This document shows, piece after piece, positions 1 through 64,000 of a DNA stretch of 64,000 nt (position 1 is its first letter; every line of letters begins with the position of its first letter). The translations under genes were made by a program, and so were the position numbers. This DNA comes from Selaginella moellendorffii (Eukaryota; Plantae; Lycopodiophyta), in assembly GCF_000143415.4 (NCBI RefSeq), contig NW_003314288.1:208002-272001 (forward strand). The letters are read 5' to 3'. The notes under the pieces are model-generated. The model was not told the origin of the DNA. It searched no databases and was given only the letters and a program-made list of their open reading frames with translations.

Positions 1-3000
1 AAGCCTTAATTTGAGATTGCATCTATAGAAAGAACAGTCTATCCAACTTCATAGACAAAGTGAACATGATGAACCTCATTGAGAAGTCCATTTGGAAGCT
101 TAATTATCACCATGCTATAGCCTTCCATCTATAGTGTTTTTTTATTGTTGTAGAGTATAGTGTAGTGCATCTAAATTTAGAGCTAAACTCCAACCCATTG
201 CACTACGAAACAAGGGTTTGGTACAATCCCACAAGCACTAGCTCCCCATATCTAGCACTTGCATGCAAAATAGTGTTAGATAGTGTCTGGCACAATTTTG
301 GCATACCGGTGGCCTAACACGAGGAGGAGTGTACCCCACCGACTAGAGCAGCATAAAGCTTGGGCTTAGACCCAATCTAGATACAAAACAAAGAGCAACA
401 CAGCCCAATAGGAGCCAAACTAATATCTCAATTAATCAGACATGCATTCCAACCACTATCCCTTAGAACCATTTGTAGTGCCCGTCCCCCCCACCCCCCC
501 TTGAGGAACACACACTTTGGGCTTTCACCCTAAGCCTCCCTTAGTACCAAGAGTTAGTCTTTAGGACAATCTCAAAACTTACTAAATATAGAATATTCTT
601 AGATTGCGAATTTGGATATAGGACAAACACCATTGTGTTCAAGACAATCTCTACATTCTATAGATATGTTAAATGAGAAAATCTAAACACTTTCCATAAT
701 TAGCCAATGAAATGAAATAAGACTAATGCAAAGGGCATGATAGTAAGGGTGTTTGGCAAACACAATAAGCTATCATGTAATGATATTGAGAAACTATACT
801 CAATATCAAGGGGGTTCTCAATACTAAGAAGTGCAAGTCAACGAATGAATTTCTCTGACCAAGTTAAGTATGTTTGACAAATAGCATTTAGAAATTTCAT
901 CCTTATGCTCATCTAGTCAAGTGCACACGCAATGACCAGTTTCTCAACTAGCTTGGGTGGAGACTATAAAAAGAATCAGCAGTACCGACCTCTTGCCATC
1001 ATGGCAGTAAAAAAAAAGTGTCCATAAGGACTGGCCAACAAATATCTTTCAATACCTGAATTCACATTTGCGACACTCTCCCCCCTGGAGAAAATCAACA
1101 TCCTCATCAATGCATATTTAAGTCTAGCAAACCGTCAAGGAAACAACTCTAAAAGTTAAAGGAAAGCACACTATATGGGAAACACATTGACTTAAATGAG
1201 TTATGGAACAACCTTTCCTCTACATCCAAAGACATTAAGACTCAGACACCTTCCAACTGTCACCGACAAGGAAATGACTAACGGAGTTAGCCACCCTTTG
1301 TAGCGCACGTGGTTTTGACCCTTTATCCTATGGTGATTTACTATAGGATAACACCAAGAAGCGGAACCTAAACCCTCTTTGTGCCACGTGACAGATGCCA
1401 CGTGTCCAAAGGAACATGGTGCGGAACTCGAGGTTTAAGGCCTTGGGCCATTGAACGAAGGAACAGTGCCAAACTCCCAAGCATGGAGCCAAGGAGTGAT
1501 GGAACTGGGAACCACCCACAGCAACCCCCCCCCCTTGAGGAACACATACTTTGGCTTTGGGCTTTCACCCCAAGCCTCCCTTAGTATCAGGAGTTAGTCT
1601 CTAGGACAAGCTTGAAACTTACTAAATATAGAATGTTCCTAGATTGCGAATTTGGACACGGGATGAACACCATTGTGTTCAGGCCAATCTCTACATTCCG
1701 TAGATATGCCAAATGAGCAAATCTAGACACTTTCCATAATTAGCATTTGGGACCGAAATGAGACTAACACAAAAGGCGTGATAGCAAGGGTGTTTGGCAG
1801 ACACGGTAAGCTATCATCCAGCAATATTGAGGGATTAATCTCAATACGCGAGGGTTTTTGTCACTAGCCAGTGCAAGACATAACGAGACGGGAACTCCTT
1901 ATCGGGCTAAGTATGCTTAGCTAATAACACATAGGAATTCCGTCCTTATGCTCATCCAGTCTAAGTACACTCGAAATGCCCAGTTAACTCCACTAGCACA
2001 AGAGGGACTGATAAAGGGTCTAGCAATACCGACTTCCTGCCATCGTGGCAGTAAGGAAAGAATATCCGAAAGGACTAGTTGATAGATAACTTTTGATACC
2101 CGAAATCACACTCGCGACACTCTCCCCCCTTAGGGAAGATCGACATCCTCGTTGATGCATACTCGAGTCTAGAATACCGCCAAGGAAACAACTCCAAAAA
2201 AAGTTCACAGTACTCACACTATGTGAGAAATGCACCAACTTAAATAAGTTAGGGTAACCTCTTTGTCTAACGCGGATGCGCTACCAGCTCAGACACCTTC
2301 TGGCCATCGCTGACAAGGAAATGACCAACAGAGTCAGCCACCCTTGCTGCTCTGGGAGTCACCCAGCTTACAAAAGTGTGATATGCCCCTGCTTGCAAAA
2401 ACATAGAGAGAGAAGCTAGAGGCCCCAACCCTCCTGAGCAAAGAAACTAAACCCATCGGTAAGGTTTAGATAGACTACTGTAAACAGGCAGTTAGAGTTG
2501 TTTAAATGGTCATGCCCTTTCAACGAAATAAGGAACATCGACAGAGAGGCAGGTTATGTGACCAGTCGACAGTAGCTACCCCATGACTAGAGATTTCACC
2601 ATGCACACGAAGTGCTAAAGCCAGTCTGCCTATACTGGCCCAAACTCAAAGATCAATAAATGGACAATATCAAAGTCATAGACAATGATATCTTAGAGAT
2701 TTAATTATCAGTGAATAAAACTTGGATTAGAATACAAAAGTATTCCAAGTAAGTTATCATTTAATAAAGTAGTAGTTGATTATAAGAACCACCAAGATCA
2801 TCATAATTAGTATACATAGGAATCACCATCCAACAAAATTCAATAGCAAGTAGATCATCAAGGAAACTCAATGATGAAACTGAACTACCAAAAATGGCAG
2901 ATAGCATGCCAAACAACTCACAAAACACAACTCAAAGAACATAAAGTATCATTGACTAACAAGCATAATGCTCGCGAATGTATCACCCAAAGGAAATAAC

Positions 3001-6000
3001 ATCCTAATCTATGAGAACTAACTTGAACAATAATCAACAGAACAAAATGAATGTTGCAAAGCAAACAAATGCTTGTTCATATCAACCATTGCACTAGCCA
3101 ATCTGAATAGATCCTAGTCAACAATACCAAGGAACCAGGGTTGCTTAAGCAAGTGTCAGCAACATCCTGCTGATGTTTCAAACCCAAGAGACCAATCCAA
3201 AGCAAACCACAAAGAACATGTAGTATTGCGAAAAGCCATAAGCTATCAAAGAGAACAACTAACCATCATGAAAAATCATTAATCATCCCATCAAAAAGAT
3301 ATATGCAGAATCATCATCTAAGAAGGAATCCACCATCCCAAAGAATAGCAAATCATTCTAGATCAACGATAATCAAGCAAAACATTCGACAAGGATAATC
3401 AACTATCCTAAATGACAGTCAATCATCATCAACAATTGTTAGATGCAAAAGTCAACTTCAATATCGAATCTAAGAAGCCAAAAATGTCTTCCCCAACAAC
3501 TTATAACAAATGGAACAATAAAGACAAAACTCAAGGAACCAAAAACTCGAAGAAGTCTATAGCTAAGTCATAATGATCATGAGTTTTGTAGAAGCTAACT
3601 TTAATGCTAAAGAAGAAATCATGGTGCAACCCACAATATCTTCCTCAACACATCCATAAGCTAAACTTCATAATGCCAAAGCTAATGAAGAGCATGTCTG
3701 CATTAACCCAAAAGCCAAGCATATTGAAGCTATGCTCCACAAGTGATCACTAATCGATCCTCCATGAATCCATCTATAGCAAAACGTAACTCACTTCATA
3801 ACAAACATAAGAAGAATCATCAATGATCAATATACCCCATTTTCAATCCAACAAGGATTCAAATATTCTAATATCGATCACTAACTCTTCCACTTATAAA
3901 GTTAGTATTGTCCACGACTAAATCACTTTTCAAGGAAAAGCCAAAGCTCAACCCCTACTAAATAATCTCATCTAGAACACAACTAACTTAAACTTGCCAC
4001 CCAGCTCATTGAACATCAATAAACTAGCAATGCACGAATGCCAATAACACAAAGCAAAAGCCAAATCATCAACACTATTTCATCATGACTAATGAAACTC
4101 AATATCAATCCTTTGAAGGAAAAACATCTCATTTCACTCGAATCTCAATATCAATATTGTCAACGACAAGGCATTACTTCAGTGCCATCAACACCATAAC
4201 AAAGCTAGAAGAAAGCACGAGTGAATCACCACTCAAAACTCCCTAGCAACTAAGCTAACCAAGGTCGAAGATACTTTACTCAGTATCCAAGACCAATCCT
4301 TTAGCAAAACTTAGTTACAGATAACACATCATCAAGGAGTGAATCACCACATCCAAGACTAAATGAAATCCAACACCACGAACTAAACGCAACCAAATAA
4401 TATCAACAGAGCTAAAGTCGATATATTAACATCGAAAAACCATGTAAGCTATGACACGATCCTCCGTAACACCATCCGGTAAAGCAAACCCATCACCAAT
4501 AAATCTTTATTAAGTGAAGCATGTGTCAATAGTCCTCGGCAAAGTCTACAAACAATCACTGGTCGCAAAGCAACTAACAATCACTCTTCAACTTGCCTTT
4601 ATAGGACCCAAACACTAAACTCACATCATCGAGTCATACACTTGTCCAAGATGAACATAATATCCCAGGTATGAGATAAAAGTTTATAGACAAGCACGAA
4701 CTAAATGACCACTTGAATCCAACTCAACTGTGACAAGCTCACTAATGCATTTAGCCTATAGCTTTGAGCATGCCTTGAAGAGCTATGCGATCAACACTCA
4801 GTTGAAACTAAAGTGAAGACCATGAGATGGACTCATATCGGTACACAACCTCCTCATAAACAATGCTATAGTACGGGTACCAACATTTCAACTGCAAACA
4901 ACTAAGTTAAACATCACCATCCTCAGCCAAGGCGCAAGGCCACCAAGACCAAGTCAAGATCAGTGAGAGCTCACTACTCTCATAGAGTCTAATCAAAATG
5001 CAAGGTGCAACTTGCCACCAAACGTAATGCTACAAAAGAAAGGCACAAGAGTCACCCTTCTTAGAAAAGTGCAACGGCCACCTTTCTACACCAACTCCAG
5101 ACTCTATCCAACCCAATTGCCTTAGCCCCAAAAGTCAGCATCCCTTTTAGGTCGCATCATATAAATTACCTATAAAGGTCTAAGCTAACCGAAGTCAATT
5201 CCAAACCCTTCACTAGTTTGTATTGGCTTACGAAAACGGAATGGTTTTCAGCAAAGTGACTAATAGATCAGCCATTAGAGAAGTCTAAGAAAATTTATAG
5301 AAAATTTCTGTCCTAGAGAAAGAATGACTCTCAGTCCAGGATTGCAAACTTTCAAGACTCAACCAACTTCCTCCTACAAACAACTTCACATAGGTTCATC
5401 TCAACATAAATTCTCATGATCCAACAATATGTTTAAGCATCGAACATCTTTGCCCATCTAACAAATATCCAACACAAACATCTGCAAAATGCAAAATGAA
5501 CATCCAAGGCTTGATCACAAAGACCACATCTTCGGATATCCATATTGCACTAACACTCTTCTTCAACCACCTTCAAGATCCAATGTGAAGCCAAAACACT
5601 AATAAGAAAAAAAAATGATATGGAAAATCAAAGTCCAAGGAAAAATTCCTCATCATTCGAAATAACAATACCACCTCCACTAACACAAGTGTTAGTGACG
5701 TCAATGCCCCAACTACACATTTTCTCCATCCAACAATCTACTCCAAGTGCTAACGGATCAACTGACAAGTCATAGCAAGTGACTGTTATAACCCTTTTCC
5801 AACACCTTATGGGCAAACCCAAGGAATAAAGTACCAACTTAAACTTAGCATAATAGACCATCACTGAGAATCCAGTTAAAGCTACTTCAATGCTACTTCG
5901 TGCAAGTAGACTAACTTCTCCATCAACCACTTTAGGGTTGATTATCGTTTAACCAAGCAACTTCGTAAACACATTGCTCACTATCACATGGATATGATAT

Positions 6001-7131
6001 GGAAATCACAATGACTTGATCATCAATTGAGCAACACATTGAGCAATGCCTATATCACTACTACAAAGGTCTATGTGAGTATCAAGTGCTAACTCAATTT
6101 GACAAAATACAACATAAATGCCACACTCCACTGATAGAGATTTACAACACCAACACCACTAACTTTTGTTCACAACATAGACAAGCTCATGCCACTCTCT
6201 ATCCGACCAATCTCAAAACTAATCCAACACCAAGCTACTTCAAGGAGCAATAGCAAGGTTCCTCAAAAAAGAATTAAGCATTGCAACTCAAGTCTTCAAT
6301 AGCAAGTTTAGACAAAATGGTTTAGCGTTTCACCGCTATCCATCCTATAATTCACCACTTGTAAGACCATTATAACCAACATGCATCAAGGTAGGGACTC
6401 TTGATTACATAATGTGAACATGCGAGCAATGAGTTAACTCCTAGTTGCAAATCATATCTCCAAGAAGAGAAAATGATTTACGTGTTTGATCCTTCATCTT
6501 TGACGACTCTCTTTTCGGTCTAATCTTTAACTAAACCTCAAGCTTGCTTTCACATTGCCTTCAGTCCAATCGAAGAAAAGTTTATGAGAGAGCATGGCAA
6601 TGACTATTTGAACCAATAGACTAATCCCTACAGTCTTGATTGATCCACTCGTAATCATGCCTAGGAAGGATCCACTAGTGTTGTGCTAAACAGCTATGGA
6701 CCAGCCTATTTGCCACTCATAGCAAACCCAGGGAGGTTTGCTTTTTACCCATGGTACAAGGAACAACTCATGGAACCATTGAAACAACTTATGGAACCAC
6801 CGATAGGCTAACATTAATCCTTCCAACTCAAAGAGTAACCTTAAGTTGCTAATGTGCCTCACTCATGAGCCCAAGCGCAAACTCATGCTACTGGAACAAC
6901 TCAATCCTTCTTATGAGCCCAAGAGCAAGCTCATATAATACGGTACAAAATGGTAACCAAATCCATACCCAAGGAACGATTGCAAAGTCATAACACCCAA
7001 ATGTGTACCCACTCAGATCATCATTTTCATCTCTGCATATGCAACGAGACTAGTTTCCCAATCTCATTGGATAGTACTCGCCGAGACTCACCCTCTGATA
7101 CCAAATGTAGCGCACGTGGTTTTGACCCTTT

Positions 7132-8678
7132 TGTGAGACACAAAATCCCTAGGACCCAAAGTGGAGCCGGAAGGGTGCCACGTGGTAGTGGCTGAAGCAA
7201 AAGCCAAACGAGTGTAACAAGTTTGGACTAAAAGCTCCAACTTGATAGGTCAAGAGCGGGAGTGGAACTCCCAACAAAGTGCTTGAGGAATGAGCATGAA
7301 GCGAGCAACAAGCGAGGCTCTAAAAAGGGACCCAAAAAGGACTAACACATGACACATGGAAGTGTCCGAGATGGACCCAAGATGGAGTCCGAGATGGAGT
7401 CCGAGATGGACCGAGACGGAGTCCGAGATGGAGTCTGAGATGGACCGAGATAGAGTCCAAGATGGAGTCCGAGATGGACCGAGACGGAGTCCGAGATGGA
7501 GTCCGAGATGGAGTCCGACGTCGAGACCAAGATCGGAACCGAAACCGAGACCGAGACCGAGACCGAGACTGGGACCGGGACCGAGACCGAGACCGGGACC
7601 GAGACCAAGACCGGGACCGGGACCAAGACTGAGACCGGGACCGAGACCAAGCCCAAGTCTGAGTCCGAGTTCGAGTCTAAGAGGGTGAAAGCCCAAAGCG
7701 TTCATCTCCCAGACCCTGGGGGGTTTGGTGAGCTCCAAAAATATAGTAAGGGGGAGGACTGCAGTGGAGCCAGTTTGGCCAGAAAAGGCCAGTTTGGCCC
7801 AGGATGGCCAGACCCAGTGTTGGGTGATGAACTGACCACTGGGAAGTCCAAGACTAGAGTGAATACAGACTGACAAGTGGGGTAGCTTGGTGAAGTGTTT
7901 AAGAGCCGGCTCTAGTTCCCCCGGGAGATCGACTAGCCAATGCTCCCAGTCCAAGTGTGGGTGGCACTACCTACTTGGATACCAGGCATGGCTCAACGGA
8001 ACCTCACTCTAAGCCCATGGCTAGAGCACCTAAAGGCGGAAGGTGGGGAGAGTACCCACGGGGCTCGCGTAGGCCCACGGTGTTCCGAAATGTTGTCCCG
8101 AAGTCCCAAATGGGGGAAAGGTGGAGGAGCAGTCCTCTAGTGTAGTGACTAAGGATACAGTCACATGGTGAGGAAGTCCCAGAGGACCATGGGACTTAGT
8201 GGTCGGGCCTATGGGCCTTGATCTAGTGGAAGTGTCGGCAAACATGGCCATGGACAGAAAAGGGACTTGGTGGGGACCAGAAAAGGGACATTGGGGGAAG
8301 GCTATTCCCCATGTCTATGGGCATCCTAAGGATGCTAAGGAGTGGATATGGGATGATCACTCATGAACAGATGGCCCAGTCTTTGAGAGACGGGACTGTG
8401 ATAGAGGTGGTGTTAGACCACCGGTGTGACCAAGGTGAATGGGCATGGCCTTAGCGTAACAGGCTGATATGTTGGTGGTACCTTGGAGTGTCGGTCATGG
8501 GATCGGTCACGTGGAGCACTTGGACCAAGTGCAAAGGTTGAGTGGCGGGGATGCCATTCTCGGGGCTAGCAAGCCCAAGTTTGAAATAGGACTTATGGAG
8601 GTTGTGAGTGAGACTCCTCCAAGTGGTCGGAGGTGTGGTTAAGTGACTAAAGTAGAATGGAAAAATTAGTCGCTTACA
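7132..8678 (+). mobile_element. Solo LTR (about 1.55 kb) inserted in the LTR of the 1299-9813 element
   Basis: TGTGAGACAC...CGCTTACA ends, perfect TSD CCTTT; removing it restores the host LTR seen at 1299-1340. Homologous to 15195-16585 in reverse orientation. Confidence 0.9.
7367..7680. repeat. Hexamer/dodecamer tandem array (GATGGA-GTCCGA, CCGAGA, CCGGGA) inside LTR
   Basis: Visible directly; decayed reverse copies at about 16210-16395 and 17070-17440. Confidence 0.95.
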
Positions 8679-10355
8679 CCTTTATCCTATGGTGATTTAC
8701 CATAGGATAACACCACGAAGCGGAACCTAAACCCTCTTTATGCCACATGACAGATGCCACGTGTCATATGCCACATGTCCAAAGGAACATGGTGCGAAAC
8801 TCGAGGTTCAAGGCCTTGGGCTATTGAACGAAGGAACAGTGCCAAACTTCTAAGCGTGGAGCCAAGGATTGATGGAACCGAATCACAGAGCAACTCCCAA
8901 GCGTACAGCCCAAGGAGCTAAAGGATAGGAGCCTGGAGTGACTTGGAACAGTCCTAGAGCAACCAGCATCCCATTGCCAGGACCAGCATGCAAAACGGAG
9001 CCAAACAGAGTTTAGCACTATTTCAGCATACAGGTGGCCTAATGCGAGGATATGGGTACTCCACCAGCTAGCATGGTGTGGAGCTTGGGCTTAGACCCAA
9101 GCCGGATGCAAAACAAGGACAGGCACGCAAGCGGGAGGTAGACTATGCCTCAGGTTGGTCGGCCATGCCCGACCTACCCACTATCCCTACTATACATTTG
9201 GAACCCCCCATAGCCCGCCCCCCCCCCCCCCCCATTGAGGAACACACGCTTTGGGCTTTCACCCCAAGCCTCCCTTAGTATCAGGAGTTAGTCTCTAGGA
9301 CAAGCTTGAAACTTACTAAATATAGAATGTTCCTAGATTGCGAATTTGGACACGGGACAAACACCATTGTGTTCAGGCCAATCTCTACATTCCGTAGATA
9401 TGCCAAATGAGCAAATCTAGACACTTTCCATAATTAACATTTGGGACCGAAATGAGACTAACACAAAGGGCATGATAGCGAGGGTGTTTGGCAGACACGG
9501 TAAGCTATCATCCAGCAATATTGAGGGACTAATCTCAATATGCGAGGGTTCTTGTCACTAGCCAGTGCAAGATATAATGAGACAGGAACTCCTTACCGGG
9601 CTAAATATGCTTAGATAATAACACGTAGGAATTCCATCCTTATGCTCATCCGGTCTAAGTACACTCGAAATGCCCAGTTAACTCCACTAGCACAAGAGGG
9701 ACTGATAAAGGGTGTAGCAATACCGACTTCCTGCCGTCGTGGCAGTAAGGAAAGAATATCCGAAAGGACTAGTTGATAGATAACTTTTGATACCCAAAGT
9801 CACACTCGCGACACCCTTGCTACTCTGAGTACCACTCAGCTTACAAAAGAATGATACATCTATGCTTGCAGGGACATAGGGAGAGGGCCAAAGGCCCAAC
9901 TTCCCCTGAGTAAGAAATCAACCCTTTCGAGAAGATTTAGACAACTATTATAAACTAGTAGATTAAGTTGTATACACGACCACACCCTTTTTTCAAAGAA
10001 TGAGTCATCGAGAGAGAGGTGGGAACTTGTGAACAATCTATAATAGTTATCCCCATGGTTATGGATTGAACCCATGCACCGAAGTGTTAAAGTTAACCTA
10101 AATTGACCCAAGTATAAACAAATGAGAGAAACGAAACTTTGATTTATAGAAATATATTACTTTACTGATTTACAAGATTTATTGCAAGATTTATAAAAAT
10201 TAGTCTTTATTATGATTCTTATACTCTGTGACAAGCTCATGAACATGTATAAGATTACTAAAAGGTTCCTAAGTTAATTCACAAACCAAGTAACCTTTCC
10301 ACTTAACTAGGTATTCTTTGGAATGACCACCACGTTTCCAATGATATAATAAGAT

Positions 10356-10922
10356 TGTAAGCAACTAAAGGGAACGACTCGAGAAACGATCCGTTGGGGT
10401 TCAAATATAGAGGGAAAGGGCCCATGAACAAGAGTGCACCCCCTTTTCCAATCGGTTAAGGGTCTTGGGATACTTGGAGTTAAGCGTCCTTGGGTTTGAA
10501 TAGTACTAGGTTGGGTGACCTCCCGGGTATCAGAGGGGTCTCGGGTCCGACTCTATTGGTTGGCTAAGGGAATCACACCACATGTTGATTGACATCTGGC
10601 TGGTCCAGTTTGCTCCCGCTAGACTCGACCCAAGGGGTAGGGTGTCAAGAGAGCAGGGCTCTTGAAAGAGCTGCAGGTCTCAGCTTCCGTTCACAAGGGT
10701 GTGAACTTGCAGGGAAGCGTGGTGGATTGTAAGCAACCAAAGGGAATGACTCGAGAAACGATCCATTCGGGTTCAAATATAGAGGGAAAGGGCCCATGAA
10801 CAAGAGTGCACCCCTTTTTCCAATCGGTTAAGGGTCTTGGGATACTTGGAATTAAGTGTCCTTGGGTTTGAATAGTACTGAGCTGGGTGACCTCCCGGGA
10901 AGTCCAAATTCAGGAGCTTACA
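10356..10922 (+). mobile_element. Cassandra-like TRIM with 5S-rRNA-derived segment in the LTRs
   Basis: LTRs 10356-~10526 (3' end deleted) and 10728-10922, PBS remnant GGTATCAGAG, about 200-bp non-coding interior, TSD AAGAT/AAAAT. LTRs contain GTTAAGCGTCCTTGGG...TAGTACTAGGTTGGGTGACCTCCCGGG(AAGTCC), matching the plant 5S rRNA A-box/C-box region. Confidence 0.9.
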
Positions 10923-11085
10923 AAAATGCTTTCAATTTTGTATTCAGGTTCACCATCCACAACTTTTGATGGCAGGTAAATCTCCTCCTTACATTCCAAA
11001 TTCAGGAGCTTACAAAAATGCTTTCAATTTTGTATTCAGGTTCACCATGCACAACTTTTGATGGCAGGTAAATCTCCTCCTTACA
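10903..11085. repeat. Tandem duplication (about 92 bp x2) spanning the TRIM 3' end and flank
   Basis: TCCAAATTCAGGAGCTTACAAAAATGC...CTCCTTACA occurs twice in a row. Confidence 0.9.
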
Positions 11086-14000
11086 TACAACGTCTATAGT
11101 GTAAGAAGCCAGTAAATTGGCATGAAATACATTATGAACATTAGACATTTCTACAGAAAGATCCAACTGATAGGATACATCACCAATTCATTTCAAAACC
11201 TGATAGGGCCCAACATATCTTGGTAATAGCTTTCGAGATAAAGATCTCTTGATATTCAAGTTTCGGGAAGATAGCCACACCTGATCTCCCACTTGATAAA
11301 ATACATCTTGACGATATTGATCCTTTATCATGTCGATACCTATCTTGAGCTTTGCCCATCACCTTAGTAGCTCAAGACCAACTTTGGTATAGCTGCTTTG
11401 CATAAGTCTTAATAGCCGGGACCAACACTTCGGACATTAGTTTCGGTACAACAATCTGTTGAGGAACCCTATGAGCATTCCCTTGCAACATCTTCTATGG
11501 AAAACAACTAATAGCATTGTGAAATGTGTTGATATAATAGATTTTTGTTGTGTCCAAATGCTCAACTCAGTCGCATTGGTCCACCATGACATAGTACTGC
11601 AAATAATCCTCAACTTGAGCATTCACACCTTTGGTTTGCCTATCAATTTGAGGATGATAAGCCATACTAAACTTCAACTTGGTACTGAACAACTGGAATA
11701 GTGTGCCCTAAAACTTCTCCATAAATCTCGAATCTTTATTTGAGATTATCTTTTTAGGAAAACCATGAACTCGTACTACTTCATGGAAAAAGAGCTTTGT
11801 TGCTTGCTTTGCATTCACTATTTCCACAATTGGAATGAAGTGTGCAATCTTCAACAACAAATCCACAACCACCATCAAAGTATTATAACCCTTAGACTTC
11901 GGCAAGCAAATGACAAAATCAAGTGTCACACTTTGAAATAGCCATGTCGGTGCTGGAATGCATTGCAACTTTCCAACCTACTTCTCAATTCTACATTTAC
12001 ATTGTTGGCATATAGGGCAGGAATGGATATAATCTGCTACATCACCTTCTACCAGACCAGAAAAATCCCCTTTTTGATAAAGCAAGAGTCTTTCTTTTTC
12101 CATCATATCTCGCTGCTAGAACATCATGATGTTCTTGCAGAAACAACTACTACAGATCCTTAGAGGGAAGATACAATATTTCTTGCTTATAGAATATAAG
12201 TCCATCCTGAATTGAAAAGTGAAGCTTTGCAATAGTATGACTAGCAACTTTTGCTGCTTCACTACTAAGGTTCTACTTTGACAACTCCGCACAGTGCAAG
12301 ATTTCCTTTGCCAATGAATCACTTCTATACGAAGCCCAAACATCCTCCAACCAGTCCAAATTGATTGCTGATATTGCCTGGAACTAAGCCTGATGACTCA
12401 ACGCATCTAAAACAATATTGTCTTTACCAAGTTTATATATGATTTCAATATCGAATCTAGCAAGCTTCTCTTGCCAATGAGCCTGCTTCTGCATAAGCTT
12501 TGGCTGCATAGCAAAATAGCTCAATGTGTTATTATCTATATAAACCTTGGTATGTCCACCCAAATAATGTTTCTAGTGTTCCAATGCCAACACTATAGCA
12601 AACACCTCTTTCTCGTGCATTGGCCATCCTTATTGGGTTTCATCCAATTTTTTGGAATAGAACGTAACGGAATAACCTTTGTCACAATTTTGCTGCAACA
12701 ACGACACCAATAGCATAGCCAGATGCATCACAATGCACTTTGAAGGGTTTATCAAGATCCGTGATCCTGAGAAAAGAAACCATAGTCAAGATCTCCTCCA
12801 ACCATACAAAAGCACGTTGACAAGCTAGTGTCCAATGAAATGGTATACTATTCTTCATTAACTCAGTCAATGGAAAAACAATTTTTGCAAAATTGAAAAC
12901 AAACTTGCGATAGTATCCCACCAAACCGAGAAAAGAACAAACATCTGATACATTGGTCAGGACTTCCCAAGACTTCACACTTCCACCTTCTTTGGATCCA
13001 CCTCCATTATGCCACCACCAATTATATGTCCAAGAAAATTCACGCACAATTGCACAAAAGCACATTTACTGTTCTTAGCATACAATTTGTGTTCACGCAA
13101 TTTCTGAAACACTAGCTCCAAGTGTTTTAAATGATCCTCCAATGTTTCATTGAAAACTAAAACATCATTATATAGAACAACAAATATGTCCAAATAATCT
13201 CTAAATATTTTATCCATCATTATGCTGAACATTGCCGAAGCATTGCATAACCTAAATGGCATGACAAAGAACTCATAAGATCTATATTGAGTTTTAAAGG
13301 CTATCTTCTCCACATCCTAATCTGCCATCCATATCTAATGATACCCAGACCGTAAATCAAGTCGCGTAAAATACTTAGCCTTTAAGAGTTGGTCAAATAA
13401 ATCATCAATACGAGGCAAAGGATAACTGTTTTTAACTATGATTTTGTTGAGTGTCTGATAATCGATACACATCCTTATGGTTCTATCGTTTTTCATAACA
13501 AGAAGGACCAACAATCCATAAGGTGACTTGCTTAGTCGGATATGACCTTTGTTAAGAAGCTCTGTGAGTTATTTCTTGAGTTCAGCCATCTCCTTGATGT
13601 TCAAACAATACAGAGCTTTTGTAGATGGTTTAGAACTCAGAATGACCTCAATCTGATGATCAACCTCACAACTAGGAGGTAACTATAGTGGTAAATCCTT
13701 CAGAAAGATATCTTGATTCCTCACCAATAACTCCAATATCTTCTTTGGTACAAGATCAACCCTGTCACCAATTTGAACTAAGTCACCATCGCCCTCAGCT
13801 TCCATCACTTAAACCCAAAAAATCCGACATCCCTTCTTAGTTGCCTTTTAAGTAGCTCTCGCAGTTAAGAATTTAGCATCCTAATCCTTTGAGGAGTGCT
13901 TTTGCAACTGGAAGGACACATTAGGACATCCTTTTAACCTCAACGTGATGCGACTTTGTCCAGCACTATAAATCCCTTTAATATATTTGTTGAAGAAATC

Positions 14001-15194
14001 CATACCAAACACTATTTGAAAATCTAGTATCTTCAACACTATTAAGTCCACTCTTTCTTTCCACTTGGATATGTTATTGGAATATCACTCACAAATTTTC
14101 TGGCTACTTACCAACCTTCCACAAACCGGAAGTGTATGGGTGATATCTGCTCAGCATTCAATCTTAACAACTTAACTAAGTCTTCAGATATCACGTTGTG
14201 CGTATCTCCCATGACAATCATCACTCGGATTTGGTGTCTGTAGACAAAGCCTACTAGATACATCAATAGATTAGTGTTTGCATTAACTATGGGAAAAAAC
14301 TTGAGGAAAGTAATGAAAGTAACTCACCTCCTCTTCCTCATAGTCTGCATTGACCAACTCATCAACCCCTTCAGCTTCACCACCACCGTCTTCCCTCATG
14401 ATATTAACATAAGACTTTGTCTTATGATTGTTAGGACATTTCGAGGACTTATATTCTAACTCTTCACAATGGAAGCAATGATCCACACTACCCATTCCAC
14501 TAAGAGTAGGTTTAGTAGGTTGCTACTACTTGTACCTACCAAGAGGAGGAATAAAGGGCCTAGGACAAGAAGAAGCTATTAGTGGTCGCCAACCACCACC
14601 ACCTTTGTTAACCGTTGCTTGTGAGCCTGCAGGGTGGAACCTTCCTTCCACCCTCTATTTTCGATCACCTTGTTTATTCCCAGAATTCCTATTCTTGCCT
14701 GAGCTACCAACATAAGGCTGCTAATATTATTCCATGAGCAAATGACTAAAGGCAACTTGTTGTGCTACCTCCTTACACTCTAGGTACGTCTTTGGCTTAA
14801 ACTTCAAAATCTCATTACGAGAAAGTGAATTTAAACCTTCCAAGAAATAACTTTGAGCATCTTCGTCACTCATATTTACAATTATAATGCACTTCTGAGT
14901 AAACTCATTAACATAATGCATAAGGTCCCCTCGCTGCTTTAACCACTGCAGCTCCATGTGAAGTCTCAGACCATCATCTAGAAAGTATTCCTTACAGATA
15001 CGAGACTGCATCTTGGTCCAACTTCTAGTCTACCCTTTTTCAGCAAACACCTGGTGCCACCAAGTTTTGGCATGATCGGTGAGAAAAGACTGCACGCACA
15101 CAGCTTTCATACAATCATCTACATTTGCCAGTATGAAATAGTTTTCTATATAGTAGACCTAGTCTTCCAAAACTCGATAGTCCTGCATGCCTTT

Positions 15195-17647
15195 TGTAAA
15201 CGACTATCTACTTTAGTCACTTAACCACACTTTTAACCACTTGAAGGAGTCTCACTCACAACCTCCATAAGTCTTATTCCGGACTTGGGGCTCGCTAGCC
15301 CCAAGAATGGCATCCATGCCACCCAACTTTTGCACTTGGTCCAAGTGCTCCATGTGTTCAATCCCATGACTAACACTCAAAGGTATCACTGACATATCAA
15401 CTTGTTACACTAAGGCTATGCACATTTATATTTATCACACTGGTGATCCAACACCACTTACATTACAGTCCCATCTCTCCAAAACTGGGTCATCCGTCCA
15501 TAAGTGATCATCCCAGATGCACTCTTTAGCATCCTTAAGATGCCTGCAAACATGGGGAACAACCTTCCCTAATATCCCTTTTCCGGTCCCCACCAAGTCC
15601 CTTTTTGTCCATGGTCGTATTTGCCAACACTGCCACTGGGTCAAAGCCCATGAGCCTGACCACTAAGTTCTACTGTCCTCTGGGACTTCCTCACCATGTG
15701 ACCGTATCTTTGGTCACTACACCAAAGGACTATTCTTCTTCCTTTCCACAATCTGAGACTTTGGGACAACATTTTGGAACACCATGGCCCTATGTGAGCC
15801 TCATGGGTACTCTCCCCACCTTCTAACTTTGGGTGCTTTAGCCATGGGGCTAGAGTGAGGTTCTATTGAGCCATGCCAGGTATCCAAGTAGGTAGTGCCA
15901 CCCACGTTTGGACTAGGAGCATCAACCATTTGATCTCCTGGGGGAGCTAAAGTCGGCTCTTGAACATTTCACCAAGCTACCTCACTTATCTATCTGTATT
16001 TACTCTAACTTTGGACTCTTCAGTGGATATATCATCACCCAATATGTAGGCATAACCTTTCTGGGTCACACTAGCATTTCCTAGCCAAACTAGCTCCACT
16101 GGGGTCCAAGCCCCACACTCTCCCTACTATACTTTTGGAACCCCCTATAGCCCTCCTTTATGGGGGACGATCGCTTTAGGCTTTCATCTAATAGCCTATA
16201 TTAGTATCCAGACTCAAACTCAGACTTGGACTCGGACTCAGACTCGATCTCGGTCTTGGTCTCGATCTAGGTCTCGGTCTCAGTCTCGGTCTAAGTCTCT
16301 ATCTCGGTCTTAGTTCCATCTCAGACTCTATCTCAAACTCCATCTTGGACTCCATCTCAGGTCCATCTCAGACTCCATCTTGGGTCCATTTCATATCCCT
16401 TTTTTAGAGATTCACTTATTGCTTACTCTATGCTTGTTCCTCGAGCAGAGTTCAACTCCCACTCTCGACTTTTCAAGTTGGAGCTTTTAGTCCAAATGTA
16501 TTATGCTTATTTGGCTTCCACTTGGCCACTACCACATGGTACCCTTTCAGCTCCACTTTGGGGCCTAAGGATTTTGTGTCTCACAACTCCACTACCCATA
16601 AATGAAGTTTGATGACCTCATCAAATGATAAACTATTTTATAAAGTAACACTAGCATGTATTACCCTTTTCATTCTTAGCACCAAGTCAATATTTGTTGA
16701 TAGTTTGATACTAAAAGCTCACCATGCCTTTCTTATCCTCTAAGGAGTATAGTCTCCCCAACTGCTTGGACTAGAAGTATTGACCCATGCTTGGACTAGG
16801 AGCATCAACCATTCGATCTCCTAGAGGAGTTAAAGCCGGCTCCTGAACACTTCACTAAGCTACCCCACTTGTCTATCTGTATTCACTCTAGCTTTAGACT
16901 CCTCAGTGGATATATCATCACCCAACACGTCACACTGGCCTTTCCTAGCCAAACTAGATCCACTAGCGTCTAAGCCCCACACTCTCCCTACTATACTTTT
17001 GGAACCCCCTATAGCAACCCTTGGGGGATGATCGCTTTAAGCTTTTACCCAACAGCTTGTATTAGTATTCGGACTTGGACTCGGACTCGAACTTGGACTT
17101 GAACTCAAACTCAAACTCGGTCTCGGTCTTAGTATCAGTCTTAGTCTCGATCTCGGTTCCATCTGGGACTCCATCTCGAACTCCATCTGAGGTCCATCTC
17201 GGACTCCATCTTGGGTCCATCTCAGACTCCATCTTAGACTCCATCTCGGGTCCATCTCAAACTCCATCTTGGACTCCATCTCGGGTCCATCTCGGACTCC
17301 ATCTCAAGTCCATTTTAGACTCCATCTTGGACTCCATCTTAGGTCCATCTAAGACTCCATCTTGGACTCCATCTCATGTCCATCTCAGACTCCATCTTAA
17401 GTCCATCTTGAACTCCATTTTGGACTCCATCTAAGGTCCATCTCATATCCCTTTTTTAGAGACTCATTTATTGCTTGCTCCGTGCTCGTTCCTTGAGCAC
17501 TTCATTGGGAGTTCCACTCCCATTCTCGATTTTTTGAGTCGAAGCTTTTAATCTAAATGTGTTATGCTCAATTGGCTTTTGCCTTGGCCACTACCACATG
17601 GCATTCTTTTGGCTCCACTTTAGGGCCTAGGGATTTTGTGTCTCACA
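15195..17647 (-). mobile_element. Internally deleted LTR element (full LTR 15195-16585, partial LTR about 16790-17647) inserted in gag
   Basis: Reverse homology to the 7132-8678 LTR and imperfect TSD CCTTT/ACTTT. Host gag reads PPKPYNFK|GMQDYRVLED across the site. Confidence 0.8.
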
Positions 17648-19801
17648 ACTTTGAAATTATATGGTTTTGGAGGCTTGAACTTTGAAACTCATGCAACTGG
17701 AGGTAATTGCAAAACTTCATCATCCTTAGAACTTGAAGAGGAGTTTAGTTGCTTAGGTTTAGCTAGTTTAACCGCCTCAACTTCTTTCTTCCGTTTTTTG
17801 TTCTCCTTCTTCAAATTATGAACTTCCTTTCCCAAATTCTCGATCTCAACTTTCTGAGCCATACACTGTAGTGTGGCAACATTTGGCTTTTTCTCTTTTA
17901 ACTTAGCCTCAACTTCTTCTGCAGCATCTCTAGTAGGAGTTTCCTCCTCTCAATTTGCCTATCTAAAGGTTTCAATGTCATCAACACAATTCTTTTTCAC
18001 CATCTCGCTAGCTGCATGCATGCCTCTATCAGTAACTGAACATGCATACAACATTCTTACCGAATGGTGCAATCCCACTAATCCTATATAGATCACTTTG
18101 GATCTATTAGAAAAGTCTCTACATATGCAACTTGAGTTAGAAAATCTAACAAAAGTTTGATAGGAATTGCTAAGACAATTCCTTTGATACCAAATGTAGT
18201 GCATGTGAATTTGGAGCTGAACTCCAAGCCCGTTACGCTACAAAACGAGGGTCCATGAGCACCAGCTTCCCATATTTAGCACCTGCATGCAAAATGGCCT
18301 CAGACGGTGTCTGGCACAATTTTGGCATACTGGTGGCCTAATGCGAGGAGGAGGGTACCCCACCAACTAAAGTAATGTGGAGTTTGGGCTTAAACCCAAG
18401 TCGGACGCAGAACAAGAAGCGACACAACTTAGTGGGAGCCAAACTAATATCTTAGATGGTCAAACATATATTTCAACTACTATCCCTACTATACATTTAG
18501 AACCCCCTACACACTTTGGGCTTTCACCCCAAGCCTCCCTTAGTACTAAAAGTTAGTCTTTAGGATAAGCTTGAAACTTACTAAATATGGAATATCTCTA
18601 GATTGCGAATTTGGACATAGGACGAATACCATTGTGTTCAAGACAATCTCTACATTCTATAAATATGCCAAATGAGCAAATCTAAACACTTTCCATAATT
18701 AGCCAATGGAATGAAATGAGACTAATACAAAGGATATGATAGTGAAGGTGTTTGGCAAACATAATAAACTATCATGTAATAATATTGAGGGACTAGACTC
18801 AATATCGAGGGGGTTCCCAACATTAGCAAGTGCAAATCAACAAATGAGTTTCTTTAATTAAGTCAAGTATGCTTGACAAATAGCATTTAGGAATTTTATC
18901 CTTGGTCACACGCAATAACCAATTTCTCAACCAACTTAGGTGGAGACCATAAAAGGAACAAGCAGTATCAACCTTCTGCCATTGTGGCAATAAAAAAAGA
19001 GTGTCCGTAAGGACTAGTTGACAAGTATCTTTCGATACCCGAAATCACATTCACGATAATAAAAAGGCTTATACATATAAAACATAGACTTCAAGAGAGT
19101 CATATGAAATAAAACACCACTATCCAGCCATAACACCTCTAGAGTAGGCACCAATGACAAGTACCATCAACAATAAAATTTTTTGAGTAAGCATATGATA
19201 AGTGGCAACCTTCTTTACATGACATTCATACTCCACATCTCCCATCTTCCTATAGTAGTTGCAAAGACCTTTTTTCTTTTTGGAGAAATTGCTTTTAAAG
19301 CTAGGTGATGTTGCAGAAGAGCTACGAGGCCCACAAAAAATGCCTCCTATATCCTGCTCCCCACTCGACAATTACTTGGCAAGAAACAATGCTTGCTTAT
19401 GAGCAGTCTAAGGAGATCCTAAATTGCTAGCTTTACGCTTAGTAATCTTGAGCTTTTCCTTGAGAAGATTAGAGTAGAGCCCCTTCATAGTTTTTGTTAT
19501 GATCCGGCGCAAAAAGACAAAGATCTCGTTGCCCTAGACTATGCTACGCCACCTCTTAAGGTTCCTCACCACCCAACCACCCCCGAGCTACCTCAAAAGC
19601 TCCACTGTGCCGCCGCTCCACCGTGAGCCCTAGGGTAGGTTAAGTCCCTTACCCTAACATGCCTTAATATACCCTTGAGCCTCCCTTTGACCGACGTTGA
19701 CCACATAGTCAAAGCTGGCGCCAAACAATTCTTCCCCCCCAACAAAGTCCTTGTCCCAAGGACGAGTTGTACCAGTGATCACCCTTTCTGGGGAATCCTG
19801 C

Positions 19802-21556
19802 TCAAGCTCCTGGTCCATCTTCCATAGCCGTATACATCAAGGAGGCATTGGGCCCGTCACTCCGAGATAGTACACCTTTCAACTGGCTGACATAAAATAC
19901 CGGATGAATTTTCACCCCAGCTGGCAGCCGCACCCGATAAGCCGCTTTACCAATGCGCTCCAACACTTCATATGGACCAGCATATCGATGGGAGAGTTTA
20001 TCACTCTTCCCTATCCGTAAAGGCACCAAGGTGTTCCGCCGCTCACTTGACGGAAAAATCACTCGCACAAAGACAAGATCACCCACCTTATATTCCTGGA
20101 ATTGGCGATGCTCATTAGCAAACTTCTCCGCTCTATCCTGAGCTGCTTGCAAATTCCGTTTGCACACCACCAGAATCTCATCAAGTTCTGTGGCCAGATC
20201 AGTTGCCTCGGAATCAAGCTTTTCTTGAACGTCCTTACTCAAATGCAATCCCAACTCCACCGCTGTTCGAGGATGCCTTCCAAACATCGCAAAGTAAGGA
20301 CTTAGCTTGGTTCCACTGTGTTGGCTATTGTTGTAAGCAAATTGCACCAACGGAAGATATAGATCCCATTGTCCTTGCCTTTGACCAATGCTACAACGTA
20401 GCATATCCTCCACCACTTGATTCACACGCTCAGTTTGCCCATCCGTCTGAGGATGATCTCCACTCGAGAGTTTCAAAGTCACTTGCATAACCTTTGCAAA
20501 GCTTTTCCAAAATCCACTGGTGAACTTTGAATCTCGATCACTAATGATGTCCTCCGGCAAACCAAAATTAGGAAAAACCTTCTCCAAGTAAACCACAGCC
20601 AAGTCGGAGGCAGTGACAGTCTTCCGAAGAGCCAACAACCGCACATACTTCGTCAACCGATCCACTATGACCCATACTTGCTCCTTTTGCCTCTGTGTTC
20701 GTGGCAAACAAGTGGTGAAGTCCATAGAGATACTACACCAACGGCTCTGAGGAATAGGTAAAGGTTGCAAAAGTCCCCCCGGCTTCTCCCGTGGCACCTT
20801 AACCCGCTGATAAAGCTCGCATGATTTACAATACTTGAGGATATCAGCCTTTATATTCCTCCAATAAAAGTTGCGCTTAATCAACTCATACGTCTTCTTC
20901 CCCCCAAAATGACCGGCCTCTGGACGATCATGATAGTGGAATAAAACTTGAGTAATTAACGCATCCACCTGTGGCAAATAGACACGGCCATTGTAGTAAA
21001 GAATCCCATCCACCAATGAGAAAGGGGCTTCCATCTGGGCTCGCAAAGAGGCCACCTCAACATCCTGAGCCTGAGCATGCTCAACCAATTGCCCAAACTC
21101 ACTGACCACCTTACTCAAATGATGACAAAATCGTGTTCGTAACGTCGTCACATGACGAACACGAGATAAAGCATCCGCCACCACATTTGATTTTCCCGGA
21201 CGATGCTCAATAGGAAACTCCCCAAACTCCATGAGTTTGACTATCCAACGAGCTTGCCTAGTGTTCAACTCCTTCTGTGTGAAAAGATACACAAGTGGTT
21301 TGTGATCTGTCAACACCACGAACACTGCACCATAAAGATAGTGCCGCCACGTCCGCAAAGCATGAACAATAGAGAGTAACTCTTGCTCATATGTGGAATA
21401 GCGTTGCTCTGCGGAATTCAAAGTTCGACTCTCATATGCAATAGTCTGTCCCTCTTGCATGAGAACTCCTCCCAGTGCATAACCACTCGCATCGCATGTC
21501 ACCTCGTAAGGTTTCGATGGATCAGCAATGCGAAGCACTGGAGCCTCGCTCAACAA
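19802..21556 (-). CDS. RNaseH-integrase part of pol, in frame after a single stop
   Basis: CDASGYALGGVL, TDHKPL, ADALSR, H-x6-H...C zinc finger, SMDF/ISDRD/GQTERVNQ core, GPY module. No chromodomain seen. Confidence 0.93.
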   Translation of the reverse strand: MLSEAPVLRIADPSKPYEVTCDASGYALGGVLMQEGQTIAYESRTLNSAEQRYSTYEQELLSIVHALRTWRHYLYGAVFVVLTDHKPLVYLFTQKELNTRQARWIVKLMEFGEFPIEHRPGKSNVVADALSRVRHVTTLRTRFCHHLSKVVSEFGQLVEHAQAQDVEVASLRAQMEAPFSLVDGILYYNGRVYLPQVDALITQVLFHYHDRPEAGHFGGKKTYELIKRNFYWRNIKADILKYCKSCELYQRVKVPREKPGGLLQPLPIPQSRWCSISMDFTTCLPRTQRQKEQVWVIVDRLTKYVRLLALRKTVTASDLAVVYLEKVFPNFGLPEDIISDRDSKFTSGFWKSFAKVMQVTLKLSSGDHPQTDGQTERVNQVVEDMLRCSIGQRQGQWDLYLPLVQFAYNNSQHSGTKLSPYFAMFGRHPRTAVELGLHLSKDVQEKLDSEATDLATELDEILVVCKRNLQAAQDRAEKFANEHRQFQEYKVGDLVFVRVIFPSSERRNTLVPLRIGKSDKLSHRYAGPYEVLERIGKAAYRVRLPAGVKIHPVFYVSQLKGVLSRSDGPNASLMYTAMEDGPGA

Positions 21557-24019
21557 TCATTTCAGCGCCACAAAACTCTCCTCTTGTGGCGTCTTCCACT
21601 CGAATGGCACATTCTTACGTAACAACCGCGTCAAAGGAATAGCCACCTCTACAAACTTATGTTGGAAACGTCGGTAGTAACTAGCCATACCAAGAAAACT
21701 GCGCAACTCAGCCACTGTAGTCGGTGTAGGCCAGTTTTCCACCACAGCCACCTTCCTTGGATCCGTCTTGACACCCTTAGATGTCACAATATGGCCTAGA
21801 TATTCCACCTCCGACTTTGCAAATTCACATTTGCTCTTCTTCGCATAAAGTTTGCTGTCTCGAAGTAACAAAAGAACCTTGCGCAAATGCACCCTATGCT
21901 CCTCCGTATTCTTGCTAAAAACAAGAATATCGTCCAAGAAAATCTCCACAAACTCATGAAGATAATGCCCAAAGACCTCCGTCATCAACCGAGTAAATGT
22001 GGCTGGTGCATTCGTCAAACCAAACGGCATAACTGTAAACTCAAAATGTCCGAAGCTTGTGTTGAATGCCGTCTTGGAGATAGATGCATCATCCATTGCA
22101 ATCTGATGATATCCACTCCTCAGATCAATCTTGGTAAACACTCGTGCTTCACCAAGCTTGTCTAGGATATCATCTACACGTGGCATCGGCATCTTATCCT
22201 TCACTGTCTTCTTGTTCAAAGCGCGGTAGTCAATACACATTTGCATTGAACCGTCCTTCTTCTTCACAAGCAAGACTGGAGCACCAAATGGAGACTTACT
22301 TGGCTGAATGAATCCAAACTCAAGTAACTCCTTGACTTGTCGTTGAACTTCTTGCTCCTCCGCATAACTTAACCGAAATGGACGCCAGTAAATTGGCCGC
22401 GTCCCCGGCTCCAATGTAATCCCATGCTCCACACCTCGTAATGGAGGCAATCCATGAGGAAGTTCAGATGGAAAAACATCAGAAAACTCGTCGAGTACAT
22501 CCCATACTGCTACTTCTCCCCCACACGTGCCTTGGTCGCCCAAGTCACGAACAAACAGCAAGTAACTCGAAAGTGCTTTTCCATTACGACAAGCCCGCTT
22601 CAAAGATGTAGCAGAGAGCATAACAACTGGTGGTTGAATGCCCTCGCCAAACCACACATCTTTAACTCCACCATACTCCAGCGAGATACGCTTAATGCTC
22701 CACTTTATCTCTGGATCCACCTTCACCAACCATGGCATCCCAAGGATGAGATCCACACGATGGATATCCGCGAGATAAAAAGTCTCCACAAGTGTGGTTT
22801 TGCCAACCAACACTTCCAGCCCCTCGACACAAGCATCGAAATGCTGAGCAGAGGTAGCTGCACCTTCCACTGTGTATGGAAGAACTCCACGTGTGTTCAG
22901 GCGATGCTCCGCAACAAACTTTGCCGAAACAAAGTTGTCATCGCTCCCACTATCCAATAAAATCCGCACTGGATCGCCACGGAACACGCCCTCCAGCATT
23001 AAAGCTGATTCACGCATATCCTCGAGCTCCATCTTGTTCCACACACAGTTGAGTTGACGAGCAACGATCGAAAGTCTCTTCCTCCGACCGGAATGGTCGT
23101 TCTCGTCATCCTCACGCTGTAAAGCTTGCAACTTTTTAGTATCTGACTTACCGTGAGAAGATGATTGGCCATTCTTCTTGTCCTGCTGCTTGTTCTTCAA
23201 CTGCGGACAATCAGCCTTGTAGTGTCCAAGTTCGCCGCAATGATGACAACCCTGTCTATAATTCTTCACAAAGAACTTCTGCTTCTTGGACCCCTTTGCA
23301 TCTGAAGTAGTCACCACCGACTTCAACTTGTGATGCTTGTTCCCATCCTTGTGTCCACGGCGATCATCACGACGATTCTCGACAGAAGGACTCCGCGAAC
23401 GCTTGCGAGACTTGTGCTTGTCATTGTCAAGTCGACGAGCCGCATCAAAGAGCTCCTCCAAACTCTTTGTAGGCTGAGAATGACGCAAGTGTTGCCGCAT
23501 GCTCTCACTATGTAGGCCATCAATGAAGTAGGACTTGTTCTGATCTGGATCCTTCGTTGGAACACGACTAATCAAGCGAGTAAGCTTCTCAATATAATCC
23601 CCGAGCGTCATTTTCCCTTGCTGGAAATGGCGAAGTTCTGTACGAGCATTCTCCACGTCGTAATGAGGGGCAAAACGTAAACGGAAAGCAGCCTCAAACT
23701 CATCCATGGTAGACACTGGTGGTTTCTTATCCGCAACACGGGACTCCTCAAGCCAATTCCACCATCGAAGACCTGCATCACGCAAAACCATCAAAATAGC
23801 CACTAAAGCCTCTGCATCTGGAGTTCCTCTAGCAGCCAAAAACTTCTTCACATTGGCTAGCCAAGCAAGACACTCGTCCACACCACCATCACCGGAAAAG
23901 GTTGAAATCTTGAGTTGATCTACCAAAGAAGGCTTACTTGGAGCGCTACCCCATCCAGCCTCGAGTGCCTCAACACGCCCACGCATAGTATCCATCATGC
24001 CATGCATCTCGTCTTGCAT
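21557..24019 (-). CDS. Gag-protease-reverse transcriptase polyprotein (ends at a premature TGA)
   Basis: CHHCGELGHYKADC zinc knuckle, LLDSGS protease, RT motifs KIDLRSGYHQI, MPFGLTNAPATF, FLDDIL. Confidence 0.95.
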   Translation of the reverse strand: MQDEMHGMMDTMRGRVEALEAGWGSAPSKPSLVDQLKISTFSGDGGVDECLAWLANVKKFLAARGTPDAEALVAILMVLRDAGLRWWNWLEESRVADKKPPVSTMDEFEAAFRLRFAPHYDVENARTELRHFQQGKMTLGDYIEKLTRLISRVPTKDPDQNKSYFIDGLHSESMRQHLRHSQPTKSLEELFDAARRLDNDKHKSRKRSRSPSVENRRDDRRGHKDGNKHHKLKSVVTTSDAKGSKKQKFFVKNYRQGCHHCGELGHYKADCPQLKNKQQDKKNGQSSSHGKSDTKKLQALQREDDENDHSGRRKRLSIVARQLNCVWNKMELEDMRESALMLEGVFRGDPVRILLDSGSDDNFVSAKFVAEHRLNTRGVLPYTVEGAATSAQHFDACVEGLEVLVGKTTLVETFYLADIHRVDLILGMPWLVKVDPEIKWSIKRISLEYGGVKDVWFGEGIQPPVVMLSATSLKRACRNGKALSSYLLFVRDLGDQGTCGGEVAVWDVLDEFSDVFPSELPHGLPPLRGVEHGITLEPGTRPIYWRPFRLSYAEEQEVQRQVKELLEFGFIQPSKSPFGAPVLLVKKKDGSMQMCIDYRALNKKTVKDKMPMPRVDDILDKLGEARVFTKIDLRSGYHQIAMDDASISKTAFNTSFGHFEFTVMPFGLTNAPATFTRLMTEVFGHYLHEFVEIFLDDILVFSKNTEEHRVHLRKVLLLLRDSKLYAKKSKCEFAKSEVEYLGHIVTSKGVKTDPRKVAVVENWPTPTTVAELRSFLGMASYYRRFQHKFVEVAIPLTRLLRKNVPFEWKTPQEESFVALK

Positions 24020-26207
24020 CTCTTGCTAATTTTTATTAAGGGCTCGCAGCTCATGAACCACATCTTGAATGGTCCAAATCTCCGCAGCTTCGTCGGCACC
24101 ACCATCGACAATAGGATTCCAGCGTTCAGCTTGGTCGGCCATCGCAACCAATTCTCTGATACCAATGTTATGATCCGGCGCAAAAAGACAAAGATCTCGT
24201 TGCCCTAGACTATGCTACGCCACCTCTTGAAGTTCCTCACCACCCAACCACCCCCGAGCTACCTCAAAAGCTCCACTGCGCCGCCGCTCCACCGTGAGCC
24301 CTAGGGTAGGTTAAGTCCCTTACCCTAACATGCCTTAATATACCCTTGAGCCTCCCTTTGACCGACGTTGACCACGTAGTCAAAGCTGGTGCCTAACAGT
24401 TTTGCCTAGGATAAATAAGAGTATAGAGGACAATTGTTGCAACTCTAGGGAGACAAAGTAAAGCAAGAAAGCTTTTGCATAGTCATCTGAGATTACTTTG
24501 CCCTCTTGCTTGAGCTGTTGCATGATGCCCTTGAGCTTCCTGATGTATATTGCCATTGTCTCACCAGGTTGCATGCGTAAGGAGAAAAATGTTTCAATAC
24601 CAATTTAGTGTTAATGGCTTTGGCTGCAAAGAGTTGGGAGAAAGAATCCCAATTTTCCTTGGCTAATTTTTCCAGATCAAGAATTCATCTCCAAAACCTA
24701 GTCCAATCACCAAGGGTGCTTTCAAGTTCTTAGAGTCCCAAGTAGTCTACAAGGTAGCATGAGTGTCAAGAGGTCTCACTTCAATTCCTTCGACCAAGTC
24801 TCAACAATCTTTAGCCATCAAAATTAACTAGACTTTAGTCTTCCACATTCTGAAGTTTTCACTTGTGAACTTCTGGAGTAATTTCTCCCATCGCTGCCAA
24901 GCTAAGTGACCATTGGGGTGGTTCGAGCAGGTGGAGTACTAGAAGCCAAGCCATTAGTTTCTAGAGGAAATGGCTAAGGAAAGCGAGGAGGGAGAGGAGG
25001 TGGTGGATGGATGACTTGGCTTGTTTGCTGACATGGGAACTTGCCATCACTTGTCTCCACAAGTCATTAGCAAGGGAAGGCATATGGCTCAGCTAGGGGA
25101 TCTTTTCTGGCTTTATGATGTCAGAAACTCTCACCAACTAAAGCTAACATCAGCTTGGAGCAGATCAATTCGAGTGAAAAGTATCACTAACGCAAATTCT
25201 TTTTATGTTCAAGTGATGGCCATATCTTGCCTTCCCTTCAACAAGGTTCATCTTCAACACTACTATATTTAAGGGTATCTACAGCAGCAACATAGGTTTT
25301 GTAATCATTTGGTTCTTACATTTTCCTTTCCTTTCTAGCTTCAAACATTTTGACATCAACTTTACTGCAGATATGTGCGCCTCCTGTCCTGGAGAGTCTC
25401 AAACAGAGCTTAAGCAGCCAACAAAAGGATCCATGCGTTTTTTCACATCAAAACATTTCCAACATTCTGCATCACTGAAGTACCCTCTTCTTCTTAGTAG
25501 ATGGAGTAGCATACTGCTCCAACCAAATTACCTGGTGATGAGCGACAGCCATGACCAGGAAACTAGCTTTGAGCCACTACTCACCAAAGCCCTTCTTTCA
25601 CAACATTGTTGCAGATGCTAGAGATGATTTGAGGTGTAGACAACCCAACACTGCCTTCAGAGCTCGAGGACGAGCTCCCCTGGTGTGTATAGGTGCAAGT
25701 GAGGATATATTGGATATTCCCTGGAGATGCTCTTACATATATGCGGATGTTCTAGAGATGATCAGTCTTTTTCAGCTCTCATCTTGGGGAGTCATCACCA
25801 TGTGCATATACCACCACCCACTGTGACAATTTATGTGCCTTAAGGAAAATGCTAAGCGCTGCAACTTATGAATCCACTTTGCTTTCCTTGGATTTAGACA
25901 TCTCTCATTTGCTCTTTCACAATATCTTCTTTCCATTGAGGGGAATTATATTAGAGGCTTGGCAATGCCCACAATCATTCACTCATGACACCAAATCCTT
26001 GAAGTTGATCTCCTCTAAAATCCCTCTTGCATCATCTATATATCTTGAGTCTGGCCATTTGCCTCTGGTCATTTCACCGATTTGAATGGAATTGTTTGGG
26101 TTAGTACTTATCCACACTACTCAATGTTTTTCTAAACTCTTCTTCATATTTAGAATACACTCCCTGAATCGTTCTTATTCATTAATTTTTCATTTCGGCC
26201 ATGCAAC

Positions 26208-26402
26208 TCAAGAACACACTGTGAGTTGTAGCCAAAAATTTGCAAAAGATCTCCAAAACCACCACACAGAGGAGCTTATAGCTCTCTGGTTACGACATAT
26301 CACCGCCATCATCGAGGGCATCGGCCATACCGTTGCGATTTCTCCCACATCCACTCCCATGACCAGCATCATCACAACAAACCACGGCCCCATGTTCTTC
26401 AT
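26208..26402 (-). pseudogene. Degenerate paralogue of the peptide family (type C)
   Basis: MKNMGPWFVVMMLVMGVDVGEIAT resembles the family leader; Cys module lost; TATA-like TATAAATA upstream. Confidence 0.65.
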
Positions 26403-26865
26403 GTGCAAAAGCTAAGAGAAACAATCTCTAGTATACTGGAGAGAGGTGGTTTGATCTGTGATGCCCATAATATTTATAGCTCAAGAAGCTAGAATGAGAA
26501 TATTTGAAAGTTAGTTGTTCTGTTTGTCAATTCCTTCTCTTTTCTATAATGCTGGGGCCGCTGGGGCATAGACGAAGTTTGCAACACGAAGAAGGAAGTA
26601 AAACTGCCATGCAAGAAATGGAGTCAAAATGGAGTAAACTCTTGAAATGAAGCTGTGAATCCAGATGAGAAATAGAGAGAACAGACATTTTTTATCAAGG
26701 CCTGGACAGTTTATATATTATTGTTGGATCTCATGCAATGCCATACAGAAAAAATGTTGTCACTGTTCTTTTATTCTTCTTTCCAGACCCTGGCACTGCA
26801 GAATGATGAATTCAGAGGAACGATGCTGATTCTTAAGCTGGGTTTACCCCTTGAAACGGGAGGTT

Positions 26866-27063
26866 TCAGTTGCGCCAACAGCGATTGTTGCGCCAGACCC
26901 AACCCCTCTGGCAACGGTGGCAACTGTTGTCATACCAATACCACCCCGACTGGCAGCGCTGGGCAGCAGCCTTTGCGATCCCTCCCACGTCCACGCCCAT
27001 GGCCAGCATCATCCCAAACATGGCAAGTGCCAAAAACATCACCAAGAAAGCCTTGTTCTCCAT
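26866..27063 (-). CDS. Small predicted secreted Cys/Trp/Arg-rich peptide precursor, long form (copy 1)
   Basis: 65 aa: hydrophobic leader plus QRCQSGWYWYDNSCHRCQRGWVWRNNRCWRN; TATAAATA about 75 bp upstream; five intact paralogues in window. Confidence 0.85.
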   Translation of the reverse strand: MENKAFLVMFLALAMFGMMLAMGVDVGGIAKAAAQRCQSGWYWYDNSCHRCQRGWVWRNNRCWRN

Positions 27064-27137
27064 GATTTGCTGCTCAGACTAAGATCAAGCAGGCTTGTAT
27101 ATTAGAGAGAAATGGTTTGATCTTTGAGCCAGGCTCG

Positions 27138-27145
27138 TATTTATA
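27138..27145 (-). promoter_or_regulatory. TATA box of peptide gene (conserved in all six intact copies)
   Basis: TATAAATA at 27138-27145(-), 29540-29547(+), 34007-34014(-), 37760-37767(-), 57273-57280(+), 62235-62242(-), each about 60-80 bp before the ATG. Confidence 0.75.
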
Positions 27146-27439
27146 GCTCGAGGCAGCACAGAATGTTAGATGGACGCTGGAGAGTTGTCTTGGGACGGCT
27201 TCGCTTATTTCTTATCTCTGAAAGAATATTTGAAAGTTAGTCCAGTAAAAGTGGTTCCGTGTTTGCCAATTCTTCTTTTTCCTATAATGCTTCTCCAACC
27301 CTTCAAATCCTTATCTCCAAAGTCACTCTAGCATTCCTCTTCTAGCTTTGCCAAAACTTTACAAGAGTTTGATTCAAAGTTCCGCTTCCAGTCACCCACA
27401 ACATTAATCAAAGTGTTGTTAAAGTTATACTTGTTGACT

Positions 27440-29070
27440 CTTTGATGTAGTCGCCTGGTTTCATCTCCAAGAGTTTCTCTGCGGCACGAGCTGCAACATC
27501 GATGGTCTTGCTGCTACCATGAACTTTGCAAGCACTGATCAAGCTCTTCCACGCAAGGAAATGCGGCTGGAAGGGCATCACCAGCAGCAGACCTTCGGCC
27601 TTGGCAACCAGCCCGGCTCATCCCAGCACATCTGCCATCACCTGGAAGTGAATCACATTTGGAGAAATACTGTACTCCGCCACCATAGATCGAAAGTAGT
27701 CGAGTGCCACACGGAGCTTCCCACCGTGATTGCAAGTCAGGAGAATCCCCTGGAAACTTATCTCGTTTCTCGCCTCGCCCTCCATTGCCATGCTGCCAAA
27801 AACCATCGCATTCCACAACACAATGCTCCGTTCAGGCAATGTGGAGAAGATCTTCCCGGCCTGCAAGACATTCCCCCTTTGAGCGCTCGCGGCAAGGATC
27901 GTGTTCCAGTTCGCTGTGGCTCTCACTGGCATGGCCGCGAAGAGCTCCCGCGCTTGGACGAGGCAATTGCTCTGGATGTAAGCTCCCAGCATCGTGTTCC
28001 ACGCGACGCTATCGTGCTGTGGCACTTGGTCGAACAAGGCTCTGGCATCGATCAAGCTCCCGTGCAAAGCAATTGCCGCCAGCATTGCCATCCAACGACG
28101 AGATCGCACTGTGGCATCCGTGCAAACATCTTCATGGCTTCTTCGAGGTGGCCGTGCTTGGAGTAGGCCAAGCAGTCCACACCACGTCGTCGTGACAAGG
28201 AGCTCGATCGAAGAGAACGCGAGCTTCTTCGAGCTGGTTTCTCTCGGCCAGTGCTGTGACCATTGTCGACCACGATGCAACGTTCCTCTGTGGCATGACA
28301 TCAAACAGAGACCTTGCTTCTTGCAGGCTGGACGTTGCCGCTAGCATTGCGTTCCACGAGATTAAGTCGCGGTGTGGCATTTTACTGAAAAGCTCCTTGA
28401 ATTGTTCAATATGCCCAAGGTGGGCATATGCAATGACAAGAACAGTCCATCCGAGCTCGTTGGTTTCGGGGATTATCATGAACACATTTAGCGCGTCGTT
28501 AACAAAATCTTTTCTTGCATACCCAGTAACCATAACAGTCCAAGAAACTATGTTGTGTTCTAGCATTTCATCAAAGATCTGGCTTGCCTGATCCATATGC
28601 CCGTTATGGGCATATGCTGTAAGTAGCGAGTTCCAGCAAACTACATCCCATTTTGGAACATGATCAAAAAATGCTTGGCACTCCTCCAAGTTTCCACGGT
28701 TTCCATGAGATAGAGATCCATGCAACAATATCTCTTTGTGGCAAACAGCTCTTTTGCTTCCTCAAGATCCGCATTTTGGGCATAAGCGCCAAGCATCCAG
28801 GAGAACTGTTGGGCTCATGGATGGCTGATAAACACCTGCCATGCTCGATCCGCGCGCTCGCACCTTTCTTAGTGCTGGATGAGAAGATTTGCGAGGTACC
28901 TGCTGGATTGGTGGTGAAGGCGAAGAGACACGCAGGAGGAGGAAGAACTTTCTATGTATTTCAACTGTATATGGATGGTACATGTACATGGAAACTACTG
29001 CCACGAGGGCATAATTACATGCCACATCATCTCTACCTCTAGCATTCAATCGGTACTCATCGATAATTTC
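27440..29070 (-). pseudogene. PPR pseudogene (paralogue of 48469-50247)
   Basis: High similarity to the intact PPR, but split across frames with deletions and stops. Confidence 0.9.
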
Positions 29071-29291
29071 CTTTGCTTTTTCCGGCGTTTTCCTGGAATA
29101 CAGTTAACTCTCTCGACACAAAATAGAGCTTTGATTTGTCAATGGCGAATAAGCGTTTCCAAAGGCGGCATTTCATATGGGGCAATTGGATTTCTGCTGT
29201 AAAAAGGAAACACAGTGTGTTCCCTAAATTTGTTCTTCATAGTTATCACGGTTTGAATTATAAATTGCTAAATAATCCCTGAGAGGAAACT

Positions 29292-29390
29292 TACAACCCA
29301 TACCAGCACCATCCTCGAGGTGCAATTCCTCCACGTCCACGCCCATGGCAGGCATTACAAACGTGACGAGCACCGAAAACAACAACCTTT
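29292..29390 (-). pseudogene. One-module peptide relic (type D)
   Basis: Minus strand reads ...GGIAPRGWCWYG with a frameshifted leader remnant. Confidence 0.55.
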
Positions 29391-29608
29391 TTGCTGCTAG
29401 TAAGCTTGTTATGATTTAATCTACGTAGTCCTTACCTCTTTGAGTTCCGTGTTTGGGAATTTCTTCTTCTTTCTATAATGCTGGAAAAAAGAAGAAATTC
29501 CCGAACACAGAACTTGACTACAGAGTTGTAGCTGCGAACTATAAATATGAGCCCCTTCTGCCGCACAGATCAAACTACTTCTCTCTTCTCTTAGTTTGTC
29601 AGCAAATC

Positions 29609-29788
29609 ATGGAGAACAAGGCTTTATACGTGTTGTTTTTGGCGCTCGCCATGTTTGTGATGATGCTGGCCACGGGCGTGGACGTGGGAGGAATCGCAAA
29701 GGCTGCTGCCCAGCGCTGCCAGTCGGGGTGGTATTGGTATGACAATAGTTGCCACCGTTGCCAGAGGGGTTGGAGCTGGCGCAACTGA
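29609..29788 (+). CDS. Secreted Cys/Trp/Arg-rich peptide precursor, short form (copy 2)
   Basis: 59 aa MENKALYVLFLALAMFVMMLATGVDVGGIAKAAAQRCQSGWYWYDNSCHRCQRGWSWRN; TATA at 29540. Confidence 0.82.
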   Translation: MENKALYVLFLALAMFVMMLATGVDVGGIAKAAAQRCQSGWYWYDNSCHRCQRGWSWRN

Positions 29789-30104
29789 AACCTCTCGTTT
29801 CACGGGGTAAGCCCAAGTTAAGAATCAGCATCGTAATTGATTTCATCATTCTGCAGTGCCAAGGGTCTGGAAACAAGAATAAAGACACTGATAACGTGCT
29901 TTCTGTATCGTGCGATGCTGGATGAGTTCTAGCAATAATATATAAATTGTCCAGGCCTCGATATAAAATGTCTGAATCTCTCTTGCTCCTTCTCCTCTCT
30001 TCTCCAAATCCCTCAACTTTCAATCAATCCATCGCTAGATTGATCGATTGCTCCAATGATCGGCAAGCAACAAGACTCGATTGGAGCATCACAACCAGGC
30101 CCAG

Positions 30105-30255
30105 CTAGCAGTGGGAGTGGAGGTCGGGGGGATGGTGCAGCGCTGCCGCGGAGGATGGTGGAATGGATTTCGCTGCATGCAATGCAATTGGTACGGGTAT
30201 GACAACAGAGGCCATCGATGCCAGCGAGGGGAATAGCAGCCGCTGCCTCCGCTGA
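30105..30255 (+). pseudogene. Three-module peptide relic (type B)
   Basis: LAVGVEVGGMVQRCRGGWWNGFRCMQCNWYGYDNRGHRCQRG, then a frameshift before NSSRCLR*. Confidence 0.7.
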
Positions 30256-30293
30256 AGAATCGCCAAAGCTTGCTGGGTTGACAGTGTGGATGA

Positions 30294-30397
30294 GATACAT
30301 AGAATACGAAAATGTTTTAGAGTCCTATGATACATAGAATACGAAAATGTTTTAGAGTCCTATGATACATAGAATACGAAAATGTTTTGGAGTCCTA
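30294..30397. repeat. 35-bp minisatellite x3
   Basis: GATACATAGAATACGAAAATGTTTTAGAGTCCTAT repeated three times. Confidence 0.95.
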
Positions 30398-31059
30398 GAA
30401 GTCTTTAGTACTCTCTACATATGTGTTTGGAATTCTGTCAATGTGTTTTCTGGAAAGTTGTTGAAAGTTCGCAATAACCAGAATGACAAGAAAATTTAGA
30501 AAAATTTATATCATATAATATTAAATAAACTAATATATATGCTTGTCAATGAAAGTGAACTTGGAAAAGCAACAAGATGGAAATATGACAAGTGGAGACA
30601 AAATTTTCAACAATCTGATCTCTTTCCCAAGACAAAGTCTAGCAAGTACATACACCATGTACATAAAACACGGATTTTTGTTCTTTTTGGTGGCAGTGAA
30701 GCCAATAGCAATGGCGCATGGTGATGCATGAATTCAACAATAATATATATTATAAACTGTGAAAAACCAAAAAATGTTGTCTGTACTTTGATTTAGTGTG
30801 TTGCTACGATTTCCTTGACTAACTTTCAAAGGATAAAGTGATGCACTCTAGCATTGTGTCCTTGGGAGTTCAAACCTCTGTGTTCAAGAGGTTTTCTTTT
30901 AAATATACCAATAAAAAAATGCATCTTGGTATACTATTTAAATTTATCCTTCCAAAAGTTTGCATAATCATTATCACTTTTGAGACAAAACAATTGTAGT
31001 GGATAGACTTAAAATATACTAGTCTCAAGAGTGGACTAGGAAAGTGCATAGAATCTTGA

Positions 31060-32101
31060 GGTAAGAACATTCTTGTAAAAAAGAAAGCATTTCTTTCTTT
31101 TATGTTTTCTAGATCCGATCACAAGATTTTACTGTTACATCAACTGCAAATCTCAGCCAGAACAACATTACACGAAGAAAATCTCACAATACTTCCTTGG
31201 CTGGTCCAAAAGGTACAACCTTACTTTGAAGAGCTCGTGTGCCGTCATTGCATCCAGAGGTACACTATACTTTGAGGTCTTAATTAAACCACTTTTAGCC
31301 TGTTGTGCAGAAAAATTGTCAGGCAGCTCTTGTCAGTGAAAGACAATGTCCCAAACCTGCAAAGGTAAAAGATAAAAAGAAAGAGAACCAACTTACTTCT
31401 CTTCTTGTTGTCATCTATAGCACTAAGCTGGATAGACAGAGAACCGAGCCAAAAGTGGAGCAGTAGCTTCATGAAATGGCGCCCAGAGATCAGTAGCAAG
31501 CTTGGGGAGGCCTTAACATGCAAAGTTCCTAAGCAAAGAAGTTGCATCACGATTCTATGAGAATCTTGATGCATCTTATGCTGCAAGCAGTTACGAGCCA
31601 AAACACATCTGGAATGTTGACAAAATTAGTGTCTAAGCCAATTGTTCTAAAGGTGTCAAAGTTTTGGACACCCCAGGCGTCAGATTCAGCTACTGAATTG
31701 TCCCAAACAACACTGAGCACATGACTATTCTTGTGGCAGTGAATGCTGCTACCTGGATTCTATATCTTCAAAGGCGAGTGGAGGATGCAAAATTGGATTG
31801 CAGATTGCAAAGTGGGAGTTACCCTCACCATCAGTAATAACGCTTGAATGATATAAAATCTATTGGCTTGAACACTTTATGAAATCAATCCCTAATGGAT
31901 GCTCACCTACAACCACCACACTCTCATTGTTGATGGCCACAGGTCTTATGTGACCAAATTTGTCCTGGAAACAACAAGACTATTAGGCATGGACAAGTTA
32001 CCATAGTAGGCCATGGTAACTATGGACCATGGACTACTATATGTTACTATATAGTAATATGTTACCATATTACTACCCATCTCACCACATGCAACCTTTG
32101 G
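31060..32101 (+). pseudogene. pogo/Fot1-like DDE transposase relic
   Basis: IWNVDK, EHMTILVAVNAA and LIVDGHRSYV motifs; homologous to 44540-45880 and 58580-60400. Confidence 0.7.
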
Positions 32102-32338
32102 CATCGATCATTTCCTTTGCTTTTACTGGCGTTTTCCTGGAATACAGTAAACTCTCTCGACTGACAAGATAGAGCTTTGATTTGTCAATGGTGAATAAGC
32201 GTACATGGGGCAATTGGATTTGTGCAGTACAAAGGAAACGGTGGTCATAGTGTGTTCCCTCAACTTGTTCTTCATAGTTGAATTATACATTTATAATTGC
32301 CGAGAGGAAACTTACAATCACAGAGAGGAGCTAGCTTT

Positions 32339-32474
32339 CTAGTTAAGGTGGCAGCTGCCGCCATACTAGTGCCATCCTCGAGGTGCGATTCCTCCCACGT
32401 CCACTCTCATGGCCAGCATCAGCACAAACATGGCAAGCACCGAAAACAACACCAAGCAAGCCTTGGTTCTCCAT
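32339..32474 (-). pseudogene. One-module peptide pseudogene (type D)
   Basis: MEN(+1)KACLVLFSVLAMFVLMLAMRVDVGGIAPRGWH*YGGSCHLN: frameshift and internal TAG. Confidence 0.75.
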
Positions 32475-33338
32475 GATTTGCTGCTAATACTAAGAGATCA
32501 ACGAGTATATTCGAGAGAAGTGATTTGATCTGTGAGGCCGCTCTATCTTGTCAGTCGAGAGAGTTTACTGTATTCCAGGAAAACGCCAGTAAAAGCAAAG
32601 GAAATGATCGAGACGTTACATACAATGCTGTAACGTCTCTTGGGGCGGCATCACTTTGTCCTTTGAAAGTTAGTCGAGGAAATCGTTCCGTGTTTGTCAA
32701 TTCCTTTTCTTTTCTATAATGCTGGGACATAGAACAACATGAATCCAGATGAGTAAAGGCACAGTTTATATAATATATATTATTGAACTCATGCATAACC
32801 ACGCGCCATTGCTATAGACTTCACTGCCACCGAAAAGACAAATATCCAAATAAATAGCTGGATCTTGACGATCTTTAGAAGTTTTTCATTTCATTTTCGA
32901 TCGAGAGAGCGGACGTGGTCGGTGTATGTAATTGCTAGACTTTGTCTTGGGAAAGAGGTCAAATTTGTTGAAATTTTTGTCTCCACTACTGCGTCTTATT
33001 TCCTTCTTGTTGCTTTTCCAAGTTCCACGTCGAGACTAAGATGGCAAACTTTTCATGACGAAAACATATATTATTTTATTTAATATTATATAATAATAAT
33101 TTTTAGTCCAAAAATTTGAATTTTTTTTATATTACAAGTGAACCAACTTTCTAGAAAACACATTGACAGTCTCAGGGGCATGAAAATTTCAAACACATGA
33201 ATAGAGATCACAGAAGATTCTCAGGACTCGTTCACTCTTATTCGATATATCTCATCCGCTGTCAGCCCAACTCTTCATGATTCGAGATGCGCTCCCGTGG
33301 TTCTTCAAGGCACCAGGCTAGCGAACTTTGGCGATTCT

Positions 33339-33450
33339 TCAGCAGCGGCTGCCGTTCGAGCGCCACCCTCGCTGGCATCGATGGCAACTGTTGTCATACC
33401 CGTACCAATTGCATTGCACGCAGCGAAATCCGTCGGCAGCGCTGCGCCAT
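33339..33450 (-). pseudogene. Type B peptide relic
   Basis: MAQRC, then a deletion frameshift, then GFRCVQCNWYGYDNSCHRCQRGWRSNGSRC*; no intact signal peptide. Confidence 0.7.
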
Positions 33451-33730
33451 CGCCTTGGTGAGCAAGGTGTGCCTGAGCCTGGTTGTGACGCTCCAATCGA
33501 GTCGAGCAATCGATCAATCCAGCGATGCATTGATTGGAAGAGAGGAGGAGCAAGAGACACTTAGACTTTTTATATCAAGCTGGACAACTTATTTATTAAT
33601 GCTGTGACTCATCACGATCAGAAAACACGTTACAGTGTCTTTATTCTTTCTTGGCACTGCAGAATGATGAAATCAAAGGCAATTACGATGTTCAATCTTA
33701 ACATGGGCTTACCCCGTGAAATGGGATGTT

Positions 33731-33928
33731 TCAGTTGCGCCAACAGCGATTGTTGCGCCAGACCCAACCCCTCTGGCAACGGTGGCAACTGTTGTCATAC
33801 CAATACCACCCTGACTGGCAGCGCTGGGCAGCAGCCTTTGCGATTCCTCCCACGTCCACGCCCATGGCCAGCATCATCACAAACATGGCAAGCGCCAAAA
33901 ACATCACCAAGAAAGCCTTGTTCTCCAT
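33731..33928 (-). CDS. Secreted Cys/Trp/Arg-rich peptide precursor, long form (copy 3)
   Basis: 65 aa, mature region identical to copy 1 with a synonymous Ser change; TATA at 34007. Confidence 0.85.
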   Translation of the reverse strand: MENKAFLVMFLALAMFVMMLAMGVDVGGIAKAAAQRCQSGWYWYDNSCHRCQRGWVWRNNRCWRN

Positions 33929-34574
33929 GATTTTGCTGCTCAGACTAAGATCAAGTAGGCTTGTATATTAGAGAAATGATTTGATCTGTGAGGCATGAGA
34001 GGCTCGTATTTATAGCTCGAGGCAGCACAAAATGTTAGATGGACGCTGGAGAGTTGTCTTGGGACGGCTTCGCTTATTTCTTATCTCTGGAAGAATATTT
34101 GAAAGTTAGTCCAGTAAAAGTGGTTCCGTGTTTGCCAATTCTTCTTTTTCCTATAATGCTTCTCCAACCCTTCAAATCCTTATCTCCAAAGTCACTCTAT
34201 CATTCCTCTTCTAGCTTTGCCAAAACTTTACAAGAGTTTGATTCAAAGTTCCATAGAAATTCCATGCTAATATACTAAACACGAACCTAATACCTTGTCT
34301 TCCTTCTCGACCACAGACTCAGTACGGCCGCTTCCAGTCACCCGCAACATTAATCAAAGTGGTAAATGCTACATCGTCTCTTCTCACTGGCAGGCTCTTG
34401 ACAATCTCTTGGGCATTCTAGAAAGTGACATCAATAATTATCAAGATTTTATTCATTAAAATTGTTTTTCTTATTTAAGTTAAAGAATTTAAGTTAAGTT
34501 ATTAATAGAATGTTATTCTATTAATTAGATGTTGTTAAAGTTATACTCTTTAACGTTAACCTGCCAAATAGACT

Positions 34575-36104
34575 CATGTGAAGCTGCTTTTGCAGATTCG
34601 ACATGAGCACGTAGAGCACTAGAGTCCCCTGGTTTCATCTCCAAGAGTTTCTCTGCGGCACGAGCTGCAACATCGATGTTCTTGCCGCTACCATGAACTT
34701 TGCAAGCGCTGATCAAGCTCTTCCACGAGAGGAAATGCGGCTGGAAGGGCATCACCAGCAGCAGACCTTCAGCCTCGGCAACCATCCCGGCTCGTCCCAG
34801 CACATCTGCCATCGCCTGGAAGTGAATCACATTTGGAGAAATGCTGTACTCGGCCACCATATATCGAAAGCAGTCGAGTGCCACACGAAGCTTCCCACCG
34901 TGATTGCAAGTCAGGAGAATCGCCTGGAAACTTATCTCGTTTCTCGCCTCGCCCTCCATCGCCATGCTACCAAAAAACTCAGCAGCTTTTCGCTCATGGG
35001 TGCGCAGCCATGGATCATCGCGTTCCACGACACAATGCTCCGTTCAGGCAATGTGGAGAAGATCTTCCCGACCTGCAAGAGATTCCCCCTTTGAGCGCTC
35101 GCGGCAAGGATCGCGTTCCAGCTCGCTGTGTCTCTCACCGGCATGGCTGTGAAGAGCTCCCGCGCTTGGACGAGGCAATTGCTCTGGATGTAAGCTCCCA
35201 GCATCGTGTTCCACGCGGCACTATCGTGCTGTGGCATTTTGTCGAACAAGGCTCTGGCATCGATCAAGCTCCCGTGCAAAGCAATTGCCGCCAGCATTGC
35301 CGTCCAACGACGAGATCGCGCTGTGGCATCCGTGCAAACATCTTCATGGCTTCTTCGAGGTGGCCGTGGTTGGAGTAGGCCAAGATCATGGCAGTCCACA
35401 CCACGTCGTCGTGACAAGGAGCTCGATCGAAGAGAATGCGAGCTTCTTCGAGCTGGTTTCTCTCGGCCAGTGCCGTGATCATTGTCAACCACGATGCAAC
35501 GTTCCTCTGTGGCATGGCATCAAACAGAGACCTTTCTTCTTGCAGGCTGGACGTTGCCGCTAGCATTACGAGATTAAGTCGCGGTGTGGCATTTTACTGA
35601 AAAGCTCCTTGGATTTTTCAATATGCCCAAGCTCGGCATATGAAGTGACAAGAACAGTCCATCCCAGCTCGTTGGTTTGGGGATTCTCATAAACAAATTT
35701 AGCGCATCGTTAACAAGTTCTTTTCGTTAACCATGACAGTCCAAGAAACTATATTGTGTTCTAACATTCCATCAAAGATCTGGCTTGCCTGATCCATATG
35801 CCCGTTAGGAGCATATGCTGTAGGTAGCGAGTTCCAGCAAGCTACATCCCATTCGGGAACCTGATCAAATAATGCTCGGCATTCCTCTAAATTTCCATGG
35901 TTTTCATGAGCCGTGATTACAGTGACCCATGCAACAATATCCTTTTGTGGCATCTGGTCAAACAGCTCTTTTGCTTCCTCGAGATACCCAATCTGGGCAT
36001 AAGCGCCAAGCATCAAGTTCCAGGAGAATCTTCTCATCCAGCTCTATGGAAGATGCGATCGCGCAGATCGAGCATGGCAGGTGTTTATCAGCATCCAAGA
36101 GCCC
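34575..36104 (-). pseudogene. PPR pseudogene, 5'-truncated
   Basis: Frameshifted copy of 48469-50247 that retains the E-domain tail; micro-inversion at its 5' end. Confidence 0.9.
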
Positions 36105-36193
36105 GTGTGTTCCCTCAACTTGTTCTTCATAGTTGAATTATACATTTAAAATTGCCGAGAGGAAACTTACGATCACAGAGAGGAGCTAGCTTT

Positions 36194-36327
36194 CTAGTTA
36201 CGGTGGCAGCTGCCGCCATACTAGCGCCATCCTCGAGGTGCGATTCCTCCCACGTCCACTCTCATCCAGCATCAGCACAAACATGGCAAGCACCGAAAAC
36301 AACACCAAGCAAGCCTTGGTTCTCCAT
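36194..36327 (-). pseudogene. One-module peptide pseudogene (type D)
   Basis: Near-duplicate of 32339-32474 (...IAPRGWR*YGGSCHRN). Confidence 0.75.
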
Positions 36328-37085
36328 GATTTGCTGCTAATACTAAGAGTTCAACGAGTATATTCGAGAGAAGTGATTTGATCTGTGAGGCCGCTCGTAT
36401 TTGTAGCTGGAGGCAGCATACAATGCTGTGGCGTCTCTTGGGGCGGCATCACTTTGTCCTTTGAAAGTTAGTCGAGGAATCGTTCCGTGTTTGTCAATTC
36501 CTTTTCTTTTCTATAATGCTGGGACATAGAACAACATGAATCCAGATGAGTAAAGGCACAGTTTATATAATATATATTATTGAAACTCATGCATCACCAC
36601 GCGCCATTGCTATAGACTTCACTGCCATTGAAAAGGACGAATATCCAAATAAATAGCTGGATCTTGACGATCTTTAGAAGGTTTCATTTCATTTTCGATC
36701 GAGAGAAGGGACGTGGTTGGTGTATGTAATTGCTAGACTTTGTCTTGGGAAAGAAATCAGATTCGTTGAAAATTTTGTCTCCACTACTGCGTCTTATTTC
36801 CTTCTTGTTGCTTTTCCAAGTTCGAGACTAACAAAAACATATAGATTTGACTCGTTCTAAATTGTTTTGATATTAAATGTGAACCAACTTTCTAGAAAAC
36901 AGTCTCAGGGGCATGAAAATTTCAAACACATGAATAGAGATCACTGAAGATTCTCAGAACTCCAAAGCGTTTTCGTTCACTCTTATTCTATATATCTCAT
37001 CCACGCTGTCAGCCCAACTTTTCATGATTCGAGATGCGCTCCCGTGGTTCTTCGAGGTGCCAGGCTAGCGAACTTTGGCGATTCT

Positions 37086-37197
37086 TCAGCAGCGGCTGCC
37101 ATTCGAGCGCCACCCTCACGGGCATCGATGGCAACTGTTGTCATACCCGTACCAATTGTATTGCACGCAGCGAAATCCATCGGCAGCGCTGCGCCAT
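37086..37197 (-). pseudogene. Type B peptide relic
   Basis: Duplicate of 33339-33450 with an extra stop (CHRCP*). Confidence 0.7.
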
Positions 37198-37499
37198 CGC
37201 CTTGGTGAGCTAGGTGTGCCTAGGCCTGGTTGTGACGCTCCAATCGAGTCGAGCAATCGATCAATCCAGCGATGCATTGATTGGAAGTCGAGGGATTTGG
37301 AGAAGAGAGGAGAAGGAGCAAGAGACATTTAGACTTTTTATATCAAGCTGGACAATTTATTTATTATTGCTGGAACTCATCACGATCAGAAAACACGTTA
37401 TCAGTGTCTTTATTCTTTCTTGGCACTGCAAAATGATGAAATCAAAGGCAATTACGATGTTGAATCTTAACATGGGCTTACCCCGTGAAACGGGATGTT

Positions 37500-37697
37500 T
37501 CAGTTGCGCCAGCAGCGATTGTTGCGCCAGACCCAACCCCTCTGGCAACGGTGGCAACTATTGTCATACCAATACCACCCCGACTGGCAGCGCTGGGCAG
37601 CAGCCTTTGCGATTCCTCCCACGTCCACGCCCATGGCCAGCATCATCACAAACATGGCGAGCGCCAAAAACAACACCAACAAAGCCTTGTTCTCCAT
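37500..37697 (-). CDS. Secreted Cys/Trp/Arg-rich peptide precursor, long form (copy 4)
   Basis: 65 aa, mature region identical to copies 1 and 3 with two synonymous changes; TATA at 37760. Confidence 0.85.
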   Translation of the reverse strand: MENKALLVLFLALAMFVMMLAMGVDVGGIAKAAAQRCQSGWYWYDNSCHRCQRGWVWRNNRCWRN

Positions 37698-39252
37698 GAT
37701 TTGCTGCTCAGACTAAGAGAAGAGAGAAGTGGTTTGATTTGTGAGGCAGGAGGGGCTCATATTTATAGCTCGAGGCAGCACACAATGCTTGATGGAGTCT
37801 AGAGAGTTGTCTTGGGACGGCATTGCTTAGTCCTTATAGTCAAGTTCCGTGTTTTGAAATTTCTTCTCTTTTCTATAATGCTGGGATCCACATAATTCTC
37901 GGGCGCTCTCCAAATGAGGATCCTTACATGATTTGTTTCTCCCAAGTCAGTCACTCTAGCTCGACAAAATCTTCTACCGTTGCTAAAACCTTACAAGTTC
38001 ATACTACTTGCAGATAGAGAAAGCCGTTTGGCTCGAAAGATGGAAGTAGCCTAGTGTTTGAAAGCAACACATGTTCTTGTAAGACCCTCGGCCCCCTCGG
38101 CCCGTGTAGGAGCTGGAGTGGTTGATGGTATTCCACTCTCTCACTTATGTTGTCTCGTTGTCTCCACACTCTCTAGGTCATCCAGCTCAAGCTCCAAGTA
38201 GATAAGAATAATTTCTCACGAAACCATGCTGTTCTCAAAACATAAACAAGTAATTGCCCAGCAAATGCTGGGTGGTTGGTTCTGGTTGCCAGCCTCAGCT
38301 AATTCGACTAGACTAGAAGTGCACGGCTATGACTGAATCTGGGTGATTAGCAAGTAGATAGAGAGCTTCTATTCCTCCCACATGCACCAACAGTGGCAGG
38401 CAGTAGCTATCATGCCTTTTCTCCATGGCAGCCCATCGTGATTTTTACTTTGCCCAATTCCAGCAGCAGTGGCAGCTACACTATTACGCCCCTCTCCTGG
38501 TGCAACCAAAGCCCTGCAATGTATGGCTGAGGCCAAAGCAGTGGCATGGTGATTTTGACGATGCTAGGCCTGAGCCATCACCTACAGCCAAAAATGCCAC
38601 TATCACCGAGTGGAGAGATTTCAGTAGGGCAAATGCCACCAAGTGGATTGACGGTTATGCCCTAACCACCCCAAGCTCCTCCAACCTCTTCGTATTGTCA
38701 TAGTGTTTTGCGTGGCATTGGGGCATGGGGAGAGTGATTGCTGGACGGGAATTTGGTTCTCATAGCAAATGCACAAGGCAGCAGTTGCTGATAGTGCCTG
38801 AGGTCTTCACTAGAGAATTCTAGAGTTTTCAAGAAGCTCCTGAGGAGAACAGAGGACATGCTGACCTGTATTGGAATAGTCTACAACAAGTGCCTAACCA
38901 TGGCATTTTCTGCAAGCGTCAAACTAGCGCCTATTTGCCAGAAAGTGGTGCTTCACATTTATCTGGAGCATCTTGATGCCTTTTGCGACACTTTGGTAGA
39001 GGCCATGTGCATATCCCACCACCCGATGTAAGAGATGACCAAATGTCCACAGTTTTAGCTTCAAGGGAAATGTCGCTGCGGTGTAATATAACAACACAAC
39101 GGCAGCTTGCCCATCCAAGCTCTTGCAAGCTGCTTTTCCACCTGAAGACCACAAAAGCTTGGAGGATGAGAGGCAAAGTGCTTGATACCTTTGTTCAGCC
39201 GTTACCTACTCTAGGCATCTTATGGGAATTGTGCTTGGTCTTGAGTGAGTTT

Positions 39253-42200
39253 TGAAACGAATCGACTCTACTAAAGATTGAATTGATAACACGCTGTTAT
39301 AATCTATCTCAGTCTAACTGTCGCGACCGTTGACTCTTCAGCTTGTCGGCATATTCCCCTGAATATTAACACTCCCACTCAAGCTGAACGTCGACGTTGC
39401 GTCAGTTCTTTGGCTGCACTCCAAGTGCCTGTGCATGCTGCTGGAACAGAGCTGGAGCAAGAGCTTTGGTGAAGATATCCGCCACCATCTCCTTGGTAGT
39501 GCAGTAGACCAGCTCCACAGTCTGCAGAGCAACCTGTTCACGTATAAAATGGAACTGAACCTGAATGTGCTTGGTCCTGCAATGGAACTTCGGATTTTTC
39601 GCCAATGCTATGGCTCCTTGATTATCGCAGAAGAGCTCCGTCACTTCCTCCTGCTTATAGCTGAGCCCGTCCAGCAAAGTTCTCAGCCAAATGCACTCCT
39701 TGGCTGCTTGAGTGATGCCGATATACTCTGCCTCAGTGCTTGACAATGCTACGACTGGCTGTCGCTGGCTGTTCCATGTAACCGCTGCACTGCCCAGAGT
39801 AAACAAATAACCTGAAGTTGATCGCCGCTGATCCACTTCGCCAGCCCAATCTGCATCTGAGTATCCCTGAAGCAGCAGCCACGAGTGCTTTGTCTGGCGC
39901 TCATAGCTTAGCACAAACTCGCTGGTGCTCTTCAGGTACCGGAAAATCCGCTTAACGGCTTGCCAATGCTGGAAGCCGGGGTTGGCCAAGAACTGGGACA
40001 CTACTCCCACTGAGTAGGCAATGTCCGGACGAGTACACACCATCAGGTAGACCAGGCTGCCCACCATCTGACGGTATGGAATCCGATCCATCGCTCGCTT
40101 GTCACCTTCTGTGGCCGGAGACATCTCCCGACTAAGATGCAATCCCACCTCCATTGGTGTTGACGCCGCACTGACGTCCTGAAGCTTGAACTTCTCGAGC
40201 AGCTCGTCAATGTACTTCTTTTGTGACATCTGAAGCACACTCCTCCCCCTGTCACGGAAGATCTCAATGCCGAGGCAGTACTTGACTGGTCCAAGGTCCA
40301 CCATCTTGAATTTGGAGCTCAGGTCCTGCTTCAGCTGCTGAATCAGCCGCTTGCTCTTGCTGAGCAGCAGACAATCATCCACATAAAGGGCTAGGATGAT
40401 GAGCTTGCCTCCCACTCGCTTCTGGTACACGTTGGTGTCTGCTAACATGCTGGTGAAGCCAAGTGACAGCAGAAACGAGTTCATCTTTGAGAACCACGCT
40501 CGGGGTGACTGCTTCAACCCGTAAAGGGCCTTTTTAAGACGACACACAAGGTGCTCCTGGCCTGGCTTGACAAAGCCTGCCGGCTGCTCGATATAGACCT
40601 CCTCATCAAGGTCACCGTTGAGGAATGCTGTGGTTACGTCCATGTGCTCCACCTCCATATCCTCCTGAGCAGCTAAATTGAGCAGCAGTCGGATAGAGGT
40701 GAGCTTCACCACTGGTGAAAAAGTCTCGTAAAAATCCACACCTTCGACCTGAGAAAATCCGTGAGCTACAAATCGGACTTTGTGTCGAGTGCTGCCATCC
40801 GGAGTCATCTTCACTCGCAGGAGGAACTTGGTTTTGATTACCTTCCGCCCTGGTGGGAGCTTCACTAAGTCCCACGTCTGGTTTGCCATCAACGCATCAT
40901 ATTCCACCTGACGAGCGGCTTCCCACTTGGATGCGTCTGGACCAGCTAAGGCTTCCTCCAAGGTTTGAGGCACCAAAGCATCTCTGCCTTGGCTGAAGAG
41001 TAGCATGAACGTTGACCCTTCCTGTTCTGCACCTGCCTCCTCGCTGGAAGCAAAGTAAAACGACTCACCAGAGCCTGAGGGAGCTTGAGGAGCCGATGCT
41101 GCTCTTTCTCTCACTGCCTTAGCCTCTGCTCTAGACTCACGCTTGGCAACAGCAAGATCACGCTGCTCCTGGTACTGGTGCCCTGCCTCTGTGAGCTTTG
41201 TTACTCGAGTGGATCGACGTAACGGTGGAGCTGAAACGGCAACCTCTCTGCCATCTGAAGCCTGCTGATCAAGACCCACTGCCTGATCACTCGCTTGAGA
41301 GCTCCCCCCCTGATCGGCCTGACTCCCACCCGCTGGTGAGATCGGATTACCGCCACCTGCAGCTGGAGGCTCACTAACTCCAGCTCCGATTGCTGAACCT
41401 GGCCCCAGATCACGCTGGCTCCCACCGGCTCCATGCCCTGTGGCTGAACCCTGCGTACCTGGCTGGCATCCGCTCCTCGTTCTCCCATAACTCGCTGCCC
41501 TAACTTCTTCATCCGAGTTATCCGAGTCCGAGGTAACCTCGGGCGATACCAAAGTTGGCGGTGGTGGGAGGGCCCGAGTGCCGTAAGTTCTGGTCTCGTC
41601 AAAGATGACATCTCTGGCCACAATCAACTTCTGAGTCTCCAGGTTGAACAACTTGTAGCCTTTCATCTGTTTGGAGTAGCCGACGAGAACACACTTCTGA
41701 CTGGTTCTTTCAAGCTTGCTGCGATGATGTCGCTTTACATGAGCGTAGCAGACACTCCCGAACACTCGCAGATGGCTGATGTCTGGTTTACTCCCATACC
41801 AAGCTTGATAGGGAGTTTGACCCGAAACTGTAACAGTGAGCTGTCTGTTCCTCAGATAAGCGGCGGTCTCCATCGCCTCACACCAAAAAAACTTTGGAAG
41901 GCCTGAGTCTTCCAGCAGGGTTCTTGCTACATCTTGCAGCGTCCTGTTCATCCTCTCTGCTACACCGTTCTGCTGCTGAGTGTCTGGGATGGAGAATTGA
42001 CGTTGTATTCCAGCTGAACTACAAAACTCATCAAATTCTCTCGACACAAACTCGCCACCGCCATCGCTCCTGAATGCCTTGATCAGCTTTCCTGTCTGGA
42101 GCTCCACCTGAGCTTTGTAGTCCTTGAACTTCTAGAACACCTCTGATTTCTTCCTTAGGAACTTGATGGCCACGATGCGAGAAAAATTGTCCACGAACGT

Positions 42201-43939
42201 GACAAAGTACTGTTTCCCGTCTCTGGACATATTCGGCATCGTGCCAACATCAGAGTGAACCAAGTCCAGGATTCCCTTAGCTCGGTTAGTGGATGCAGTT
42301 GGATGAGGGAGCCTATGAGCTTTACCCAGTGCACACGGCTCGCAAAACGAGCTGCCACCTACTGGAGGAGTTATGCGGAGGCCGATCACCAGCTCCTGCT
42401 TGCTTAGCTGCTTCAATGCCTGCTGGTTGGTGTGACCCAATCTCCTGTGCCAAGTCGCAGTGTCGACTGCCTTCTGGGCACCGGCGTAGCACAACCGCTG
42501 TGGCTGGATCACTTCTGCATTCAGCCTGTAAAGGCCCGAGTACCTACGTCCACTGGCCAGCATCTTGTCATCTGATCCTTTGATCCTGCAGCCATTGTTG
42601 TCAAACTCGACTTTAAGGCCATGATCAGCGATCTTCCCGACTGAGAACAGCGTCTTCGGGACTCCAGGAACGTAGTACACGTTGTGAATGGGAACCACTT
42701 GTCCAGATGCTAGCTGCACCTGAATTGTCCCCACACCTTTCACTTCATGAGAGTAGTCATCACCTAGGTAAATCCTCTGGTCCTTGACTGGTAGCAGCTT
42801 GGAGAACAGCTCTCAGACGTGTGTCATGTGCTGGTTTGCTCCAGAGTCGACCCACACAACCTCTGCTGCTGTGGTACTGACTGTACTCACTCGATCGGGC
42901 TGTGTCGACTGGTGACTCTGGTGCTTCTCTGCACTCACCCTCCTTGCCATGAACAGACTGTCATGGCACTCAGCTTCATCTTCATCTTCCTCATCTGAAG
43001 TTGCTGCCTCTCTCTTCGAATGAGCAGATTTTGCATAGTTTGCCACCTGCTTCTTCTTGCCTTTCTTCGCCATCGCATCCTTCCTGGCCTGCCATGCCTT
43101 CTTTGCCTCAGCATGAGTGCAGTCTCTGGCAAAATGACCTGGTGCTTTGCATGCGTTGCATCTGTCATCACGTTTGCTGCGCTTGCTCTTGCTGGTGCCG
43201 CCTTTGTCCACCTTATTCACTGGGCCCAGCCGATCCCACACTGTGGTTGACCGCTTGCCGTTTGCTGTGAACAGAGCAAGTTCTACCTTCTCCTCCTTGT
43301 TCTTTTCCTCGGGGCTGAGGAAGTTCTCAAGAGCTGAGAGTTCTGCAACAATCTCCTCAAAGGTGAGGTGAGAATTCATGAGATGGGCTCCAGAAACGAG
43401 TAAGGTTGTGGAGAGTCCCTTGAACAGCGCTGATGTGAGCTCGTCGTCACCGACCGGATTCTCCTGAGCGTCAGTGATCTGCTGTGCAAGGCCCATAAGG
43501 CGACTGGCATAGTCATTTACTGAACTACTGCCCTGTTGACACCCGTTGAACTGGGTTTTCAGATCGATCAACCGTGCCCTGCTGCATGTGCCAAAAACCT
43601 GGCAGATCTTCTCCCAATTCGCCTTCGCTGTATCCTCCATGTTCAGGTGGCTCCTGTATCTTTTTGCCAGAGCGCGACCTAAGATGCCCAATGCCTTGTC
43701 GTTCTTGGCATCCCAATCCTTGCGCTCTGCTTTCAAGGTGTCCACCGGATCCTCATCCTTTGTTTTTTTCTTCACCCTCCCGGGAAACTCGTCTTGATCA
43801 GAATCTGAGCTCCGATACCATGAAACGAATCGACTCGACTAGAGATTGAATTGATAACACGCTGTTATAATCTATCTCAGTCTAACTGTCGCGACCGTTG
43901 ACTCTTCAGCTTGTCGGCATATTCCCCTGAATATTAACA
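39253..43939 (-). mobile_element. Young Ty1/copia LTR retrotransposon with 119-bp LTRs
   Basis: LTRs 39253-39371 and 43821-43939 (2 differences), perfect TSD AGTTT, PBS TGGTATCGGAGC, PPT GAGTGGGAG. Confidence 0.97.
39402..43775 (-). pseudogene. Copia gag-pol in one frame with two in-frame stops
   Basis: CNACKAPGHFARDC knuckle, WVDSGANQHM protease, WHRRLGH...CEPC, SDGGGEF/QNGVAERMNRTL integrase, YVDD RT, YSDADWAG RNaseH. Stops at 42813 (TGA) and 42132 (TAG). Confidence 0.93.
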
Positions 43940-44345
43940 AGTTTTTGATGGAGTGGCATCTGCATATCCAAACTTTAGTGAGCTTTTCTCTGCTTGGAAG
44001 CCATCAGAGATATATTGACTTAAAGGAATCTTGGCAAGCTTCTGTGAGAGCCTAGCCAATCTCCCAACTATGGCAAGCTCAAGCAATTGGTGTGCTAGCT
44101 CTTTGCCTTTTATCATTTGTTATGAGATATGAGATTTGGGAGCTTGATACAAGTTACTACAATGTCTTGACACTCATTTAAGTACATGGCACACATCATG
44201 TTATCCTGGCTCCACTCTTTTTGCATCGACTTGGCATGCTGTTAAGGTGGCATGCATGAAGCTTCAAATGTATGTATAAGGTCTCCTGGCATTGATCCTT
44301 TAGAGTGATCAACACCATCATTCATTCATATATAGAGCGAGCTCG

Positions 44346-44347
<2 letters not shown>

Positions 44348-44376
<29 letters not shown>
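44348..44376. repeat. (CT)n microsatellite
   Basis: About 14 CT units visible. Confidence 0.95.
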
Positions 44377-44381
<5 letters not shown>

Positions 44382-44539
44382 CCAACGAGGTCGTGACAGA
44401 AGATGGATGTGCCTTCAACTTTTACAGTAAAATCTTTAGCAGCTCCAAAAGGATCATAAGGCATTGGCACAAGCCAATCTCCAGTTACATAGTTAAATCT
44501 AACAGCTTCATAGTCAGCCCCAATCTTCTACTTCGTTTT

Positions 44540-45880
44540 TCTTTTATATTTTCTAGATCCGATCACAAAATTTACTGTTACATGAAGAGCTCGTGTGCAA
44601 ACACTTGCAGCTCCCAGAGGCTATCCCGTTCTGGGCCATCATTGCATCTAGAGGTCCTTTGAGGTCTTAATTAAACCACTTTCAGCCCGTTCTGCAGAAA
44701 AATTGTCAGGCAGCTCTTGTCAGTGAAAGCCATGTCCCAGACCTGCAAAGGTTAAATATAAAAGAAAGAGAAGCCCAACTTACTTCTCTTCTTGTTGTTT
44801 CCAGGCATCTATAGCACTAGCTGGACGGACAGAGAACCAAGCCGAAAGTGGAGCAGTAGCTTCATGAAATGGCACCCAGAGATCAGTAGCAAGCTTGCAA
44901 AGGCCTTGGAGCTCCAACATGCAAAGTTCCTAAGCAAAGAAGTTGCATCATGATTCTATGAGAATCTTGATGCTTCTTATGCTGCAAGCAGTTATGAGCC
45001 AAATCACATCTGGAATGTTGACAAAACTAGTGTCTGAGTTAATTGTTCTAGAGGTGTCAAAGTTTTGGACACCCGAGGCACTCCCAAACAACATGAGCAC
45101 ATGACTGCTCTTGTGGCAGTGAATGCTGCTACCTGGATTCTTTATCTTCAAAGGCAAGTGGAGGATGCAAAACTGGATTGCAGATTACAAAGTGGGAGCT
45201 ACATTCGCCATCACTAAGAAAGCTTGAATAATAGAAAATCTATTGGCTTGAACCTTTATGAAATCAATCCCTAATGGATGCTCACCTACAACTGCCACAC
45301 TCTCATTGTTGATGGCCACAGGTACCAAACTTGTCCTGGAAACAGCAACACTGTTAGGCGTGGACGTGATATTACTACCCATCTCACCACATGCAACCTT
45401 TGGACATCAGCCCCTACAAGCATTACTTTTGACAGTGCATGGATGAACACACTCTTGGACATCTTGGACACAAAGTCAATTGCAATTATCCAGCTGAGCT
45501 ATGGCTATGGCTATAACACCTGCAAACATACAATCTGGATTCAGAGCAAGTGGTTTGTGGTTGTTGAACAAGATTGCCATGGACACTCACTTTGGACCAA
45601 GTACACAACTCTCAACGATTTTGAACCAGATTTTGAAAACAACTTTGGAGGCTCAGAAGCTGGCCAAGACATTAGCAACAACTTCAATCACGAACTAGAA
45701 CCCAAGTAGCACTAGGATCTTGTGCAGCCCAAGCACTATAAGGCCCATCCAATGTAACCCGAGGTGCTTGAGATCCATACAGTGTAGCACAAGTAGCAAC
45801 CTAGCAGCCAACCCAACCAGCTTGAGCATCCCAAGCTTCCTGAAAAGCTTAAGCAACCAAATCAAGGTGAAAACACTTCC
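44540..45880 (+). pseudogene. pogo/Fot1-like DDE transposase relic
   Basis: QIWNVDKT, EHMTALVAVNAA, LIVDGHR, NIQSGFRASGLW motifs in broken frames. Confidence 0.72.
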
Positions 45881-46031
45881 TAGTGGATGTTCTCATTAAC
45901 TCCCGGCTTTGTCTCCTAGGGTATTCACTTATGAAAATGACAGGGTGGCATTCCTTCATGCAAAATTATTTAAAGAGAACCAAATCATCTTTTACTTAGC
46001 ACTAGTTCAAGACGCTTGGCTTCTCTTCACA

Positions 46032-47850
46032 TGGTATTAGAGCCGTAGGTTAGAATTGTTTTTGGCACAAGTAGTGCTTTAGATGCTAGGACAGGATGGC
46101 ATTGTCTTCATTCCTCCAAAGAAATGGAGCAATTTTATAGGACGAATTTTCTCAACTAGAAAGAATGTGTATATTTCTAGTTTATGGGGTGGGGACTTTG
46201 ACCTGTAGGAAGAAAATATCGATAAATAAAACAAGTGGTAAGATCTAGATGTCAGGGTGAATGGAGCTTTAGGAAGAGGATTTGGCCCTCTCTATAGTGT
46301 CCACATGAATGTGGAAAAGACTTCTACTCACAATTGGATTACAATTTGTGAGATTATGGAAGTAGATCTATAAGAGGATGTAGACGTGATTTTTTATCAC
46401 AAGGAACTCTACAGCTTGGAGCAGCAGCCCAATGAGCAAGTACAAGATTACATCACCTGGATCTTGTGTAAGGTGGTGGAGATTCTGCTACTGGATCCAG
46501 ATTGCGGTGTTACATATCAAGAGTTCAATGCTGTCTTTTGTAAAGGCCTTGCAACTTGGTGCCATGAAGTCTCATATCTTAGATGCATCAAGAAAATTCC
46601 CGACACCATCCAGTGGCAAATTTTTGCTGAGCTCATGCAGTATGAGAAGACCATCGTTGGCAAAGGCAAATCTGCTGAGCAGGAAGAGATTGCCATGATG
46701 ACTCATGGCAATCAACAAGCATAAGAAGGGTGCTCCTCTGTTTTTAATTGACTTGGAAGCAAATGCTCCAACAGTAAGGAGGATATGTTCAAAGCATGGG
46801 CACCTGAGTAGGGATTGTCCCATGAATTATTGTTACAAAATTATTCAACTTTTGAGTAAGAGTTATTCTTAGAGCTAAGGCAATGCACAAGCCAAGTGCA
46901 ACTCATAGCTAATAGCTTGTTAACAGTTAAAGGTGTAGGCACAATTCAAGTGTGACTACTAATAGACTTGGTGGTTCCAGTCAAGCATGTGTGGTACATT
47001 CCCAAGGCTCAACATTTCTTGGTGTCCCTCGGACAAATGTTGGAGTAAAGATTTGACACGATGATTGTGTCAAGATCATACATTTAGAGGTTGGATATGT
47101 GGCTTTTGCAAGTAAGATAGGATGGTTTTTCCAGATGGATTATGAAGTTTATATCCTAAGGAAGTTGCTAGATACGATGATAGTGGCTACTGTGAGTTCA
47201 TCTTTAGAAGGAGTTGTAGATATCCAAACCTGGCATCATCAGCTTTGCCATATAAACTACAAAATGATTCAACAATTGCAACAAGACCATATGGTTGAAG
47301 GCTTAGCCATCACACCATTTTCAATGCTATTATGCAAACCATGCATAATGGGCAAGCATGTTCAACTTTAGCACGAGTATTCATATGATAGGTCCTCTCG
47401 AGCTGGTGCACTTGGACTTGTATAGTCCATTTAAGAGGTAATTTATTTCATTCATAGATAAAGCTATAAGGTATGTACTAAGGAAAATTTGCCTACATTT
47501 AAAGTTTATAAGCATGAAGTGTAGAACTAGCTTGATTTGCATATCAAAGTGCTCTACTCTAATGGAGGAGTTCCAAACACTCCTGAATAGAGCTAGCTAG
47601 GATGATCATAGTTGATGTTAGTCTTCCTCCCAAGTTTTGGGATTGTGCTATAGCCACAGTTGTCTTTATGTGTAATAGGGTGTTAATTACAGTTGTTCAA
47701 GACAAGATGCCTTATAGAGCTTGGACTGGACGACATTCATGGATGGATATCTTTGTTGGGGGAATGCCAACATTCACTCAAACACGAGAAATGCCCAATG
47801 TTCTCCAGGATAGGGAATATTCTAGAAATTAGAATATTCTATCTCTCTAT
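46032..47850 (+). pseudogene. Degenerate Ty1/copia relic
   Basis: PBS-like TGGTATTAGAGCC, gag-like ORF 46386-46724, CSKHGHLSRDC knuckle, TWHHQLCHIN...CKPC, LPPKFWDCAIAT integrase fragment. Confidence 0.75.
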
Positions 47851-47859
47851 GATCTTAAG

Positions 47860-47975
47860 CACCAAGAAAGCCTTGGTCCTTATGATTTATTGCTCAGACT
47901 AAGATCAAGTAGGCTTGTATACTAGAGAGAAATGATTTGACCTGTGAGGCAGGAGGGGGTCACATTTATAGCTCA
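47860..47975 (-). pseudogene. 5' remnant (promoter, UTR, first codons) of a seventh type A peptide gene
   Basis: Matches 27040-27150 and 33905-34020; ATG mutated and body replaced by the copia relic. Confidence 0.65.
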
Positions 47976-48468
47976 AGGCAGCACAAAATGTTAGATGGAG
48001 TCTAGAGAGTTGTCTTGGGATGAATTCACTTATTTCTTATCTCTTGAGTAAAAGTGGTTCTGTGTTTGCCAATTCTTTTTTTTTTCTTTCTATAATGCTT
48101 CTCCAACCTTCAAATCGTTATCTCAAAAGTCACTCTAGCATTGCCAAAACTTTACAAGAGTTTGACTCAAAGTTCCACAGAACTTGGATGATATTATACT
48201 GAACACAAACCAGATGTAAAGTTCTTGTCTTCCATTTTGACCACAGACTCAGTACGGCCACTTCAAGTCACCTGCAAACAAGCAAAGTAGTCTCTTCTCA
48301 CTGGCAAGTTCTTGACAATCTCTTGGGCATTCCAGACCTGCCTAGCACGCCCAAATAGATCGATCATGCAGCAGTAATGATCAACAACGGGAGCACATGA
48401 CCAGAAAGTGGTCCATGCTTCAGCCATCCGCTGCATTATGTTATTCTATTCACTAAATCTTGTTAAAG

Positions 48469-50247
48469 TTATAAAGGTTGACGCAGCTGCTTTTGCAGAT
48501 TTGACATGAGCACGTAGAGTGCCGAGTCCCCTGGTTTCATCTCGAAGAGTTTCTCTGCGGCACGAGCTGCAACATCGATGTTCTTACCGCTACCATGAAC
48601 TTTGCAAGCGCTGATCAAGCTCTTCCACGCGAGGAAATGTGGCTGGAAGGGCATCACCAGCAGCAGACCTTCAGCCTCGGCAACCATCCCGGCTCGTCCC
48701 AGCACATCTGCCATCGCCTGGAAGTGAATCACATTTGGAGAAATGCTGTACTCGGCCACCATAGATCGAAAGTAGTCGAGTGCCACACGGAGCTTCCCAC
48801 CGTGATTGCAAGTCAGGAGAATCGCCTGGAAACTTATCTCGTTTCTGGCCTCGCCCTCCATCGCCATGCTACCAAAAAACTCAGCAGCTTTTCGCTCATG
48901 GCCATTCTGTGCGCAGCCATGGATCATCGCGTTCCACGACACAATGCTCCGATCAGGCAATGTGGAGAAGATCTTCCCGGCCTGCAAGAGATTCCCCCTT
49001 TGAGCGCTCGCGGCAAGGATCGCGTTCCAGCTCGCTGTGTCTCTCACCGGCATGGCCGCGAAGAGCTCCCGCGCTTGGATGAGGCAATTGCTCTGGATGT
49101 AAGCTCCCAGCATCGTGTTCCACGCGACGCTATCGTGCTGTGGCATTTTGTCGAACAAGGCTCTGGCATCGATCAAGCTCCCGTGCAAAGCAATTGCCGC
49201 CACCATTGCCGTCCAAGCGACGAGATCGCGCTGTGGCATCCGTGCAAACATCTTCATGGCTTCTTCGAGGTGGCCGTGGTTGGAGTAGGCCAAAATCATG
49301 GCAGTCCACACCACGTCGTCGTGATAAGGAGCTTGATCGAAGAGAATGCAAGCTTCTTCGAGCTGGTTTCTCTCGGCCAGTGCTGTGATCATTGTCGACC
49401 ACGATGCAACGTTCCTCTGTGGCATGGCATCAAACAGAGACCTTGCTTCTTGCAAGCTGGATGCTGCCGCTAGCATTGCGTTCCACGAGATTATGTCGCG
49501 GTGTGGCATTTTACTGAAAAGCTCCTTGGATTTTTCAATATGCCCAATCTGGGCATATGCAGTGACAAGAACAGTCCATCCCAGCTCGTTGGTTTCGGGG
49601 ATTCTCATAAACCAATTTAACGCATCGTTAACAAGACCTTTTCTTGCATACCCAGTAACCATAACAGTCCAAGAAACTATGTTGTGTTCTAGCATTCCAT
49701 CAAAAACCTGGCTTGCCTGATCCATATGCCCGTTATGGGCATATGCTGTAAGTAGCGAGTTCCAGCAAACTACATCCCATTCAGGAACCTGATCAAACAA
49801 TGCTTGGCATTCCTCTAAGTTTCCACGGTTTGCATGAGCCGTGATTACAGTGACCCATGCAACAATATCCCTTTGTGGCATCTGGTCAAACAGCTCTTTG
49901 GCTTCCTCAAGATACCCATTGTGGGCATAAGCGCCAAGCATCAAGTTCCAGGAGAATCTGTTGGGCTCGTGGATGCTGATAAACACCTGCCATGCTCGAG
50001 CCGGGCGCTCGCACCTTCCATAGAGCTGGATGAGAAGATTTGCGAGGTACCTGTTGGATTGGTGGTGGCTGCTGCCAAGGATGAGCGCGTGGAGCCTGGC
50101 GCCTTGACGCAAATCTCTTTCCTGGATGCAAGCTGTGAGGAGTTGCGCGTAGTCGTCGTCGAGCGACGACGCGCGTCGCTCTAGATCGTCCACGGCCTGT
50201 TCTAGAGGCTTCAATCGGTACGTCTGCGTGGTTGTGATTCCTCTCAT
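48469..50247 (-). CDS. Intact PLS-class pentatricopeptide repeat protein with E-type tail, no DYW (putative organellar C-to-U editing factor)
   Basis: 592-aa single ORF with about 31-aa repeats (xWNxMLxAY...ARxLFDxMPxRD) and C-terminal MADVLGRAG...W(K)SLISACKVHG...YVLMSNL. Confidence 0.92.
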   Translation of the reverse strand: MRGITTTQTYRLKPLEQAVDDLERRASSLDDDYAQLLTACIQERDLRQGARLHALILGSSHHQSNRYLANLLIQLYGRCERPARAWQVFISIHEPNRFSWNLMLGAYAHNGYLEEAKELFDQMPQRDIVAWVTVITAHANRGNLEECQALFDQVPEWDVVCWNSLLTAYAHNGHMDQASQVFDGMLEHNIVSWTVMVTGYARKGLVNDALNWFMRIPETNELGWTVLVTAYAQIGHIEKSKELFSKMPHRDIISWNAMLAAASSLQEARSLFDAMPQRNVASWSTMITALAERNQLEEACILFDQAPYHDDVVWTAMILAYSNHGHLEEAMKMFARMPQRDLVAWTAMVAAIALHGSLIDARALFDKMPQHDSVAWNTMLGAYIQSNCLIQARELFAAMPVRDTASWNAILAASAQRGNLLQAGKIFSTLPDRSIVSWNAMIHGCAQNGHERKAAEFFGSMAMEGEARNEISFQAILLTCNHGGKLRVALDYFRSMVAEYSISPNVIHFQAMADVLGRAGMVAEAEGLLLVMPFQPHFLAWKSLISACKVHGSGKNIDVAARAAEKLFEMKPGDSALYVLMSNLQKQLRQPL

Positions 50248-50385
50248 CGATCATTTCCTTTGCTTTTACCGGCGTTTTCCTGGAATACAGTAAAATCTCT
50301 CGACTGACAAGATAGAGCAATGGCGAATAAGCGTACATGGGGCAATTGGATTTGTGCAGTACAAAGGAAACGGTGGTCATAGTGT

Positions 50386-51134
50386 ATCTCGTCGCTTGGA
50401 CGGCAATGGTGGCGGCAATTGCTTTGCACGGGAGCTTGATCGATGCCAGAGCCTTGTTCGACAAAATGCCACAGCACAATAGCGCCGCGTGGAACACGAT
50501 GCTGGGAGCTTACATCCAGAGCAATTGCCTCGTCCAAGCGCGGGATCTCTTTGCGGCCATGCCGGTGAGAGACACAGCGAGCTGGAAAGCGATCCTTGCC
50601 GCGAGCGATCAAAGGGGGAATCTCTTGCAGGCCGGGAAGATCTTCTCCACATTGCCTGATCAGAGCATTGTGTCGTGGAACGCGATGATCCATGGCTGCG
50701 CACAGAATGGCCATGAGTGAAAAGCTGCTGAGTTTTTTGGTAGCATGGCGATGGAGGGCGAGGCCAGAAACGAGATAAGTTTCCAGGCGATTCTCCTGAC
50801 TTGCAATCACGGTGGGAAGCTTCGTGTGGCACTCGACTACTTTCGATCTATGGTGGCCGAGTACAGCATTTCTCCAAATGTGATTCACTTCCAGGCGATG
50901 GCAGATGTGCTGGGACGAGCCGGGCTGGTTGCCGAGGCTGAAGGTCTGCTGCTGGTGATGCCCTTCCAGCTGCATTTCCTCGCGTGGAAGAGCTTGATCA
51001 TCGCTTGCAAAGTTCATGGTAGCAGCAAGAACATCGATGTTGCAGCTTGTGCTGCAGAGAAACTCTTGGAGATGAAACCAAGGGACTCGGTGCTCTATGT
51101 GCTCATGTTGAATCTGCAAAAGCAGCTGCGATGA
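50386..51134 (+). pseudogene. Inverted duplicate of the 3' half of the PPR gene
   Basis: Reverse complement of about 48480-49226; internal TGA at 50718; no start codon of its own. Confidence 0.9.
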
Positions 51135-51417
51135 GTCCATTTGGCTGGTTAACTTTCTATCAATGTAACATATGCCAAAGTACAATAACAAGATTTAATT
51201 AATAGAATAATAGAAATAATTATAAGTGTGAAAGGGAATACAGAAATGTGCATATCAATTAGCCCAAAAACCCTAGTTTATATATAGGAGTGAGTGGTCC
51301 GGATTGAAACTAATCCGACGGCTACGAAAATCCCACTATACTAATATTAATATACGGTATTGTAGCCATATACCTGGCCCTCACATCATCTCCCCCTCTC
51401 GGAATAATGAAAGACCA

Positions 51418-54400
51418 TCAAGGTTCTCTTGTAGACGAGCTGGGATCTGGAGGAATGTTAGGAGGAGGCATCGGCGGATCTGTAGGTGGTATTAACTGCT
51501 CCTGATCCCTTTGTATGAAGCGTTTCAACTGTTGCACATGCACAATCTCTGGAGGATTGGCTTGCTGGACATCATGTTGAACCTCATAAACTTGTGGTCC
51601 AACTTGCCGCAACACCCGATACAGTCCTTTCCACTGTGCAAGGAGCCCCTTAGATAAACCACATACCGTAAGATGGGGAAAACAGACTAACACCAAATCA
51701 TCCACTTTGTACTCTGCAGGTGCACAATGATGGGAATTGTACCGCCATTGTTGTCCCACTTGTACGCGGCCTAAGTGTTCGGTAGACTCCACTCGGACAA
51801 GTGGAAGAATGCTTGTCAAATACTGATCTCATGATTTAGCATCCACAGCTCGTGGCAATCGCGAAGGTAAACCTAGCTCCGTTGGTAGTATTGGATCATG
51901 ACCATATAGGAGTTTATATGGTGAAGCACCAACAGAACTCTGCACCCCTGTGATATATGCATACCGAAGAGACGGCAAATAACCATCCCAATCTGAATGC
52001 TGAAAGTTCATATACTTCGCAATCATCCCCTTGAATATCCGAATGAGCCGTTCCATCAGACTGTCTGATTGTGGATGATAAGCATTCATGAAAGTGTGGC
52101 GTATCCCCAACCGAAACGTCAAAACATGAAATGCCTTAGCCATAAATACGGGACCATTATCCGAAAGAATCCGCTCTGGACAAGAATGCTGGAACACCAC
52201 TTGATTGAGGAGGAAGTATCCAACAGCAGTTGCAAAGGCATTAGCAAGAGCACCAACTTCCACCCAACGAGTCAAGTAGTCAGAAGCAATAATAACATAC
52301 TCATTGCTAGCAGTTGACCGTGAAAAAGGTCTTATAAGATCAAATGCCACCAACTCAAACGGACGGGAAATTGCAATTGACTCCAACTGTCCTTCTGCAG
52401 CATGAGAGGGAGTATTACGAGTTTGGCACCAAACGCAGCTACGCATATACCGAATAATATCACGTCGCATCTCCGGCCAATAGAAAGACCTGCGCAACTT
52501 CTCGGTTACACGACGATGTCCCATATGCCCTCCTAGAACAGAAGAATTATGGTAGGCATGGAGAAACTGTGGAATAAAGATAGAAGGTACCACCAACCAT
52601 AAATGATCATTAGGATCCGTCCCCACAAAATAAAGAAGGCCGTCTTCAAGGCGATATTGAGAATGTAAATGCCGGAAAAGCAAGTCATTAGCAAGTGATG
52701 CAGGATTCTCAAACCCATCTCGAAGCCTTCGAATCCACGGCTCAATCTTTTGAGCCTCGCAAACCTTATCAAGAGAAGGTAAATCTTGCTCTGCGTCTTG
52801 TGGACACTGAACGTCAAGTATAGCAACCATTGATGGCACAGAATCCTCGTCTAGAAAATCCATAGAGGCTAGAACAACAGGCTCATCAGAAACATGAGAA
52901 GAGAATGGAGAAGGAAAAGGAGCTCGAGAAAGGGCATCAACATCAGCCATAGAACTCTCTGGGCGATGAATAACATCAAAATCATATATCTGAAGTTTCA
53001 AAGCCCATCAAGCAGTACGACCAACCAAGTTCTTCCGCTTCAATAATGAAATAACAACAGCATGATCACCTTCAAGTAACATCTGAGAACCATGTAGATA
53101 TGCATTAAGTTTCTCGAAACCCCAAACTGCTGCCAAACACTCCTTCTCTATTGTGGAGTAGGTCATTTCCGCTGGTTGTAATGTACGGCTTATATATGCA
53201 ATAGGATGGCGTTGACCAGACACACTCGAACTCTCTTGCATCAACACACCTCCAAGACCAATGTCATAAGCATCCACGCGCAAAATAAAAGGTTGAGTGT
53301 AGTTAGGATATGCCAAAACCAGAGGAGTCGTCAATAGCTCTTTGAGATCCCCGAACGCCTGCTCACAATCCAGAGACCAGATGAAAGATGATGTTGATGA
53401 CTTCAGCAACGCTCGCAACGGTGCAGTGCGATCAGAAAGATGATCCACAAAACGACCGAGATACTGCACCTTGCCCAAGAAGCGCTACACATCATTCACA
53501 CACTTCGGAGTAAGGAACTTTAGAACAGCCACAAGTTTGTCAGGATCAACTTGCAAACCCTCACGAGAAATACGGTACCCAAGATAAGTTGTATCCTTGG
53601 ACCCAAACACGCACTTCGACCGCTTCAACTTTAAACCAATGTCGCATAGCCGATCCAACACTTTACAAACATCACGAACATGCTCCTCCCACATCCCCTC
53701 CGAGTGAATCAAGACATCATCAATGAAGCTAGCAGTCACCTCTGGCATATCACAAAGAACCTCATCCATCATCGGCTGAAAAGTTGCTGGAGCATTGTTC
53801 AAACCAAACAGCATCACCAAGAACTCGTACAAACCAAACGGTGTATGAAAAACAGTCTTAGGAATATCTTCTTTGGCCATCGGTATTTGCCAGTACCCAA
53901 AAGCAAGATCTAGCTTGGTGAACCAATGACTTTGCCCTAGACGATCCAAGAGATCAGTAGTGTGAGGAAAAGGGTACACATCTGGGATCGTCACTTCATT
54001 TAATGGATGATAGTTGATCCAGAAACGAATACTCCCATCAGGCTTCGTCACAAGATGAGGTTCACATGCCCAAGGACTCCACAACTTCCGAATAACACCC
54101 TTTTCCAACATCACTTTGACATTTGCACGTAAAATCTTGATCTCCTTGGGTGACCGATGACGAACAAGAACCTTGATTGGACGAGCATCCCCGGTTGGAA
54201 TCGGATAACGTGTGGCAATCTTGGCCCCAGACGATAGGTTAAATTCAAAAAGATCAAAATACTCCTTCATGAGCCGGTCAACAGCTGCAACACAAAGATC
54301 ATCAGAGGGATTGGAAAAGGGAAGTGCAGAACAAGATGGAAACATAGGAGGAAATAGTGAGGGAACAAAAGTAATGGAAGCAGAGGTAGAAGTAGAGGGA

Positions 54401-54498
54401 CGAAGAGGTACAGAAGTGAGAGGAATGGATGAAACATAAGGAAGTATGAGACAAGGGGGAGAAGCCTCAAAGTCACACTTGGTATGATTGTGCTGCAA
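51418..54498 (-). pseudogene. Gypsy pol (RT-RNaseH-integrase), one frame with three in-frame stops
   Basis: KLDLAFGYWQI, FIDDVL, YSTIEKECLA, GGHMG...CVWCQ, LSDNG motifs. Confidence 0.9.
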
Positions 54499-55066
54499 CT
54501 AATCCATACCAAGAATGAGGTCAAAAGCTTGACTCGGCACTACCCGCAACGACGGCAACTCAAGCTTGAGATCGCCCACATGCACAACCAGGTCCACCTC
54601 ATCTCATGCACATGCATGTGTACGGCTGTTGCCATAAAGAATGAAAATTGGATCCGCCTCACGACACAAGTGTAGACGACAACATGTGGCAACAGGTCGA
54701 GCAATAGAAGATAAACTCGAATCTGTATCAACCAACACGGAGAGAATAATAGGAGACCTCTTGTTATAAAAATGAGCTTGGAAAGTAAACATTGGATGAA
54801 CCAATGCCAAGTGAACCCCTTGATGATACTTCTGAAAGAAAGATGGAGGGGTCACTAACTTATTCGCGCAAAGTCCCTCCATTACTCGTGCAACTCCTCG
54901 TTTCCCGGTCTCAGTTTCCAAACCTTCCACTTCAGCAGCACCAACGGGACGTTGCTGACGCCAAGGTCTCCACCCAAGAAATGGAGTTCGCCAATCCGGA
55001 AAGCACCGACAATGCCGATAAGTATGACCAACTTCATCACACTTATCTTAGTAACGGACATCATGG

Positions 55067-55659
55067 TGTAAGCTCCTAAGTTTGGACTTCCCGGGAGGTC
55101 ACCCAGCCCAGTACTATTCAAACCCAAGGACGCTTAACCCCAAATATCCCAAGACCCTTAACCGATTGGAAAAGGGGGTGCACTCTTATTCATGGGCACT
55201 TTCCCTCTATATTTGAACCCTATGGACTGTCTCTCGAGTCGTTCCCTTTGGTTGCTTACAATCCACCACGCTTCCTTGCAAGTTCACGCCCTCGTGAACG
55301 GAAGCTAAGAGCCGCAGCTCTCCTGAGAGCCCCACTCTCTTGACACCCTACCCCTCGGGTCGAGCCCAGCGGGAGCAAACTGGACTAGCCAGATGTCAAT
55401 CAACATGTGGTGCGATTCCCTTAGCCAACCAACAAAGTCGGACCCGAGACCCCTCTGATAACAAATGTAAGCTCCTGAGTTTGGACTTCCCGGGAGGTCA
55501 CCCAGCCCAGTACTATTCAAACCCAATGACGCTTAACCCCAAATATCCCAAGACCCTTAACCGATTGGAAAAAGGGGTGCACTTTTATTCATGGGCCCTT
55601 TCCCTCTATATTTGAACCCTATGGACCGTCTCTCGAGTCGTTCCCTTTGGTTGCTTACA
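55067..55659 (-). mobile_element. Complete Cassandra-like TRIM with 5S-derived LTR segment, inserted in gypsy gag
   Basis: 194-bp LTRs at 55067-55260 and 55466-55659, 205-bp interior, PBS-like TGTTATCAGAG, TSD CATGG/CACGG; same family as 10356-10922. Confidence 0.92.
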
Positions 55660-57349
55660 CACGGCCACGTCCACGTCCTTGCCCTTGTCCTTGGACTCGA
55701 GTAGCAGCAGCATCAACCTCCATTGGAACAGGACCATCACTCATAGGAAGTGGAGCGGAAGGATGTGCAGCGAGAAGTGGAAGAGGCAACGTCTCATAAC
55801 GTTGTGCCAAGTGAAGAGCATTGTCAAGGGTGGCAGGAGCAAATGCATGCACAAGGCCGACAAAATTTTGACGAAGTGCTGGCCACAACATTCCTAGCTT
55901 GATCCGCTCTGACATATTGGGCTCCGCACAAAGCAAAAGACTTCGGAAACAAATGCCAAATTGCATCACCGACTCAAATGGCCCTTGGCAAAGACGATGC
56001 AATTGTTGGAAGGCATCATCACAATCGTCAGCATGTCTGAAGGCGCGTTTGAAGACGTCCGAAAGAACACTCCAATCCCTACGAGTGGCCGCACTCAATC
56101 CATTGTACCACTACAACGCCATCCCTTGGAGACACATGGGAAACTCACACAAATGTTGAGCATCATCCCAAGAATGATATGTGGCAATCACCGTGAAGTG
56201 ATCGAACCAATGGTACACATCATCCCCAAGATTCCCATGAAAGAACTCCAGCCGAATGCGAGGATTGGCACCAAGAGCAGGAGGAGTTGGACCACGTGCT
56301 GTGAATGCCGCCATCAATTGAGTTATTGCAAGCGCATAGCATCAAGCAATTGGACCAATTGCTGCTCTAGAGTCGAAGAAGGAGATTGCTGATCTGCCAT
56401 GAAGACGGATAAAGAAAGAGCAAAAGAAGAGAAATGACAAAAAAACGAGAAGGAAATGGGAGATCTAGATAATGCAAAAAGCTAGATCTAAACCAAAATC
56501 CTGAAAAGGAAGAACAAAAGAAAGGAAATGGAAAAAGCTAGATCTAGATGATGCAAAAGTTAAATGTAAACCAAAATCCCAAATTCAAGCACTCCTCAAG
56601 GACAATCAATGTGAGTGCTTGGAATATGGAAAAGGAATACAGAAATGTGCATATCAATTAGCCCAAAAACCCTAGTTTATATACAGGAGCGAGTGGTCCG
56701 GATTGAAACTAATTCGACGGCTATCAAAATCCCACTATGTTAATATTAGTATACGGCATTGTAGCCGTACACTTGGCCCTCACATAAGTAAATTAAATAA
56801 GAATAAAAAATTTATCGAATAATATCTCATTAATTGTTGCAGCTTATATTGCTGCTACGTGATCGATCTGTTTTGGCATGCTGGGCATGCCCAAGAGATT
56901 GTCAAGAGCCTGCCAGTGAGAAGTGTAGTATTTACGACTTTGATTAATGTTGCAGGTGACTTGAGGCGGCTGTACCTAGTGTGTGGTCGAAATGGAAGAC
57001 AAAGTATGAGGTTCGTGTTTGGTATATTAGCATCAAAGTTCTATGGAACTTTGAATCAAACTCTTGTAAAGTTTTGGCAAATCTAGAAAAGGAATGCTAG
57101 AGTGACTTTGGAGATAAGGATTTGAAGGGTTGGAGAAGCATGATAGAAAAAAAAAGAACGGAACCACTTTTACTGGACTAACTTTCAAATATTCTTCCAG
57201 AGATGAGAAATAAGCGAAGCCGTCCCAAGACAACTCTCCAGCCTCCATCTAACATTTTGTGCTGCCTCGAGCTATAAATACGAGCCCCTCCTGCCTCACA
57301 GACCTCTCTAATATACAAGCCTACTTGATCTTAGTCTGAGCAGCAAATC

Positions 57350-57529
57350 ATGGAGAACAAGGCTTTCTTGGTGATGTTTTTGGCGCTTGCCATGTTTGTG
57401 ATGATGCTGGCCATGGGCGTAGACGTGGGAGGAATCGCAAAGGCTGCTGCCCAGCGCTGCCAGTCGGGGTGGTATTGGTATGACAACAGCTGCCACCGTT
57501 GCCAGAGGTGTTGGGTCTGGCGCAACTGA
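57350..57529 (+). CDS. Secreted Cys/Trp/Arg-rich peptide precursor, short form (copy 5; absent from the ORF track)
   Basis: Translated by hand, 59 aa: MENKAFLVMFLALAMFVMMLAMGVDVGGIAKAAAQRCQSGWYWYDNSCHRCQRCWVWRN; TATA at 57273. Confidence 0.82.
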   Translation: MENKAFLVMFLALAMFVMMLAMGVDVGGIAKAAAQRCQSGWYWYDNSCHRCQRCWVWRN

Positions 57530-58006
57530 AACCTCCCGTTTCAAGGGGTAAGCCCAACTTAAGAGTCAGCATCATAATTCTTCTGAACTCATCATTCTGC
57601 AGTGCCAGGGTCTGGAAAGAAGAATAAAAGAACATTGATTGCATGAGATCCAACGATAATATAGAAACTGTCCAGGCCTTGATAAAAATCTCTATTTCCC
57701 ATCTGGATTCATAGCTTCATTTCAGGAGTTTACTTCATTTTGACTCCAGGCCTGCCGACTGAGCTTTTCTTGTGTGGCACTTTTACTTCCTTCTTCGTGT
57801 TGCAAACTTCGTTCTATTCCCAGTGGCCCCAGCATTATAGAAGAGAGAAGGAATTGACAAACATGGAACAACTAACTTTCAAATATTCAAGATGCCTTCC
57901 CAAGAGCATTCTAGCGTCTTGAGCTATAACTATGATGGGGATCACAGATCAAACCACTTCTCTCCAGTATACTAGAGCTTGTTTCTCTTAGTTTTTGCAG
58001 CAAATC

Positions 58007-58114
58007 ATGAAGAACATGGGCCCATGGTTTGTTGTGATGATGCTGACCATGGGAGTGGATATGGGAGAAATCGCAACCGTTGCTGCCTGGTACTGGTATG
58101 ACCGATGCCCTTGA
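58007..58114 (+). pseudogene. Type C deleted peptide paralogue
   Basis: MKNMGPWFVVMMLTMGVDMGEIATVAAWYWYDRCP*; duplicate of the 26402 copy. Confidence 0.65.
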
Positions 58115-58579
58115 TGATGGCATTGATATGTCACAACCAGAGAGCTATAAGCTCCTCTGTGTGGTGGTTTCAGAGATCTTTTGCAAACTTTTGGCTACAA
58201 CTCACTGTGTGTTCTGGAGTTGCATGGCCGAAATGAAAGATTAATGAATCAGGGATTTCTATTGTATTCAAAGCCATAATAAATAGACTAGTGTGGATAA
58301 GTTCTAACTCAAACGGTTACTTTTTTCTCTCCTTTTTCTTCATAGTTGTTGTTTCTTTCTTTCTTGGCTGTTTCTTGGTTTTCTTTTTTGCTTGTAGTTG
58401 CTTCTAGTTTTTTTTGGTGCTTATGTGTTTCTTTTGCAGTAGCAATAGCTTGAATAACACTTGTGAATTCTGGACTTCTTAAACCAATCCCACTACTAAC
58501 TTGCACCATTGGTATAAATAAAAAATGATATTATGCTCTTACAAATAATTTTGCATGAAAGAATGCCACTTTGTATGCT

Positions 58580-60400
58580 TGCGCTGTTCACACTGCTCAG
58601 TTTAAAGCTCAAATGAACCCTCTAGGAAACAAAGCCACAACCTTGACTGGGAAGTGCTTTCACCTTGATTTGGTTGCTCAGGCTGTTCAGAAAGTTTGGG
58701 ATGCTCAAGCTGGTTGGGCTGATTGCTTGGTTGCTGCTTGGGCTGCACTGTATGGATCTCAGGCAGCTTGGGTTGCATTGGATGGACCTCAGACTTCTCA
58801 GGGTACACTAGATCCTTATGCTAGTTTGTGATTGAGGTTGCTGCTTGGCTTTCTAGCCCCGAGTCTCCAAATTGTTTCCAAAATCTGGTTCAAAGTCGTT
58901 GAAAGATGCTGTGTGGAGTGTACTCAGCCCAAAGTGAGTGTTCATGGCATTTTTGTTCAACAGTCACAAACCACTTGCTCTGAATCCGTTAGAGCCATAG
59001 CCATGGCTCTGCTGGATAATTGCAATTAACTTTGTGTCCAAGATGCCCAAAAGTGTGTTCATCCACGCACTGTCAAAGTAATGCTTGTAGGGGTCGACGT
59101 TCAAAGACTGCACGTGGTGAGAAGTGTGTGTGGCTACGTCCACGCCTAACAGTCTTGCTGTTCCCAGGGCAAGCTTGGTCACATAAGACTTGTGGCCATC
59201 AAGATGAGAGTTTGTGGGCAAGCATCCACCAGGGATTGATTTCATAAAGTGTTCAAGCTGAAGTGGCCATAGATTGTTCGTCATTCAAGCTTTCTTACCG
59301 ATGGCAAATGCAGCTCCCACTCACTGCAGCATTCACCACCACTAGAACAATCATGTGCTCAGTGTTGTTTGGTACAACTCAGTAGCAGGTCGGGCAGCCA
59401 AAACTTTGACACCTCCAGAAAAATTGGCTCAGACACTGGTTTCATCAACATTCCAGATGTGATTTGGCTCATAACTTCTTGCATCGTAAGATGCATCAAG
59501 ATTCTCATAGAATCGTGACACAACTTCTTTGCTCAAGAACTTTGCACTGCTACTGATCTTTGGGTGCCTTTTCATAAAGCTATTGCTCCACTTTTGGCTC
59601 GGTCCTGTGTCTGTCCAGGTAGTTACAGCTTTGCAGCTTCTTTCACCTAATTCATGGTCAGCGGATAAACCAATCTCTGCTCGTGTTTCACCATGGCAAC
59701 AAGACTACCTTCTCCGTTGGATGTAAGAAGTGTGGGTGGGCCTGGGAGCCCCTTGCTACGTCCACCTTGAATTTGTAAGCTGTTTCTCTCTTAGACGAGT
59801 TTCCATCTTTCACGATTTGAATGGCTTGCTTCATTAATTCCTCGTTCCAGTTTCTAGTATACCCTATCTGCTTCTGAGCACATGCTTTGGTAGCAGGTTG
59901 ACTTGCTATAGATGCCTGGAAACAACATGGAAATACAGCAGAGAAGTAAGTTGCACTTCGTTTTCTTTTAACCTGACCATCTTTTACCTTTGCAGGTCCG
60001 GGACATTGGCTTTCACTGACATGAGCTGCCTGACAAATTTTCTGCACAACGGGCTGGAAAGTGGTTCAGTTAAGACCTCAGAGGACGCTACACACTTATA
60101 GTGTACCTCTGGATGCAGTGACGAACGGGATAGCCTCCAGGAGCTACAAGTGTTTGCACACGAGCTCTTGGAAATAATGTTCTTTTGCTCTTTGGTACAC
60201 CGGTTGGTTGCTGTACCTTTTGGACCAGCCAAGGAAGTATCGTGAGATTTCCTTAGAGTATGCATGCTGTGCTGGCTGAGATTTGCAGTTGATGTAAGAT
60301 TTACTGTTACATCATGTAACAGTAAATCTTGTGATAGGATCTAGAAAACACAAAAGAAAGAAATGCTTTCCTTTTTACAAGAATGTTCTTACCTCAAGAT
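58580..60400 (-). pseudogene. pogo/Fot1-like transposase relic, longest copy, with HTH
   Basis: RNWNEELMKQAIQIVKDGNSSKRETAYKFKV (psq/CENP-B-type HTH), IWNVDET, DGHKSYV. Confidence 0.75.
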
Positions 60401-60690
60401 TCTATGCGTTCTTTTCGGTTTCAGCTTGATGAATAGCCAAGCTTAACAAATCGCTTCCTTCTACTGTTTTCTGATCTCTAGAGATGAAATAGAGAAATGG
60501 AATGAGTTCTAAATGGCTAGATTTCTGAGTGAAATAAGCGATCAACTCTTGTATGACACTGAGATCCATCATAAAACCTTTCATGCCAATGAAACCCCGT
60601 GTGATTCTGCATTTTACCTCATGGAAACCGCCAAAAATTGCCACGTGATTTTACATTTTACTCACGATTTATGAGTTTTTTCACTAAATC

Positions 60691-60790
60691 ATGAAGAACA
60701 TGGCATGGTTGCTTCTGGCGCCTGCCATGGTTTTGATGCTGGCCATGGGAGAGGATGTGGGAGAAACCTCAACGGTTTGTTGCTTGGTAT
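60691..60790 (+). pseudogene. Peptide-family leader relic
   Basis: MKNMAWLLLAPAMVLMLAMGEDVGET without Cys modules. Confidence 0.55.
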
Positions 60791-61528
60791 TAGTTCCTTT
60801 TCTTATAATGCTGGGACACCACAACAACACTAAATGAAGCTGTGAATCCAGATGAGTAAAGACAACACTTTTTGTTTTTTCACAGTTTATAATATTTATT
60901 ATTGTTGAACTCATGCATTACCGCGCGTCCACGCGTTGCTATAGACTTCACTGCCACTAAAAAGAACAAAAATCCAAATAAACAGTTGGATCTTGACGAT
61001 CTTTAGAAGAGAAGTGTGTGTTTCATTTCATTTTCGATCGAGAGAGGGTGTATGTAGTTGCTAGACTGTCTTGGGAAAGAGATCAAATTCGTTGAAAAAC
61101 TTGTCTCCACAGCTGCGTCATATTTCCATCTTGTTGCTTATCCAAGTACCAGGTCGAGACTAAGAAGGCACAACTTTTGACAAAAAAAGAAAAATAGTTT
61201 ATTTCATATTGTGAGGTCCAAGTGTATGGCTAGATCGCTTTACACCCATGGATAGATTGACTCGAGATTTCTTAGTTGGCTTTCTTTCTTTTTTATTTTT
61301 CATGTTCTAAATTTTCTTGTCATTCTGGTCATTGCGAACGTTCAACAACTTTCCAGAAAACACTGACATTTTCAGGGCATGAAAATTTCAAACACATCAC
61401 AGAAGGCTCATAGGACTCCAAAACATTTTCATTCACTCTTATTCTCTATATCTCATCCACGCTGTCAACCCAAATTTTCACGATTCGAAATGCTCCCGTG
61501 GTTCTTCCAGGGCAAACTTTGGCGATTC

Positions 61529-61645
61529 TCAGCGGATGCAGCGGCTGCCATTTCTCCTTGCTGGCATTGATGGGATCTCCGTACAATTGCATTGCATGCG
61601 GCGAAGACCATTCCAGTAACATCCTCCGTGGTAGCGCTTGGCCAT
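61529..61645 (-). pseudogene. Type B peptide relic
   Basis: MAKRYHGGCYWNGLRRMQCN...NGSRCIR*; Cys/Trp substitutions and internal indels. Confidence 0.65.
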
Positions 61646-61993
61646 ACCGGATTGATCGATTGACAAGAGTCGATTGGAGCATCACAACCAGGCCCAGGCA
61701 CACCTAGCGGTGGGAGTGGAGCATCACCTAGGCAGCGATTGATTGATTGAAAATCGAGGGATTTGGAGAGAGAGGAGGAGAAAGAGAGGTTCAGATATTT
61801 TATATCAAGGCCTGGACAATTTATATATTATTGCTGGAACTCATGCAATGCCATCCAGCATTGCACGATACAGAAAACACATTATCAGTGTCTTTATTCC
61901 TGTTTCCAGACCTTCGGCACTGCAGAATGATGAAATCAAAGGCAATTACGATGCTGATTCTTAACTTGGGCTTACCCCGTGAAACGAGAGGTT

Positions 61994-62173
61994 TCAGTTG
62001 CGCCAGACCCAACCCCTCGGGCAACGGTGGCAACTATTGTCATACCAATACCACCCCGACTGGCAGCGCTGGGCAGCAGCCTTTGCGATTCCTCCCACGT
62101 CCACGCCCATGGCCAGCATCATCACAAACATGGCGAGCGCCAAAAACAACACCAACAAAGCCTTGTTCTCCAT
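61994..62173 (-). CDS. Secreted Cys/Trp/Arg-rich peptide precursor, short form (copy 6)
   Basis: 59 aa ending QRCQSGWYWYDNSCHRCPRGWVWRN; TATA at 62235. Confidence 0.82.
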   Translation of the reverse strand: MENKALLVLFLALAMFVMMLAMGVDVGGIAKAAAQRCQSGWYWYDNSCHRCPRGWVWRN

Positions 62174-64000
62174 GATTTGCTGACAGACTAAGAGAAGAGA
62201 GAAGTGGTTTGATCTGTGAGGCAGGAGGGGCTCATATTTATAGCTCGAGGCAGCACACAATGCTTTAATGGATTCTACAGAGTTGTCTTGGGACGGCATC
62301 GGTTGGTCCTTATACTGCTGGGATCCACATAATATCTCATGCGCTCTCCAACCCTTCAAATGAGGGTCCTTACATGATTTGTTTACACTCTAGCTCAACA
62401 AAATCGCCATTCCTCTTCTACCGTTGCTAAAATTTAACAAGCTCATACTACAAGCTTGGAGATAGAGAAAGCCATGGAATTTAGCTCGAAAGATCCTAGC
62501 GTTTGAAGCGACACGAGTTCTTGTAAGACCTTCGGCCTGTGTATGGGCTGGAGTTGTTGACACTCTTCAGTTATGTCGTCTCTTTGTCTCCATGCTCTCT
62601 CGGTCATCTGTCCATACTGCTATGACTGAATCTCAGTGATTAGCGGCGTCTATTCATCAGCACCACCAACAGTGGCAGCAGCAGCATGAGCATGCCTATC
62701 GTGGCAGCCCATTTCAATTTTGCCCCCAATTACTTTGCCCAAATCCAACAGAAACTCTCCCTATGCCCTGCAATGCATGGCTGAGGCCAAAGCATATGTC
62801 CTATGTGGCATGGTGATTATGGTACTAGGCCTGACCCATCGGACGGAAATGCCACTATCACCCAAGTGGAGAGATTGCAGTAAGTGGATTAACGGTTATG
62901 CCTGAGCTCTGAGCCCACCCCAAGCTCCTCCACCCTCTTCGCATTGTCACGAGACAGTGTTTTGTAGCTTTTGCGCGTGGGTATTGGGAGAGTGATTGCT
63001 GGATGGGGATTTTGTTCTCACAACAGATGCCCAGGGTGGCAGTTGCTGATAGTGCAGCTCTTCACTAGTCTTCAAAAAGCAGAGGGGGAGAACAGAGGAC
63101 TTGCTGACCTATATTGGCATAGTCTATTAAGGCATGTGCTGCAAGCACATGTTTGCCAGCACGTGATGCTCCACCATTTTTATAAGGCATCTTGATGCCT
63201 TTTGTGACACTATTAGAGGCCATGCGCATATCCCACCACCTGCTATGAGAGATGGCCAAATTTCCACAATTATGAGGTAGGCAAATGCTGAGAGCTGCAA
63301 CTTATGAAGCCCCTTTGCTTTCCTTGGGTGTTGAGAGCTTTTTGCCACTGTCTAGACAACCAGGAAACATCTTTGATTTTGAGGGGAATATGAGAGACTT
63401 AGCTCTAAATGCCCTCTTTCTCCTGGCAAATGGTGGTCTACAGCTAGTGGGGGTATGTGACAATGCCTAGTGTGCATCTCTAGCACCAGCTGCCATGTGG
63501 TATGTCATGTAACAACACAACATCAATTGGGTCATCCAAACTATTGTAGTCTACTTGACCACTAGAAGCTTGGAGAATGAGAGGCATAGTTTCAGCAATT
63601 AGTCACTCTAGGGATTTGATGGGAATTATGCGAGTTTTGTATGGAATGACATTTATGTATCCTCATGAAATGTATCAAACTAAGTTGTATAACTAGCCAC
63701 TGAATCATTAGAAATGGATTTAGGTGATCTAAGAAGAAAATAAGATCATTGAAGATGCAAATTATATATTGTAAAGAATATTGAGTGCTTTGTGAATTTA
63801 TGTTGGGAGTTATAGGCAAACTTTGCAGAATATTGATGAGAGATAAATAATAAAGATATTATTCCAATGTCTAGATTGTACACTCCAATTATTCATCTAT
63901 TTGAGGATGATGGGAGGTGGAAATCTTACTTGTATTATAGAGTAATTGAAGTATTTATTGCCAAAAGTTGGAGATGAAATATAGTCATAAATCACTTACA

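Follow-up and report, generated by a model that had tools for sequence, protein, structure and literature searches.

In a window of 64,000 nucleotides from the spikemoss Selaginella moellendorffii, the whole stretch of DNA analysed here, a tiny spliced peptide gene is present as six intact open reading frames (ORFs) and about ten copies in decay. The genes are real, being transcribed and under purifying selection on the ORF. We consider about an even bet the explanation that fits them best, namely that they form a birth-and-death family confined to Selaginella and encoding small secreted peptides rich in cysteine, whose product is an abundant apoplastic cationic host-defence peptide.

An earlier note on this DNA had described six intact intronless ORFs, and all six lie where it placed them, the coordinates given there being left ends and four of the six reading on the minus strand (Table 1). 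The coding sequence is indeed uninterrupted, but the 3′ UTR of each copy contains a GT..AG intron that had been overlooked, 50-56 nt long and beginning 18 nt past the stop codon. The conserved upstream element TATAAATA precedes all six ORFs as reported, but at a distance of 69-86 nt and not 60-80.

Table 1. Peptide genes, decayed relatives and neighbouring elements in the window.
Feature	Position	Strand	Details
Intact long-form gene	26866..27063	-	65 aa, two modules, 4 Cys; TATA 27138-27145; 3′ UTR intron 26796-26847
Intact short-form gene	29609..29788	+	59 aa, 3 Cys, V56S; TATA 29540-29547; 3′ UTR intron 29807-29856
Intact long-form gene	33731..33928	-	65 aa; TATA 34007-34014; 3′ UTR intron 33657-33712; RNA-like contigs map there
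Intact long-form gene	37500..37697	-	65 aa; leader 1-22, spacer 23-34, predicted mature 31-mer 37503-37595
TATA box of 37500 copy	37760..37767	-	furthest listed contig 5′ end 37735, 32 nt below TATA start; upstream depth about nil
GT-AG intron, 3′ UTR of 37500 copy	37426..37481	-	56 nt; removed in contigs of runs X1 and X2
Two AATAAA hexamers	37360..37414	-	starts 37414 and 37365; adjoin sharp drop of summed X1 contig depth
Intact short-form gene	57350..57529	+	59 aa, G54C; TATA 57273-57280; 3′ UTR intron 57548-57602
Intact short-form gene	61994..62173	-	59 aa, 3 Cys, Q52P; TATA 62235-62242; 3′ UTR intron 61920-61975
Decayed diverged paralogue	26316..26485	-	leader and spacer only
Decayed leader fragment	29320..29416	-	
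Decayed multi-module paralogue	30130..30240	+	no leader; downstream of 29609 copy
Broken paralogue	32338..32539	-	promoter, frameshifted leader, partial module
Decayed multi-module paralogue	33340..33460	-	downstream of 33731 copy
Broken paralogue	36193..36423	-	near-identical to 32338-32539
Decayed multi-module paralogue	37085..37210	-	in-frame stop; inside long 3′ read-through of family transcript
Truncated copy	47859..47986	-	promoter and first codons
Diverged paralogue	57916..58133	+	leader, spacer, collapsed module; 36 codons
Diverged paralogue	60672..60776	+	leader and spacer, no module
Intact PLS-type PPR gene	48469..50247	-	592 aa
Broken PPR copy	27449-28916		
Broken PPR copy	34582-36031		
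Broken PPR copy	50386-51156		
LTR element	19495-24401		
LTR element	39253-43939		
LTR element	51230-56785		

RNA-like contigs cover the family; spliced contigs from two runs lack its 3′ UTR intron, and another contig end lies 32 nt downstream of the TATA box, with almost no depth further upstream. In one run the family transcripts were very abundant, the runs being regarded as RNA by guess and transcripts being counted for the family and not for individual copies. Presence of the family varies between runs of one study (detected in X7, not in X23 or X24). For the 37500 copy the AATAAA region is likely the main 3′ end, and a long read-through 3′ of the family transcript reaches the decayed paralogue at 37085..37210.

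The ratio pN/pS is about 0.3, indicating purifying selection, with a mean pN of 0.027 against a pS of 0.087 across the six ORFs, and pS lies near the flank divergence of 0.11-0.13. Module 1 has three synonymous changes and no nonsynonymous ones (p 0.003; p 0.049 for the whole ORF), in a test that uses small substitution counts and six ORFs picked for being intact. No frameshift occurs in the coding sequences, against 5-40 indels per kb in the flanks and PPR copies. We give no weight to a simulation of ORF survival (0.1-1%), since it supposes a star tree and its six ORFs had been picked as intact ones. Among the three long copies there is no sign of diversifying selection.

Each ORF opens with a putative secretion-type leader, as had been claimed, with a basic N-region and an 18-residue hydrophobic core, and the structure model has a helix at residues 2-21. 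The 12-residue spacer and module 1 (residues 35-48) are identical in all six ORFs, and the synonymous changes noted before recur at codons 39, 46, 47 and 62. The invariance of module 1 holds among these six recent copies, but expressed relatives carry S47G or S39R, and the module of a RefSeq relative differs. The two 14-residue repeats are complete in three copies only; the three 59-residue copies lack the fourth cysteine, which went with 18 bp missing from between 9-bp repeats, the frame being kept. All the amino-acid changes in module 2 (Q52P, G54C and V56S) are confined to the 59-residue copies, and the mature region of the three long copies is identical. We infer that the short copies are derived, partly relaxed one-and-a-half-module forms produced by deletion between the 9-bp direct repeats. 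The module pattern occurs nine times in the window and not once in 100 shuffles.

The predicted mature 31-mer of the long form has the composition given earlier (6 Arg, 5 Trp, 4 Cys and 1 Asp), with 2 Tyr, no Lys and a cysteine spacing of 10-2-10. Its mass is 4.1 kDa, its pI 9.7 and its net charge about +4.8, and it is strongly hydrophilic (GRAVY -1.7). Candidate cleavage sites by the (-3,-1) rule fall at positions 23, 28, 30, 32 and 34, of which AMG/VD, directly after the hydrophobic core, is at least as likely a signal-peptidase site as the AAA/Q proposed before; were it used, the spacer, which contains no dibasic site, would be a propeptide.

The ORFs lie outside three LTR elements and so do not appear to be fragments of these. 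Decay of the neighbouring PPR copies had also been asserted; three copies are broken and were duplicated jointly with the peptide gene, but the PPR gene at 48469-50247 is an intact ORF of 592 codons, whose closest annotated S. moellendorffii PPRs are only about 35% identical.

Searches with the 65-mer in a word-indexed set of 5.8 billion proteins (36-114 aa only) returned no candidate; an exact look-up of the six peptide proteins and the intact PPR found none of them, and the protein collections searched held no stand-alone homologue and no relative outside Selaginella. Pfam and NCBIfam gave no match above threshold, Rfam gave no match, the Atlas feature search was weak (0.76-0.77) or empty, and no related loci appeared in metagenomes, prokaryotic genomes or viral contigs. 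Sub-threshold matches to the Sar8.2 leader (E 0.13), DUF4215 (E 0.06) and the TraF leader were rejected, as were the phmmer matches P0121 and P0126, which are low-complexity repeat artefacts; P0123-P0125 have the short hairpin word alone in common with the family. The view that no known plant cysteine-rich family matches was borne out. Defensins, thionins, heveins, knottins, LTPs and snakins have six to twelve cysteines against four here, and the peptide shows no gamma-core or hevein pattern and no Pfam match to them; the CxxxC..CxxxC motif and helix-loop-helix of alpha-hairpinins are absent, the spacing being 10-2-10 and the model all-beta; the CC and CxxxC motifs and multi-peptide precursor of Ib-AMPs were not found; and there is neither a Pfam RALF match nor a dibasic processing site in the spacer. 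No description of the family was found in the literature searched. By these comparisons the cysteine pattern appears new to plants and the family undescribed.

The only true relative, among 1.84 billion proteins, was XP_024531936.1 of S. moellendorffii, annotated as 'putative pectinesterase 11' (56% identity over 55 aa, E 6.5e-8). Its leader, spacer and first module are homologous to those of the peptide, but it runs on into an acidic stretch and then a pectinesterase domain, and its annotation is silent on the peptide. A search for other pectinesterases with the peptide N-terminus returned only XP_024531936.1 (P0122) itself. The fusion has no second example, its junction is oddly acidic and its enzyme part is shortened internally, so that we regard the gene model as probably chimeric.

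Gain and loss of clustered copies, with variable modules, is typical of defence genes, and this family shows clustered copy gain and loss and module variation among expressed paralogues. Plant antimicrobial peptides are basic, of 2-6 kDa, with 2-6 disulfides (PMC4695807); the 31-mer fits this profile, being basic, of 4.1 kDa and, in the three long copies, even in cysteine number with two possible disulfides. Beta-hairpin antimicrobial peptides are biased to Arg and Trp and form a class of single hairpins of 11-25 aa (PMC13001179); the charge of +4.8 is within their +1 to +8, and Arg is preferred over Lys. We envisage that, after transcription from the TATA promoter and splicing of the 3′ UTR intron, the leader would direct the product into the secretory pathway, where signal cleavage at G23/V24 with later loss of the spacer, or direct cleavage at A34/Q35, would follow. 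Q35 might cyclize to pyroglutamate, and the mature peptide would form the disulfides C3-C14 and C17-C28 and be released to the apoplast. There, binding of its Arg side chains to anionic surfaces of microbes, and stacking of its exposed Trp/Tyr faces on glycans of the wall (e.g. chitin) or their insertion into membranes, would inhibit fungi or bacteria. The GRAVY value disfavours strong membrane lysis, and the pectinesterase-joined relative, if its model is right, would indicate the cell wall and so count against defence.

The main rival, though rather unlikely, is that the product is a structural peptide of the plant's own wall, an abundant polycation that binds and compacts de-esterified pectin or other polymers. 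The very high transcript abundance in one run, the strong positive charge and the aromatic faces would suit such a role, and there is precedent in pectin-compacting cationic peptides such as RALF22, which binds and compacts pectin (10.1101/2023.08.23.554416). The RefSeq model in which a pectinesterase follows leader, spacer and a single module points the same way, but only as far as a single, probably chimeric model can be trusted; moreover, the peptide has no RALF motif and no Pfam match, and core wall components less typically show rapid gene turnover. A signalling role in development or reproduction, as a ligand that a receptor kinase senses, is distinctly unlikely. The secreted cysteine-rich architecture and the invariance of spacer and module 1 among the six copies would be expected of such a ligand, and presence in some runs and not others may mean tissue specificity; however, defence explains variable expression equally well, and the extreme abundance, variable module number and lack of non-Selaginella relatives are unlike conserved peptide hormones.

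Inhibitors are often built from repeated loops closed by disulfides, and the peptide could be an anti-herbivore or enzyme-inhibiting miniprotein (a protease or glycosidase inhibitor, or a binder of polyphenols or glycans) made of such rigid loops; its shape also weakly matches that of EHEP, which binds polyphenols (Z 2.4). We regard this as very unlikely: the nine-residue Bowman-Birk loop (C-x-P1-S-x-P-P-x-C) and the alpha-hairpinin pattern are absent from the peptide, and no solved inhibitor was found among the sequence or fold matches. Most improbable is that there is no peptide function and that the sequence is duplicated DNA of recent origin or a non-coding transcript, its ORF seeming conserved through the recency or homogenisation of the copies. 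There is no protein record, broken copies abound nearby, and one pair of copies diverges similarly in CDS (2.0%) and upstream DNA (2.2%). Against this, synonymous sites are about as diverged as the flanks and amino-acid sites are not, the 18-bp deletion preserves the frame, a 56%-identical paralogue retains leader, spacer and module, and the copies neither match Rfam nor lie within the LTR elements.

Two families of plant beta-hairpin antimicrobial peptides are known, both from flowering plants (PMC13001179), and a lycophyte family of tandem hairpins, if confirmed as a defence peptide, would broaden the class with a 31-residue scaffold that is easy to synthesize and test. If the peptide binds pectin or chitin, it would be among the smallest glycan-binding modules known. 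The case also shows that annotation of a reference plant genome has overlooked a large, highly transcribed gene family or merged it into a wrong gene model. Going further, we put forward tentatively, at somewhat less than even confidence, a modular defence class invented by lycophytes, in which a 14-residue Trp/Cys hairpin, known elsewhere only inside large proteins, would serve as a free-standing unit whose number small repeat-mediated deletions and duplications can change. Its members would be minimal glycan-binding or antimicrobial peptides with a scaffold not known before in plants; their transcripts would rank with the most abundant ones in some tissue, and yet they are absent from annotation.

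In its predicted form the peptide resembles beta-hairpin antimicrobial peptides (gomesin, tachyplesin and the plant peptides Ib-AMP and RCB-1) in being short, cationic, rich in Arg and Trp and closed by disulfides, and it may share the N-terminal pyroglutamate of gomesin. It differs in having two serial hairpins in 31 aa with one predicted disulfide each, and its antimicrobial activity is putative; Ib-AMP, moreover, has CC and CxxxC motifs and pairs its cysteines I-III and II-IV. The sequential I-II and III-IV disulfides predicted here recall Ps-AFP1 of pea, which binds fungal walls, and other small unclassified four-cysteine plant antimicrobial peptides (PMC4695807), a likeness drawn from their description; the fold proposed for Ps-AFP1 is a different one, an alpha-beta trumpet.

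AlphaFold2 predicts two beta-hairpins (pLDDT 85), and none of their structural matches reached significance (Z 2.1-2.7, Foldseek E above 1.8). CBM14-type domains made up six of ten weak structural neighbours (VIA), with an rmsd of 1.2-1.9 Å over 25-31 residues and a Z of 2.1-2.6 that ties with mGluR and TNFR-type domains. The model shares with CBM14 or peritrophin-A (Avr4, Der p 23, Blo t 12, chitotriosidase) what looks like a small disulfide-bonded fold of two hairpins that includes a C-x2-G hairpin, together with exposed aromatic residues and a positive surface, but the peptide has four cysteines (10-2-10), half the length and no Pfam CBM_14 match; the CBM14 of chitotriosidase has six cysteines (PMC4844120). 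Trp/Cys repeats of prokaryotic surface proteins (P0123-P0125) and secreted repeat proteins of the GCG_CRPN type include a near-identical hairpin word (P0124, 58% over 24 aa; Atlas feature score 0.76), but they are acidic and membrane-anchored with another leader, and the scores are weak.

The resemblance to the C-type lectin hairpin that the earlier note had pointed out is real, but it is insignificant (E 0.34) and not specific, mGluR, EphA2 and TNFR-type cysteine-rich domains and CBM14 matching the same hairpin shape; only the first hairpin of the lectin domain, of about 120 aa, aligns. Since the predicted hairpins weakly resemble those of TNFR/mGluR-type domains and CBM14, the hairpin brick would be old and the family undescribed, and convergence is as likely as homology because the TNFR/furin-like and lectin matches fall below significance. 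With the TNFR/furin-like modules (mGluR, rmsd 1.5 Å over 31 residues and Z 2.7; EphA2; UL144) and the N-terminal hairpin of long-form C-type lectins the peptide shares C-x2-G-aromatic-x-aromatic-x4-C, then x2-C; whereas those are pieces of large animal proteins, the spikemoss module would be the entire secreted product.

The six open reading frames described in the earlier note are present in the window (four on the minus strand, 59 or 65 codons), and TATAAATA, at the TATA box, precedes all six, at 69-86 nt rather than the 60-80 previously given. The 12-residue spacer and module 1 are identical across the six copies, with slight variation in the leader, and in the three long copies the tail of 31 residues matches the composition originally reported, with a Cys spacing of 10-2-10, a mass of 4.1 kDa, a pI of 9.7 and a charge of about +4.8. 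The window contains nine matches to the module pattern, versus none in shuffles. The three short copies are without the fourth Cys owing to an 18-bp deletion between 9-bp direct repeats at CDS positions 169 and 187, and all amino-acid changes in module 2 fall in these copies; given that the second module is complete in the long form, we take the short form to be derived. Ten further decayed family fragments in the window were located with a nucleotide profile, among them diverged genes that comprise only a leader and, downstream of three of the intact copies, remnants with several modules.

The window (44.6% GC) is plant nuclear DNA carrying three LTR retroelements as well as PLS-type PPR genes, and the peptide gene has been duplicated jointly with a PPR gene, in both orientations, leaving one intact and three broken PPR copies. 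The 50-56-nt introns, the PPR type and the origin of the peptide's sole true protein relative in S. moellendorffii point to Selaginella, probably that species or one very close to it, although the PPR search did not find a near-identical annotated gene. The intact PPR protein was not found in the protein collection. Tandem repeats were also observed.

Features of the window, with positions, strands and remarks
Feature	Position	Strand	Remarks
Peptide ORF	26866	-	
Peptide ORF	29609	+	
Peptide ORF	33731	-	
Peptide ORF	37500	-	
Peptide ORF	57350	+	
Peptide ORF	61994	-	
Intact PPR gene	48469-50247	-	592 aa, short motifs predominate, no DYW domain
Inverted partial PPR copy	50386-51156	+	96.6% identical, adjoins intact PPR gene
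Broken PPR copy	27449-28916		
Broken PPR copy	34582-36031		
Gypsy-type retroelement	19495-24401		236-bp LTRs 97% identical; gag-pol as two adjoining ORFs, one stop between
Copia-type retroelement	39253-43939		119-bp LTRs with 98.3% identity; inserted immediately upstream of the unit of the 37500 copy
Older Gypsy-type element	51230-56785		157-bp LTRs, 91.7%; between inverted PPR copy and 57350 peptide gene
Tandem array	7364-7648		degenerate, hexamer-based, strong strand skew
Tandem array	16231-16393		as preceding
Tandem array	17069-17444		as preceding
Three 35-bp tandem repeats	30294-30397		exact-like; downstream of 29609 copy

The coding sequences are intronless, as the earlier note held, but it overlooked a GT..AG intron of 50-56 nt that lies 18 nt past the stop codon in every intact copy. 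Among the public sequencing runs listed, 20 hold part of the window, of which 14 were guessed to be RNA, and contigs were analyzed over 32900-38300. Contigs from two such runs, X1 and X2, omit exactly 37426-37481, a segment with GT..AG ends when read on the coding strand. The 5' end of the X2 contig is at 37735, which lies 32 nt downstream of the first TATA-box nucleotide, and depth further upstream is almost nil. Summed contig depth in X1 exceeds 100,000 over the ORFs versus at most about 200 across the PPR remnant, a large gap even though contig depth, which pools all paralogues, is a poor measure. Contigs from runs X2, X4 and X7 carry S47G and V56S relative to the window copy, another carries S39R and A32V, and loose contig ends suggest yet other second modules. 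Judged by sequence these variants are paralogues or alleles, so that expression holds for the family as a whole and not copy by copy; S47G and S39R likewise confine the reported invariance of module 1 to the six window copies. Promoter, transcription, splicing and selection are evident. RNA-like contigs also extend over 36846-37425, at far lower depth, about 600 nt beyond the 3' UTR intron and across a decayed downstream paralogue, and represent either an extended 3' UTR or a read-through transcript.

Across the six copies, mean pairwise pN (0.027) is below pS (0.087), and the flanks diverge by 0.11-0.13. All three changes in module 1 are synonymous (p 0.003), and the whole ORF gives p 0.049. 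This pattern favors purifying selection, in a supporting rather than decisive way, since counts are few and the copies were picked as intact.

The six proteins are absent from a collection of 15 billion proteins. When 1.84 billion representatives were searched in full with HMMER, six matched, two of which were rejected as artefacts. The one true homologue is S. moellendorffii XP_024531936.1 (residues 1-52, 56% over 55 aa), a RefSeq "putative pectinesterase 11" that begins with the family leader, spacer and one module followed by an acidic stretch. A chimeric gene model is the probable explanation, because no second protein with this N-terminus was found in the length range searched; a genuine peptide-pectinesterase fusion is possible. 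The other three are acidic prokaryotic surface proteins (P0123, P0124, P0125) that share only a short hairpin word with the family. These proteins, and L001:2624-2875, repeat an acidic Trp/Tyr/Cys hairpin word almost identical to module 1, and P0124 has a faint CBM_14 match (E 0.01). No related locus was found in the prokaryotic, metagenomic or viral DNA searched, and a literature search found no description of the family.

From the single sequence of the 31-mer, AlphaFold2 modelled a pair of beta-hairpins (pLDDT 85) with strands 7-10/13-16 and 21-24/27-30. In its model of the precursor, a leader helix and a short helix in the spacer precede these hairpins. Fold searches gave no significant match. 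The weak neighbours, at Z 2.1-2.7 and rmsd 1.2-2.2 A, are CBM14 chitin-binding domains along with the Cys-rich domains of mGluR, EphA2 and TNFR-like proteins. As these agree in kind, the modelled module appears to be a common small disulfide hairpin, here standing alone, and as a building block it is old; by analogy with such hairpins the disulfides would pair C3-C14 and C17-C28. The resemblance to C-type lectin hairpins proposed earlier is visible, though weak (E 0.34).

The precursor would enter secretion. The (-3,-1) site nearest the hydrophobic core is G23|V24, with A34|Q35 twelve residues beyond the core, so the spacer may be a propeptide; pyroglutamate is possible in the predicted mature peptide. 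The product would be a small, rigid, polycationic peptide with aromatic faces, made in quantity from a gene cluster with rapid turnover, and on these properties host defence fits best, at roughly even chances. The peptide would bind anionic microbial surfaces or chitin; membrane lysis is less certain, as it is very hydrophilic. The main rival, binding to pectin of the plant itself in the manner of RALF22 (10.1101/2023.08.23.554416), is appreciably less probable. A signalling role seems unlikely and enzyme inhibition or deterrence slightly more so, while a peptide without function would be the least expected of all.

Set against known classes, the family belongs to a known kind, the secreted cysteine-rich peptides, with a scaffold that we did not find described in plants; it does not match the Cys patterns of alpha-hairpinins, Ib-AMP, Bowman-Birk loops, hevein or gamma-core peptides (PMC4695807). 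The family is real, overlooked and easily testable, its function being predicted. Beta-hairpin antimicrobial peptides have by definition one hairpin (PMC13001179), whereas this peptide is predicted to have two and so falls outside that definition, but its mode of action may be similar.
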